This document shows, one piece after another, positions 1 to 64,000 of a stretch of DNA of 64,000 bases. The stretch lies in NCBI RefSeq assembly GCF_902713615.1, contig NC_052158.1:33459990-33523989 (forward strand). The letters are read 5' to 3'. The position numbers and the translations under genes were made by a program. The notes beneath the pieces were generated by a model, which saw only the letters and a list, made by a program, of their open reading frames with translations, ran no database searches and was not told the DNA's origin. Source of the DNA: Scyliorhinus canicula. Its lineage: Eukaryota. Position 1 is the stretch's first letter. Every line of letters starts with the position of its first letter.

Positions 1-530
1 CCAGCAGCGTGCAAATCCGTTGGCAGAATAGGCGAGGGACTATGACAGTGTTTCCGCTGAGGCCAACATTATCAGCATCGAAGTATTGAACATGTTCTAT
101 CAGCTCCGCCAGATGGGCTACATTTTCTTCAAGCCTGGAACGAGAGTTCTAAACAAGTTCTCTACTCTGAGCTTCGATGCTGCAAGCGAGCCCCAGGATG
201 ACAGTGAAATGCACTGCTTCAAGGACACGAACCCTCCTGGAAAAAGTGCACCCTACTGAACCTAGGAATCCATGGCTCAAGAATACACAAAGTGGAGAAA
301 AAGCATACGCGAAGGAGCTGAATACTTCGCGTTTCATTGAGAGAGCAAGGTGAAACCAAATGTCTGCAGGGAAGGGATTACAGGGCAATCCGGGCACCAC
401 TCCCACCTGTTCCTCCAGCCACCGTCAATTCCATCTGTCACAGCGCCATTAGGTCACACATTCGACTGCTCGGTCAGCTGGAAGCTCAATCTATGTTGAC
501 AAGCAAGACATCCTCGACTCTGAGAAATTG
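1..530 (+). mobile_element. Degenerate RTE-clade LINE, 3' part of ORF
   Basis: Broken reading (..AEANIISIE..QLRQMGYI..LYSELRCCKRAPG..KWRKSIREGAE..) matches the C-terminus of RTE-type RT proteins; many stops and frameshifts. Confidence 0.7.
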
Positions 531-639
531 TCTTTGAAGAAGAATGAAAAAGATTGCACAGAAGACCAGCTCGAAAAGCTCATGAATAGTCTGCCTCATT
601 CTTATCTCATCATCTTATTCAACTTCAATTTCAAGAAAT

Positions 640-1440
640 TGTTGTTATGGGTCAGATGAGATTTCTCTTTTGGTGATCAGACTCAGCCGCTTTGGAAGCT
701 TTCAACAAGCTCTACTAACTTGGACAGATGGAAAAAGACAACTTGTGTCTTGGTGTGAAGATAATCACATGCACTAAAGAGGCATCCTGGAAAACTAGCC
801 AATAAAGAAATGGATGTGGGAAAACAACAAACTCACCCACAGGTGCTTACATTCGGAAAGTGTATTCTCAGAGCCTTTCTATATAATAATGAAACCTGGA
901 AAACTTCCACCTTCCACGAACATATTCTCACTAACTTCCACCTCCCAAGTCTACGACACATTTTTCGCATCACATGAGAAGACAAACTCATCAAGAAACA
1001 TTTCAGTTTCAACATCCATACGTTGCTTGTGCCAAGCAAGCAAAGAAGGCTGCGTTGACTTAGGCATGTGCATAGAACAGAAGGTGGCTGGATTCTCAAG
1101 AATATGCTTTATGAGAGCTAATCAGTGGCAAGACGACACAGCTCCGATTGAATTACATTTTTAAAAGAGTCATGAAAATCATCAAAATGATTCACGACGA
1201 GAGAGAATCTCGAGCCGGTGAGCAATGCATAATGCGACACCTGCGATGGCAAGGATTTTACCCGCCATGATTACAGGCACCAGAAACTCCTAAACAAATG
1301 CGCACCCAACAGACTGTGCATAAGACTATGTCATGCCACGTGAATGTCCAGCGCAGCCTCACAACTGGCAGACTTTGTCTTGCAAAATCTGCATGTTCAG
1401 CTATCAAAGGAAATAGAGGACATGATCTCATTTCGCGTCA
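640..1440 (+). mobile_element. Second degenerate RTE-clade LINE fragment
   Basis: ETWKTSTFHEHILTNFHLPSLRHIFRIT (from ~891) resembles the RTE motif ETWTTY..ERRLN.FH..CLR.IL.I.W.D. Confidence 0.65.
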
Positions 1441-1914
1441 CCAATGTTTTGAAGCTGTATTCTCATTGTTAAACACAAATGGAAGGATGTCAAAGTGAAA
1501 TCAATATTAATTTGAACATTTGGAAATGTTTTCTGCTGAAGAAACTTCAAGAAAACCAACGATTAGATGTAAAATATTGTTGTATGAATTATTGCAATAG
1601 GAATAACTGCGTCGTGTGAAATAAAATCTGACAGAAAGCGAACAAGGTGCAGAAACGTTACCATGACTCAATAGCGCAAACACTTTAAACAACTATCTGT
1701 GATCAGTCTGCAGAGACTCTTTTTAAAAAGCTGGCATATCAGTATTAATATCTATCAGACTCAGAGTTCTGATTTCTATTCTGCGTTGGAGACTCAAACG
1801 AACAATTTTAATTTTAAGAGAAATAGGTCAGGTGGTAGAATTTGTAAAATTGAGTATGTTCCATTTGTTGAACTCACGATCAATGAGCTACTGTATAATA
1901 ATCCTACAGACATG

Positions 1915-2400
1915 CAAATTAGAAACAGGAGTAGGCCGTTCGACATTTCAAGCCTGCTCGACCATTCAGTAAGATCATGAATAATCCGCTTTTCACATGA
2001 GTTCAATGTTCCTGCCAAGCCGATTTCAATTAACACCTTTTCTCATGAAGGATTGATTTATTTCTGCCATAAAATATTCAAAAACGCTACCGCACCCAAC
2101 TTTTGAGTAAGTGAGTCCAAAAGTCTCAGCCCTGCCTGTTGGTGGGGCGGGTCTTCAGAAAGCCTTTCCCGATCTCTGTCTGCAATGGCCCACGCCTGAT
2201 TGTTGAACAATGACTCCCTACTTACAGATTCTCACGCGAGAGGAAGCAAACTTTCCAAATCAGCCCCATCAAGACCGCTCAAAATCTTGTATGTTTTAGT
2301 CAAATCTCTCACTCTTCAAGACATAGGAGGATACAAGACTAGAATGTCCATCATTCCTCACAAGGCCACGCACCCATTTCAGACACTAATGAAATCCAGT
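1915..2400 (-). mobile_element. Old CR1 LINE 3' end
   Basis: agaaacaggagtaggccgttcg..aagcctgctcgaccattcagtaagatcatg is the reverse complement of a CR1 3' tail. Confidence 0.6.
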
Positions 2401-2464
2401 GAAATTGAAGTACCTCCACAGGGCGAAATTATTTCATTTACCCAATGTACTACCTCAGTCTGTT

Positions 2465-2760
2465 CATAGAACACTGCAGTGCAGAAACAGGCTATGCGCA
2501 CTGTCGAGTCTGCACTGCCCCTACGAATTAGCGTTGGCATTTGTGAACACCCCTTCCACCCCTGGAAACACACCTGCAAATTCCGGGGCAATCTCGTGTG
2601 GCCATTCCACCTAACCCACACATCTTCAGACTGTGGGAGGAAACGGAAATCTGGAGGAAACCCATGCAGACATGTGGACAATTGATAAACTCCACACAGG
2701 CAGTCACCCAAAGCTATAATTTTACCCGGGCCCATGGCATTGTGAGGCAACATTGTTAAC
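2465..2760 (-). mobile_element. Diverged HE1/V-SINE-like SINE
   Basis: Similar to the other SINE copies in the window (cacctaacc..cacatctt..gactgtgggaggaaac). Confidence 0.7.
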
Positions 2761-2856
2761 TATTTTGTCACGTGCCGCTTCTATTGGCCATGCAATGATG
2801 AATATCGTGATGCAGTTTTGTACAGCCAACTAAATTAACTGGATAATGCGACTTAC

Positions 2857-2956
2857 GAGGAACTCCAATTGCAGCGAGGAGAGGGTAGTAAACCTTCTGT
2901 AAGTCAACGATGAAATAACTTCTCTTCCATTTGTCTGTTCTGATAGAGCCACTCAT
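2857..2956 (-). CDS. GPR139/GPR142-like GPCR, coding exon 1 (copy A); exon 2 expected left of the window
   Basis: MSGSIRTDKWKRSYFIVDLQKVYYPLLAAIGVP followed by a phase-1 donor C|GTAAGT (intron starts 2856). The ATG used by copies B and C is ACA here (2936-2938), but an in-frame ATG lies at 2956. Upstream and intron sequence are homologous to copies B and C. Confidence 0.75.
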
Positions 2957-3529
2957 CCTTCGTGTCAGGGGTGATATTGCCGCTGACACTAAGTGCTATA
3001 ACACATTCAATGGGTCTCTCCTAAATAGAAGAGGGAAATCCCCCAGTGGCAGAATTCAGTTCCATGGAGACTGTTCTTAATTACAGTCAACGAAAAAAAG
3101 TTTCAGTTAACCCCGGTGATTCTGATATGTTTATTATCACAGTATATATTTGATCATGGATCAAATATGTGCCCTTGGATCTTATAAATGTCCACCGTAC
3201 TTGCAAGTAAAGCACACCTCATACCCAAATCAATCATTTCCTTCAGTTGTCTGTCTCGTCAGTTGGCGATTTGCATCTTGGTGCTCAACGTTCGCTGCAA
3301 CGTTGCCTGGAATGACTCACAACCGCACACTCCTCCCTGCATCTGATGTAGGGGAAGAAGTCGTTGAGGAAATGTAGGAGTTTCTGAACTCTATTTTCTC
3401 TTGACCTATTTGTAGCTGGCTGAGCCTTCCATTTATGAAAGCATTCCTTAATGACCCACCAAACAGTGGACATGGTGGTCAGTGATAGTTCCTTATGCAC
3501 TGATATGATTTGAGTTTCGCTGGCAAGAA

Positions 3530-4770
3530 AGGCATTTATTGCCTATCACTAACTGTTCTTTACAAGGTGGCAGCGAGCTGCCTTCTGGAACCACAGCAGT
3601 TCATCTGGTATAGGTACACCCACAGTACTATGAAGGAGAGAGTTCCATGGATCTAATCCTGTGACGGTGAAAAAACGATGGTATAATACCGAAACAGTTT
3701 TGTCAGGGGCTAGAGAGCAACATGGAGTTTTTTGTATCCTCATGAATCTTTTGTCCTTATCCTTCTCGATGGTACTAGTTGTGGGTTTGGGTTAAGCTTC
3801 TTTCTGAGAAGCCCTGGTGAGTTTCTGCTGTCCATCCTGCAGACGATACCCACTGCTGCCACCGTGCGACTACTGGAGTAAGGGAATATTTATGAAGGAG
3901 TGCCCCAATTATGCTAGTTGCTTTCTCCTCATGGTGTCGAGCTTCTGGGGTATTGTTGGAGCTGCACTCATCAATGCCAGTGAGCATTTTTAGCATTCTC
4001 CTCAAGTTTGAAACGCAGATGATCGGAAGGCTTTGGAGAGTAACGACATGACGTCCTCGACGCAGGATTCCTTGCTGCTGTCCTGCTCTTGCAACCACTG
4101 TATGTATCTGGCTAGTCGAACTCCGTTTCTTGTCAAGATTATACCCACGGTGTAGGTAGTGGTGGTTTAGTGACGGTAATTCCATTGAATGTAAAGAGCA
4201 ATTATTAGACTTTCGTTTGTTGGAAATGCCTGGAATTTGTGACAGTAATGTGACTTCCCGCTTTCCAACCACAGCCCGGAAATAGCTGGCCATTTTTGCA
4301 TATAGAGATGGGCGCCTTCAGAACTTGGGAAGTCAGACATGATGCTGAACATTACGTAATCAATAAGAAACTGTCCACTCGTCGGACATTATGTTGTGTG
4401 GAGGTAGTGATGAATGAGCAGAAGATGTTTGAGCCGACGACAGTCCCCTGATGTACTATTGCTTTGCTGTCCTGGAGATGAGATGACTGAACTCCAACAA
4501 ACACAACCACCATCAGTTGAGTTATATATGAGTCCAAACAGCAGAGAAGGTTTCCCCTAACACCCATTGACTAAATTTCTGCTAGGACTTCTTGAATCCA
4601 CAGTCTCAAACGCGGCCTTCATTTCAAGGGCAGCCACTCCCACCTCATCTCTGGAATTCCGGTCGCCGAAATACGTTGTAATGAGGTCATGAACTGAGTT
4701 GAACTAGTGGAACATAAACTGGTGAAAGTGAGCACGTTATTGCCACGCAAGTGCGACCTGATTTACTGTT
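3530..4770 (-). mobile_element. Old non-LTR retrotransposon (CR1/L2 group) remnant
   Basis: Shares the ..gcagctccaacaa.ac.c.a.. and cactacctacacc blocks with 26040-26920 and 57300-58390; heavily decayed. Confidence 0.55.
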
Positions 4771-5671
4771 GATGACGCCATATTCAAACCTCAATACAAT
4801 ACATTCCTTTTGTCCACATCACATGTGCATCCTTCATAAATAACCAGTAAGTTGGTGTAACATCATTTCACTTTCACGACAGCATGTTGACTCTACCTGT
4901 TTCCCGAGATATTCTCCATTTGCCTGCTGTAACATATTAAACAATGGATTCAAACTTTATTAGTTAATTCATTTTTCCTACTATTGATGTGAAGTTCTAA
5001 CTCCATTAGAACACCAAAGGACAATGCAAAGTACAGAACAGGAACAGCCCCTTCGGCCCTCCAAGCCCGTGCCGAACATGCTGCCCGACAAAACTACAAT
5101 ATTCTACACTTGCTGTGTCCGTGACCCTCTATTCCCATCCTATTCATGTATTTGTCAAGATGCCCCTTAAATCGTCCCTGCTTCCACCACCTCCTCCGGT
5201 TCCAGGCACCCACTACCCTCTGTGTAAAAAGACTTGCCTAGTACATCTACTCCAGTACAAAGATGTGCAGGTTGGGTGGATTGGCCATGAAAAATTGCCC
5301 TTAGTGTCCGAAATTCTATGATTAACCTAGGACAAACGTTTGGCGCAACATCGTGGGCCAAAGGGCCTGTTCTGTGCTATATTTCTCTATCTCTAAAACT
5401 TGACCCTCGCACATTAAACCTATGGCCCCTAGTAATTGAACCCTCAACCCTGTGGAAAAGCCTCTGACTATCCACTCTGTCTATGCCCCTCATTATTGTG
5501 TAGACCTCTATCAGGTCTCCCCTCAACCTCCGTCGTTCCAGTGAGAACAAGCCAAGTTTATTCAACCGCGCCTCATAGCTAATGCCCTCCATACCAGGCA
5601 ACTTCCTGTAAATCTCTTCTGCACCCTCTCAAAAGCCTCCACCCCTTCTGATAGTGTGTGGATCAGAATTG

Positions 5672-6905
5672 TTTTAAAATAATTTTTATTGAAATTTTTA
5701 CAAAAGATAAACATCTCAACTCTATTAACAAAACAACCGTGGTAACACCCCAAGAACAATACCCAACCAATTTCAAAAGCAACTACAAACAAAAGAAAAA
5801 AACAAAAGAACCCCCAAACAACAAAAGGGAAAGAGATAACACCCGTCACATCCCACAAACCCATGTACACAGTTCTCCCTCCCACCGATCCAACCCCCCC
5901 CCCCCCCACCTCCCTCAATCCCCCCCCCCCCCCCCCCCCCGGGTTGCTGCTGCTGCCGGCCTATTTCCCTACTGTTCCGCCAGGAAGTACAGGAAAGGCT
6001 GCCACCACCTAAAGAACCCTTGTACTGATCCCCTCAGGGCAAATTTCACCTTTTCCAATTCAATGAACCCCGCCATATCATTGATCCAGGCCTCCACGCT
6101 TGGGGGCCTCGCATCCTTCCATTGGAGCAAGATCCTCCGCCGGGCTACTAGGGACACAAAGGCCAGAACACCGGTCTCTTTCGCCCCCTGCACTCCCGGC
6201 TCCACTGCAACCCCAAAAATTGCGAGTCCCCAGCCTTGCTTGACCCTGGATCCCACCATCCTCGACACCATCCTTGCTACCCCCTTCCAAAACTCCTCCG
6301 GCGCTGGGCACGCCCAAAACATATGCGCGTGGTTCGCTGGGCTCCCCGAGCACATAGCATACCTGTCCTCGCCCCCGAAAAACCTACTCATCCTCGACCC
6401 AGTCATGTGGGCCCTATGCAGCACCTTGAACTGTATGAGGCTAAGCCTCGCACAGGAAGAGGAATTCATTCTCTCTGAGGCATCCGCCTACGTTTCCTCC
6501 TCAATCTCCTCACCCAGCTCCTCTTCCCGTTTACCCTTCAGTTCCTCCACCGAGGCCTCGTCTACCTCCTGCATTACCCGGCATATGTCCGAAATCCTCC
6601 CTCCTCCAACCCACACCCCCGAGAGCAACCGATCCCGCAACCCTCGTGGGGGCAGCAAGGGGAACCCCTCCACCTGCTGCCTGGCAAACGCCCTCACCTG
6701 CATGTACATAAACATGTTGCCCGGGGAGCCCAAACTTCCACTCTAACTCCCCAAAGCTCGCGAACCACCCGTCCACAAACAGGTCCCTCAACCTCCTAAC
6801 CCCTGCCCTGTGCCAGCCCAGAAATCCGCCATCAATGCTCCCTGGGAAAAGCCGATGGTTCCCCCGTATCGGGGCCTCCATCAAGCCCCCAACTTCTCAC
6901 CTATA
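5672..6905 (-). mobile_element. 5'-truncated L1-clade LINE inserted in the CR1
   Basis: ORF2 C-terminus IQFKVLHR..CSGSPANHAHMFWACP; A-rich 3' end; 17-bp TSD TGTGTGGATCAGAATTG at 5655-5671 and 6906-6922. Confidence 0.95.
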
Positions 6906-8513
6906 TGTGTGGATCAGAATTGAACACTATACTCCAAGTGTGGCCGAACTAAGATTCTATACAGCTGCAACATGACTTGCAAATTCTTATACTCAATGCC
7001 CAGGCCAATGAAGGCAAGCATGCCGATGCCTTCTTGACTACCTTTTCCACCTGTGTTGCCCCTTGAAATGACCTGTGGACCTGTGCACCTAGATCTCTCG
7101 ACTTTCAATACTCTTGAGGGATTCTACCATTCACTGTATATTCCCTACCTGCATTAGATCTTACAAAATGCATTACCTCACATTTGTCCGAATTAAGCTC
7201 CATCTGCCATCTCTCCGCCCAAGTCTCCAAATGTTCTCAATCTTGCTGCTGCCTCTGAGAGTCTTCATCGCTATCCGCAATTCCACCAACCTTTTTGTCG
7301 TCTGCAAACGTACTAATCAGACCAGTTCCATCTTCCTCCAAATCATTTATATATACTACCAACAGCAAAAGTCCCAGCACTGATCCCTACGGAACACCAC
7401 TAGTCACAGCCCTCTAATTAGAAAAGCACCCTTCCATTGCTTCTCTCTGCCTTCTATGACCGAGCCAGTTCTGTACCCACCTTGCCAGCTCACCCCTGAT
7501 CCCGTGTGACCTCACCTTTTGTACCAGTCTACCATAAGGGACCTTGTCAAAGGCCTTACTGAAGTCCATATAGACAACATCCACTGCCCGACCTGCATCA
7601 ATCATCGTTGTGACCGCTTCCAAAAACTCTATCAAGTTAGTGAGACACGACCTCCCCTTCAAAAAACCATGCTGCCTCTCATGAATGCGTCCATTTGCTT
7701 CCAAATGGTAGTAGATCCTGTCTCGAAGACATCTCTTCAGTAATTTCGCTACCACTGTCGTAAGGCTCACCGACCTGTAGTTCTCTGGATTATCGTTGCT
7801 ACCCTTCTTGAACAAAGGAACAACATTTGCTATTTTCCAGTCCTCCGGGACATCACCTGAAGACAGGGAGGATCCAAAGATTTCTGTCAAGGCCTCAGCA
7901 ATGTCCTCTCTAGCCTCCTTCCGTATTCTGGGGTAGATTCCATCAGGCCCTGGGGAACTATCTACCTTAATATTTTACAAGACGCCCAGCACTTCGTCTC
8001 CTTGGATCTCAATGTGGCCCAGGCTACCTACACACCTTTCTCCAGACGTAACATCCACCAATCCCTTCTCTTTGGTGAATACTGATACACAGTATTCATT
8101 TAGTACCTCGTCCATTTCCTCTGGCTCCACACATTGATTCACTTGCCTATCCTTCAGTGGGACAGCCCTTTCCCTGGCTACCCTCTTGCCTTTAATGTCC
8201 GTGTAAAAAGCCTTGGGATTTTCCTTAACCCTATTTGCCAATGACTTTTCGTGACTCCTTCTAGCCCTCCTGATACCTTGCTTAAGTTTCTTCCTACTTT
8301 CCTTACATTCCACACAGGTTCCGTCTGTTCCCAGCCTTCTAGCTCTGACAAATCCCTCCTTTTTTCTTTTTGACGAGGCCTACAATATCTCTCGTTATCC
8401 AAGGTTCCCGAAATTTGCCGTATTTATCCTTCTTTCTCACAGGAACATGCCTATCCTGAATTCCTTTCAACTGACACTTGCAAGCCTCCCACGTGTCAGA
8501 TGTTGATTTAAAA

Positions 8514-8700
8514 GGGGCTGGTTTAGCACACTGGGCTAAATCGCTGGCTTTGAAAGCAGACCAAGACGGGCCAGCAGCACGGTTCAATTCCCGTGCCAGC
8601 CTCCCCAAACAGGCGCCGGAATGTGGCGACCAGGGCCTTTTCACAGTAACATCATTGAAGCCTACTCGTGACAAAAAGCGATTTTCAATTTTTCATTTCA
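8514..8700 (+). mobile_element. tRNA-derived SINE with (TTTCA)-type tail, inserted in CR1
   Basis: Head GGGGCTGGTTTAGCACACTGG, B-box GGTTCAATTCC, tail ttttcatttca; same family at 37810-37992 and 63482-63666. Confidence 0.85.
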
Positions 8701-9280
8701 CCCTCAAACATCCGCCCCCCAATCTAGGTTCTTCAGTTGCCACCTAATACTGTTATAATTAGCCTTTCCCCAATTTAGCACATTCACCCGAGGACCACCC
8801 TTATTCTTGTCCACCAGCACTTTAAAACTTACTGAATTGTGGTCACTGTTCCCGAAATGCTCCCCGACTGAAACTTGATCAACTTGGCTAGGCTCATTCC
8901 CCAATACCAGGTCCAGTACAGCCCCTTCCCTAGTTGGACTGTCTACATATTTTTTTAAGAAGCCCTCCTGGATGCTCCTTAAAAACTCAGCCCCATCTAA
9001 CCCCCTAACGCTAAGTGAGTCCCAGTGAATATTGGGGAAGTTGGAGTCTCCCATCACAACAACCCTGTTGTTTTTACTGTTTCCCAAATTCTGTCCACAT
9101 ATCTGCTCCTCTATCTCCAACTGGCTGTTGAGATGCCTGTAGTAAACCCAGAACATTGTGACTATGCCCTTATTATTCCTGATCTCTACCCATATAGCCT
9201 TCCTGCCCTCTGAGGTGTAATCCTGTAGTACAGCTGAGATATTCTCCCTGACCAGTTGCGCAACTCTGCCACCCCTTTTA

Positions 9281-9980
9281 CATCCCCCTTGACTGTTCCA
9301 GACTCTATTGAATCCAGGAAAGTGACCACCAATGCATCCACAATTTCCAAACCCACCTCCTCAACCACTCTGGGATGCAGATTGTCAGGCCCTCGGGATT
9401 TATCCACCTTCAATCCCTTCAATTTTCTGAGAACCATTTCTCTACTAATATTGATTTCCCTCAGTCCTTCCCTCTCACTAAACCTTTTATTCTCCAACAT
9501 TTATGGTACCTGATTTGTGTCCTCTTTTGTGACGACAGAACCAACGCCATGTGTTTCTCCCTTAATATGCATGTCCCTGTTTCTGTCTATAGGGGGCCTA
9601 CATTTGCCTTTCACAATATCTTTCTCTTCATATATCTACATAAACCATAATGTCAGTCTTTATGTTCCCTGCAAGCTTACGTTCGTGCTGCATTTTCCAC
9701 TTCTTAATCAATCTCTTGGTCCTTCTCTGCTGAATTCGAAACCGCTCCCAATCCTGATACCTGTGTTAATCCTTGGCCAATCTGTGTGCTTCTTCCGTGG
9801 ATCGGATACTATATCTAATTTCATTTCTAAGGCATGGATTGACCCTCTTACACATTTTGCTTTTGTGCCAGATAAGAATGAACACTTGCTGCAGTTCCCC
9901 CATGCGTTCCTTGAATGTTTGCCATTGCCTATCCACTGCCATCCATTTAAGTAGCGTTCCTCATTCTATCAAGGCCAACT
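9281..9980 (-). mobile_element. CR1 ORF2 fragment from a second subfamily
   Basis: LKGLKVDKSRGPDNLHPRV (ORF 9186-9500). Confidence 0.8.
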
Positions 9981-10069
9981 AACGGTCCTAATATCATTGG
10001 ACTCCATCTTACCATGCAGCCCGTTGCTATTATGTACGTAATGTATGCCGCATTGCTAACCTTCATTGT

Positions 10070-12647
10070 TTTTCTTTCTTTATAAATGTATTCGGTGGGT
10101 TTTTCGAACATAGTATATTTACAGGTGTAGAGAAAGAAGAGAAATATAGAGAAGATAATACAAACAAGATAAAGACAACGTTATATAATTAGCAAAATCG
10201 CGTAAATTAAAAGTAACCACACAAGTTGTGCGGAAGTAAAAACTGGGGAAGTGTCTATACATCGAGGTACTGGAGAGACAATACAGTATACCTGTATACA
10301 TGTCTTGGGCGGGGGGGGGGGGGGATGGAGCCGACGCCCCATTCTTTTTCTTTCGTTTATTTTTTACCAAGCCGAGTACATACAACACCAGCAATGCAAA
10401 ATAGATCCGGATTTGGGGGAGGGGGGGGGGGGGTTTCTCCCATTCGCTTTTCGCTGTTGTTGTTGCGTGTTTGCCTCTGCTGCGGCCATTCGTCGTTTCT
10501 TCCTCCTGTACTTTCTCACTGTGTTGCTGTGTTCCTCGTGGTCATTGTCATTTCCTGTGTCTCCTTCCAGCTTGTGTAACATCCTCTTTCCTTCCCCCCT
10601 CTGGTTGCCCTTTGTTGTTCTTTGCCCCTGTCCTTCCTTCTTCCCCCTCCCTTCCCCCCTCCTCGCTTTGCCTCCATTTCCCCACCCGCCCCTCTCCCTC
10701 TCTGCAGCTCTCCTTTCTTTTCTATTGTGTTTAGCTACCCCTTTTGCACTGTTCCCCCACTCCGCCCGCCCCTCTGTCCCTCCTTCCTTCTCTTGTCTCA
10801 TGGTTTTCTATGTTCCCTGGCTCTTGGCTACTGGATTATTTATCAGCGTGTTTATTGGCCACAAACACGTCCCGGAACAGATGGGTGAATGGCTCCCATG
10901 TTCTGAAGAAGCCATCATCCGACACTGGGATGACGAATTTGATTTTCTCCATTTGGAGATATTCTGATGATTCGGACAGCCGGTCTGCAGGTTTGGGTGG
11001 TGCTGCTGACCGCCAGCCAAGATGGATTCTATGGCTGGAGATCAGGGAGGCAAAGGAAAGGGCGTCCACCCTCCTTCCCATGAAGCGATCTGGCTGGTCT
11101 GATACCCCGAAGACTGCCACTTTTAGGCACGGCTCCATCCTCGCCCCTTCCACTTTGGACATTGTCTTGATGAAAACTGTCTAGTACCCAGCAATTCTGG
11201 GGCAAGAGTAGGACATGTGGGGTTAGTTGACCGGGCCTCCTTTCCCATCTATCCTCCACCTCTGGGAAGAATCAACTAATTTGGGTTCTTGTTAAGTGGA
11301 CTCTATGTACCCCCTCTATTTGCTTTAGGTTGAGTCTTGCACACATGGAGGTGAAGTTGACCCTATTCAGTGCTTCACTGCAGAGTTCCCACCCATTTCG
11401 AGCACCAGGTTTTCCTCCAATTTTTTTCCTCGTTACGTTCAATACAGTGCCGGACCTATCTACCAGTCTATCTCTACAATTACCTTTACCCAATATGTTG
11501 GTGTCAAGTAACTCCTCTAGTTGTGTCTGTCGTGGTGGTCGTGGGTACGTCCTTGTCTCCTTCCGTAGGAAGATTTTGAGCTACAGGTACCTTAGTTCGT
11601 TGCCCCTAGCTCGTTGAAAGCTCTATGTCAGTCCGTCCAGTGTTGTGACCCTGTCGTCGGTGAATAGATCCCCGACTTCCAGTGTCCACTGTCCTGTCTC
11701 CACCTTTTAAAGGTGGTGTCAGTGAGTGCTGGCACAAACCTATGGTTGTTCCAGATGGGAGCTTCGTTGGTTCCAGGTCTGGAGATCGCTACCTCCACTG
11801 GGCTGCTGGAGTGATTTTTGGGTGGGGATGGGAGTGCTGCCGTGGCGAGAGCATGGAGCGAGGTACCCCTGCAGGTGGTTTCCTCCGCACGCACTTACAC
11901 AGCTTCTGGCTCCTTTTATCCATCCGCTTACTCGTTCTGTTGTCGCTGCCTAGGGGTAATATTGTAAGTATTGGAGGGCTAGCTCTCCCTTGTACTTTGT
12001 TTTCTGTAGGACCATTTTTGTGATCTAGCATCCCCCCCCCCCCCCCTCCATTACAAACGACATGATTAGTTTTCCAGTGACTTAAAAAAGATCTTGGGAT
12101 CTCGATCGGGATAGATCAAAATAGGAAGAGGTGCCTGGCAGTACGCTCATTGTAATCATCTGCACTCTCCCCGCTAGGGAGAGTGGGAGTGTATTCTATC
12201 TTTGCAACTCCTTTTTTACTTCCTTTGTCAGACTGGTCAGGTTCCATTTGTGGATACCCGTTCAGTCATGAGCGAATTGAATCTCCAGGTAGCAGAATTT
12301 GTGTTGGGCTTGGTTAAAGGTCAGTCCCACTAGTGCTGCCCCTCCCTCTCGTGGGTTCACTGGAAAGATCTCGCTTTTGCTCATGTTGAGTTCGTAGCCT
12401 GAGAAGGAACCAAACTCGTTCAGGAGCATGATGATTCCTTCCATTCTGCATTGTATGTCCGAGATGTAGGGGAGCAGGTCACCTGCATAGAGCGAGACTC
12501 TGTGCTCTCTGGCGCCCGCCTGGATCCCCCTCCAGTTTTTTGATGTTCTGAGAGCAATCGCTAGTGGTTCGATCGCTACGGCACACACCAGTGGGGACAG
12601 TGGGCATCCCTACTTGGCGCCCCTGTGCAGCTGGAAGTACTGGGAGC
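10070..12647 (-). mobile_element. Degenerate L1-clade LINE, RT to 3' UTR
   Basis: GCPLSPL..AIEPLAIALR..HRVSLYAGDLL..FGSFSGY (12262-12610); C-terminus VAVFGVSDQP..WRSAAPP..LQMEKIKF (10836-11162). Confidence 0.9.
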
Positions 12648-12714
12648 ATCTTCATTGGCTTTCTTAAGTTTTGTTCTTCGCTGGAGTCTCGCTACCAGTT
12701 ATAATAATAGAACC

Positions 12715-13080
12715 ATATAAATGTTATGGGATTGAAAGAGGTCTTTCAGGCCATTAGTACAGTTTCAAAACGTCGCTAATTTCAATCACACTTCCAAAAT
12801 CTGGTCCGTAACCTTGCAGTTTACAGCATTTCAGGTACAGATCCATGTACCTTTTGAAGGAGTTGAGCATTCCCGCCTCAGCCACCAATGCGGGCTGTGA
12901 ATTCCAGACGCCACCATCCTCTGGGTGAAAAATGTATTCCTAATATCGCTCGAACGTTTCTACCCATCACTTTAAATCTATATCCCATTCTTATTTGCCT
13001 CTCCGCTAGGTAAATATGTATTTTATGTCTGCCATCTCTGGGCCCTTAATAGTTTTACAGCTCAGTCTTGTCAGTCCCCT
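12715..13080 (-). mobile_element. Old CR1 3' end
   Basis: gaattccagac..accatcctctgggtgaaaaa.. and aaatctat..ccc blocks seen in the other CR1 tails. Confidence 0.55.
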
Positions 13081-13313
13081 CTCTCCTCTTTGTCCACATT
13101 CAGTTGATCATTCTTTAAAACGTTTCCAATTGTTATTCTCAATCGTTAATTACTAACCTAGCCGACTGTTTCATTTTCCCAAGTTCTATTCATAGCTTCT
13201 CTGAATCACTTTATCTGTGATGTATCAACTTTATTATAATCATACTGCTGTCCTTCTATATGATTGTCTTGAACTATATAATATAGTGGTCACCGTTAAT
13301 TATGTCTTTTGCA

Positions 13314-13517
13314 GGGCAACACGGTGGCCCAGTAGGTTAGACCTGTTGCTTCATGGTGCTGAGGTTGCAGGTTCGATCCCGGCTTCCGATTGCTGTCCGT
13401 GTGGATTTTATACATTCTCTCCGTGTTTGCCCCCACAAGCCAAAGAAATGTAGAATAGGTCAATTGACGACACTAAATTACCAATGAATTGGGTGCTCTA
13501 AATTTATTTTTTAAAAA
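13314..13517 (+). mobile_element. HE1-head SINE, A-rich tail variant (diverged)
   Basis: gggcaacacggtggcccagtaggttag..ggttcgatccc..gggtgctctaaatttattttttaaaaa. Confidence 0.75.
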
Positions 13518-13878
13518 CTGTGTTTCGCCAATTTTACTTTTCTATTTGCTCTGATTCAATGCCGCTGATTAGTCCCGTGAGTTAATCTTTTTAAGTTGAA
13601 CTTTTGCTTTTGTTAGCATATTGTGTCAGAAAGCTGCCCTCTGCACAAGATAGGAACTATATCCCCTTAACTCCTTCACCTACCTCTTCTGTTCAATTCA
13701 TATCAGTGTTTGATATCATTAAGATAGTTTTTCTATTTTTTCCTATTGTTCTCCAATTTATCTACAGGTTTTTTTCCTCCAACTCGTTTGGTCGTTAGAC
13801 GACCCCTGTTATTGCCACATATCCTTTACTCTGCTGTATTGATTTCTATGTATATTCTATTACTGTCTTGCACTCTAT

Positions 13879-14185
13879 GGGCAGCACGGTAGCATAGTGG
13901 TTAGCATAATTACTTCACAGCTTCGGAATCCCAGGTTCGAATCCCGGCTTGGGTCACTGTCTGTGTGGAGGCTGCACGTTCTCCGCGTGGGTTTCCTCTG
14001 GGTGCTCCAGTTTCCTCCCACCGTTCAAGCATGTGTAGGTTAGGTGGATTGGCCATTCAAAAATTGCACTTAGTGTCCAAAATTGCCCTTAGTGTTGAGT
14101 GGGGTTTCTGGGTTATGGGGATAGGGTGTGGGCTTGGTGCAGACTCGATGGGCCGAATGGTCTCCTTCTGCACTACAAATTCTAT
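13879..14185 (+). mobile_element. HE1 (V-SINE) with CR1/HER1-type tail
   Basis: GGGCAGCACGGTAGCATAGTGGTTAGC A-box, GGTTCGAATCC B-box, central domain, tail gggccgaatgg..aattctatg. Confidence 0.9.
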
Positions 14186-14849
14186 GCCTCCTTTTCCTCC
14201 TTCCACCGTTTTCCCGAAAAAGTTCCTTCGCATTTCTCTCCCTCATCTTTCTAATTGTGTGTTACCCTTAATTCTCTGTTTAATTCTGTCATCCCTGTGA
14301 TGTCGGGTCAATTAAATCCACGATTATTTTGAGCTGTTGTGTTTTAGTATGTACAACGGATCTAGCACGTACACTGTGTGCATTGCTGTGGAGGTATTTG
14401 AATTATTTTCAATTGGATTTCGTCTCACTTCATATTTTAGTCATCGTGTTAGATTTTCTTTTCGTTAATTCTAATTGAATCCTCTTTTGATTTATTCTTT
14501 CCTTTTATCCCCTACCCCTGTTTTATTTGTATTTAGACTGCTTTTCTTTCTTGATCATCCCTCCCCTCTCAAATTCTTAACAATGAAGTTCCTTTGTCGT
14601 CTAACTAGTTAATCTTTTCCCGGTTCAGCTGAAACCCATCCTGGTCAGTAAAAGCCTTTGCCAGGAACCGAGGCCAATGACTTCCGCTTGTGACCATGGA
14701 GTGATTGGTCGCATAAAGGGCTGTTCCTGTTCGAAATCACAGAACAGGGCTCCTTTTACCCAGTTCCGGTGGCATTTTGATGAAAAGGCGTCGGTGAATG
14801 TTGGAGGAGTAGTTTTCCCCTGGAATGGTATGTATTCTGATCACCGGAC

Positions 14850-17800
14850 CGGGCAGACAACAGTGAGAGGTTTGGCTGGAACGTTGAAACAGTCTTGTGC
14901 TTCACAGACAGTCTCTTCCAGCATGCAGGCGGGGGATGTGCAAGCTGCAAGGCCCCAGATACAGGAAGTGATGAATTTTATCAAGAAGGAATTCCATAAA
15001 CAGAGGAAACAAATGCATGATGATCATACAAAGGCCATTGCAGAAGCTGTGGCACCCCTGAAGAGTATTTTGGAGCGGATGGAGAAGTGCTTGGAGGTGC
15101 AGGAGAAATGGGAGTGATCTCGGACCACAGCGATCGTGTGGTGGCTCTGGATGCGGAGGTGGGGCTCCTAGGAGACCTTTGTAAAATGGTAAGGGCAGAG
15201 GTTGAGGAGCAGGAGAATATCTGGAGATGACAGAACCTGCGAAGAGTGGGCCCGCCTGAAGGAGTGGAAGCTGTCAGAGCAACGACGTACACCTCGAGGA
15301 TTCTGGCAGAACTGGTGGCAAAAACATGTGCTAGATAAGGCACCTGAAGTGGACCGAGTGCATAGGTCTCTGAGGCAAAGGCCTAGAGCTGTGGAGCCGC
15401 CGCCGAAGGTGATAGTGAGACTCTATAAATTTGTGGAGAAAGAGAAAAGTCTACGGTCGGCCAGGGAGAAGTGTAGCTGCGGCTGAGAGGGAAATAACGT
15501 CCGGATTTATCAGGACATCGGAGCCGAGTTGGCAAAACGGCGGGAAGGTTTCAAGAAGGCCAAGGCAGTGCTGTTCCGACTGCAGATGAAGTTTGGGGTA
15601 CTGTACCCAGCGAAATGATGGGAGACGTTTGGAGGCCGGGAGTATAATTTCGAGGCTCCAGAAGCGGCCGAAGACTTCAGTAAAGAGCATAAACTGGGGG
15701 AGAACTGACTGGACAATGCTTGGGAAAGGGGGTGCTGGCACTATGTAATGGTCCGGAGCATGTTTGAAGTGGGAGCATGGATGGGGGGATTTTCGCCATT
15801 TTTGTGTGTGGGGGGGTTCTGTTCAATGTTGAGATTCTAAGAAGTTGCAGGGATGAAAAGTTTATGTGGGGATGGATGTCAAATCCACCCCCCCCCCCCC
15901 CCCGGCTTATGGGACTGTTTGTGTTTAACATCTGTTCGTTTGCTTTTGGAGGAGGCTAGCTCCTGGAGAAGTCGTTGTTTGGGTGGGGGAGGGTAAGGCC
16001 AGCAGGATGCCTTCTTCTTTGAGCTGAGGAGTGGGGGGAGAGAGGGAGCGGGAGGTCCTTAGGATGTGTCTTTGGGAAGGGTCAGCGGCGCTAGCAGGTT
16101 ATGCTGGTGAACGGAAGTAAGGTGGTGGGGGAGAAGGCCAGGAGGGAAGGTCGGGGGGGGGAGGGGAATGGGGGTGGGGGAAATAAGGGGAGGGGAAAAG
16201 CGGAGTGGGTCGGGGTTTCTGCGTCGTGGCAGGGGATGAGTGATGACATGGTCAAGGGCGAGGAAAGGGTCCATCTGGGATGGGCTAGGTGCAGAGTGGA
16301 ATTAAAGGGGCAGGAGCTAAGTGGGGAAGATGATGGACGTTAGAGGGTATTGGAGGCACAAGCCTCTGGTAAGGTTGGTCACATGGAACGTGCGGGGACT
16401 GGATGGGCTGGTTTAAATGTCACGGGTGTTCGCGCACCTCAGGAGCTTGAAAGCGGGGGTTGTCATTTTGCAGGGGACACACTTCCATGAGAAGGAGCAG
16501 GCTACATTAAGGAAAGGGTGGGTCTGGCAGGATTTTCACTCGGGTTTGATTTGAAATCGAGGAGTTTTGCGATTTTCATGAGCACACAAATGGGATTTGT
16601 GAGTTCGAAGGAGTTGAGGGATCCGGATGGAAAATATTTGATTGTGAGTGGGGTATTGGAAGGGGCACCAGTAGTCCTGGTAAATGTGTATGCCCGAAAT
16701 TCGAATGTGTGGGTTTTATGAAGGGGTTGCTGGCAGCAAATCCGGATTTGGCAACGTACCAGTTGATCATGGGACGAAATTATAACTGTGACCTGGAGCG
16801 AAGGGTAAATAGATCAAGCCCCAGGTTGAAGGGTAGGGCACGAATGGCAAGGGAGCTGGGGGAGGGGGGGGGGGTTATGGAGAGGATGGGTATGGTGGAT
16901 CGATGGCGCTTTCAGAACCCAGGGGGAAGGGAATATTCCTTCTTTTCAAACGTCTATAAGGTGTATTCGAGGATTGATTACTTTGTAGTGAGTCGGGAGA
17001 TTAAGGTTGGGATGGAGTGGGTGGAGTATGCGGCGATAGTTAGCTCGGACCATGCACCCCACTTGCTGGATATTCGGTTCAGTACGGCATGAGAGCAGAG
17101 GCCGGAGTGGAGGTTTGACTCGGGGTTGCCGGCAGATGGAGGTTTCTCTGATACGGTGTGGTTGGCAATTAGGGATTATGTGGAGTTCAATCAGAATGGA
17201 GAGGTGTCGGCGGGCATTTTTTGGGAAGCACTGAAGGCAGTGTTCCGGGGAGAAATTATCTAATTAACCGATCGTGCGAGTAAAGAAAGGAGGGTGGAAC
17301 ATGGCCGTTTAGTGAGCGAAATAGTGGAGGTGGATAGGGAATATTCCACGGTGCCCACCGTGGAGGGATTGACGAGGACAGAAAAGATGCAGGGACAATT
17401 TGACAGACTGACAACGGGGAGGTCGGAATGGTAACTGGGGTGCAATACGAGTATGGGAAGAAAGTGAGCCGCATGCTGGCACACCAGCTGAGGAGTCAGG
17501 CTGCGTCCAGGGAAATATTTAAGATCCGGACTGGTGTCAGAGCCAGGGAAGATAAATGAGGCATTTAGAGAGTATTACCAAGGACTTTATTTTTTTTAAA
17601 GAAATTTAGATTACCCAATTATTTTTTCCAATTAAGGGGCAATTTAGCGTGGCCAATCCACCTATTCTGCACATTTTTTTGGGTTGTGGGGGCGAAACCC
17701 ATGCAGACACGGGGAGAATGTGCAAACTCCACACGGACAGTGACCCAGAGCCGGGATCGAACCTGGGACCTCAGCGCCGTGAGGCGGTTGTGCTAACCAC

Positions 17801-18845
17801 TAGGCCACCGTGCTGCCCACCAAGGACTTTATGAGGCAGACCCAGGAGGAGAGGAGGGGGACATAGGGTGGTATCTGGACGAGCTGGAATTTCCCGTTGG
17901 AGGAAGCAAATAGGCAGGCACTGGACGAGCAGCGAGGCTGAGGGCGGTGCTGAATAGTATCAGGGGAATGAAGTCGGGGAAGGCACCTGGGCTGGATGAG
18001 TATCCGTCAGAGTTTTATAAGGAATTTGTAGTGGACCTGGCACCACATCTGTTGGGGGCGTTTAATGAAGCAATGGAGAATAGGGAATTGCAGGAGATGA
18101 TGAGGCAGGCAGTAATCACACTAACCCCCAAAAAAGGGAAGGATTCGTTGGAATGTGGGAGTATTGGCTAAGTTTTTGGCGTGGAGGATGGAGGATTGTG
18201 TCCCAGGGGTGGCTGGATAAGTTCAAGCAGTCTTTGTGAATTGCAGGCAGCCCGTGAGTAATGTAAGACGGCTGTTGAATGTGGTGATGAATCCGTCGAG
18301 ATCTCTGATACCGGATGTGGTGGTGTCCACGGATGTGGAGAAATCATTTGATCGGGTGGAGTGGTGGTACTTGTTCGAAGTTTTGGGAAGGTTTGGGTTT
18401 GGGAAGATGTTTGTGTCATGGGTGCGGTTGCTGTATGTGACGCCAAGTGCGAGGATAAGGACGAATGCTATGAGCTCACGAAGCTTTGACTTACACAGGG
18501 GTACGAGGCAGGGGTGCCCGCTGTCGCCGCTGCTGTTTGCACTGGCCATAGGGCCATTGGCGATGGCTCTCATGGGGTCGGTAGAGTGGCAGGGAATAAT
18601 GAAGGGACAGAGGGAGCATCGGGTGTCGCTCTATGCAGATGACCTCTTGCTGTATGTTTCGGATCCGTTGGAGAGTATGGGAAGGATTATGGGCCTGTTG
18701 GGGAGGTTTGGAGTGTTCTCGGGATACAAGCTAAATGTAGGGAAAAGCGAGGTATTCCCAGTGAATGAGCTGGCACAGCGGGCTAATTTAGGGGGGGTGC
18801 CATTCACGGTAGCGAGGGATAGGTTTAGGTACTTGGGGATTCAAC
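14850..18845 (+). mobile_element. L1-clade LINE remnant with ORF1, endonuclease and RT; 3'-truncated and frameshifted
   Basis: ORF1-like APEVDRVHRSL..IVRL..RIYQDIGAELAK (~15000-15700); APE TWNVRGL..VLVNVYA..YSRIDYF..SDHAP (16380-17090); RT KAPGLD..DVEKSFDRVEW..GTRQGCPLSPLLF..LYADDLLL..FRYLGI. Confidence 0.95.
17591..17818 (-). mobile_element. HE1-head SINE with A-rich tail, inserted in L1 ORF2
   Basis: 14-bp TSD ACCAAGGACTTTAT at 17577-17590 and 17819-17832. Confidence 0.92.
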
Positions 18846-18889
18846 TCCATGATACACTTTGGGGTTCTATAAACCCTGGCCCATAACAA

Positions 18890-20300
18890 TCTGCTGTGGA
18901 AGGGGTCCCAACACCCCCATTCAGCCGACCGCCAAACCAAAGAAAAGTTCTGACAATGCTGATGCATAGAATACAGACCCTCACTTCAACAAATTGAAAA
19001 GGAATAAATCGGCCATACTCAGTAATGCACAACGATTCATTTCTCTCCACTCCAATAGTCTTAAAAACAACTTCCACAAAAACGAATCAGAGGTACCCGT
19101 GTCTTCTCCAGAATCTACACTGGCCAGTGAAGGAGACAAGCACGTATTCTGAAAATTAAGAGCAAGAACAAAAGAACAGCAAAATTTAAACTCGCTACAA
19201 TAATTTATTGCTGGGATCTATATTCAATCCTATTGGAGACATAACTAATCCTACCACACCTGCCATTCACCCATCACCCCGCTGGGGACTAGTCATCGTT
19301 CCTAGAAACGAGATAAGGGGACCTAAAAAGCAGTCCCTTCTTATGGATATGAGGATTATAGCACATGAGAACGAGAAGACTGCACACTCATATGTCACTT
19401 TACTCATCAAATATTGTATTTGCGAAAAAAACAGGGTTGCAAACGACTCTCGCTGTCAAGCTCAAACATTGTGCATCCTTGTCCGGATGTTCGGCAGCGA
19501 CATAAAATCAACAGCATGGTCACAATGAAATAAAGTCCAGTTTGATTGATGAACTGCAGGATAATAACACATCATTATTTATTGGAAAGGAAAAGGCCAT
19601 GATAAAATCATTTAATAACGCTTCACATCTCTCAAAAGTTCAATTGAAAAAACATTCGAACGCCATTGTGCCAACCGAGGCTCCTGCCGCGGTTTTGCGG
19701 AGGGAGGGTGGCAGGGATGGGGGTGGAGGTGTTAGGAGGTAGGTAATGATTCAACCTGTTCAGCCACCTCCAACCCCTCATGGCGAGCATTGCGACCAGG
19801 ACAATGAAAGATCAGGACCTCTACTCGTCGTCACCAAGGTCGCTAAAAAGAAATACAATATATTCCATCGAATTTATCTCAAATATATTTCACAGCTCAT
19901 TAAAGTATTCATCCAAGTAAGCCGCAAAGCTGCACCCCAGAGCAGAGAACATCATCCAGCCGATGAGCGCCAATGGTGGAAATCATCCCGATGTGCACAA
20001 CACCACCGAGGCATGAGCACACACGGCAGAAAAACTATCACTCCAAGTTGCCTCCCCCACCCTCCAGCCATCCTGAATGACCCAATCAAACAAGGCTTCT
20101 CTCTGATTCATTAAGTTGTTCACCTCGAAACTCCGCTTAGGATCATCCAGGAAATAGCACAGGATATATATCCTCCACAAAATATAATTATGGAAGATTC
20201 ATCTGGATAATGTAAAGAATTAAAGTCTCGTGGAGCCAGAGCTCGTGAACATACAGTCGTTCCCGCCTTTACAACACGTGACCCCAAACTCCAACGAAGC
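18890..20300 (+). mobile_element. Possible highly decayed Penelope-like element
   Basis: Weak resemblance only: EKNRVANDSR to Q..GVAMG.R, and DNERSGPLLVVT to .RVPLVVT. Confidence 0.3.
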
Positions 20301-20669
20301 GTGTCCTCAATAATCTACCGCGTTCGGATCTATCTCTCTAGTATAATATTTATTTGTATTTATTCGTGCAATTTAAATGTGATTGGTTGGTTCAAAAATG
20401 GAGATTTCGCCAGATAGCTCCTTTTCTTTAGTTGGCGGTGACATAATGGGCCAAATGACTGCTATCTGCGCCACATATTTTTTCTGTTATGCTTCTAAGC
20501 ATGCAAATCCTACATTTCACTCCTTTGCTGAACAAAGAAAGTTAGAACAGGTGTCGACAATTCGGCCCTTCAAGTCTGTTCCGCCATACATTGTGATCAT
20601 GACTGATCATCCAAATCAGTAACCTGCTCACACATTCCCCACATATTCTTTGCTCCCTTTAGCCCCAAA

Positions 20670-20860
20670 TGCGTTACCTAACCCCGGAGGCCAACGGCGC
20701 GCTTTCACTTCTACTGCCGGCTGAGGTTATTCAAAAACGCCCGCTTTATCAACCATGCCCCTCGCCTGAGGCGTGTGATCCTCAGTTTAAACGACCACCA
20801 GCCAGTTCTCATCCTCAAAGGTCAAAGCTACTTATGGCCATCTGGGTCTATGGCGAGCCT
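20670..20860 (+). mobile_element. Diverged short interspersed repeat (SINE-like)
   Basis: gcccctcgcctgagg.gtg..tgatcctcag.ttaaa..accaccag.cag core, recognised from memory as a common shark repeat. Confidence 0.5.
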
Positions 20861-21844
20861 GTGGGTTATCTAATTTCGTAGATTGTTTGACCTATTTTGG
20901 AAACATATACGTGGTTCAGAAAACAAGCGTGAGCCTCAGCTTTCCACGGTCCGATTTTTTATTTCTCCACTTTACTCTCATGTTGAACTCTCTATCCGTG
21001 ACCCACCATATTCATGGCAAGGAGCACAACGTAAGCTGGTGTGGCTAATACCTCATATTTTGATTGGAAGATTTTCAGCATCTGGAATCAGCACTGAATT
21101 CAATTCCTAATCAATATCGCTGCCATATTTGGTCTCCTGCACTTTGGGATAAATTGCCCTTAGTGTCCAAAATTGCCTTAGGGGATAGGGTGGGGGTGTT
21201 AACCTTGGGTAGGGTGCTCTTTCCAGGAGCCGGTGCAGACTCGATGGGCCGAATGTACATAGAACTGTAAATTCTATGAAAAAGTCTCGTAGTTATATTG
21301 TTCTTTTATTTTGCTTTTGGACGGTAATTGTTCATGGCTTAGTAGTTGCCCTCCTCCCCGCAGACACGTTTTTTTCCTGTTTCGTGACTACATTTTCTGG
21401 CCTTAAAATTCTCTATCTTTTTGTTATTTAACATCGCCTGCCCTCCATCCCATTACGCCGCTTCCGTTTTATTCGTGCTCGAAGCCTACTGTATCTCTAA
21501 CATTACCGACTTGTTATGAACGGTCACCAGCCTGGCCCGTTCACTGCCAATTATCACGCTCTCCAGCGAGGCGGAGAACAAGAGTGTGAGGGATTCTGTA
21601 ACTCAGTGCTGGGCACCCAAATGCAAACCAACACCTAACAGGTCAGATGGCTGACGAAAAACGGACCACGGTTGGTCGTTTTCGGATGCTTATCCCAAGA
21701 ATATGACCTATGTTAGTGAAACCTATGCGAACATTTCGCACATGGTCAAGTGTATGCTGTGACCATAAATGTGTCAATATAAAAAGGGTTAACTGAACTT
21801 GTTTGTTCAGCGACAAAAAATAATATCTGTCTCCAGTGGGTGCA

Positions 21845-21875
21845 ATCACTGGAGATTTTCCCTGTTCTATAAATA
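21845..21875 (+). promoter_or_regulatory. Putative core promoter of GPR139-like copy B with TATA box
   Basis: TATAAATA at 21868-21875, about 80 bp before ATG 21951, inside a block conserved upstream of all three exon-1 copies. Confidence 0.5.
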
Positions 21876-21950
21876 AGGGACTCACCAATGCGTCTAGTCT
21901 CACCCTGAACATCATTTCTGGCTTTCAGAGGGACCGCAGGCTTCGGAGAA

Positions 21951-22032
21951 ATGGATCACTGGAAAATATATGATTTTGTCATTGATTTAGAAAGGATTTA
22001 CTCTCCTTTAGCTTCGGTTATTGCTGTTCCTG
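21951..22032 (+). CDS. GPR139/GPR142-like GPCR, coding exon 1 (copy B); no cognate exon 2 found
   Basis: MDHWKIYDFVIDLERIYSPLASVIAVP then G|GTGAGT phase-1 donor; 82 nt, the same length as copy C. Confidence 0.7.
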
Positions 22033-22739
22033 GTGAGTGCCTATATCCCGTTATTAATGCAGTGAAATATATTGAAAGGCAAAATCCTAAATCAGTAAGT
22101 CCTGCTATTACTTTTATTCATAGAAAGCATTAATTCTTGTGGCGAATTCATTTCAATTTGATTGGAACACGGTAGCCCACCGATTCGTATCTCAACGAAT
22201 GACGTACTCCCACTTTCACCATTTCTACCAGCAGATGTGTTCTTCTTACGATTCAAAGTGGCCTCGAGTTTCAAACCTAGATAGACATCAAAAGTTTGAT
22301 TCTCGATACAGGCAAGGATGCCGACTATTAGAAATACTGGTGGTAAACTTAGATGGCAGATAGAATATTAAGCATTTTAATGTCTCGCAATTCACGTTGT
22401 CCTCACGTTCTGCCATCTCTGACTTCCCACCATTTTGTAGATGGTTTGCGATCAGAAAAAAGTGTTTTTTCCTCCAAAATATACGTTTATTTTCCTTTGT
22501 CATTGACATTTAGTGTAATCCATCCCAATCATCCGTTAGAAACCGACTAATTCCATGCTGCCTATGATAGGTGGGCGGATCTCGCACTCAGTCCAAGAGG
22601 TAACTTTCTGCCAGCTACCTCTATCTTTTCGATGAATGTTTCTTGTCATCTTCACTGTTCGCTGCAACGTTCAGTTCCTTTCACTGCAATAGGAACGAGA
22701 CTGTCTGACCTGCAGCATTGTTCCCCTGATGTTTTGTGA

Positions 22740-23500
22740 ATTGTATTCCCTCACAGGTTTCTTCATCCCAGGCCCTGTATATCCGCCTTTCCCAGTCTCT
22801 CATAAGTAAATTGTACTCTGCCACTTTGTTTTTCCTACCGACGTGGATAACTTCACATATATCTATGTTCTCTTGCACATTCTATGTATTCATCCACTTA
22901 TTCACTTTTCTAAATTGTCTTGACAATATCCTTACCACCCACATTTCCACCAGGTTACATGTCATCACCAAACCTGTACTTGGGGTCCCTCATCCAAATC
23001 ATTGATGTAGCCTGTCAATATATTGATCCTTGCGGGATCCGACAGGTCATGACCTGCAATTACCAAGAAAAAACATATGTTCCGACTATTATTTTCCAGC
23101 CTGCTGACCAGATCTCAATGTCAATATCTGAAAACAAACCCATGTGCTTTAATTTACAAACAGACCTCTTACAGACTGTCTGAAAATCAAAATACAACTC
23201 ATCCACCACTTTAAGGCGTTTTTGTTTATTCTGCTAGTTACGTCCTCAGAAACCTTCAGTTGATTTGTCATTTTCTCTTTCATGAATCAATTTATAATGT
23301 CTAATCCCGTTGATATTTTCGAAGTGTCCTATTACAATATCGTTTGTAATATATTATTGACATTCCTTACTGTAATTGGTAGAATACGGGCTCTGTAATT
23401 CCATGTTTTCTCCTTACAATTTTTAAAAACAACGGATTTACATGTTGCCTCATCTAATATATTCGGAGCGGTCCAGAATCAGCAAAGGTTTGGAAGATCG
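22740..23500 (-). mobile_element. Old CR1 RT fragment
   Basis: CEVIHVGRKNKVAEY (ORF 22681-22878) plus RT-like blocks. Confidence 0.6.
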
Positions 23501-26030
23501 GAACCAATCCAACCATTAGTAGCGTGGACAGCTCCTTTTATGCCTTGGAAAAGTGCTTTGAAAAAATAAAGTGGGTAGAGAAAAGACCGAAAGTGTTCCC
23601 CTTCGTGTTAAATGGAGGAAAGACATGTCTGGGAATCCTGGATGTGTATGAATGCTTAGGGCAGGTAAGAAAGAAAATAATGTTTTTAGCAGGTACAAAA
23701 GGAGCAAAGCAGATGACGGCTGAGTAGAAAATATAAAGTGCAGTGGCGTATTTCAGAAAGCAATTGGACGAGCAGAGAGGGGTCATGAAAAAGCAGTTGC
23801 GAGTAAGATTAGGTAGAATGCCAATATATTCAGGAAGTAAATTAAACGGATTAGGATAAACACAGAGGGTGTCCCTATTAGGGATCAGGTGGAAACCTGT
23901 GCAGAGAGCCTTTACAGGGTGTTAAACGAGTACGTAACATCTGGCTGTACTTGGAGTCGAAGCAAAGAGTTACACAATTTTTTGCGAGGGACTGTGACGT
24001 TCTGGAACAGATTTACATTGGGTAGGGAGGCGAGGGGAGTGTGAGGTCATATTCGACATATTGATGGTCCTAAAAATGGACACATCGCACGTCCAGATCT
24101 ATGTTATTCCAGGATGATGTGGGAGTGAAGGGAGGAAATCGTAGGAACTCTGATCGAAATTTATAATTCATCTTTGGCCAGAAGATTGCAGGACAGCTAA
24201 AGTGGTGACAACTTTCAAGAAGATTATTGAAGATAAACCTGGGATTTACAGATCGGTGAGTCTAACCAGTAATTTGGAAACTATTGGCAAAAGCTCTGAA
24301 GGAGGAAATTAATCTCCACTTGGAACGACAAAGTTTGTTCAGGGATAGACATTACGGCTTTCTCAGAGGAAAGTAATGAAAACAAATTGAATGATCTACC
24401 CATCTGACCAACTCGTCTATATCTTCCCGCAGGCCAACAAATTGACAAGTTTATATGGACTTCACTAAGGCCTTTGACGAGGTCCGTCATGGCAGACTGG
24501 TACAAAAGGTGAAGTCACACTGGATCAGGGGTGAGCTGGCAAGACGGATACAGAACTGGCTCGTTCATAGAAGGCACAGAGTAGCAATGGAAGGGTGCTT
24601 TTCTGATTGGAGGGCTGTGAGTAGTGGTGTTTCGCAGGGATCAGTGCTGGGACCTTTGCTGTTCGTAGTATATATAAATGATTTGGTGGAAAATGTAACT
24701 CGTCTCATTAGTAAGTGCAGACGACAAAACGTTTGGTAGAATTGTGGATAACAATGAGGTATGTCAGAGGATACAACAGGATTTAGATCGTTTGGAGACT
24801 TGGGCGGAGATATGGCAGGTGAAGTTTAATCTGGACAAACGTGAGGTAATGCATTTTGGAAGGTCTAATGCAGGTAGGGAAAATACAGTGAATGACAAAA
24901 CTCTGAAGAGTATTGGCAGTCAGAGAGATCTAGATGTACGATCCAAAGGTCAATGAAAGGAACAACACAGGTGGAGAAGATAGTCAAGAAGGCATACGAC
25001 ATGCTTGCCTTCATTGGCCGGGGCATTGAGTATAAGAATTGGCAAGTCATGTTGCAGCTATATTACCTTAGTTAGGCCACACTTGGAGTATAGTGTTCAA
25101 TTCTGGTCGTCACTCCACCAGAAGGATGTGGAGGCTTTATTGAGAGTGCAGAAGAGATGTACCAGGATGTTAAAGTGCGATGCGCAAGGATTAGAGGAGA
25201 TGTACGAGGCACGTTGTTTTACACAGTGACAGTGCGTGCCTGGAACTCGCTGCCGGAGGAGGTGGTGGAAGCAGGGACTATAGTGGCATTTAAGGGGCAC
25301 CTTGACAAATACATGAACAGGATGGGAATAGAGGGATACGGACCCAGGAAGTGGAGACGATTTTAGTTTAGACGGGCAGCATGGTCGGCTTACGCTTGGA
25401 GGGCCGAAGAGCCTGTGACTGTACAGTAATTTTATTTGTTCTTTGTTCTTTGAAATGTTTAAGGACGTGATCAGGTGTGCAGATGAGGGTAATGCAGTTG
25501 ATATTGTATAGATTTTAGCAAAGTCTTCGAAAAGGTTCAATGTGGGAGACTGAAAGGGACGTATAGCCACAAGGGATCTAGTTACTTGCCAAGATACATC
25601 TAAAAATAACTTAGTTGTAAGGGACGTAGTCGTTGGAGAAGGCTGCTTGTGTGACTGAAGATCGGTGTGCAGTAGACTATCACATGGATTAATGCTCTGG
25701 CCCTTATTGTTCGTGATACATAAAAAAATATATAGACTACAATGCGGGTGGGGGAAGGGGCGGGGCTTGGGGGCCGGGGGCGGGATGGATGATAAGTAAG
25801 ATTATGGATGACACGAAGATTGATAGGTTAGATAATAGTGAGGAAGAAGATCTTAGGCTGCAGGAAGATATAGACGGGTTGGTCAGATGGGCAGGTGAGT
25901 GACAAATATAATTTAACCTGAAAAGCGCTAGGTATTTCACTTTGGCAGATGTAACAAAACAATGGAGTACTAAATCAGTGGCAGGACACTGCGAAGCTCA
26001 AAAGAATAGAGGGATCATGAGGCGCTTGTC
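23500..26030 (+). mobile_element. Stacked CR1 fragments: old ORF2, a younger RT plus 3' tail (24450-25450, internally deleted near 25170), then another old RT piece
   Basis: MDFTKAFDEVRH..SGVSQGSVLGPLLF..YIND; LVRPHLEYSVQFWS; tail ttgttctttgttctttg at ~25437-25452. Confidence 0.9.
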
Positions 26031-26039
26031 CAGTCGCTA

Positions 26040-26920
26040 TTTCCTTCCTTGCAACATAATGTCAGATCTGGGGTGTTCACTAATGATTGCTCAATGTTCT
26101 ACGTCATTCTCGACTCCAGGCATGTGTAAATGTAACAAGCCCTAGACAATAAACAAATTGGTCTGACAAGTGGCAAATAAAATTTGAGACACGCAAGTAC
26201 GAGTAATGGCGATGTCCAATATTAGAGCGTGAAATGATAGCCTCTGTCATTCAATGGCATTCTTATTACTGTATCCCCCACTATCAACATCCTTGTGTTA
26301 TCATTGTGCAGACGTTGAACTGGACATGCCATATAAGTACTATGGCTGCACGATGTGTTCAGAGACCAGTACGCTTGCGGCAGTTAACCGTCCTCCCGAC
26401 TTCCCAAAGCCTACAAGGCACGAGTCGGGAGTGTAATGGAATACTTTCCACTTCCGTGGATGAGTACAGCTCCAACAACACTCAAATTGAAGGCAGAATC
26501 CAGGACGAAGCAGCCGCTTTGTTGGACCCTCTTCCACAGGCATTCACTCCCTCAACCATGGATGCAAAATGGCAAGAGTGTGTACCGTCTACAACATGCA
26601 CTCATGGACTCACTAAAGCTACTGCGAAAGAAGCTCCAAAACTAGGGCAACGACCATAGAGAACGAGAAAGAAAGCAGTTATTTGGGTGCACCACCAACT
26701 GGACATTCCCCTCCAAGTCACATACCGCCCTGACTTGCAAATATATTGTCCGCTGGATCAAAATCCTGGAAAACCCTCCCTAACAACACAGAGGGCGTAC
26801 TAACACAACATGTACTGCACCGGTTCACGAATGCGCTATCTTCTCAGGTAAAAAAGGGATGGGCAGCTAATGCTGGCCAAACCAATGCTGGCTGTGACAG
26901 CGAAGCTCACATCCCACGAA
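26040..26920 (+). mobile_element. Old non-LTR (CR1/L2 group) 3' remnant
   Basis: MEYFPLPWMSTAPTTLKL..IQDEAA; related to 3530-4770 and 57300-58390. Confidence 0.6.
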
Positions 26921-26939
26921 ACTTAATTTAAAAAAAAAT

Positions 26940-27720
26940 GATTCCTGATGGCAGCAAGACAGGTGCAGATGGTCGTTAAGAATACACAGGAGACACGCCT
27001 TTTTCAATCGTGGCATAGAGTATAAGAGGAGGAAAGCTGTATTGGACAGTACAAAACGTTGGTTGGGCCACATCTGGAGTATTGTGTGCAGTTCCATTCG
27101 CCTCACTATAGCAAGGATGTGATTTCAGTGGAGAGGTGGAGAGGAGATTTCTCTGGATTTTGCATAGAATGTAGCATCTTCGCTATAAAGCGTGATTGTA
27201 CTGGCTCGGCTTTTTGCCCTTAGGGAAGAAAAGGCAGATTGGGGACCTGATTTAGGTATATAACATTGTTAGAGTGTTGGTCAGGATGGATAGAACGGAG
27301 CTATTCCCTTCAGTTGAAGGATCAATAACGAGGGGCAAAGTTTTAAGATGAGATTCAAGAGGTTTGAGGGGGACTTGAAGAAGCGTGATAAAGAGTTCAG
27401 CATGAGAGTAAAGTAGAGAAATACAATATCGGACCGTGGAAAGCTGCGGGTCACGCTTGCTTTCTGAACCACGTATAGGTTTCAAAAGCAGTTGACAAGA
27501 ATACATTGCCTGGGGTGGCAGTGGAGGTGGGGGGAGGGGTGGGGACCTCACAACCTCTAAAAGCTATGTAGATGAGCACTTGAAATGTCCTCACATGGAA
27601 GACTATGGACTCAGTACTGGAAAGTAGGAACAGTGTAGATTGAGTATAATTTTTCGGATTTGTCGGTACCGATTCGATGGACCAATTGGCATCTTCTGTG
27701 CCCGATGGCTCCATAAACTC
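26940..27720 (+). mobile_element. CR1 3' portion carrying a foreign ~100-bp insert (27387-27487)
   Basis: LVGPHLEYCVQF..GDLI.VY; CR1 tail gatggacc.attggc.tcttctgtg. Confidence 0.8.
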
Positions 27721-29092
27721 GTTCCCGCTGCAAAACTCTCTACTTTTTCAATCTCTGCTCAGTTACTCTCTTTCCTGCTTGCTACCTGACTCTGCTTCAA
27801 TTCATCTTTTACCATTTTGCTTTACATCTGCTTCTCTCGATTCTGGTCACCCCCGTCTGGCCTGAATTATGTCGCTGCGCTATCTTGTTTTATTGTTTTT
27901 CTTGCCATTCCAACAGTTTTCACTGCACTTTCTCAGTATTGCGGCTCATCACACGAGGAAACCGGCGAGGACGACGAAGGAATGATTTGCAGGATAAATA
28001 AAGATTGGAGAAACTGGAATTTAGATTGAGTTCAGGGAGTGAGGCTTTGGAAAGGGCAGGATGCATGTGAGTTTTAAAAAGCGCAGTAAAAAAGCAAATT
28101 ACGACAAAATATTTTGAAGTGGAATTTCTACCTTGACTAATTTCAGGGACCAACCGTCCGCATCAAAATCTACTTTAACGACTAGGCATTTGTCAAATTT
28201 CCTATTTAAGGATACGACAGGCAAGAAAACTCGAGCTGCTGTGACCAAAGCAGAGGCTGGAAACAAAAGTTAACCTTGTAAAATGTCAAAATCCTGTCCT
28301 GTGGAATGGCATATTAGCCCGAAACGCCCAAACACACATGATAGCTCCATATTTGAAGGACTGGTGTGATTTATTACGGCCCGAGTGAAGTGATCATTTC
28401 GAATATATCAGCTGACAAATATCCAGTGACTATTGTGGCCTGGATTTCCGCTTTTCGCATTCCAGTTTAAATTTGTCACAAAGTCAATACAATCGAGCTC
28501 TTGTGAAGCAAGGCAGGCATGCGACCGTTGTGGCGTCCTCTCAAGTGAGAAAGCCAGGATGTAAAAAGCACCATATACTTTCATTTTTAATGCAAACTAT
28601 ACAAACATAAAAGTAGGACACTGAGAGCTACCCAAGGAACTGGTTCTAAAATGTCATAGCAAGCAAAATATAAATAAACATCCATACTGAGATTTGAAAT
28701 CATTCTGAAGAAATGTACATTTCTTCAATAATTTACGAATTTGTCAGGGCCAGCCTGGCTTTTTTATGTGCACTTATTACATTGATACGATATTAATCCA
28801 CCCTGATATACATCATTGAACAATCTCTATACTTTTCAAATGTCTCATTGCTGCAAAATATGGCTCAGAAACCATTTATTGGAAGTTATGTTTAAGATGG
28901 ATGATGTTTTCAGCAGCAGAATCGATTTTCCTTCATGGAAAATAGTCAAGCTAGCTCATCTAATGAAATCTGAGGCCTCATGTTGAGGGCGTGTCGGGTC
29001 ATTAGCGAGCATCTTCCTGATTGGTACACATGTTCGTTTCTCTGTGCATGCGCAGCTGACAACAGAATACTCTCGGGCATTGATTGCTAGCT

Positions 29093-29420
29093 TCATAGAT
29101 CATAGAATTTACTGTGCATAAGGAGGCCATTCGGCCCATCGAGTCTGCACCGGCTGCTGGAAAGTGCACCTTAACCAAGCCTACACCACCCCATCCGCAT
29201 AGCCCAATTTTGGACACTAAGGGCAATTTTTAGCACGGCTAATCCACCTAACCTGCACATTTTTGGACTGTAGGAGGAAATTGGAGCACCTGGAGGATGC
29301 CGATACACACACGGGGAGAACGTGCAGACTCCGCGCAGACAGTGACTCAAGCCGGGAATTGAACCTGGGACCCTGGAACAGTGAAGCAATTGTGCTAACC
29401 ACTATGCTACCGTGTTGCCC
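29093..29420 (-). mobile_element. HE1 SINE with CR1-type tail
   Basis: Reverse complement of a full head, body and tail ending (ctatg)n. Confidence 0.9.
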
Positions 29421-29707
29421 TTCTCTTTCAAATGTTGCGGAACATTCTTTGTAGCAACGAAGTAACCTGCCAAATTAGTACATTAAATGCACCACAACCA
29501 TTTGATTATTAACCAGTTGCCCGGCATACGTTCCATTCCCACTTCCTCAGCCGAATAAAAAGCAAAATGTCAGGTACAGTGGAACTTTGCTCTCCTGTAG
29601 AGGGTCGTGAACAAGTGCACAATATTGGAGTTATAATTAGTACTGACATCAGGAAGTTTCAAGGGTAATGGAACCATAGAATTAAATTCCACAGGGTGAT
29701 GCCATTT

Positions 29708-29905
29708 GGCCAGCATGGTGGTCCACGTGTAACACTGCTGCCTAATGGCAAAGATGACCCAGGGTCATCCCGGTCTCGGGTTAGTGTCCGCGTAGAGTTT
29801 GCACATTATCTCCGTGTCTGCCTGGGTCTCACTCCCACAACCCAAAATATGTGCAGAGTAGGTGGATTGGCCGCTTTAAATTTGCCTTTTTTGGAAAAAA
29901 AAAGA
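29708..29905 (+). mobile_element. Diverged HE1-head SINE with A-tail
   Basis: cagcatggtgg..ggtggattggccgctttaaatttgcc..ggaaaaaaaaa. Confidence 0.7.
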
Positions 29906-32063
29906 ACGACGTCATTTGTGTCTTTCACTGAAAATACAATGGTTGCGGGATGGATTAGATTTTTCAAAACTGACATCGATGTACTTTTGGCAGCAAAGTA
30001 TGTAGCAAAAAACATGTATATGGCGCTGCAGCCCAAATCAGGCATGCTGTAATCGGAGGGGTTGGGTAAGGTTGAAAGCCTAAATGGACCTTTATTTGTG
30101 TTCAGTCAGGGAACAGAGTTGTAACAGGGAATGAGAACGGATCAGTGTGAATGAAGGGAAGTTGACAGCTAGAATAAATAATGCATCAGGCATTTCCAAA
30201 TAATCCCCACAATGTATGGGGAAAAGAAAAGTGTATTTGTTACAATGAGCACAAAGAAATAGAAACTCATATGGAGAATATGGAATGTTGGCACGGAAGT
30301 GGCATGTAAATCCAAGATTCATTGGCGAATGGCAGTGTATGCTGATGTGCTATTTGCACTGATGAGTTATTTGCCATTCCACAATGATAACGGTGGCCAC
30401 ATTTTTCTCAGTCGTCAAAATATTTACTCAAATGATGAATCCAGGCAAATTTTCATTAAAACTTATGGAACCTAATCTCCAGCACGATTAGAAACTGGAG
30501 AAAAATATGCAAAAAGTGCTGGAAATACAGGGCCGAACAGAGGACCTCCAAAAGAACAATATCTTGATGTCGACATTTCAGACAGAAGTCTCAAACCATC
30601 ACCGTGATTCCCTATGTCTTTTCCTGCAATACCCTAGCAGTCTCATCATGTCCTAGGCCTAGGCATTATGTCAACAGTTGGGAATAATGGCCAACTACCT
30701 GTAGTAGAGGGAAGTATCGAGAGGGGACACGCATAAAGAAAGAAAAGATAATTAATCATTATATTCTCTGATTTTCTGTATTCCGAATATATGGGTTGGT
30801 GATGCCATGGAATGTTTTCACGTAAGTGATAGTGTTCAGCAAAATAGAATAGACAGATGAAAGGGGGTAAATTGAGCAAAGATGTACTCATAGCAGGGAA
30901 CTTTAATTGACAGTAGCATAGTGGGAAGATAGAATTACATAATCGCTGTGCCGCTTATCTGATTTATGTTGACATTGCTTCCCTGGTTCCAGAAACCCAA
31001 ATGATCCTGCGTCCTCACAGGACGTACCGTAATGGAAGGCCACCGGCAGAAAGCTCCTTCGAAATAAGATACATGGGCTGCCTTTGCAAGTATAATAGCT
31101 CCCAGGCGATCCTGAAGACTCCCAATTGTACTCGCCTTTGTGAGGCCATCCAAATTGAAGGGCGATATTCACTCCTCTGTCTCTCGTTGACATAGTGTCA
31201 AGATCACTCTTCCTACTCCTCAATAGGGCAAGCCGTTGAGGTTGCTGGCGAAACTGTGGGTTAGCAGTTATCCTTCGGTAGATCAGTGTAAAAAACCTTG
31301 CGGTATTGATATTGTATCGTCTTTCTGATGCACTTGTTCCACAATCCACGAAAAGAAATTCTAAGCGCGTTGTCCATTTTATTTTTCAATTTATTTTCCA
31401 GTATCCAATTAATTGCAAATACAATTAATACATATAGAATTAATCGCATTACCTTCTCGTTCTAATGCAGTACTCTGCTATGCACGTTGAAAACACTGGT
31501 TCAACCTTATATTTCATAATTTATGCTTCATTGTTTGGTCTTGTACCCTATAATTGCACCTCTTTCTCAAACGTTATCTTGTTCGCCGTGTCGCTATTTC
31601 ATTCCTCGCTGTCCCTTCTTCTTTCACTTTTGCTCTCCTTGTTTTTTTTATTGGTTTTCTCTTCCCTTTTCAACTGTCGCTCTCTGTCATCTAGCGTTCC
31701 TTTTTTGTTTCTACGTTAGTACCATCTTAATGCCTTTGGTGGACCAAAGTTCCGGTAGTATGTTTGTTCAATATTGGGCGTTCGTTCCTAGAAAGTTAAG
31801 AGGTAAAAAAAATGCTGTATAAATATAAAGTACATGACATGGAACACTGAAGAATATTGTAATTTACTTCTCTCGTGTTGCATAAATTTCGACGTTGAAT
31901 TTGAAATACCAGCCTAACACAAAATATCCCTGCTTTTCTAATTATCACATTCTCATAATAGATGCGAGCTATATAATGATAGAAATGAGCGAATTAAAAC
32001 TAGTCTAAACTATAACCCCATAACCATCTATTTCTGATTCTGACGGAGATCATGTTGGGCAAA

Positions 32064-32151
32064 ATGGTTCTAATTTGTGAGGGAGGACTCACACTGGATC
32101 GTCTGCTCTCCTTGCAACACTTCCTAAATGATAGGGATTTTCAGTCTATAC
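32064..32151 (+). CDS. Predicted upstream coding exon of M2-like copy 1
   Basis: aaaATGG at 32064 (also an in-frame ATG at 32052), open MVLICEGGLTLDRLLSLQHFLNDRDFQSI, then C|GTGAGT donor; phase matches the acceptor at 32763. Confidence 0.5.
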
Positions 32152-32260
32152 GTGAGTTTGTGGTCTGGATACATAACTTTAAATTAATCAAAGGAAAAAA
32201 GTTTTATGTTATCCTAGATATATAAATATCTAGAAACAGCAAAGCAAACCCAGAACGAAA

Positions 32261-32490
32261 GGGCAATATGGTGGCGCAGTGGTTTGTACTGCTGCCTCAC
32301 GTTCCTGAGGACCTGGGCTCGATCCCGGCCCCGGGTCACTGTCCATGTGGTGTTTGCAGATTCTTCCCGTGGCTGCGTGGGGTCTCACCTGCTCAACACA
32401 TACATATGTGCAGATAGCTGAGTTGACCACGCTAAATTGCTCGTCAATTGGAAAAAAAATTATTGGGCACTCTATATTTTTTTTAATAAC
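32261..32490 (+). mobile_element. HE1-head SINE (A-rich tail) in the predicted intron of M2-like copy 1
   Basis: gggcaatatggtggcgcagtggtt..ctcgatcccgg..aattggaaaaaaaattattggg. Confidence 0.8.
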
Positions 32491-32763
32491 CCAGTTAATT
32501 ATCAATTAATCTGAGACATGCATGTAACGATAACTATTAACATCAAGTAATTAACTATTAATTCCTAACGATTGGTAAATAAATTATCATGCCAGTTGAA
32601 TCCTGGTTAGAACAAAATTCTTCCTGACAAAGATACTGAGCTTTTTAAGAGCGTTCAATGTTCTTATTGATGGAACTTCAATTTGCAACTAATTGTATTT
32701 TAAATAGAACATTTGTGTTTCCTGATCTCTTTTCTTTCCTGTTTCGCATTTGTGCCTCGTCAG

Positions 32764-34136
32764 TGCTCACGACATATCAGCGGGAAAGGCTAGCAAACTC
32801 CACAGAGCTAAACGAATTTCGCAACAACCTCACAGGCTTCTTTGATACTGAAAGAGTGAGTTCTTACAAAATGGTCGAAGCGGTTTTCATTGTAATTGTG
32901 ACAGTTGCTTTAAGCTTGTTGACTATCATTGGAAATATTCTGGTCATAGTTTCTATCAAAGTAAACAGACATTTGCAAACTATGAACAACTATTTTATTT
33001 TCAGCTTGGCCTGTGCTGATTTAATTATTGGTGTATTCTCTATGAATCTATACACCACTTACATCGTCATTGGCTCCTGGCCATTGGGCCCAGTGGTTTG
33101 TGATTTGTGGCTTGCTCTAGATTATGTTGTCAGTAATGCATCTGCCATGAACCTCCTGGTCATCAGCTTTGACCGTTACTTCTGCGTGACAAAGCCCCTC
33201 AGCTACCCCGTGAGGAGAACAGCGAAGATGGCAGGAATGATGATCGCAGCTGCCTGGGTGCTTTCGTTTATCTTGTGGGCTCCTGCCATTCTCTTCTGGC
33301 AGTTCATTGTAGGGGAGCGCACAGTCAGTGAGGGTGAATGTTACGTACAATTCTTCTCAAATCCAGCCATCACGTTTGGCACGGCTGTAGCTGCCTTTTA
33401 TCTCCCTGTGTCAATAATGATGACTTTGTATGTACAAATAGCTCGTGCCAGCAAATGTCGAATGAAAGACAATAAAGAAGAGCGTGAATCAAGCAATGAC
33501 AGCATTTCACCCAGTCTAGTGAAAGACAAGAGAACGAAGCTGAACAACAATATCATACCAGGTGTTCCTGATGGTTTTTCACAAGTCAAACTACAGAATG
33601 ATATAGTAGCAGGAGAAATAATAATTAGTAATTGTGAGAAAGAAGATAAGGAGCTCCCCAATGCGTCAAATTACTCCAGCGTACTCCCATCAAAACCAAA
33701 GCCGACTGGGACGAAACAAAGGAGCATAGCTCTTTATATGACGCAAACCTGCTCCATGACGCGCAGCTCTAAACTCTCCTGCATAAAGATAGTTAAAGAT
33801 AGCGAGAGCAGAGCAGAAAATAAGATCATTACACTGTACAATCCTTCTGTGAAGAAGAGGACAGGGGCTGTGTCCCGTGAGAAGAAGGTGACAAAGACCA
33901 TCCTGGCTATACTTCTGATATTTATCATTACCTGGACCCCATACAACGTCATGGTGCTCATTGACACCTTCTGCTCAACCTGTGTCCCCAGCACGGTCTG
34001 GACTATTGCATACTGGCTCTGTTACCTTAACAGTACCATCAACCCAGCCTGCTATGCACTCTGTAATGCTACATTTAAGAAAACTTTCAAGCATCTTCTG
34101 TTGTGTCAGTATAAGAAAATTGGTGCAACAAGATAA
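32764..34136 (+). CDS. CHRM2: Muscarinic acetylcholine receptor M2-like, copy 1 (main coding exon; the ORF track starts it at 32658)
   Basis: Intact 7TM with [88 protein letters not shown] and C-terminal YKKIGATR. M2-type ICL3 (SPSLV..NNN). May be a paralog rather than the true ortholog. Confidence 0.95.
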
Positions 34137-34457
34137 TAACAACTACAACGATTAATTATGAAAACTGAATGTCTATTTATTTTATTCACTTCTTAAATGT
34201 TGTTCATTCTGCCCGCAAATGGGCCAAGCATATATTGACATCTGCGTTATTGAAATCACATCTTTATATATTACATTGTTATGCATCTGTAGCGACTGTT
34301 ATCAATAAATAATGTTAGAAATAATGTTTATTATACCACATTTATGCATGAATTGGATGGTGCTATTATCTGAGGTTTAATCATCCTAAAATAAATCCTA
34401 AACGTGTTTAGTGACGAATTTTCATATTTTACAACATTACACAAAATACTATATATC

Positions 34458-34782
34458 GTAGAAATTACAATACAGAAGGAGTCCATTCTGCCACTCGAGT
34501 CTGCAGGGGAAAGAAGATTCTACCCAAGCCCACACCTCCATCCTATCCCGTAACCCCACACTACCTTTTTGGACACTAATGGCAATTTAGCACAGCCAAT
34601 CCACCTAACCTGCAGATCTTTGGACTGTGGGAGGAACCCGGACCACCCGTTTGAAGCCCAGACAGAGACGGGGAGAATGTGGACTCCGCACAGACATTGA
34701 CCCAAGCCGGGAATCTAACCTGGGATGATCCATGATAGAGCAGGGAAGCAACTGTGATAACCATTGTGCTACCACGCTGCCC
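34458..34782 (-). mobile_element. HE1 SINE
   Basis: Reverse-complement head tgctaccacgctgccc and body. Confidence 0.85.
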
Positions 34783-36370
34783 AGTCTAGTTTCTTGAGTC
34801 CCAATATGCAACTTTAGGTGGCTAGTAATCTCCATTTCTATTTCAACTGATGCAGACTGGGGAGCGGGAGAAACAGCAGATCTCTGCTCAAAACTGGTCG
34901 TAAAACAATTACGAATCGCCAAGTTATAGCCAAGGACATCCCTTCAGGTAGATAACTGAAAAGGTGTCAAAGGTGCTTCAATTCCCATGATGCTCCTTTA
35001 GTGGATACCCTCCATGCCATTTGTAATCCACGTTTTGAGTTGATTAGATACCAGATGGTTCATTGTTTGGAATAAAAATTAAATTATGGAAAGAGAAAGT
35101 AAATCACTTTGAAACTTATCGTCTAATAAATTAATCATGTCGCTCAAAGAACATCAGTGAACTGAACATTGTAAATAATTTATTTTCGGTCAGAATCCTG
35201 AAACTACCTTCCCAACAGTGAGTGTGCCTGCGCCACGTGGACTACTGAGGCTTAAGAATGCGTCTGCCCACCGCCTTCTTAATTGGCAATTAGAGATCGG
35301 CAAAACATACCCAGCGACGCCCATTTTCCATGGATGTATAAAACATGGCTGCCAACAAATGCAGAAGAACATAACGGCCTTGATTGAGTTGAGTGCTCAG
35401 GAAACAACAGAAACCAACTGCTTTTTCGTAATTTGAGCTGCATTTGAATATGCAAAATCATGGCAGTACTCCCGTGGTGGCGCAGAGGCTCTTGTAATGG
35501 AAAGTAAATAATTAGTTAAAATCTGTCACAAAATCCGAAATGCATATATATGAGTGCTTGTCTGTTTGTCAAACAGGCAATGATTTTCTCAAAACCCTTC
35601 GTTGATTGAGTCAATGGATATGATGGAGCCTTAATATTTTACATTAGGAATTCTTTCTAATGTTAGTATTGACAATGTGCCTGTTACTTAATAAATTGTA
35701 AAAGATCAAAGCAGTTACTAAGTATGAGGAATACAGCAAGACATCAAAGACGAGTACCGAGAAGCAAAAACATCAAGGCCTTAATAAGCATCATAAAACA
35801 AAATGCCCTTTCTAACCGCAGAGATAATATATTAATATATGTGGATAGTAATTTACTATTTTGGGGGGATTGCGTTTTAAATTCTGGAATGCATATTGGT
35901 AGTCCAACGACATGCAATTTGGCTCATATTTTGTGTGAATGCTATGTTTACCGTTTACACCCACAACATTAACGCTCATGCCTCATGCCTTTCACTCATC
36001 TGTGGTGATAAGGATGCAAAGAGCTGACAAAGTGTGGAGAAGCTGCTCACGTACCCAAGATGGTGAAAAACTCCACAGTCCCTAAAATCGGAGGGAGTAG
36101 TAATAGCTGAGGTTTGTCTTCCAGCAACTCGAAACCCTATGATAGGTTCATTCATTGGCGGGACACGTTCAACTCTCTGTACGTCAGCCGTCAGACATGT
36201 CGGTGAGGATGAAAGGAACATCGATCTGTTCTCAATGCAGGTTATCCTCCTGCAGCGTGTTGCCAATGGCTTTAGCGCCTTGCACATGAATGTAAGAACC
36301 ATCACAAGGACCTCACACCGGCACCACATGATAAATTGATGTCATATTCCATGGTGGGATAGTTCTTAAT

Positions 36371-36688
36371 CCACGGTAGCATGGTGGTTAGCATCAATGC
36401 TTCACAGCTCCAGGGTCCCAGGTTCGATTCCCGGCTGGGTCACTGTCTGTGTGGAGTCTGCACGTCCTCCCCGTGTGTGCGTGGGTTTCCTCCGGGTGCT
36501 CCGGTTTCCTCCCACAGTCCAAAGATGTGCGGGTTAGGTGGATTGGCCATGCTAAATTGCCCGTAGTGTAAGGTTAATGGGGGGATTGTTGGGTTACGGG
36601 TTACGTGGGTTTAAGTAGGGTGATCATTGCTCGGCACAACATCGAGGGCCGAAGGGCCTGTTCTGTGCTGTACTGTTCTATGTTCTAT
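36371..36688 (+). mobile_element. HE1 SINE with CR1-type tail (young)
   Basis: cacggtagcatggtggttagc..ggttcgattccc..gggccgaagggcctgttctgtgctgtactgttctatgttctat. Confidence 0.92.
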
Positions 36689-36719
36689 AATCCTCGTCGT
36701 CCCCAAACAAAGATACTAT

Positions 36720-37690
36720 GTTGGTGTCCAGGCATCCCCTGGCCTTCACCGAAGTAGCTTGCAACACATCACCTACCTACAGCAGACCACAATGATGCGG
36801 GACAGCCGTGTATTGTTTTATAGAGCACCGTCCGACGGGTTCAGGTGTCACAACTGCACCTGGAGCAGTCCATTCACTTTCTAGACCAACATACGCATTG
36901 ACAAATGAGTTTCATTATAACATGTACCTGTGAATATTTTTCAACTCCATACTTGAGTCACCACCACCGTTTCAGGGTTTCCGTTGCCTGCGAGGAGCGA
37001 TCTATCCAGCTTTTACTCTCCATTAAAGATGAACGATATCTGCAAGTGCTGAAGAATGTAACTACCATGGATGCTCCGTGGAAAACGGGCACGAGTCAGA
37101 ACGCGCCTGACAAAACAGTCCCCAGAGACATCATCCTGCACGATAGGCATCACGTGGTCACAGAAGACCTGGACATTGAGGGAGTGATATCACTTGTAGT
37201 TGATAATTCGGGCCCCACGCTGCCATGGAAAGCACAGACCCATGCAGATTTACTAGGTGACATTCTGCATCTGTGGTATGTCTGCTGTGTAGAATATTTG
37301 TATGGCCCATGTGCCCTGGCTCAGCTGGTTGAAGTCAAGTTTAAGTACATGTGAACTCTCGCAAATAGCGCATCTGTGCCTTCCTTATGCACTTGTGTGC
37401 GGGGACTGCCTTATGCTGCACAGCTAACTCGTGTTACCCTGAATCGAGCCAATGATCAGTACAGCCGTAACTTTCATGGCAACAGGCAATGCGTTACCTC
37501 CCAATCCATGTGGTGCGAACTCTTACAGTACCTGCCACAAAACGGGTGCACCACTGACCATTGGGACAATCTTCTCTGGCACTGGAACTCTGACATCTGG
37601 AGGTAGGACGTTGGAAGTCGGAATACCCTTAGCTGGTTACGTCTCCTCTGTGGCTCTGCCATCTGTGGCCATGTGGCTCTTCTGGCGCCA
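36720..37690 (-). mobile_element. Degenerate PIF/Harbinger (HARBI1-like DDE) transposase gene
   Basis: Minus-strand remnants in the expected order: RRRNQLRVFRLPTSYLQMSEFQCQRRL, INYK*YHSLNVQVFCDH, ARFPRSIHGSYIL, YNETH..GLL..GAL..SRIIVVCC. Confidence 0.8.
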
Positions 37691-37809
37691 TGGCCACAGA
37701 TGGCAGAGCTCCCCACATCGATGCAGAATCTTGGGGAATTTTCCCCAATGCTCTTTCAAAACGTTAGCCTCCAGAAGTCATGAACGCCACTGACTGCGTC
37801 CCAGTTGTC

Positions 37810-37992
37810 TGAAATGAAAATGAAAATCGCTTCTTGTCACAAGTAGGCTAAAAATGAAGTTACTGTGAAAAGCCCCTAGTCGCCACATTCCGGGGCCTGT
37901 TCGGGGAGGCTGGTACAGGAATTGAACCGTGTTGCTGGCCTGCCTTGGTCTGCTTTCAAAGCCAGCGATTTCGCCCTGTGCTTAACCAGCCC
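37810..37992 (-). mobile_element. tRNA-derived SINE, (TTTCA)-tail family
   Basis: Reverse complement of the 8514-8700 family. Confidence 0.85.
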
Positions 37993-39979
37993 ACATTCGT
38001 CATGTCTCAACTGCAGATGACACTCTAACGGAGGATGGGACAATTCACACATCGCAAGATGGGGAAGAATTCATAATTCTGAAAGTATATTGGATGGCTT
38101 ATCACATCCTTTGTTCATTGCAATATTGCAGCAGTTGCCATGCTGACCAGTTCAACTGGATGTTCTTCCATTCCAGACAATTTCCCCAAGATCCTGCATC
38201 GATGTGGGGAGCCAATTCCTGTAATCTGGCTAACTTTAGGTGTCAGGTGTGCTTGACGAGGAGAGGAGTGGACATTATAGCATACACCTGACACAAATTT
38301 GAGGCATGATTAAGTATATGTTGTGACGATAAAGGCCTTGGGTTAGAACGGGTTAAATGAAGCTGTTTGTTCAGTGTTCGGAACCGATATTAGTCCCCAT
38401 GGAACTGAACTGTCTCACTGGAGGATCCCCTCTACTATTAATGTAAGACACCTTTCCATGTGTTATATCACTTAGAGTCTGCGGGAGCACCGCATTTGGC
38501 ATGAATACTGATAAGTGGCTCCACGGGAATGGACCAATGGAAGAAAATTATCTTTGCCATTGTCTTAGAGAGTATTTACTATCCTCTTCTTGCTGCGATT
38601 GGCATTCCACGTAAGTCTCTAAATACAGGCATTAATTGGATAACTGTAACCAACTGCATTTCTGCCTCATCATTTTAAGGCAATAGATCCAGCCATTATA
38701 ATGAAGCTATTTCGTTAAGCTTTTGATTTCAGTTGATTTGATTAGGTTTCAGCAGTCCATTCATTTTGTCTCAACGTTTCACATATCGTCACTGCTATCA
38801 CTTCTGCCACCAGATGTATTTTTCTGGATTGAATTAACTGCAGTTTCCAACACTGTTTAGGAATGAGAAATCCGATTCTTCTAGACAAATTTAAATATGC
38901 AGTAATGGAACATATCTGTGCATGTAGGAAATAGAGATACGCTTTGTGTCCCAATGACTCATGGTCAAGCTTCAGTCATCTACTTCATTCTCTGTCTTCA
39001 TTGATTTCCTGTAAAACTGCTAACCTTTATGTTTTATTTCAAACCAACATTATTTTTCATGTTATGTTTGGTTTTATTGAATATTAGTTACTGTCTCCTG
39101 TAGATAACACTACCACGGATAAAATTCAACAAATTATGTTGCTTACTACAGCGATGGGACTGCGTCAGACCCGTGGATACCATTCTATTGGGTATAAATC
39201 CCTGAATACTTAACTGTGCATATTTATTGTTGTCTAAAATATTTGTTGTAACCCTCGACCCCTTTTAATGGAACATGAATTTATTTCCAACAGTCTTTCT
39301 ATCTACTTAATTAAAGTGCTGTTCCGCATTTGTTACTTCATCCTAACTATTAATCTCTAGTTAACATAGGACATAGAACAGTACAGCACAGAACAGGCCC
39401 TTCGGCCCTCGATGTTGTGCCGAGCCATGATCACCCTACTCAAACGCACGTATCCACTCTATACCCGTAACCCAACAACCCCCCCCCCCCCGCCTCCATG
39501 CTACCGTGCTGCCCAAATGTTTGTGATTATTGAATGGTAATCACTGGCCCCAGCATAAAGCACAGTCACAGGTACAGTTGAATGTTAATCTCAAATGCAC
39601 AGCCCTGCATCAGTCAAGGATGATGGGAATACAGTTGGTGAAATGAGAAGAAATCTTGTTTTTTCTATTCATTCAGCGGGTATGCACTTATTACCTATTA
39701 CAAATTGTGAAGCAGGATGTTTACTAAATTCTTGAACCGCCACAGTGCATGTTCTGTAGGTACAGGCACAATGATATCTTAATGTCTGTGCGTTCTGCTG
39801 GGGCCAGTGACTACCATTCAATAATCACAATCATTATTCCCATGCATTTGCTCTACTTATCGTTTTCCATGATATATCAACTGCACATTTTTGAAATATT
39901 TATATTTAAGATTACATTTTTAAATTTATGAATGGGACGTGGGCACTAATGCTTTGTCCAGCATGGATTTATGATCCCC

Positions 39980-40256
39980 TGGGCGACACAGTGGCACAGT
40001 AGTTAGCACTGCTGCTTCACTGTGCAAGGGACCAGAGTTTGATGACTGCCTGTGTGGAGTTTATACGTTATCTCTGTGAAAATATTGGTTCCCTCCAGAT
40101 GCTTACTCCTACAGTCGAAACATCTGCAAGTTAGTTGGATTGGCCATGCCAAAGTGCACCTCATATTGGTGTTGCAGGTAGGGTCGTCTGTCAAACGATC
40201 GATGCAGACTCGATGGACCAAATGGCCTCCTTCTGCACTGTAGTGATTCTATTATT
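39980..40256 (+). mobile_element. Old HE1-like SINE
   Basis: gggcgacacagtggcacagtagttagc..gatggaccaaatggcctccttctgcactgtag. Confidence 0.8.
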
Positions 40257-41147
40257 CTAATTGGTATTTACGTGAACGGATCCCTAGACTATTCAGAGTG
40301 TGTTCAAATATCAAGAAAATTGTTTTTGGACAGCAGTCACATAGCTCAGGCCAGCTAAGGGCAGAATATTTCCTTCCATTAACGGACATTAGTTAACCAG
40401 ATGGGTTATAAAGACAATCCACAATGGGTTAATGGTGATCATTCGATGTTTATCCCAGAAATGTGTTGAATTTAAATTACACCTTCTGCTGTGGTAGCAT
40501 TCGAGGATATTTGTGCTCTCTATGTTATTAATGCAGTGACAATATCACTAAGCCAGCACGTCTGTATCTTCAACACGTTTTTACTTGACAAAAGGAGCAG
40601 ATTCTGGAAAGTCAATGTCTGCCTCAAGTGCCACTCATGTGCTTCTCTCTTGCGATTGTTGCGCTTTTTCCACTGCTGATGCCACTTTTTGCACGGCTGG
40701 CACCTACTTTCGTGCGTCAAAAATGTTCATGACTTGATGGCAAAGTCCTGACCACAGCCAGTGTCACCATTTGCACTAATGCTCGGCCAGAGATTCCGTC
40801 TTTCGGACTTGGATGTTGAGGGCTACTATGTTTCTTTTGACAGTTTCCTTCGAACGGAAATACATGTGTCATCTTGGCATCCGCTTGCTCTCCATATAGT
40901 ATACCTATGTGGATGCGGCGTTCTACTAATATGTGCACATGCAAAAGCCTCTATGTATTGTCCGTTGTATGATTAGTTCTAGCATGCGTCTGATGCCTGG
41001 ACCAGGAAGTGCTTTATTAATTTTGTTTTGTAATGTGATGCCAAGGATGTGGCCTAGACCTGGGATATGAATATATTGAGCCTTTGCCATGGTTCGCAGT
41101 GCCATGGCAATGACACACAGATCAAAGCCGTGTGAGCGAACCATTTT

Positions 41148-42935
41148 AGAAACATGGAAACATATAACAATACAGCACAGAACAGGCCCTTCTGCTCACG
41201 ATGTTGTGCATAACCTTTGTCCTAGATTAGGAACAAATTATCAACACCCCATCATTCTCGCATAATCCATTTACCTATCCAATAGCCGCTTGAAGATCCC
41301 TAATGTTTCTGACTCAACTACTTCCACAGGCAATGCATTCCATGCCCCCACTACTCTCTGGGTAAAGAAATTACCTCTAACAGCCCCCTTATACCTTACA
41401 CCATTCATCTTAAATTTATGTCCCCTTGTAATGGTTTGTTACACCCGGGGAAAAAGTCTCTGACTCTCTACTCTATCTATTCTCCTCATCAGCTTATAAA
41501 CCTATATCAAGTCGCCTCTCATCCTTCTCCGTTCGAATGAGAAAAGGACTGGCACCCTCAACCTTTCCTCATAAGATGTACTCTGCATTCCCGGCAACAT
41601 CCTGGTAAATCTCCTTTGCACCTTTTCTAAAGCTTCCACATCCTTCCAAAAATGAGGCGACCAGAATTGCACACGGTATTCCAAACTTGGCCTTATTAAG
41701 GTTTTGTACAGCTGCATCATCACCTCACGGCTCTTAAATTCAATCCCTCTACTAATGATCGCGAGCACACCATAGGCCTTCTTCACAGCTCTATCCACTT
41801 GAGTGGCAACTTTCCAAGATCTATGAATATAGCCCCCAAGATCTCTCTGATCCTCCACGATGCCAAGAACCCTACCATTAACCCTGTGTTCCGCATTCAT
41901 ATCTGTCCTTCCAAAATGGACATCATCACACTTTTCAGACTTTCAAACTCCATCTGCCACTTCTCAGCCCAGCTCTGCATCCTATCTATGTCTCTTTGCA
42001 GCCGACAACAGCCCTCCTCACTATCCACAACTGCACCAATCTTCGTATCGTCTGCAAATTTACTGACCCACTCTTCAACTCCCACATCTAAGTCGTTAAT
42101 GAAAATTACAAACAGCAGAGGACCCAGAACTGATCCCTGCAGTATGCCACTGGTAACGGCTCCAGGCTGAATATTTGCATTCCACCACCACTCTCTGACT
42201 TCTATCGGTCAGCCAGTTCGGTATCCAACTGGCCAAATTTCCCACTATCCCATTCCTCCTTATTTTTTGCATGAGCCTACCATGGGGAACCTTATCAAAT
42301 GACTTACTAAAATATATGTACACTACATCCACGACATTACCTTCATCCACATGCTTGGCCACATCCTCAAACAATTCAATAAGACTTGTGAGGCAAGACC
42401 TACCCCTCACAAATCCGTGCTGACTATCACTTATCAAGTAGTGTCTTTCCAGATGCTCAGAAATCCTATCCCTCAGTACCCTTTCCATTACTTTGCCTAC
42501 CACCGAAGTAAAACTAACTAGCCTGTAATTCCCAGGGTTATACCTATTCCCTTTTTTGAACAGAGGCGCGACATTCGCTACTCTCCAATCGCCGGGTAAC
42601 AGCCCTGTTGACAGTGAGGACGAAAAGATCGTTGCCAGCGGCTCTGCAATTTTGTCTCTTGCTTCCCATAGAATCCTTGGATTGATCCCATCAGGCCCAG
42701 GAGACTTGGCTATCCTCAATTTTTTCAAAATGCCCAACACATCTTCCTTCCTAACTAGTATCAGCTCGAGCTTACCAGTGTATTTCACACTGTCCTCTCC
42801 AACAATATGGCCCCTCTCATTCATAAATACTTAAGAAAAGTACTCGTTCAAGATCTCTCCTAGCTCTTCAGACTCAATACATAATCTCCCGCTACTGTCC
42901 TTGATCGGACCTACACTCACTCTAGTCATTCTCAT
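41148..42935 (-). mobile_element. CR1 LINE RT plus 3' tail, in the intron of copy C
   Basis: KSPGPDGINPRIL..QHGFVRGRSCLTSL..SKFADDTK..ERRRMRGDLI; same subfamily as 61697-63195. Confidence 0.95.
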
Positions 42936-43156
42936 ATCTCGTCATTTTGACCCTGTCTGTTAGTTTGCTTCATGACTCTTTTGTCAGTCGACAAAAGTTA
43001 TTTTTCTTTCTTTTTCAATGCTTCTGCCAAACTAGCATGTTTGCTGTCACCTTTAGTCGAATAAAGCTGAACTTGCTGCTAATTTGAAGAGTTGGGATTT
43101 GAATTTCAGAGTTGTGAGTTGAAGACAAAAAACTTTGTCCCACAGCTACATATATT

Positions 43157-43883
43157 GGGCGCGATACTCCACTGCCCACGACGGGTCGGAGAATAGCGGG
43201 AGGGCCATCCCGACATTTTACCCGCCCTCCCGCTATTCTGCCCCCCTCCCCCACGGACGCCCCATGAAACGAATCGCTGCTCGCCGTTTTTTAAGGCGAA
43301 CAGCGATTCTCCCCAGGCTGATGGGCCGAGGTCCCAGGCCTTTACAGCCATTTTCACGAACGCAATCACACCTGTTCTCGCCGTTCTTGAAAACAGCCGC
43401 AAAGTGCCGACCCGGACAACCATGGCACCGATTGGCATGGCCGCACCACAGCCGTGCCAAGGGTGACATGGGCCTGCGATCAGTGGGCACCGATCGCGGG
43501 CAGCGGGTCCTATACCCCCACACTATTTGTTCCTCTGCCGCCCCGCAGGATCAGTCCGCGGGGCGGCTGAGGGGCATGACGGCCCGCACATGCACGGGTT
43601 TGACGCATCTGCGTGATGACGTCATCTGCGCATGCGCCTGTTGGAGCCGTCCAACACGCGCATGCGCATCTGATGTCATCGTGCGCATCAGCCGCCGTGA
43701 CGCTTGGCGCGCGGGCTTAGCGATGGTTGCTAAGCCCTCGATGCCATGCTTCACGGGGCCGTGATGCTATCCCCGCCCAGGGGGGAGAATCGGGTCCCGG
43801 GTGGGGACGCGGAGGCTGCCGTGAAACACGGGCAGTTTCGCGGCAGCCTTTACGACTCGCCGCAATTCACGCGAATCGCGCCC
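43157..43883 (+). mobile_element. GC-rich non-autonomous Harbinger-type element A
   Basis: TIRs GGGCGCGAT(A/T)C..GAATCGCGCCC; 3-bp TSD ATT at 43154-43156 and 43884-43886; non-coding and internally palindromic. Confidence 0.85.
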
Positions 43884-43894
43884 ATTGTGACACT

Positions 43895-44604
43895 GGGAGT
43901 GATTCTCCGCTGCCCACGACAGGTCGGAAAATAGCGGCAGAGCGTTCCCGACATTTTTGACGCCCTCCCGTTATTCTCCCCCCCCCCCCCAGACCCCCCT
44001 CCCGCAACGGCCGCCCAACGACACGAATCGCTGCTCGCCGTTTTTTACGATGAACAACGATTCTCCCCAGGCGATGGGCCGAGTTCCCAGGTCTTTACGG
44101 CCGTTTTTACGGCAGCAAACACACCTGCTTGCTGCCGTCGTAAAAACGGCCTCAACATGCTCGTTCTGAGCATCCAGGGTCCCGATTGGCACGGCAGTAC
44201 CACGGCCGTGCCAAGGGGGGCATGGGCCCGCGAACGGTGCCCACCGATCGCGGGCAGTGCGTCCATAACAGACGCACTCTTTCTCCCTCCGCCGCCCCGC
44301 AGGATCAGCGGCCGAGGGAGATGACGGCCCCGCGCATGCGCGGGTTGGAGCCGTCCAATCTGCGCATGCATGGCTGATGTCATTGTTCACGTCAGCAGGC
44401 GTGATGCTTGGCGCGCGGACGTAGCGATGGTCGCTAAGCCCGCTATGCCGTGCTTTACGGGGCCCCGCTGCTAGCCCCGCCCGGGGTGGGGGGCGGGGGG
44501 GGGGAGAGAATCGGGTCCCGGGAGGGTGCGCGGAGGCTGCCATGAAACACGGCCAGTTTCACGGCAGCCTTTACGACTCACCGCATTTGTGGAGAATCGC
44601 GCCA
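43895..44604 (+). mobile_element. GC-rich non-autonomous Harbinger-type element B, in tandem with A
   Basis: GGGAGTGATTCTCC..GGAGAATCGCGCC; colinear with A; TSD not preserved. Confidence 0.8.
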
Positions 44605-44609
44605 TAAGT

Positions 44610-45070
44610 CTGAACATGGTGTGGATGATGTATGAGTCGTTGAAGCTGATTGGTTGCCCGTGTTGCCAGTGCAGCATCTTCCGCATGCATACGTTATCTG
44701 ATCAGGGCATGCCGCGTTTTTGTGTTGAACTTCAGTCTTGGTAGGTTTAGGAGATTCCCGTGCGATCTTATGTGGGGGTATATTTCGATGATGGCACAAA
44801 AGGCATAGGATGTGTGGGACGGTCAAAAGTCACCACAGCACAAATAATACCATATATCACCAAATGTTTTCTTGTATTTTGGATGAAAAAGAACATGACG
44901 AAGCAGAGCACAGAGGAATCATGGACCTTTGAACCCTGTCTTCTGTTGGTACATCTAATGCAACATCACCAGCATACAGAATGTTACACATCAGAATAGC
45001 CACAGTATTGCCAGGCCTTTCAGACCTAATAGTTTCACGAATTTCCGAACCAATCATTTGTGGATTCATT
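44610..45070 (-). mobile_element. RTE-clade RT fragment
   Basis: ILYAGDVALDVPTEDRVQRSM resembles LLYADDAAL.A.TE..LQRLM. Confidence 0.65.
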
Positions 45071-46309
45071 ACTTATGAAACAGAAAAAAATAGGTCAATA
45101 GGGCAGAGAAGAAAACCCGGATAGAAACAGTTCAACATATTACCGGATGTTGGCAAATATGTTCATATCTCAAACAGTGTAGAGTGAAATTGTTAACTTT
45201 GCGTCAAACACGATTTGTAATTTCCTTCTTTGTATCTCTTTATCATAGCTAACATAGTGACAATTGTGATCCTGTCTCTGGGAAAGTGTAGTATTTCCAA
45301 ATGCGTTACACATTATCTGGTGGCCATGGAAGCGGTGGATCTATTGTTTATTATTATCGACATGATAATAAGACACATCACAATTGTTGATGAGAATAAT
45401 TTTCTTTTTGTGCACGTCATCTCTACGTGTAATATTCAATTCGTTCTGCTGTACATAGCCAAAGACTGTTCTGTCTGGTTTATCGTCACTTTCACGTTTG
45501 ATCGATTTCTAGCAATTTGTTGTAAGAAGCTGAAAATTGGATATTGCACTGAGAAAACTGCAACAGTGGCTCTTGGAACAGTGACAGCCCTGAGCTGTTT
45601 AAAAGCTATCACGTCGTTCTTTATGCTAACCGATCGATTTTGGCTGTGGATCGCGCCCTGGCTTTGTTCTGTACCAAGCAATCTAACAGAAACACGATTC
45701 TGGTCAGTCGTCAAGTTGCTACACTACATTATCAACTTGGCAGTCCCATTTGTACTGATTCCACTGATCAATGTTTTCACAGTTAGACATATATTATTGT
45801 CAAGCAGACGGCACAGGAGATTCCATTTTTGCTGAAATTGGGAGAGTCCTAGAGATCCAGAGATGAAGAGTCGAACGAAATCCATCATTATATTCTTTCT
45901 TGTGTCTCGGAATTTTATCTTCTTATGGTCAATTCCATATGGGTTCGAATTTGGTTCTTAGGCGGTGAGTCTGTATTGATGCCTTACGTTGTGCAGGAAA
46001 TTTGTTTCATGTTGCAGCTCCTGCGTTGTTGCATGCATATTTGTATCCATGCCGTGGCTCAGAATATGTTCCGACTGACAGTCGTTAAAATATGCAATGA
46101 AAACCTTGTTCACTCAAATTTTGAAACTCATTAAATAATTGATGGAAACAGAGGAGTTAGCGTATTTTCATGAATTATAGTATAATTTTTGATCAAGTAA
46201 CTCTGCCCCAATTCGGAGAGATCTGTGTGTGTGCATGAGTGTGTGTGGTGCGGGTTTGTTGTCCCCTCTCCCCCCCCCCCCCCCCCGCCTCCCCGCCAAC
46301 CCACAGCAA

Positions 46310-47130
46310 GTGAAATCCATTTGAAGGATCAATTAGAAATACTCAACACAGGGTAGCAAGGAATTACAAGAGGACAGTTAAAACCTTGCAGTGTAGACAA
46401 ATTATTTTCAAACAGAACAGTTAAATTGGACATGGTACAAATTGGTAGTAGAACTCACCAGTTGCCTGAAAGTACCCAGTCCATGTAGAATCGAGGAACG
46501 AAAGGACGTTGAGACACTATCACAATTATGATCACATTGCTTTTGACAAAGAGATACAAAGAGGGAAATTATATCGCAGGCTGGGAGGAAACTTATCAGT
46601 TTTAAACTGCAGTTATTGGGATATGAAGGGGTTCCTGTGATGCAAAGAAGCACATCAAGAACTGTTGCCCCATTGTTTAGCAGGGCCATAAAAAGGCAAA
46701 TCACGCACTGGGCTTTGTTTCTTGGGAAGTCAACAGAAAATCAGAGAGGTTATTTTAAACCTGTATAGAAAGTTGTTTAGATTCCAATAGAGCACAACTT
46801 CCAATTATCGCTGTCTTATAACAACAGAGAAGAGATAGTGGAATTGGAGAGTCACTGGAGAACATTTACGTTCATATTACCAGATATGTGTGGCTGTGCA
46901 TAGAACGAATGGATTAACTAACTCTTTTTTTCCCCTGAAGATCAAAAGCTTGCATTGCGGCCTAGGAGAAACGTTACAATGCTCCAATGTTTTAATTGAG
47001 TAGATACGTCACGAAGATCATTTTTAATTTCGTGGGGAGCGTCATATTTACAGGGCATCGACGTTAGAGTCAAGAAACAAAAATTCAGAATAATGTGGGA
47101 TTCGTTGCTGCGAATTGAAGTGAGTAATAT
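46310..47130 (+). mobile_element. Very old CR1 3' remnant
   Basis: Blocks such as gaggttattttaaacctgtatagaa..ttggttag and gagaacatttac resemble the CR1 C-terminus. Confidence 0.5.
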
Positions 47131-47193
47131 AATTGTACTATCCACAAAATGTACTGGAGGATCATTCCAAGTGGCATGATCTTCCAAACCCAT

Positions 47194-48152
47194 GGCGCCG
47201 CATTCTCCGTCGCTCGACACACGTTTTCTGGTGGGGCGCACCACTGTTGGTGTCGGGACCCTCCGTCCCGCCAGACGGCCAATGCGGGGGGGTGATTCTC
47301 CGCACTCACGACGGTGCGGAGAATAGCGGGGGTCGTAAATTTTTATGGCCACGCTAGTCTGACGCCCTCCCGCTATTCTCCGCCCCCCCACGCCCGCCTC
47401 CCGACACGAATCGCTTTTTTAAGGCGAATCGTTTTTTTACGGCGAGCAGCGATTCTCAGCTGGCCGATGGGCCGAAGTCCAAGCCCTTTACGACCGTTTT
47501 TAGGACCGTCAAACACACCTGGTCTGACTGTTCGTAAAAACGGCCGTAAAGTTGGGATCTGGGGAACCATGGCACCGATTGGCATGGCAGTACCATGGCC
47601 GTGCAAAGGGTGCCTTGGGCCCGCGATCGGTGCCCACCGATCGCGGGCAGCAGGTACTTACCCCGCGCACTCTTTGTCCTTCCGCCGCCCCGCTGTATCC
47701 ATTCGCGAGGCGGCTGAGGGGCATCCCGGCCCGCGCATGCGCGGGTTTTGCGCTAATGCAAATCCGCGATGACGTCATCCGCGCATGCGCGGGTTGGAGT
47801 CTTCCAATCCGCACATGCGCGGTTGACGTCATGTGACGCGTCAGCCGTCGCAAACTCTGGCAAGCGGGCTTAACGAAATTCGTCAAGCCCGACATGCCGG
47901 AGTTCATGGCCGCGGCATGCTAGCCCCGACCAGGGACCAGAATCGGTTCCCGGTCGGGGGGGGGGGGGGGGGGGGGGGGGGCGGAGGCTGGCGTCAAACC
48001 CGCCCGTTTTTGACGCCAGCCTCACGATTTCTCCAGGTTTCGGAGAATCACGCCCGCGGTTTCCCATTGTGGGCAGCGCCACAATGGTCGGGAAATGTCC
48101 TGGCGTGGGTACACTGCCTGGGCAATGGAAATTGCCGAGAGCGCAGAATTAT
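47194..48152 (+). mobile_element. Short MITE split by element C
   Basis: gccaatgcg|..|gcggtttcccattgtgg rejoins across element C; related to 60030-60210. Confidence 0.6.
47287..48055 (+). mobile_element. GC-rich non-autonomous Harbinger-type element C
   Basis: GGGGGTGATTCTCC..GGAGAATCACGCCC, flanked by GCG (47284-47286 and 48056-48058); same family as A and B. Confidence 0.85.
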
Positions 48153-48259
48153 CTTTTTGACTGAGAAAAGGTGAGAAAAGACTGTGAAGGACGCGAGCAG
48201 CAGCCTCATGCGAGCCCCATCGCCTGCGAGGTCCCCTCAGTAACTCTTAAAAATATATC

Positions 48260-48467
48260 GGCTAGAATTTCCCGGCTGTACAAATTCACTGTTACTGCCG
48301 TTAGTGCCCCCCCCCCCCGTCCCCCGTCTTCCCCCTCTCCACCACCGCGGTTTTCTCAAGACGTGGGATTACCTCAATGGGAAATCAGCAGCGGGAAGAG
48401 AGACTCCCGCCGCCATTGAAAGGCGATCTGCGAGAAACACGCAGCCCGGGCCTGGAGAATTCTGTCC
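48260..48467. mobile_element. Short MITE-like element
   Basis: Imperfect TIR ggctagaatttccc..ggagaattctgtcc with a caatgggaaat core; similar element at 63776-63987. Confidence 0.5.
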
Positions 48468-48654
48468 GTCGCCTTTGCTGGAGAAACAGGTCAGTGACCT
48501 CGGGCTGCACACTGGTGTTAACTGTCTCCCATGCAGGTATTTATGATATTTCTCACACGAAATACAACAGGCAGCGTTTCTTCCTCCAACTGTCAATAAA
48601 CCATTTCTGCCTTGACGAGTATTTCGAAACACGGCTATTGATTATACTAATATT

Positions 48655-48916
48655 TATAATAATATAATAATCCTCATTGTCACATTAACACTGCAATCAA
48701 TTTACCGTGAAAAGTCGCATGCGCCACTTTCCAGCCTATTTCGGGTACATGAGGGGGGATTCAGAATGTCCAAATTACCTAACAGTGCATCTTTCGAGAC
48801 TTGTGGGAGGAAACCGGAGCACCCGAGGAAACCCACGAAGATACAGGGAGGACATGCAGACTCCGCACAGACAGTGACCCAAGCCGGGAATCGAAACTGG
48901 GACCCTGGCGCTGTGA
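48655..48916 (-). mobile_element. HE1-head SINE with a third tail type
   Basis: HE1 body joined to cttttcacggtaa..ttgcagtgttaatgtgacaatgaggattattat, related to the tail of the 8514 family. Confidence 0.75.
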
Positions 48917-49669
48917 ACTCCATGCCTTCCTCTTTCAAAGGGACAGTATAGCTTATATGACAGCGGGAGAAGCGTGCCACGTCAACACTAGCACTCTAGC
49001 TGGGCTATAATGTACTGCCAGGGCACGATAACGGTGAAATTTCTTCGTTAATGCAAACGGTTGTTCTTGCAATGACCGTGGCCCCATGACAAAGGATGGT
49101 GATTTCTCCGCAACAGGTGAAGTAGAGCAAGCGCAGTAAACAGATTAGAGATGGCATGTCTGTGGTGATTTATCACCCGAAGAATTCTTAGTTCTGAATT
49201 TTTAATCGATTGAACCTTTTCTTATATCGTTGGCACCCCGAAGGCATCCACGCTGTGCCCCAGGTAGGTTCCCTCAGATGTTTGTGATGGGCATTTATCT
49301 CCCTTAAAACACTTCTACTTCCATAATTTGTTTCAAAACTCTTTTCGAGATTGGCTGAATTTTCAGCCTCATGTCAATCCAGTGACAATTACGCCATCAA
49401 ATTGCACGATCACACATGGAAGTCCCTGTAGGAGATTCTCCATAGTTTGCTGCAAAATATACGCATGGATGAAACTCCGAAAGGCATCTTGATGTACTGG
49501 TTGAGGCCTCTGTGAGCACTAATTGGCTATACTCTGTTTACGTGCTGTGCAGTTGCAAGTGGTGATATACATGACTCATGCTTAGATCACTGAATTGCTT
49601 GCCTGCTGCTAACTTGACATACACAGAATCGATTATGGGGATGGTATGTTTGTCTAATTTTGCTGCTAT

Positions 49670-50428
49670 GTTTGTACAGTGAATGGTAGAACCCCCAAGA
49701 TATTGATAGTCAGAGCGTTCTAGGTGTACAGGTATACAGGTCACTGAAGGGTCAACACATGTGGAGAAGGTTATCAAGAAGGCATACGGCATGCTTGCCT
49801 TCATTGGCTGGGGCATTGTGTATAAAAATTAACAAGTGATATTGCAGCTGTATAGAAACTTAGTTAGGCCACGCTTGGAGTACAGTGTTCAATTCTGGTT
49901 GCCACACTACCAGAAGGATATGGAGGCTTTAGACAGGGTGCAGAAGAGATTTACCAGGGTGTTGACTGGTATGAAGGGCATTAGCTATGAGGAGAAATTG
50001 AATGAACTCGGTTTGCTCTCACTGGAACGTCGGATGTTCAGGGGTGACCAATTAGAGATCTACAAAATTACGAGGGGCATAGACAGGGTGGATAGTAAGA
50101 GACTTTTTCCCAGGATAGAGAGGTGAATTACTCGGGGGGGGGGGCATAGCTTTAAGGTGTGAGGGGCGAGGTTTAAGGGAAATGTACGAGGCAGCTTTTT
50201 TTACACAGTTAGTGGGTATCTGAAAATCGCTGCCGGAGGACGTGGTGGAAGAAGGGACGATAGTGACTTTTGAAGGTCATCTTGACAAATACATGAATTG
50301 TATGGGAATAGAGCGATACGGACCCAGGAAGTGTAGAGGATTTTAGGTTAGACGGGCGACATGTTGGCACAGGTTGAAGGGCCTAAGGGCCTATTCCTGT
50401 GCTGTACATTTCTTTGTTCTTTGTTCTT
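49670..50428 (+). mobile_element. CR1 LINE 3' portion
   Basis: LVRPRLEYSVQFW..LERRMFRGD; tail tctttgttctttgttcttt. Confidence 0.92.
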
Positions 50429-53400
50429 TATTAGTAAACGTAGATGGGATGATATGGTTTTGCTGAAGCACTGGGACGGGAGGTGAAGCCCATTCGGAAA
50501 ACAGGACAGGCAGACTTATTCGCAGATTTACCAAACTACATAACATTGCTTCCGCATTTTGTCTTAGCTAATAAGTCACTGGCCAGGCCTTGAATGTGTG
50601 TGCTGCTGCCAGGTGGCATCGGTGAAGTTTATGCCTTTCCGTTTTCCACATTCATCTTTAAAAACAATGGTCTATTTCTTCATAAGATCGAGAATTCTAT
50701 TGGGCCTCAAGTATAATATTTCGGACCAGTCTGCTTTTTTGTAGCCAATCTCGGTCAAAGTCCTGGGCCAGTCACCTCTCTGACCATCGAAGGAAGTTGG
50801 AATACCTGATGATGGTAGCTGAATGGAAAAGCCAAAATACCCTTGTCAAAATGTGATATCCGGTTTATCTCATCAGCTGGGTGGACGCTTGCTCCAAAGT
50901 CAACTATTAAACCCTTCACTGAAGTACATGGAGTCCCTAACCTTAGAGGCAACACCTGTGTCCAGTTGCAGCTGCTTGCCATTTAACTGCACCTTCTCGG
51001 CATTCGGCGCCGGTTAACGGCGCTCATCTCATGGGGACCGGTTTTGCCAAGTTGACCAGACAGCAGGTTTGTGATGCTTGGTGCAGAGCGAAGCCAGCAG
51101 GGTACATTCAATTCCCATACTGGTTGAAGTTATTCAGGAATACCCGCCTTCTTAAAATTGTCCCTCGCCTGAGTTGTAGTGATCGATTGGTTAAATCTCT
51201 CCCACGCACAGTCGGAAAAGCACTCTTTGGCCATCTGGAATAATTGCGACTTTACACTTGTAGACTAAAATACGCACCTCATACAGGGATTATGCAGTAG
51301 TTTATACAGTGCCAGTCGACTTGATCAGATTTGCACTCTGCACTGATGCTAATTTTCTGTTGTTATGTATTGCCCAGTCATGTTCCCTCTCTTTAGGCAA
51401 CAGTGGCACTCTATCTCTCCAAATGTGTATTAATTCTCCACACCCAGAGCAAATACCTTATCAACTGAGGCAAGTACGCTTCCTGACATACTGTTTCGCA
51501 GTCAGGAAATTGTGCTTGAGACCTGCCGTGTGACAATCTGTGCTCTACTCAGCGACAGGATTCTGCCTAACATGGTGAACATATGTATATTCTGAAAGTC
51601 GTGGGAATATTTTTTCAACACTCTCCATGGCGGGAGACATTTCTCGTGCTCATGTGAAATCAATGCCTGGTCCAGCAAGCAAATGGTGCTGTGTGGTGTT
51701 GTCAGTCGCGCCACATGCCAATCTGTGCCACAACATATCATTGAAGACATCCCCAAGTCCCCTTAGTCGCTAACATGTTTTAGATTCACCACAAAGGAAG
51801 CCATCGATTCCCATGGACCAAAAACTCTCGTGTCGAACTTGAAGCACTGAAAAATGGCAGACGGTTTTTGACGGAAAATAGGACTTCACAGGTTGTACTA
51901 ACCCGTTGTACAAATTAATACGACTGCATCCAGGACAGTAAGGTTCCCGATAAGGTGATACATGTTATTTGCATCGATGCACAGCAGGATAGCCCTATAT
52001 ATAACCCGTGTCAGTAATTCTATTCGCCATAAAATAGAATCAGAACTTCTTGACACACCGACTTCGGACCTCAGCATCTGCATCGTACAGATTGCCACTC
52101 CAGAACAACCGCATGAAGTCTCCATTTTTGTTATTTTGCGCTTTGGCTTTGCACTTAAGGGCGTTGTCACTTAAACAGCTGAGTCTGCAGCTTGTCAGCT
52201 GTGCGTCTATGCACCAATCAACTGCCCATCCCCTTCCCCCGATCATCCCTGTTATGTACAGGTAGAGTGTCTGTTGAATTCTATTGAATTTCTGATCTTT
52301 GATACTCCAAGGCTTGTGGAGCCGCAACTGCCAGCTCGAGAGCAATGCATCCCGTTCTTTATGTTTCAAGTCAGTTCTCACTTAAAATAAACATCTGTTT
52401 CAATTTGATAGATTTCAGGACAATTATTCTGAACTACATGTGGCTCTAGACCCACATCATTCTGTTGTAAAATGCTCCTAGATTAAGAGCAATTGGGGAT
52501 AGGCAAATCTTCGATGCCGACATACCATGAATAAAGAAACACATGCCGAAATGCTGAACAATGCATCATAGCCATCACACAGTATAAAGGGTGGCACTGC
52601 ACGACCCGTAATGATTGTTGATAAAGCTCTGGTTTTTCATCACTTTATGTCATGCAGGGGTATGAGTTCTTGGAGGACCTTCTGAAGACTAGTGGAAATT
52701 TCATGCTCTCTTCAAGTTTGCTCTTTATTTTAATGCACACGTTCTACAGTACAATGAGTAGATTGTTTCTGAACATTTTTCTTCACTTCGCTTCAAATGT
52801 TATTTTGCTTTCTGCACTTCAATCCAAACATACATAAACTAGTGTGAAGCAATTACATTATTTTCTGCTCCTACTTTGTCTATCTATGTTGTGCATATTA
52901 ACAATAATGGTTCAACATTTTACGCCATAATTTGTTTGCGTTTGCTCCCGTTGTATTTTACTCTCTAGTTTTCACTCTTAGTTTTTATTTTATTTTCATG
53001 CTACTATTGGCATCCGAGCTTGCCCATTTTTATTTTACTCTCATTCTCTCCTGTTCCCCCCCCCCCCCTTCCTTTGTTACCTCAATTTTCCGTTATTATA
53101 TTGTTTATCCTTCATTTCTCAGCTTTTTTTCCCGATGAATTATCTTCCAATACCGTGATTTTGTAAGTGCATTAGAGGCGCAGGTGGGGCGTGGCGTAAT
53201 GATATTGTTCCTTGGGCTGGTTATCCAGAATGGCTACGGAATGTACTCAGCCTGCATTTTGTATCCCACAGCAGACAGTGAACTTTAAATTAAACTAGAA
53301 ATCTGTGATTAGAGGTCCAACGCGCAGTTCATTATTGTCCTATAGAGGGAGCAGAGATGAGTGGGATGACTGAATTCCAGAGGGCTGTACAAACTGCGTC

Positions 53401-53429
53401 AATAAGTCTGTCAATAAGTTACAGACCCA

Positions 53430-53660
53430 TAGGATAGGATTGGATTTGTTTATTGTCACGTGTACCGATGAACAGTGAAAAGCATTTCTCTGCAAGCAGC
53501 TCAACAGATCACTCAGTACATGGAAGTAAAGGGAATTCAACAAAATTCAAGAAAATACCAGAAAATACATGAGAATACATAATAGGGCAACACAAGATAT
53601 ACAATGTAACTACATAAGCATTGGCATCGGTTGAATCATACAGGGTGTAGTGTTAATACA
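53430..53660 (-). mobile_element. 3' tail of a LINE (Rex1/Babar-like, tentative)
   Basis: Reverse complement ends cttttcactg..ggtacacgtgacaataaacaaatccaatcc. Confidence 0.45.
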
Positions 53661-54054
53661 GTATAATACACTTAATATATACAGTTAATACAGTATTCTA
53701 CTTCATAGAAGTTATTACAGTCCATTTTTATGTGTTTTGCCAGATAGCATTCCAATTCTGTTCTCCCTTTATTCATCAGTTTATTGGCCTTCATTTGCTG
53801 TGTTCTAAAAACCTTCCAATCCATACCATTTTGAATAACTTTCTTCGGATTTACCTTTAATCTTGTGCAATACATAACTTACTTCATCATCCATCAGGGG
53901 CTAACTTTGCTTTTGGTTTTCGACCTTGAAGGAATATATAGGTGTAGAAAGTTGAGTTATTACTTTGTGAACAAGGATCATTGCCTGTGAACTGTCATGA
54001 CCTATAACGCCTTTTTCCAATCTAACTCATCGAATTTGTCCCTCATGCCTTCAT

Positions 54055-54284
54055 TTTTTCTTATTTTTATAAATTTAGTGTACCCAATTCATTATTTCCA
54101 ATTAAGGGGCAATTTCGCGTGGCCAATCCACCTAGCCTGCAGATCTTTGGGTTGTGGGGGCGAAACCCACGCAAATTCGGGGAGAATGTGCAAACTCCAC
54201 ACGGAGAGTTACCCAGAACTGGGATCGAACGTGGAACCTCGGCGCACTGAGGCTGCAGGGCTAACCCATTGCGCCTCCGATTCC
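54055..54284 (-). mobile_element. HE1-head SINE with A-rich tail
   Basis: 15-bp TSD CCCTCATGCCTTCAT at 54040-54054 and 54285-54299. Confidence 0.9.
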
Positions 54285-54879
54285 CCCTCATGCCTTCATA
54301 ACTTCCTTCATGTAATTTTAACACCCTGGCTTCAGATTGAACTTGCCCACTTTGAATCACATTGTAAAATTCGACCACACTGTCGTCACTCATCCCGAAA
54401 GGTTATTGTTCTCTTAGTGCGCTTGGTTACTGGGTTACATGGATAGGGTTGACATGTGGGCTTGAGTTAGGTGCTCTTCCCAAGGGTCGGTGCAGACTTG
54501 ATAGGCCGAATGGCCTCCTGTTGCACTGTAAATTCTATATTGAACAGCTAGATTATTAATTAGCCATTTACGTTCTTTCTGTGAGGGAAGAAAAACACTT
54601 GAGCATCCCTTCTTCTTTCATCACGTCTCTCGGTGATATGGATTTTCAGTCTCAGATAAGTTTGTGATCTGGCTACATGAAAATAAAAAAATCAGTGGAT
54701 TGAAAGTATTCTTCGCTTAACAGGTTAGTATTTCGAAGGAAAAATATGTTTCACCGGGAAATATTGGATTGTTGTGTCAAAAAGTCTGCGAGACATGTTT
54801 GTAGTCAATTCATTTGACATCTTATTTAATGTTCTACATTTAGTACGTGTCAGTGATGTCTGAACATCAGAAGGGAGTG

Positions 54880-56271
54880 ATGGAAAACTCAGCAGAGGTA
54901 AATGAATCTCTCACCAATCTTACAGGCGGGTTTGACACTGAAGGAGGGTATCCTTACACCACGGTCGAAGTGGTCTTCGTTGTAATTGTGACAGGAGGTT
55001 TCAGCGTGATGACAATTATTGGAAACATTCTAGTCATTGCTTCTATCACATTAAACAGACAATTGCAAACTATTAATAACTACTTTATTTTCAGCTTGGC
55101 CTGTGCTGATTTAATTATTGGTTTGTTCTCCATGAATCTATACACTGTATACACTGTTACTGGCTACTGGCCGATGGGCACCGTGTTATGCGATTTGTGG
55201 CTTGCTGTAGATTATGTTGCCAGTAGTGCTTCTGGCCTGAACCTGCTGATCATCAGCTTTGACCGCTACTTCTGTGTGACAAAGCCCCTCAGCTATCCCG
55301 TGAAAAGAACAGCGAAAGTGGCAGGGATGATGATCGGAGCAGCTTGGGTGCTGGCATTTTTCCTTTGGGTACCGGCCATTCTCTTCTGGCAGTTCATCGT
55401 AGGAAAGCGAACTGTTGGTGACGGCGAATGTTATGTGCAGTTCCTCTCAAATCAGGCTGTCATTTTTGTCACTGCAATTGCTGCCTTCTATCTTCCTGTT
55501 CTCATCATGGTGATTTTGTATGTGCAAATATCTCGGGCCAGCAGGAGTCGTGTGAAGGAGGATATAAAGGAGACTGAATCAAACAAGTTTACAGTTGTTC
55601 GGAGTCTCGGGCGGAGGAAAAGAATGAAACAGAATAAGAATATACCAAATGGTACCGATAGATTGGCACAGGTCAAAAAGCAAAATGACAAAATAACTGG
55701 GGCAATGACAATTAATACTTGTGGCCACGCAGCTGATAAGGATCTGCCCAATAAGTCAACCTCCGGAAATATGGTCGAATTTAACCAGACAGATGGAGGG
55801 ACAACACAGGGGAGAATAATAAATGTCTGTAATGATGAAAGCCGTTTCAGGACGAATAATTCCGAACTCTCTATCATAACGATAGTTGGCAAATGCCAGA
55901 AAATCGCCGACTGTGACGGTACGGCAAAAATAGCATCAGACATCAATGGCAAGAATGGGAATGCCAGGGAGGTCACAGCACCCACAGTGTTGAAAATAAG
56001 GGGCGCTGTATCCCGAGGAGAAAAAGTTACCCGAACTATCTTGGCTATTCTCCTCGCTTTTATCATCACCTTGAGCCCATACTTCTTCATGGTACTCATT
56101 AGCACCATGTGTTCAATCTGTGTCCCCTACACAGCCTGGACTATTGGATACTGGCTCGTTTACATCAACAGTACCGTCAATCCAGCCTGTTACGCATTGT
56201 GTAATCCCACCTTCAAGAAAACTTTCAAGCATCTTATCCTGTGTCAGTACAAGTCCATCGGTAGAGCATGA
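54880..56271 (+). CDS. CHRM2: Muscarinic acetylcholine receptor M2-like, copy 2, with divergent binding pocket (463 aa; alternative ATG at 54856)
   Basis: Single-exon intact 7TM ORF: [89 protein letters not shown]; a paralog rather than a canonical M2. Confidence 0.93.
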
Positions 56272-56794
56272 TAGAAACAATGACAAGAAAAATTATGTGA
56301 ACAATTTGTACACATTGATAGTGGCGACTTTCATAATGAGCATCCAAAAATGTATGGAAATAATATTGTCGTTGTGAACATTGTCGATCTCATTGACATC
56401 TATTAAACGTAATATTGGACGCCCATGTGTTCTATTGAATGGATGTGTAATGTGTGGACCGTGGGAGTGCCACTCATTTCCTGAACCCAGTATAGCCCTC
56501 GTTCACACATGGACAAAATGGTTGACCTCACGAGGAAAGCTGTCAGCGTCTGCCCTTAACTTCAAAGCCGCATTTGACACCGAATGTGGCAGCAAAGAGC
56601 CATAGCAAAACTGGCGACACTGGATACCATGGCGGGAGGTGGGGGGGGGGGGGGGGGTATTCGTTTGTTGGAGTCATACAGAGCGCAAAGGAAGTTGTCT
56701 CTGTTGTTGCTAGTCAGTCATCTCAGGAGATCACTGCAGGATTCCCCAGCGACATGGCGGATACAACCATCATCAGCTGTTTCATTCATGAGGC

Positions 56795-57092
56795 CATAAG
56801 ACATAGGACCAAAATTAGGCCATTCGGCCCATCGAGTGTACTCCACCATTCAATCATGGCTAATATGTTTATCATCCCCAATCTCCTGCCTTCTCCCCAT
56901 GGCCCCTGATCCGCTTATTAATCAAGAACTGTCTATCTCCGTCTGAAAGAAACTCAGAGATTTGATCTCCACAGATTTCTACTGCCAAGCGTTCCACAGA
57001 TTCACCACCTTCTGGCTCAAGAAAGTTCTCTTCATCTCTGGTTTAAAGAATAGCCCCTTCAGTCTGAGGCTGTGTCCTCGGATTCTAGCTTA
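56795..57092 (-). mobile_element. CR1 3' end
   Basis: cataagacatagga..aattaggccattcggcccatcgag reverse tail. Confidence 0.8.
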
Positions 57093-57299
57093 ATATCCGA
57101 AGACCCCTCTCTGATGATTTCAAAGTTACAAAGCAAGGAAAAAACGCAAAAGTCACCTCTTCCCACTCTGCACTAGTCCCCCCTCTACTTCAAATTCTCA
57201 AGTTTAAGGATCTCTCTGTCTCTGCCTCCCTCTGGGCGTGGCCTCTCCTGATACGCAAAGCTCAGTAACTCCTTTCCTAATTACCTTATTTCCATCTTA

Positions 57300-58390
57300 G
57301 TGTCAGAATTGGTGATGACCGCAGATGACGGCACCATTAGTTGCTTCTGAAATAATGAAGCAGTCCGTGTCAAAATGCAGCAAGACTAGAAAATATCCAG
57401 ACTTCGGCCGTGAGGCAGGTAACCTTCATGCAACAGAACTGCAATTATCACTTTCAAAAAGTGAGAATCTAATCATTTCCCCTTCACATTTCATTCACAT
57501 AGCCAGAGTCCCCACTCTCAGCATTGTAGGAGTATCCACTCGGGTTTCTCCCTGTGTCTGTGTTGGTTTCCTCCGGGTGCACTGGTTTCCTCCCATAGTC
57601 CAAAGATGCACAGGTTAGGTGGATTGGCCAAGCTAAATAGCCCTTAGTTTCCAAAATGGTTGGGTGGGGTTACTGAGTTACAGTGGCAGGGTGGAGGCGT
57701 GGGCTTGTGTAGGGTGCTTTTTCCACGGACCGGTACAGACTCGATGGGACGAATGACGTCCTTCTACACTGTAAGTTATATGGTTCTATAAGCAGGCTCT
57801 TAAATGTACTGGCCAATAATGTGGCTGCTATAGTAAGTTAGCGTTTATTAATTCTGCCGCAGTAATTCACTTCCTGACTCTAAAAGACCTGTCTGCACTC
57901 TGCAAGGCACAACTCAGGAGTATGATTGAAAACATTTCCCAGGTGATTACAGCTCCAATACTGTGGAATATCGAGAGCAACTAGGGCAAAGCAGTCCGCT
58001 TAATTGACAGTTCTTCCACAAACATTCACTCCCTCCACTGACGCACAGTAGCAGCAATGTGCAATCTGCAAGATGAACTGCGCACAATTACAAAGGCTCC
58101 AAACCCAGAACTACTACCAAATACATGGACAAAGGTAGGTACATGGTAACACCACCAACTGCTTGTTCCCGTTCCAGCCACTCACCATCCTGACATGGAA
58201 ATAATACGCTGATCCGTTACTGTTGATGCGTCAAACCCTTGCAACTCTCTCCCTAACACCGTTGTGGCTGTACTTACACCAGATGGAATTAACGGGTTCA
58301 ACAACGCGTCACGCCACCAGCTTCTCAGGAGCAATGTGTGACAGGCTACAAATGCTGGATAAACCAGCCAGGCACAATTCCTTTGTATGA
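57300..58390 (+). mobile_element. Old non-LTR (CR1/L2 group) remnant continuing from 56440-56790, with an HE1 fragment at 57540-57790
   Basis: Colinear with 26040-26920. Confidence 0.55.
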
Positions 58391-58938
58391 TTAAACATAA
58401 TTCCTACAGAAAGAATGTCCATCCTTGTTTTCGGCATGTGAGCCTTTAAAATCCAACTTACAACTTTCCTTCGGATCCCAGATGCTGTTATATATATAAT
58501 CATAGAATTGTCCACCCTCAGGAAAGGTGGAAGAAATACAGTTCGTCCCCTAATCCACATAATTTGTACAGATTCTTAACAGTTGTGGACCTAACACTGA
58601 TCCTGGTGGTAACCCCACTAGGAACAGCCGTCCATCCTGTGAAAGATAAATGTATTTTTAAGCTCTGGTTTCTGCCTGTTTACCTCTTCTCAATTCACAA
58701 TAGTACAATTCGATATGCTCCATTTGTATTTACTAGCTCCTGTATGGGACTTCATCAAAAGCCTTCTGAAAATCCAATTGCACCACATCCACCGATTCTC
58801 CTTAATCTAAAATACAATAACACTCCTCCGCACCAAAACAAATCTAAATAGTTTGACAAAACTTAATAAAATCTTGTTTACTCTGCCAAATTTTAACATT
58901 GCTTGTTTTTGTAAGTGGCCAGTGATCAAATCATTCAT

Positions 58939-59135
58939 TATTTAAAAAAATAAAAATAAATTTAGAGTAGCCAATTATTTTTTTCCAATTAAGTGGCAAT
59001 TTAGCGTGGCCAATCCACCTAACCTGCACATCTTTGGGTTGTGGGGGTGAGACCCACGCAGACATGGGGAGAATGTGCAAACGCCACACGGACAGTGACG
59101 CAGGGCCGGGATTCGAACCCGGGTCCTCAGCGCCG
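58939..59135 (-). mobile_element. 5'-truncated HE1-head SINE with A-rich tail
   Basis: 19-bp TSD CAGTGATCAAATCATTCAT at 58920-58938 and 59136-59154. Confidence 0.9.
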
Positions 59136-60777
59136 CAGTGATCAAATCATTCATAAAATGTCCTCACGTGCTTCGCTACCACTGAAGTCAAACGAACAGG
59201 ACCCCAGTTCTCCATTACTCCCCTTCCTCCATTCTTAAATGTTGACGTTGCATTGGCTAAGTTCATGTCAACAGACACCTTTCCACAAAGTAAGCCATGT
59301 TGGAAGACAATCACCAATGTGTCCACCTGGAGTACTTACAAAATTGTTCTCTTTTTGAATGGATCAACATGCCATAGAAGAATGCAATGGAGGTTAGCCA
59401 CCATGATTCCAGAGACAGTCGGATTGGTCAATGTGGAGGGCTTGAGGACAATAGGCCACAAATCTCGAGAGTTCAGAAGATTAAAATGATATTTAGATTT
59501 GCAGAAACATTCTCACCGTGCTCGATAACGTATATTGAAGGATATTTCCGATGGCTTGGGGTGTGGGCATCAGAGGAACAGTTTCATAATCAGTGGGAGA
59601 CCATGTCGGACTTAATAGGGATGACTTTCGTCACTCACAGCAAGTGCATTGGAGGTACAGTCGTGGATTATATTAAAGAGAGACAACGATTTCTAGATAT
59701 AAAATATACCAAGGGGTATAGGGATTGCGCAGGAAAAGAACATTGAGGCAGAAGACTAGCCAAAATCAAATTGAATGCAGGAGAAGGCTAGAGGCGCCGA
59801 GTGGCCTGTGCCTCCTTATATGTCCTAGGTTCCATTGAATAGACAGCATCAAAAAAGAAAATGCTGCTGAACTTTTCTTAGCGTTCCTCTTAATACAGTA
59901 ACGGAGATTGGACTTAGGCCCCATCTAAGTAGTTTAACTTCCTCTTTTACTGAACAGTCAATCGCAGTAACATTGTCTATATACATTGTAATTACTACCA
60001 ATGCAAGGTAATTGCAGTGCAAAAGGAAAGAAAAATAAGGCTGGATCCTCCAGTCTGCCAGCCGTGTGCTTCTCTGCGGCCCAAGGATCGCTGCTGATCC
60101 GAGTCTCTCCTCCTACCATTTGCCATGGAGTTCCCATTGATGCCACCCCACACAGACGTGAAACCCGCAGGTAGAGGGGGGCGTACAAAGGAAAAAGAGA
60201 ATCCCACGAACTGAATAATTCAGTCCGTAAATAAAGCCCCGAAGTGGCTAGCCCGGACGAATAACACTGTCACCCACTGATTGCTGAAATGCACTCTTCT
60301 GTGAAATTGAATGGAAGATTTCCATCTCAAATCATGTCTAGGGATTCGAAACATTTGTAGGACTTGTCTTTTGTTGAAGCCCCTGACACTTGTCTGAGCT
60401 GCTGCTTTAAACACATTTGTCTGAGGCAGTAAATGTGAGGGAAGGGTAAGTGAAAAAGTAACCTCATGATTGCGTGCCTTTTGGTTTACCCGCTATTCCA
60501 GTGGTGGGAGGGAGGATGCCCCACCTTGTCAGTGGGGGTGGAGAGGAGCAAAATGCCGCAATACCACGTAGGGTTTCCCGAAGGAATCTTGGTACGATCC
60601 TGCACTGCGTCCAGTTGATAGTAAGCACTTCTGCCACTGTGGTGCAAGAATGGAATATTTGAGGCAAGCGTGCCAAACTCGTTTTGTCCTTCATTCTCCA
60701 TTCTCCACCCATCGAGAATGCTGATCAGAGAGGCGCTCAAAGGAGAATCCACATCCCTACAGGTTATCACTGCTCAA

Positions 60778-60991
60778 GTTTCCTCCCACAGTCCAAAAAT
60801 GTGCGGGTTAGGTGGATTGGCTATGCTAAATTGCCCGTAGTGTCCTAAAAAGTAAGAGTAAGGTTAAGGGTGTTCTTGGGTTACGGGTATAGGGTGGATA
60901 CGTGGGTTTGAGTAGGGTGATCATTGCTCGGCACAACATCGAGGGCCGAAGGGCCTGTTCTGTGCTGTACTGTTCTATGTTCTATGTTCTA
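60778..60991 (+). mobile_element. 5'-truncated HE1 SINE with CR1-type tail
   Basis: Near-identical to the 3' half of 36371-36688; (gttctat)n end. Confidence 0.9.
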
Positions 60992-61696
60992 AGTGTACAT
61001 GAAAGTATTTTAGAACGGAATGAGAGTTTCTACCTCTAGCAAGTGAGTTCTAAACCCCCACTACATGCTGAAGGCAAATAAATGGTCAGAAAATCCGTTC
61101 TAATCTGTCGACAAATTACTTTAAATTCATGCTCCTATTATTGATCTCTCCGCTCAGGGATGTTGATCCTTTCAATCCCATTTAGCTTAGTCCAAAAAAT
61201 GTTTAAATAAATCAATTATGTTACCACTCGAGTCTTCTCTGTTCCAGTGACATTACCAGACGCAGATCCAATTACGCCGGAATAAGGGGCTTTCTTCATT
61301 TTTTCAGATCCCCTATACCCTCTCAAGTATGATCGGATCATTGCGATAATGTAAACAGAGCAGAACTCAGTACTACAGCGGTGTCCTAGTACATCCATTG
61401 AATAGTACTAACGTGGTTCCCCTGCACTGGACTATAGTTCTCATTGGATAATAAACTGTCTGTCTTCTTGGCCCTTGATCTACCTGATCTGCTATCATCA
61501 GCAATTCAGGAGCGCAGCAGTAATGTTCCTGTGTACGTCCGAGTTTCTGAAAATATCACCGGTTGTTATATATTATCTTGCTTCGTGTCTCTCCCAAAAT
61601 CCATTAATTCGTATTTCTATCACGTTGATGAGCAAAGCCAACATGAGTATTAACTGACACGTTGAACATTTGTAAGCAAGTCAGGCTTTTAAAATA

Positions 61697-63195
61697 TAGA
61701 AATAACATAGAACATCGAAAAATACAGTACAGAACAGGCCCTTCAGCCCACCATGATGTGCCAAACCTTTGTCCAAGATTAGTCATAGATTATCATAGAA
61801 TTTGCAGTGCAGAAGGAGGCCACTCGGCCCATCGAGTCTGCACTGGCTCTTGGAAAGAGCGCCCTACCCGAGGTCCACACCTCCACCCTATCCCCATAAC
61901 CCAGTAACCCCACCCAACACTAAGGGCAATTTTGGACACCAAGGGAAATTTATCATGGGCAATCCGCCTAACCTGCACATCTTTGGATTGTGGGAGGAAA
62001 CCAGAGCACCCGGAGGAAACCCACGCGCACACGGGGAGGATGTGCAGATTCCGCACAGACAGCGACACAAGGTGGAATAGAACATGGGACGCTGGAGCTG
62101 TGAAGCAATTGTGCTACCCACAATGTTAACGTGCTGCCCTTAAGAACAAATTCATCTACACTCCATTATTCTACCATAAGCCATTTACCTATCCAATAGC
62201 CGCTTGAAGGTCCCTAATGTTTCCGACTCAACTACTTCCACAGACAGTGCATACCATGCCCCCACTCTGGGTAAAGAACCTGCCTCTGACATCCCCCATA
62301 TATCTCCCACCATTCACCTTAAATTTATGTTCCCTTGTAATGGTTTGTTCCATCCGGGGAAAAATGTCTCTGACTGTCTACTCTATCAATTCCCTTGACC
62401 ATTTTATAAACCTCTATCATTCCGCCCCTCATCCTTCTACGTTCTAATGAGAAAAGGCCTAACACCCTCAACCTTTCCTCGTAAGACCTATTCTCCATTC
62501 CAGTCAACATCCTGGTAAATCTCCTTTGCACATATTCCAAAGCTTCCACATCCTTCCTAAAATGAGGTGACCAGAACTGCACACAGTACTCCAAATGTGG
62601 CCTTACCAAGGTTTTGTACAGCTGCATCATCTCCTCACGGTTCTTAAATTCAATCCCTCTGCTAATGAACGCTAGCAAACCATAGGCCTTCTTCACAGCT
62701 CTATACACTTGAGTGGAAACTTTCAAAGATCTATGAACATAGACCCCAAGATCTCTCTGCTCCTCCACATTGCTAAGAACCCTACCGTTAACCCTGTATT
62801 CCGCATTCATATTTCTCCTTCCAAAATGGACAACCTCACACTTGTCAGGGTTAAACTCCATCTGCCACTTCTCAGCCCAGCTCTGCATCCTATCTATGTC
62901 TCTTTGCAGCCGACAACAGCCCTCCTCACTATCCACAACTCCACCTATCTTCGTTTCGCCTGCAAATTTACTGACCCACCCTTCAACTCCCTCATCCAAG
63001 TCATTAATGAAAATCACAAACAGCAGAGGACCTGGAACTGATGCCTGAGGTACGCCACTGATAACTGGGCACCAGGCTGAATATTTGCCATCCACCACCA
63101 CTCTGACTTCAATTGGTTAACCGGTTCGTTATCCAACTGGCCAAATTCCCCACTATTCCATGCCTCCTTACTTTCTGCATGAGCCTACCATGGGG
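61697..63195 (-). mobile_element. CR1 LINE RT plus tail, with an HE1 SINE (61783-62139, -) inserted in the 3' UTR
   Basis: 258-aa open RT/C-terminal frame (62325-63101): SGVPQASVPGPLLF..SKFAGETK..LVRPHLEYCVQFW. Confidence 0.95.
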
Positions 63196-63481
63196 GAAAA
63201 TGTCGAATACAAATATGTCTGAGCATCCAAGTGATGTAAAATCTAAATCAGTGACTGAGAATCTTCTCTGTCACGCAAACTTGTTCTATGGGACACAACG
63301 TTATCACATCCTTTTCTTTCCAGATAGAGCTATATCGAAAGTGAACACCATCTGACTGTAAACTCCCGTGGCGATAATGTAAACTAAATATCATTCCAGC
63401 AGAACTTACATCTTGTAATTCAGTCGCCAACACTTTTGTGGCTATTCCCCTATTCCAATAATTCACCTGAGGTTGCAACTT

Positions 63482-63666
63482 GGACCGGGTTCAGCACAGT
63501 GGATTCAATAGCTCTCTTGTAAAGTAGACCAAGTCCAGCAGCGCGGGTTCAATTCCCGTATCAGCCTCCCCGAACAGGCGCCTGAATGTGGCGACTCTGG
63601 GCTTTTCACAGTAACTTCATTTGAAGCCTACTTGTGACAAGAAGCGACTTTCAATTCATTTTATTT
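63482..63666 (+). mobile_element. tRNA-derived SINE, (TTTCA)-tail family
   Basis: Same family as 8514-8700. Confidence 0.8.
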
Positions 63667-64000
63667 GAACTAAAAACAAGATGCAAAAACTGACGAAAGT
63701 AGACCGTTGCTGAGTGTGACACAGAAGCAAGGAAAGAAGGCAGCAACAACCCGGTATTTTTCGGCAAAAAAAATGGGTGGGATTTTGGTGGCAGAAGCAT
63801 TATCTTGCCGTGTCGGCAGCGCACCCTTTCCTACAGGTGCCCTAGCAGTGTGGGAGAGCGTTCAAAAGAGAAATTCAATTCACAATAGAGCGGGAGTAGA
63901 GATTTCGGCCTCAGCGGATGGCCAGATAATTCTCCAATGTCGCTGGCAGCAGTAGCATACCGGTCTCGCAATGAGGAATCCAAGCCCACCTCTCTGATTG

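Follow-up and report, generated by a model that had tools for sequence, protein, structure and literature searches.

The M2 muscarinic acetylcholine receptor, encoded by CHRM2, is among the most conserved and best-studied drug-target receptors, and its binding pocket was invariant in every bony vertebrate that we sampled. Several known systems offer points of comparison for a locus in which M2-like genes lie in tandem. TAARs, which arose from another aminergic ancestor, are tandem, intronless class A receptors of aminergic type; they function in olfaction, and their binding pockets have diversified while their signaling motifs were kept. Olfactory, vomeronasal, and immune arrays grow by local duplication and mix intact genes, pseudogenes, and fragments among transposon-rich spacers. 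Sharks and rays have very few classical odorant receptors. A published survey of muscarinic receptor evolution leaves elasmobranchs untreated (PMC6298421), and in the literature that we searched, we found no description of either a CHRM2 or a GPR139-like expansion in this group.

The locus described here, from the catshark Scyliorhinus canicula, resembles each of these systems in part. Both of its M2-like genes share with CHRM2 a single large coding exon, a long third intracellular loop, D3.32, DRY, and NPxxY. Sharks and rays, however, carry many tandem copies rather than a single gene (or the two that teleosts have after their genome duplication), and many of these copies, M2-like 2 included, replace W6.48, N6.52, C7.42, and further residues that show no variation across 81 representatives of other vertebrates. 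The second family at the locus has GPR139, of the orphan, amino-acid-sensing GPR139/GPR142 type, as its only relative with a solved structure. Its genes have two exons split in TM1, where the intron follows a 'G-x-P' motif. Kinship with GPR139 is very remote (E 1e-7, 34 bits), and the shark family comprises hundreds of dispersed copies, whereas GPR139 is a single conserved brain gene; moreover, the copies at this locus are a pseudogene and gene heads, and the arginine of 'WAPR' aligns with a phenylalanine in a family member. The M2-like array might be likened to the TAARs in being tandem, with a diversified pocket and retained motifs, but TAARs have been shown to be olfactory and have another aminergic ancestor. 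The locus also recalls olfactory, vomeronasal, and immune arrays, except that decay is confined to the GPR139-like family, while the M2-like pair is intact and under purifying selection. We conclude that the locus is probably part of a tandem CHRM2-derived array in S. canicula, with GPR139-related gene heads and one dead copy as decaying passengers, not working partners.

Organization of the locus

The window, which is the whole 64-kb stretch that was analyzed, contains no runs of N and is rich in LINEs and SINEs. Its features are as follows, with the five main elements in the order GPR139-like exon 1 A (minus), exon 1 B (plus), M2-like 1 (plus), GPR139-like C (plus), and M2-like 2 (plus).

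943..1670, minus strand: two stretches of the A intron, collinear with the C intron at 38955-39081 and 40739-41065
2857-2938 (to 2956 with the upstream ATG), minus strand: GPR139-like exon 1 A, donor GTAAGT at 2851-2856; recognized by tblastn, profile, and ungapped identity
2957..3229, minus strand: promoter-like 5' flank of A, with conserved blocks and a TATA-like motif; homologous to the C and B flanks
21741..22303, plus strand: GPR139-like head B, comprising 5' flank (21741-21950), exon 1 (21951-22032), donor GTGAGT (22033-22038), and the initial ~270 bp of intron
32052..32151, plus strand: short 5' exon of M2-like 1, ATG at 32052, donor GTGAGT at 32152
32658-34136, plus strand: M2-like 1 ORF (Pfam 7tm_1, E 8.6e-65)
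32764..34136, plus strand: M2-like 1 coding exon, acceptor directly 5'; all 15 tabulated acetylcholine-pocket residues, DRY, and NPxxY intact
38235..38616, plus strand: GPR139-like C head, comprising 5' flank, exon 1 (38529-38610) with intact ATG, and donor GTAAGT (38611-38616); exon-1 profile E 7.9e-6
41151..42824, minus strand: LINE fragment (reverse transcriptase; Pfam RVT_1, E 7e-12) in the C intron
45248..46134, plus strand: GPR139-like C exon 2, pseudogene; acceptor AG intact, TM7 motif degraded
54580..54659, plus strand: 5' exon of M2-like 2 and homologue of the M2-like 1 5' exon; ATG out of frame with the main ORF once spliced
54880..56271, plus strand: M2-like 2, annotated protein of 463 aa (Pfam 7tm_1, E 1.8e-60)

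All five elements were recovered in the order and on the strands proposed by the first-pass annotation, and the locus is, as it proposed, lineage-specific, combining genes from two unrelated class A GPCR families. The mix of intact, orphan, and pseudogene members that it described is likewise seen. Its proposal of birth and death, however, fits the GPR139-like side, which has decayed, but not the M2-like side, where both genes are intact and no M2-like pseudogene fragments occur in the 64-kb window. No intact GPR139-like gene could be shown in the window: C has both an in-frame TGA and a frameshift, B lacks exon 2, and A is incomplete within it. These observations suggest that only the M2-type genes in the window are alive, and they offer no support for the two families working as a pair. 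The LINE fragment in the C intron has a second copy at 62140-63195 (88% identical).

GPR139-like heads and pseudogene

The three GPR139-like first exons are true paralogues, with a common promoter-like flank, start position, 82-nt exon, phase-1 GT donor, and beginning of the intron. When both strands were scanned without gaps over 88 nt, C matched A at 64/88 and B at 59/88, against a background with a best score of 45/88 (mean 22.5, sd 4.2), in keeping with the earlier caveat that C is nearer to A than to B. Exon 1 A was matched in tblastn by 41 family proteins (best E 2.5e-4) and by the exon-1 profile (E 2.8e-9); the position of the family ATG (2936-2938) reads ACA, with an ATG available in frame 6 codons further upstream (2954-2956). 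The A region at 2850-3229 aligns by blastn with 38617-38235 (69.6% over 388 bp, E 1e-31). Because the two low-copy stretches of the A intron (sensitive blastn, E 1e-7 and 7e-14) are collinear with the C intron, the A/C duplication extended beyond the exon. B, which retains its ATG, has one tblastn match (E 0.003), and the exon-1 profile alone is not significant (E 2.3). We assign it to the family on the basis of that match together with its DNA similarity to C (21741-22058 versus 38305-38636, E 4e-12; also 22156-22246 versus 38736-38825) and its homologous 5' flank and intron start. By tblastn and family profile, no exon 2 for B was found before M2-like 1 or elsewhere in the window, nor was one found in the window for A, where it would lie beyond the window's edge. 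Each head retains promoter-like blocks that are conserved, together with an open exon and a consensus donor. Such conservation exceeds that expected of long-dead relics and counts against regarding the heads as passengers.

Exon 2 of C is interrupted by an in-frame TGA (45833-45835) and a frameshift near 45913-45937, and the family profile matches it in three pieces in two frames (E 9e-81, 3e-11, and 3e-14). It matches Pfam 7tm_1 (E 8.9e-9) and, by tblastn, the full-length family member P0123 (59%); C is 55-60% identical to more than 90 family proteins. The sole relative of C exon 2 with a solved structure is GPR139 (E 0.006), to which P0123 itself is only weakly similar (E 1.3e-7, ~34 bits). 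Family genes have an exon 1 that ends in '...YYP(L/I)LAA(I/V)G(I/V)P' in phase 1 and an exon 2 that starts with 'xN(I/L)VTIVILS'. The same structure is found here, as judged from the exon-1 profile matches of A and C, the co-positioned donors of A, B, and C, and the acceptor and start of C exon 2. RefSeq names the family 'probable GPR139', with annotated isoforms of members in several sharks. The family counts 1879 proteins at E<=1e-20, with more than 20 contigs in Heterodontus alone; given this abundance and dispersal, finding its relics within other arrays is unsurprising.

GPR139-structure papers assign a ligand-contacting role to the TM6 arginine of human GPR139 ('WAPR'). This arginine is missing here, being Phe in P0123 ('LWAMF'), while C reads 'LWSIP' at this site. 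The first-pass annotation noted that Gq/11-coupled GPR139 can oppose Gi-coupled receptors and that M2 couples to Gi/o; a functional opposition of the two cannot be inferred from a distant GPR139 offshoot that lacks the 'WAPR' arginine and whose copies in the window are dead or truncated.

The two M2-like genes

The best solved-structure match of M2-like 1 is human M2, at 587 bits versus 507 bits for M4. We compared its pocket with human M2 at 15 positions, whose roles in the M2 orthosteric site are known from established structures. All of them are kept (15/15), namely D3.32, Y3.33, S3.36, N3.37, W4.57, T5.39, T5.42, A5.43, A5.46, W6.48, Y6.51, N6.52, Y7.39, C7.42, and Y7.43. TM1-5 is identical at 200/200 positions to its S. 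torazame orthologue, P0001. M2-like 1 is predicted most likely to act as a Gi/o-coupled acetylcholine receptor. The canonical ATG of its coding exon is gone, with AGG CTA where S. torazame has Met-Met. The short 5' exon (32052..32151) splices in frame to the acceptor before 32764, and from 32076 onward it is homologous to 54580-54659 upstream of M2-like 2 (blastn 32076-32195 versus 54580-54699, 72% identity).

M2-like 2 also matches human M2 best (541 bits versus 486 bits for M4) and retains D3.32, DRY, and NPxxY, but its pocket is altered at 5 of the 15 positions (N3.37S, T5.39I, W6.48L, N6.52F, and C7.42V). Most likely it would still signal, but to a changed ligand. Its S. torazame counterpart, P0106, is 88% identical overall and 94% identical in TM1-5, and comparison of the Scyliorhinus orthologues shows that M2-like 2 evolves faster than M2-like 1. 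The two proteins are ~59% identical (core DNA, 77%), with a synonymous divergence of 0.59-0.74 and a dN/dS of 0.35 overall and 0.23 in TM1-5. Both genes are under purifying selection.

CHRM2 expansion in sharks and rays

Tandem expansion of CHRM2 extends beyond the window, with at least 6 copies on this S. canicula chromosome and 8 in Mustelus; the basking shark and stingrays have CHRM2 expansions too. Of the four M2-like genes assigned by NCBI to S. canicula, three map to the chromosome of M2-like 2 (GCA_902713615.2), and the fourth, P0092, is listed there too. The earlier reading had taken single-copy CHRM2 and GPR139 in mammals as its baseline, which does not apply here since both families are expanded across sharks and rays.

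In our tree, all 39 elasmobranch database sequences and the two window genes form one clade (100/100) with the M4-type outgroup outside, while a sister relation of this clade to bony-vertebrate M2 is unsupported. At least 6 paralogue lineages each include members from Scyliorhinus and Mustelus alike. M2-like 2 is sister to P0115, another catshark gene, and M2-like 1 and 2 are not sister paralogues. None of the 15 pocket positions varies among 81 non-elasmobranch M2 representatives, whereas 9 of them do among 40 elasmobranch copies; on the tree, we count at least 7 changes at N6.52 and at least 4 at W6.48. DRY and NPxxY, in contrast, are invariant in all 44 tabulated sequences, both window genes included. 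In the independent S. torazame assembly, the two M2-like genes have their orthologues on a single chromosome. Among eight other M2-like genes in five species, seven, including both S. torazame orthologues, have no annotated protein-coding neighbor within 10 kb, a check to which relics are invisible. The exception is in Mobula hypostoma, where a 327-aa two-exon gene, known as 7TM only, lies 5.4 kb upstream of one M2-like gene.

Growth of the array and alternative readings

The array may have grown by DNA-level segmental duplication in a place where the two families were neighbors, followed by decay. A and C would form an inverted duplicate pair, B would have lost everything beyond its intron start, and C, with two lesions only, would have died recently. 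The order of a same-strand GPR139-like head followed by an M2-like gene is found twice in the window, and unit 1 (21.7-34.2 kb) shares six collinear low-copy anchors with unit 2 (38.3-56.3 kb). The divergence between B and C (K 0.46-0.65) is near the synonymous divergence of the M2-like genes. Repeated order, anchors, and similar divergence are what a joint two-gene duplication predicts, and a single event that copied a GPR139-like gene and an M2-like gene together is a reasonable possibility, although somewhat less likely than not. The two-gene cassette proposed by the first-pass annotation is to this extent consistent with the anchors and the divergence, but it sits poorly with M2-like 1 and 2 not being sisters and with the seven of eight genes that have no annotated neighbor. 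Moreover, the anchors cluster near each gene, so they establish two homologous pairs in the same order rather than continuous homology of the unit, and the chance of such an order is roughly 1 in 12 to 1 in 24. One simple cassette duplication is in any case insufficient, as had been cautioned, since A is inverted relative to C and the two are the closer pair. Interleaving alone is the ordinary result of segmental duplication where the GPR139-like family is everywhere, and it is mainly a clue to how the array grew.

The strongest competitor to our reading is that selection maintained a GPR139-like and an M2-like gene as a functional, co-regulated unit that was co-amplified as a mixed sensory or immune-type repertoire. 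The order and strand that occur twice, the collinear anchors, and the matching divergences are all compatible with it, as are the 7TM neighbor of the Mobula gene and the presence of both families on a shared chromosome or contig in Cetorhinus and Mobula. We nevertheless consider such a unit unlikely. Neither same-strand partner here is functional, C being a pseudogene and B lacking exon 2, the third head is inverted and closer to C, and the same limits on sisterhood, annotated neighbors, anchor continuity, and chance order apply. More doubtful still is a bolder version in which carcharhiniform sharks gained a new receptor repertoire by copying, time and again, a unit of a GPR139-like gene followed by a CHRM2-like gene, the conserved promoter-bearing heads would have been kept for driving or gating expression of the adjacent M2-derived receptors (for example, by one-receptor choice in a sensory cell type), and the copies with rewritten pockets would be sensors of new amines rather than acetylcholine receptors.

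Another arrangement would make B and C alternative first exons of one GPR139-like gene that splice to C exon 2, with M2-like 1 nested in a long intron. Both first exons do lie on the same strand upstream of the sole exon 2, and isoforms of family members are annotated in several sharks, but that exon 2 is a pseudogene. Each head also comes with a promoter-like flank of its own and a homologous start to the intron, consistent with duplication of whole genes, and we regard this arrangement as very improbable. The lone B exon could instead have been captured as an alternative 5' coding exon of the start-less M2-like 1, since it lies 10.7 kb upstream on the same strand, offers an ATG, an open 27-codon exon, and a phase-1 consensus GTGAGT donor, and joins the M2-like 1 acceptor in frame. 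Phase agreement, however, is expected 1 in 3 times by chance, and 600 bp before M2-like 1 lies a 5' exon of the gene's own that carries an in-frame ATG and is conserved beside M2-like 2. The chimera would also place half a transmembrane helix before the receptor's extracellular N terminus, and we rate capture as slightly less credible again. An assembly mis-join of two unrelated arrays, for which we found no support beyond noting the LINE/SINE richness, can be practically dismissed given the gap-free 64 kb, the shared chromosome of both orthologues in the independent S. torazame assembly, and interleaving at four junctions, not one.

Implications for elasmobranch receptors

As read from the sequences, sharks and rays multiplied M2 in tandem several times independently. 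Pocket residues, the W6.48 'toggle' and N6.52 among them, were replaced repeatedly at the same positions, but the signaling machinery was kept. The elasmobranch CHRM2 copies are a natural experiment in the re-tuning of an aminergic receptor and may represent an unrecognized receptor repertoire.

M2-like genes and their 5' ends

The array was first read by sequence alone as an interleaving of GPR139-like and M2-like receptor genes, and this observation was confirmed, since the window does hold a real mixed array of both receptor families. The two CHRM2-type (M2 muscarinic) genes, M2-like 1 and M2-like 2, are both on the plus strand and were placed as follows.

32052-32151 (100 nt), plus strand: 5' exon of M2-like 1, with its ATG at 32052 and donor GTGAGT at 32152
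32658-34136, plus strand: open reading frame of M2-like 1 (Pfam 7tm_1, E 9e-65)
54880-56271, plus strand: open reading frame of M2-like 2 (Pfam 7tm_1, E 2e-60)

The best solved relative of both genes is human M2, followed by M4, with M1/3/5 far behind. The two share about 59% identity overall and 77% DNA identity over the transmembrane core. The exact 463-amino-acid protein of M2-like 2 is on record, on a sequence of 163,470,629 bp. Three of the four other NCBI-assigned S. canicula M2-like genes lie on GCA_902713615.2 records of 163,470,629 bp, and P0092, the fourth, is listed on a contig of 163,470,629 bp.

The canonical start of M2-like 1 is gone, with AGG CTA standing in place of the Met-Met of its Scyliorhinus torazame orthologue. 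A short upstream exon is homologous between the two genes (32076-32195 and 54580-54699, 72%). In a sequence frame check, the M2-like 1 5' exon joined the coding exon at 32764 in frame; the ATG of the homologous exon of M2-like 2 meets a stop once spliced. Neither M2-like gene turned up in sequencing runs recorded as RNA, a result that does not mean the genes are silent.

Pocket changes in M2-like receptors

M2-like 1 keeps all 15 human M2 pocket residues, and TM1-5 is identical to that of its S. torazame orthologue at 200 of 200 positions. Judging from its sequence, it most likely functions as an acetylcholine receptor. M2-like 2 retains D3.32, DRY, and NPxxY and has five pocket changes (N3.37S, T5.39I, W6.48L, N6.52F, and C7.42V); it is also the faster-evolving gene, with 94% and 92% identity in two core blocks.

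The pocket comparison took in proteins P0001-P0120 and P0347 from the database. None of the 15 acetylcholine-pocket positions varies across 81 M2 representatives from outside the elasmobranchs; 9 of them do so in a set of 40 copies from sharks and rays. N6.52 is replaced in 21 of these 40, having become F, S, or H, and on the tree it changed at least seven times, with W6.48 changing (to L or F) at least four times. No tabulated elasmobranch copy shows any change in DRY or NPxxY. Family-wide, it looks as if ligand specificity was re-tuned repeatedly while signalling was kept.

Family sizes and history

M2-like copies number at least six in S. canicula, at least eight in Mustelus asterias, at least five in Cetorhinus, at least four in Hemitrygon, and at least three in Hypanus, and those listed for Mustelus asterias share one chromosome, as do those listed for Cetorhinus. 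The GPR139-like family is far larger, with 1879 proteins at E<=1e-20 in a profile search, and Heterodontus alone has members on more than 20 different contigs. The mammalian baseline from which the first-pass annotation had argued, namely that CHRM2 and GPR139 are single-copy and unlinked, therefore fails for both families in elasmobranchs, where both have multiplied.

The history of the M2-like genes was reconstructed from a maximum-likelihood tree of 52 sequences, which resolves the deep nodes among galean paralogues poorly. All elasmobranch M2-like sequences form a single clade (100/100) that excludes bony-vertebrate M2, and this clade stayed whole (99) when outgroups were added, with the M4-type representative outside it. 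Rays and galean sharks have separate M2-like expansions on the tree, and Scyliorhinus and Mustelus are both represented in each of at least six paralogue lineages. M2-like 1 groups with S. torazame P0001 (93% identity) and then Mustelus P0004, and M2-like 2 groups with S. torazame P0106 (88%), then catshark gene P0115, and then Mustelus P0103. Because their tree partners differ, these neighbours in the window are not sister genes, and their split, judging by the tree, predates the divergence of catsharks and houndsharks. Synonymous divergence between the two is 0.74 overall (0.59 in TM1-5), with a dN/dS of 0.35.

A paper on vertebrate muscarinic evolution did not include elasmobranchs (PMC6298421), and one on the catshark genome and senses mentions neither muscarinic receptors nor GPR139 (PMC11979771). 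No expansion was found in a GPR139 review (PMC12208981) or in literature on GPR139 with sharks. Both expansions are thus undescribed in the literature searched; the genes themselves are annotated in RefSeq.

GPR139-like elements A, B, and C

Three GPR139-like first exons, or heads, accompany the M2-like genes: A on the minus strand and B and C on the plus strand. C is the only one with an exon 2 in the window, and it is a pseudogene. A 201-amino-acid open reading frame at 45230-45835 in C is a 7TM fragment whose only solved relative is GPR139 (E 0.006) and which shares 55-60% identity with over 90 RefSeq proteins of sharks and rays named "probable G-protein coupled receptor 139". Its features are those of exon 2 of a two-exon gene.

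45246-45247, plus strand: acceptor of C exon 2
45833-45835, plus strand: TGA in C exon 2
45913-45937, plus strand: approximate place of the frameshift in C exon 2

Past the frameshift, the TM7 region runs on in another frame to 46134. With only these two disabling lesions in about 0.85 kb, C would have stayed under selection through most of the period following the deep M2-like split, and its death would be recent.

A tblastn search with 114 family proteins gave short matches to the N terminus at three places: about 2.85 kb (minus strand), 22.0 kb (plus), and 38.5 kb (plus). In a DNA alignment, A, B, and C have the start-codon position in common, and each has an 82-nt exon encoding ...(I/V)Y(Y/S)PL(L/A)(A/S)(A/V)I(G/A)(V/I)P with a GTAAGT or GTGAGT donor at the identical position in phase 1. 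At the family ATG position, A has ACA, with an in-frame ATG six codons upstream. An exon-1 profile scored A at E 3e-9, C at E 8e-6, and B at only 2.3, so B is identified by its DNA homology to A and C, which includes some 200 bp of 5' flank as well as 270 bp at the start of the intron (E 4e-12). The 5' flanks of all three have conserved blocks and a TATA-like motif in common. When an 88-nt segment of C was slid ungapped across about 128,000 positions, it matched A at 64/88 and B at 59/88; the background maximum was 45/88, which rules out a chance resemblance for B. The strongest homology is between A and C (69.6% over 388 bp, E 1e-31) and goes on for about 2 kb into the intron, inverted and collinear. 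The original map of five elements was thus right, as was its caveat that C is nearer to A than to B. Nothing significant resembling exon 2 was found behind B, or behind A within the window, either by tblastn with the 114 proteins or with a family HMM in six frames. A and B are gene heads, and no GPR139-like element in the window is demonstrably intact.

Repeats in the window

The 64-kb window is gapless, has a G+C content of about 39-53%, and is strewn with SINE-like repeats and with fragments of LINE endonuclease and reverse transcriptase. One SINE-like repeat with a tRNA-like head (GGTGGCGCAGTGG...) has more than 10 copies, and a G+C-rich block of about 700 bp occurs three times.

32260-32490: SINE-like repeat copy
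About 13.3, 17.6, 29.1-29.9, 34.5, 36.4, 48.8, 54.1, 57.6, 59.0, and 61.9 kb: further SINE-like copies
43156-43882, 43894-44603, and 47288-48054: G+C-rich blocks, 72-75% identical

M2-like 1 has a SINE-like copy in its short 5' intron, which sets its 5' exon about 400 bp farther off than in M2-like 2. The G+C-rich blocks stand on both sides of C exon 2 and have long open reading frames on both strands; Tandem Repeats Finder returned no repeat over 43000-48200. LINE reverse-transcriptase open reading frames at 42014-42491 and 62685-62975 (minus strand) match the N termini of shark RefSeq "GPR139" models P0123, P0150, and P0224; these gene models probably start within a transposon.

Origin of the interleaved layout

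One joint duplication of a GPR139-like and an M2-like gene is plausible, if a little short of probable. The order of a same-strand GPR139-like head followed by an M2-like gene is seen twice, and six low-copy anchors follow one another in the same order at 21.7-34.2 kb and at 38.3-56.3 kb.

Collinear anchors, in order: head; intron start; upstream block at about -1.3/-2.0 kb; 5' exon; two coding blocks

The B-C divergence (K 0.46 in the exon and 0.65 at the intron start) is also near the M2-like synonymous divergence. However, the anchors bunch around each gene, with no linking homology between the halves of each unit or in the outer flanks, and a search for low-copy homology 3' of both M2-like genes and in front of B and C returned high-copy repeats only. 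Two homologous pairs would fall in such order and orientation by chance in about 1 in 12 to 1 in 24 cases, and A is inverted and nearer to C. The alignable non-coding stretches hold conserved promoter blocks and therefore provide no neutral clock. Relative dating of A-C, B-C, and M2-like 1/2 by non-coding identity was set aside as unreliable, because the stretches are short, lie close to the limit of detection, and are probably under constraint. Elsewhere, no annotated gene lies within 10 kb of seven of the eight M2-like genes examined in five species, among them the two S. torazame orthologues and three further catshark paralogues, although this test is blind to relics and so has low power. 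The one exception is a divergently oriented 327-amino-acid, two-exon 7TM gene 5.4 kb upstream of Mobula hypostoma M2-like P0011; it is not among the matches listed by the GPR139-like profile search. The same 7,461,842-bp contig also holds two "probable GPR139" genes, P0217 and P0222. M2-like and GPR139-like genes share a chromosome in Cetorhinus as well. Amplification as a two-gene cassette thus gains from the collinear anchors and similar divergences and loses by the gene-bound anchors, the inversion of A, and the general lack of annotated neighbours.

Off the collinear chain, low-copy matches (61-68%) pair 20687-20791 with 51090-51195 and 3713-4227 with 26212-26713; these may represent remnants of old transposons or signs of additional rearrangement.

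Exon 1 of B and exon 1 of C could also belong to a single dead gene as alternative first exons, with M2-like 1 nested within it. Exon 1 of B (21951-22038 with its donor) might instead be spliced to the M2-like 1 acceptor (32762-32764), where its phase 1 donor gives an uninterrupted frame (peptide MDHWK...), but an in-frame join is expected at 1 in 3 by chance, M2-like 1 already possesses a conserved 5' exon, and the fit may be coincidence. Splicing of C exon 1 to M2-like 2 was rejected, as the join runs into a stop. A selected, functional pairing of the two families is quite unlikely, because the partners in this window are dead or truncated and lack annotation in the sister species. An assembly mis-join is unlikely given the gapless window, four interleaving junctions, and the location of both M2-like orthologues on a single chromosome of the independently assembled S. 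torazame genome.

The earlier interpretation therefore stands in part: the mixed array is real, but its mammalian single-copy baseline does not hold for elasmobranchs and a selected functional pairing is unlikely. The presence of GPR139-like relics between the M2-like genes is best seen as a side effect of segmental duplication, the genome being saturated with that family, and the notable content of the locus is the CHRM2 expansion with its recurrent rewriting of the pocket.

Follow-up and report, generated by a model that had tools for sequence, protein, structure and literature searches.

A shark receptor descended from muscarinic M2 with an altered ligand pocket belongs to a clustered gene family

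The ligand site of muscarinic acetylcholine receptors is a standard example of extreme conservation: the orthosteric residues are identical in M1–M5, and this makes subtype-selective orthosteric drugs hard to design. DREADDs, engineered muscarinic receptors carrying Y3.33C and A5.46G, ignore acetylcholine and respond to a synthetic ligand; a few orthosteric substitutions abolish acetylcholine sensitivity and confer a new specificity, with G-protein coupling intact. Within the natural site, W6.48 belongs to the amine cage and mutating it lowers affinity, and N6.52 matters more to antagonists, for which it is critical, than to agonists (PMC10938299). The M3 receptor can be activated by the bare tetramethylammonium ion, approximately 600-fold less potently than by acetylcholine or carbachol (PMC11793849).

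A brain amine receptor has also given rise to chemosensory families, the TAARs and TARLs, which derive from an HTR4-like ancestor (PMC8890504). The catshark repertoire of such genes is small, at only 3 TAAR, 2 TARL, 2 OR and 6 OR-like genes (PMC11979771), so that an amine-sensing niche is conceivably open in these animals. Cartilaginous fishes were not analysed in the eNeuro 2018 paper on muscarinic receptor evolution, CHRM genes go unmentioned in the text of the catshark ‘Sensory Shark’ paper, and literature searches for M2-like gene duplications or expansions among cartilaginous fishes, sharks included, turned up no description of the family reported here, which is apparently undescribed so far.

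Here we analyse a 64-kb window, the whole stretch of Scyliorhinus canicula DNA under study, that contains the M2-like genes copy 1 and copy 2. Copy 2 is an intact, M2-derived class A GPCR gene. What is new is that it is no lone oddity but one member of a shark M2-derived family.

An intact M2-like gene

Copy 2 is a complete, single-exon coding sequence at 54880–56271 on the forward strand (463 amino acids followed by TGA), corresponding to LR744042.1:33,514,869–33,516,260 in assembly GCA_902713615.2. The product matches Pfam 7tm_1 (PF00001, E = 1.7e-60) and has the seven transmembrane (TM) helices, DRY and NPxxY of class A receptors. The closest solved structure is human M2 (PDB 6u1n_R, E = 2.6e-161). 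As in canonical M2, the N terminus carries glycosylation sequons, and intracellular loop 3 (ICL3) is long, at 149 amino acids. An AlphaFold2 model built on a 32-sequence family alignment is of low confidence (mean pLDDT 41.8, pTM 0.30) and does not suffice for pocket geometry or fold searches; we took from it only the helix layout, in which seven helices and helix 8 are predicted.

The sequence around the start codon at 54880, GTGATGG, is kept in Scyliorhinus torazame; an in-frame ATG further upstream (54856) is not. Upstream of the start, a polypyrimidine-type tract at 54805–54843 on the forward strand ends in AG (54842–54843). In S. torazame, 38 of its 39 bases are the same, and conservation falls beyond the AG. 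This dinucleotide is a putative 3′ splice acceptor that would join a 5′-UTR exon to the coding exon in a CHRM2-like arrangement. An open reading frame on the opposite strand (55488–56108) was dismissed as a by-product of the copy 2 coding frame, and Rfam and tRNA scans of the window returned nothing relevant.

Canonical vertebrate M2 (CHRM2; in sharks M2a, such as XP_038637214.1 of S. canicula) shares 58–65% identity with copy 2. Common to both are the single-exon 7TM organization and long ICL3, D3.32 and the tyrosine lid, the DRY and NPxxY motifs, the two disulfides, the sequons and the signalling surfaces. Unlike canonical M2, genes of the copy 2 type are multi-copy, arranged in a tandem array on a different chromosome and fast-evolving.

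A rewritten ligand pocket

We tabulated residues in human M2 numbering by aligning copy 2 to 6u1n_R and 55 vertebrate M2 and M2-like proteins. On a provisional 18-site pocket list, based in part on the M2 structures, 11 residues of copy 2 are the same as in S. canicula M2a and seven are replaced: N3.37S, V3.40G, F181L, T5.39I, W6.48L, N6.52F and C7.42V. Canonical M2 receptors from shark to mammal have no change at any of these sites. All features below are on the forward strand. The TM3 pocket segment (55210–55236) carries N108S (3.37; AGT, 55225) and V111G (3.40; GGC, 55234), with D3.32 (55210), Y3.33 and S3.36 unchanged, and an intact DRY follows at 55261–55269. The ECL2/TM5 segment (55444–55470) contains F181L (55444), T187I (5.39; ATT, 55462) and G189V (5.41; 55468), and T5.42, A5.43, A5.46 and F5.47 are as in M2. 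TM6 carries the intact M2/M4 ‘VTIL’ motif at its cytoplasmic end (VTRTIL, 56026–56043); in its pocket segment (56071–56103), P6.50 and Y6.51 are retained, and W400L (6.48; TTG, 56071), N404F (6.52; TTC, 56083), V405F (6.53; 56086) and N410S (6.58; 56101) are altered. In the TM7 segment (56149–56193), C429V (7.42; GTT, 56158) lies between unchanged Y7.39 and Y7.43, and NPxxY (56179–56193) is intact. Also kept are D103, Y104, Y403, Y426, Y430, W422, the TM3–ECL2 cysteines C96/C176 and the cysteine pair of ECL3.

The initial annotation, made from the letters of this DNA alone, had described an open 463-codon frame, six substitutions in the acetylcholine pocket (positions 3.37, 3.40, 5.39, 6.48, 6.52 and 7.42) and retention of D3.32, the tyrosine lid, DRY, NPxxY and the TM3–ECL2 cysteines; the frame is as described, and alignment bears out every substitution and retained residue. 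F181L, G189V, V405F, N410S and T401S were absent from that list. Its argument that two-base codon changes are unlikely to be sequencing errors holds as to the errors, which are excluded by the S. torazame ortholog P0002 (88% identity to copy 2), in which all 18 pocket residues are the same. The codon reasoning is qualified by paralogs that show possible one-step intermediates, F429 (TTT) in P0003 and Y404 or H404 in other members. The rewriting of the pocket is real, but most of it is not specific to copy 2, being common to the sister paralog P0004/P0003 and to Mustelus P0005. N404F is present in much of the 33-gene shark family and a small residue at 3.40 (G, S, A or C) is family-wide; W6.48L is the only change private to the copy 2 lineage, and W6.48 has been lost independently elsewhere in the family.

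The toggle motif of copy 2 reads TLSP instead of TWxP, a departure from CWxP that does not exclude the protein from class A, as W6.48 is missing from many class A receptors. Judged by orthosteric identity to M1–M5, copy 2 would not be counted as muscarinic by function. The signalling surfaces are conserved, including ICL2 (19 residues), VTIL and helix 8. VTIL at the cytoplasmic end of TM6 is what we take, from M2/M3 chimera work, to be the Gi/o-selectivity motif of M2 and M4, and together with the M2-type ICL2 it would place copy 2 in the Gi/o-coupled M2/M4 subgroup.

A birth-and-death family in sharks

Copy 2 lies in a cluster of at least six M2-like genes at 31.49–33.55 Mb of LR744042.1, with canonical M2a on another chromosome. 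Arrays comprise at least nine genes in Mustelus and at least five in Cetorhinus, and well-sampled shark species have 5–9 annotated M2-derived paralogs. The clade spans carcharhiniform, lamniform and orectolobiform sharks and holds at least 33 genes. In a rooted maximum-likelihood tree it (99/95) is nested within the elasmobranch M2 clade (98/100), outside which fall M4, lamprey M4-like, M3 and M5. Copy 2 groups with P0002 (100/99), then with P0004/P0003 (100/97) and then with Mustelus P0005. A profile of the shark family finds shark M2a as its top match, and an AU test on the duplication point relative to shark M2a did not separate the exact point (P = 0.125). Synteny around copy 2 is conserved and collinear between S. 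canicula and S. torazame; these congeners are 88% identical for copy 2, and M2a is at least 90% identical across shark orders.

Copy 1 (about 32790–34136, forward strand) is a paralog 22 kb upstream of copy 2 in the same array, and its S. torazame ortholog P0032 is likewise 22 kb upstream of P0002. Only V111A and N410D deviate among the tabulated pocket positions of copy 1, and this essentially canonical pocket indicates that the family began as acetylcholine receptors. The ancestral start of S. canicula copy 1 is lost (ATG ATG to AGG CTA), with the frame open back to an ATG at 32658. Gene death is also apparent in S. torazame, where two copy-2-like, pseudogene-like fragments (P0019 and P0044) bear lesions that include loss of the ECL2 cysteine, W422S, Y430H and a TM6 deletion. 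D3.32 and the tyrosine lid are strictly kept in 32 of the 33 family members. In being clustered, in gaining and losing genes and in diversifying at the ligand site, the shark genes resemble vertebrate chemosensory GPCR families of the TAAR kind.

Rays and skates have M2 duplicates with altered pockets as well (‘M2-like’ genes of Hypanus, Hemitrygon, Mobula and Rhinoraja). Their changes include N6.52S or H, A5.43G, N3.37Y or S and F6.44C, and W6.48L in Rhinoraja P0022. These clades are separate from the shark family, with shorter branches and fewer pocket changes, and W6.48 and C7.42 are mostly kept.

Selection on the receptor and its pocket

Between S. canicula and S. torazame, dN/dS is 0.405 for the whole of copy 2 (bootstrap range, 0.28–0.62), 0.204 for the 7TM core (0.12–0.37, with none of 500 resamples reaching 1) and 0.71 for the N terminus, ICL3 and tail combined. 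When pairwise dN and dS were fitted to the branches by least squares, ω on the stem of copy 2 was 0.33 overall and 0.20 in the core, and the S. canicula terminal branch, which is somewhat relaxed, had an overall value of 0.54; the codon analysis took no outgroup from Mustelus (P0005) and included neither S. torazame P0006 nor canonical S. canicula M2a (P0122). Under neutrality, a stop-free frame would be expected with a probability of 0.05 in each lineage and of 0.005 along the path between the two species. The initial annotation had regarded copy 2 as an intact, M2-derived receptor. This is supported, and the core dN/dS shows the gene to be under purifying selection, with the new pocket conserved in the sister species and the cation site and G-protein-facing surfaces kept. 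The annotation had named a lack of transcripts together with dN/dS near 1, spread evenly across the frame, as the mark of an incipient pseudogene, and dN/dS does not follow that pattern.

The pocket has a history of its own. Pooled over ortholog pairs, 3 of 180 pocket sites differ (1.7%) compared with 157 of 1,839 other TM sites (8.5%; P = 2.6e-4, the pooled pairs being non-independent); between S. canicula paralogs, 31% of pocket sites differ compared with 19% of other TM sites, again over non-independent pairs. For pocket codons, ω is 0.35 on deep branches and 0.04 on recent ones, and other TM codons stand at 0.18 on both. This pattern could reflect relaxation followed by new constraint. Across the family, pocket sites evolve no faster than other TM sites (2.83 versus 2.64 steps, P = 0.52), and a Fisher test of pocket changes within and between orthogroups is not significant (P = 0.14). 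The intracellular halves of the TM helices change less than the extracellular halves (2.08 versus 3.22 steps, P = 4e-4). On no well-supported branch and in no set of pocket codons does dN/dS exceed 1, a result that falls short of demonstrating adaptive retuning; a value of 1.1–1.6 on the stem of copy 2 plus P0004 versus the rest was set aside as noise (dS of approximately 0.02). Purifying selection together with a new pocket fixed across species points to a receptor that is functional rather than in decay.

What copy 2 may do

Copy 2 descends from M2, is intact and is under purifying selection, and its pocket diverged and was then conserved. On balance we favour the hypothesis that it is a functional aminergic GPCR, duplicated from elasmobranch M2 (M2a), with a retuned ligand specificity; from the residues kept and lost, we infer cation binding, Gi/o coupling and a changed ligand preference. 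Duplication of M2a would have founded the tandem, birth-and-death family of galeomorph sharks to which copy 2 belongs. A site for a small cationic (ammonium) head group would be retained through D3.32, Y3.33, Y6.51, Y7.39, Y7.43 and W4.57, and DRY, NPxxY, ICL2, VTIL and helix 8 would preserve signalling, most likely through Gi/o. The seven pocket replacements, among them those of T5.39, C7.42, N6.52 (the hydrogen-bond partner of the ligand ester) and W6.48 (the floor of the amine cage), would make the pocket more hydrophobic. The most likely consequence would be that sensitivity to acetylcholine and atropine-type ligands is lost or much reduced, and the new ligand may be another small amine or quaternary ammonium compound.

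It is rather unlikely, although a serious contender, that copy 2 is still an acetylcholine receptor, a subfunctionalized M2 paralog whose potency, kinetics or antagonist profile has shifted in a particular tissue with no new ligand. D3.32 is retained, as are four of the five aromatic residues of the cage, the neighbouring copy 1 is essentially canonical in its pocket, and even tetramethylammonium activates a muscarinic receptor (PMC11793849); as N6.52 matters less to agonists than to antagonists (PMC10938299), activation by acetylcholine may survive. Set against this are the replacement of 7 of 18 sites that are invariant in M2 from sharks to mammals and the loss of W6.48, reportedly needed for orthosteric affinity (PMC10938299). 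Moreover, the paralogs fixed distinct pockets that were each then long conserved, which is hard to reconcile with one common ligand. Far less probable is a ligand-independent or modulatory receptor, one that is constitutively active or that serves as a decoy or as a partner that does not signal (for instance, in a heteromer with M2a), for which a fit to acetylcholine would be dispensable. W6.48L at the toggle and V3.40G in the P-I-F connector strike two core microswitches of activation and could impair signalling or alter it constitutively, and small residues at 3.40 recur across the family; but the aspartate and the tyrosine lid are strictly kept in 32 of 33 family members, and conservation of the new pocket residues between orthologs would be unexpected if ligand binding were irrelevant.

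We consider it most improbable that copy 2 is on its way to becoming a pseudogene, as a redundant duplicate that has lost constraint and drifts with its frame open only by chance. An overall dN/dS of 0.40 is high for an aminergic GPCR, the terminal branch is higher still, and genes do die in this family, as P0019, P0044 and the lost start of copy 1 attest. These signs are outweighed by the constraint on the core, the unchanged pocket of the S. torazame ortholog, a frame that is open in both species and conserved sequence around the start codon and at the putative splice acceptor.

Evolutionary implications

The retuned amine receptor that we favour has natural and engineered parallels. In the shark family, as in the TAARs and TARLs (PMC8890504), an aminergic transmitter receptor would have seeded a lineage-specific, clustered family that retains D3.32 and diversifies its pocket. 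The analogy is evolutionary only: the parent is M2 rather than HTR4, the TAAR fingerprint motif is absent and the family is small, at about 6–9 genes per species. Compared with DREADDs, copy 2 keeps Y3.33 and A5.46, and its changes lie elsewhere and are natural rather than engineered; A5.46G occurs naturally in the family members P0026, P0027 and P0015.

By analogy with the origin of TAARs, galeomorph sharks, and independently rays, may have turned M2 into a family of amine or quaternary-ammonium sensors, serving chemosensation or the internal sensing of methylamines typical of elasmobranchs (TMA, choline or betaine-type compounds) in animals with almost no ORs or TAARs, with copy 2 as one tuned member. 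Taken as a whole this is a long shot, and a chemosensory role for copy 2, like the choline, betaine and TMA ligands guessed at in the initial annotation, is speculation.

If these genes are ordinary acetylcholine receptors after all, the finding shrinks to an unusual lineage-specific gene expansion. In the shark paralogs the cation site and the surface facing the G protein are retained, the pockets that became fixed differ, and W6.48 and N6.52 have been lost repeatedly. The paralogs form a natural mutagenesis series that shows which changes the muscarinic scaffold can bear and how its specificity can be shifted. The family may be a second case in which a transmitter receptor gave rise to a multigene family of sensors, and is a candidate answer to how sharks, with few ORs and TAARs, detect amines.

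The copy 2 gene and its ligand pocket

The open frame of 463 codons that the initial annotation had assigned to copy 2, an M2-like receptor gene (window 54880–56271, + strand), runs uninterrupted to a TGA, in a window with 0 runs of N. An identical protein is recorded at GCA_902713615.2, LR744042.1:33,514,869–33,516,260, on an S. canicula chromosome of 163,470,629 bp. It matches Pfam 7tm_1 (E = 1.7e-60), and its best solved-structure match is human M2 (6u1n_R, E = 2.6e-161), followed by M4 and then by M3, M1 and M5. Its predicted structure has low confidence (pLDDT 41.8).

We aligned copy 2 with 55 vertebrate M2 and M2-like proteins, anchoring the human M2 numbering on the LALDYV and ITW(A/T)PYN motifs of a turtle M2 collinear with human M2, and read the codons directly. 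All six pocket substitutions proposed earlier are present in this alignment and in the codons: N108S (3.37; AGT, 55225), V111G (3.40; GGC, 55234), T187I (5.39; ATT, 55462), W400L (6.48; TTG, 56071), N404F (6.52; TTC, 56083) and C429V (7.42; GTT, 56158). D103, the tyrosines Y104, Y403 and Y426, DRY, NPxxY and C96/C176 are intact, as had also been claimed, and S107, W155, T190, A191, A194, F195, Y430, W422 and the ECL3 cysteine pair are likewise unchanged. Five further changes had escaped the first listing: F181L (in ECL2), G189V, T401S, V405F and N410S.

A shark M2-like family

Many of the protein matches to copy 2 are elasmobranch proteins named ‘muscarinic acetylcholine receptor M2-like’ by RefSeq, shark gene models being already present there under the ‘M2-like’ label. 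With family size and taxonomic limits taken as lower bounds (the best 120 matches of each protein search), S. canicula has, besides the upstream neighbour copy 1, at least four further M2-like proteins (P0004, P0007, P0026 and P0074), and the matches listed include at least five from S. torazame, at least nine from Mustelus asterias and at least five from Cetorhinus maximus. Rhincodon, Stegostoma, Chiloscyllium and Hemiscyllium each have several, a family profile search added more, and rays and skates have M2-like sets of their own.

All six S. canicula M2-like genes that we found lie on LR744042.1: P0074 at 31.49 Mb (+), P0007 at 33.40 Mb (−), P0026 at 33.45 Mb (−), copy 1 at 33.49 Mb (+), copy 2 at 33.515 Mb (+) and P0004 at 33.549 Mb (+). 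The canonical shark M2 receptor, M2a (XP_038637214.1 in S. canicula), is on another chromosome (98 Mb). The cluster to which it belongs, with identity of at least 90%, includes Hexanchiformes, Pristiophoriformes, Heterodontiformes, Lamniformes, Orectolobiformes and Carcharhiniformes. The layout of copies 1 and 2 is matched in S. torazame, in which P0032 precedes P0002 by 22 kb in the same orientation, and the 19 kb surrounding copy 2 are collinear between the species at about 85–90% identity.

In a tree rooted on M3/M5 (IQ-TREE, LG+C20+F+G4 PMSF; 65 rows, 464 columns), lamprey M4-like branches first, then M4 and then the M2 clade. A 33-gene shark M2-like clade (99/95) is nested in the elasmobranch M2 clade (98/100); among the matches listed, all of its members belong to Carcharhiniformes, Lamniformes or Orectolobiformes, and the M2 duplicates of rays and skates form groups apart from it. 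S. canicula M2a adjoins the M2-like clade in the best tree, and an AU test did not reject shark M2a monophyly (p = 0.125). The M2-like duplication is therefore later than the split from bony vertebrates. Copy 2 and P0002 are sisters (100/99), joined by P0004/P0003 (100/97) and next by Mustelus P0005 (100/97); copy 1 pairs with P0032 (100/100).

Maintenance of copy 2 and gene death in the family

Between the two Scyliorhinus species, dN/dS of copy 2 is 0.405 (NG86; bootstrap 0.28–0.62) or 0.52 (YN00 or maximum likelihood). It is 0.204 (0.12–0.37) in the 283-codon 7TM core and 0.71 (0.37–1.36) in the N-terminus, ICL3 and tail. Branch values, obtained by non-negative least squares fitted to NG86 distances among nine genes, are ω = 0.33 for the copy 2 stem (core 0.20), 0.54 for S. 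canicula (core 0.24) and 0.20 for S. torazame (core 0.16), with core ω of 0.01–0.34 on every family branch with usable dS. When neutral decay was simulated with the dS observed, the chance of a frame still free of stops was 0.05 for each lineage and 0.005 along the path joining the species. The start-codon context is conserved between the species, as is a pyrimidine tract with a terminal AG 37 bp upstream; an in-frame upstream ATG at 54856 is not. The dN/dS values, the simulation, the start context and the AG-ending tract are evidence that copy 2 is maintained. The dN/dS is thus not close to 1 evenly across the frame, a pattern that the initial annotation had named, along with absent transcripts, as the mark of an incipient pseudogene.

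Gene death does occur elsewhere in the family, as seen in P0019, P0044 and the copy 1 start codon. P0019 and P0044, on S. torazame contigs of an older assembly (191 kb and 120 kb), are truncated copy-2-like proteins, 88–89% identical to P0002. P0044 carries an ECL2 Cys-to-Arg change, W7.35S (W422S) and Y7.43H (Y430H), and P0019 has lost one TM6 residue and has L for W in GYWL; their sequences mark them as probable pseudogenes, additional lineage-specific copies of the copy 2 kind. Copy 1 (about 32790–34136, +), 22 kb upstream of copy 2 and 60% identical to it, has AGG CTA where its ortholog P0032 starts with ATG ATG. Its frame is open for 44 more codons upstream, to an ATG at 32658 (window 32658–34136, +), and no protein matching it was found in the searched protein database. 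Its pocket is near-canonical, only V111A and N410D departing among the tabulated positions, and copy 1 does not look dead, given a dN/dS of 0.22 in the comparison with S. torazame.

Directly upstream of the conserved putative splice-acceptor tract of copy 2, the S. torazame sequence is longer than that of S. canicula by about 187 bp (L001:9739–9926; window about 54803–54805); further upstream, conservation returns at about 90%. A dispersed repeat of about 180–210 bp, with copies 80–89% identical, occurs at 54057–54266, 58954–59135, 17586–17798 and other sites, with one copy some 600 bp ahead of the start codon of copy 2. It is probably a tRNA-derived SINE, since a tRNA-Ile-like structure (ARAGORN; 59097–59186, −) partly overlaps the copy at 58954–59135. 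Some 6 kb downstream from copy 2, an ORF fragment of 258 amino acids (62325–63101, −), reverse-transcriptase-like as judged by eye, probably derives from a LINE-type retroelement.

Divergence and conservation of the ligand site

Most of the copy 2 changes are not specific to it: S108, G111, L181, F404 and V429 are common to P0004 and Mustelus P0005, I187 and S410 to P0004/P0003, and F404 is found too in P0007, P0026, P0074 and other subclades. W400L alone is restricted to the lineage of copy 2, where both Scyliorhinus species carry it. W6.48 has been lost independently elsewhere, to L in the P0074/Mustelus subclade and in skate P0022, to F in two Cetorhinus genes and to A in Chiloscyllium P0118. 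For the codon changes first described as two-base, relatives show possible one-step intermediates: P0003 has F429 (TTT), and Y404 and H404 occur in further members.

The most altered pocket is that of P0026 (S. canicula, LR744042.1, about 33.45 Mb) and Mustelus P0027, with S3.36C, V3.40S, W4.57F, A5.46G, F6.44V, N6.52F, Y7.39F and C7.42A, identical in the two genera; Cetorhinus P0015 has part of the set (V3.40S, A5.46G, F6.44V and N6.52F). A5.46G, shared by all three, is one of the two DREADD mutations, and F6.52 is the consensus residue among monoamine receptors.

We compared pocket and scaffold at 18 orthosteric positions set before testing, taken from M2 structures and overlapping those listed in PMC10938299. 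Mapped on the tree, these sites have 0 changes in canonical M2 from shark to mammal. Within the M2-like clade, pocket sites are no faster than other TM sites (2.83 versus 2.64 mean parsimony steps, p = 0.52); Y104, T190, F195 and Y430 are invariant, and D103 is altered once, to G in a Cetorhinus gene. Ortholog pairs differ at 3/180 pocket and 157/1839 other TM positions (p = 2.6e-4), the pocket being better conserved; S. canicula paralog pairs, which are not independent, differ at 31% versus 19%. For pocket codons, deep branches have ω of 0.35 and recent Scyliorhinus branches 0.04, against 0.18 on both for other TM codons. Across the whole family, a within- versus between-orthogroup Fisher test did not reach significance (p = 0.14). 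TM halves on the extracellular side changed more (3.22 steps) than those on the intracellular side (2.08 steps; p = 4e-4), and hardly any change is seen in ICL2, the VTRTIL segment or helix 8. The ligand site thus diverged after duplication, and each new site was then conserved. Positive selection is not demonstrated, because no ω above 1 was seen in these analyses.

Ligand preference and family-level implications

In muscarinic receptors, the ammonium head is bound by D3.32 within an aromatic cage of Y3.33, W6.48, Y6.51, Y7.39 and Y7.43. Judged from its retained residues, copy 2 could still hold a small cation and couple, probably to Gi/o. Its pocket would be more hydrophobic (L6.48, F6.52, F6.53, V7.42, I5.39 and V5.41), and polar partners for the acetyl ester would be lost. 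N6.52 hydrogen-bonds the ligand ester or isoxazoline and is critical for antagonists, less so for agonists, and W6.48 mutation reduces orthosteric affinity (PMC10938299). Tetramethylammonium by itself activates M3R, with a potency about 600-fold below that of ACh or carbachol, a charged ammonium being the least that is required (PMC11793849). The main rival, that copy 2 retains an altered responsiveness to ACh, seems rather unlikely; a shifted ligand preference would be the most likely outcome, one that we favour with moderate confidence.

Full-text searches for duplicated or expanded M2-like genes of sharks and other cartilaginous fishes turned up no paper on this expansion or its pocket changes. 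A study of vertebrate mAChR evolution has cartilaginous fishes outside its coverage, and a catshark sensory-genome paper, in which the repertoires of OR, TAAR, TARL and ORA are reported as tiny and V2Rs as predominant, leaves CHRM genes unmentioned. The nearest evolutionary parallel is the descent of TAARs/TARLs from an HTR4-like amine receptor (PMC8890504). We treat it as a lead rather than as evidence, and a chemosensory role would be speculative.

The ray and skate duplicates (P0017, P0021, P0024, P0031, P0034, P0037 and P0083 from Hypanus and Hemitrygon; P0022 from Rhinoraja) have pocket changes of their own: N6.52S or H, A5.43G, N3.37Y or S, S3.36G and F6.44C, with W6.48L in the skate. 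M2 duplicated independently in rays and skates, and these changes suggest that diversification of the M2 pocket is a recurrent elasmobranch theme.
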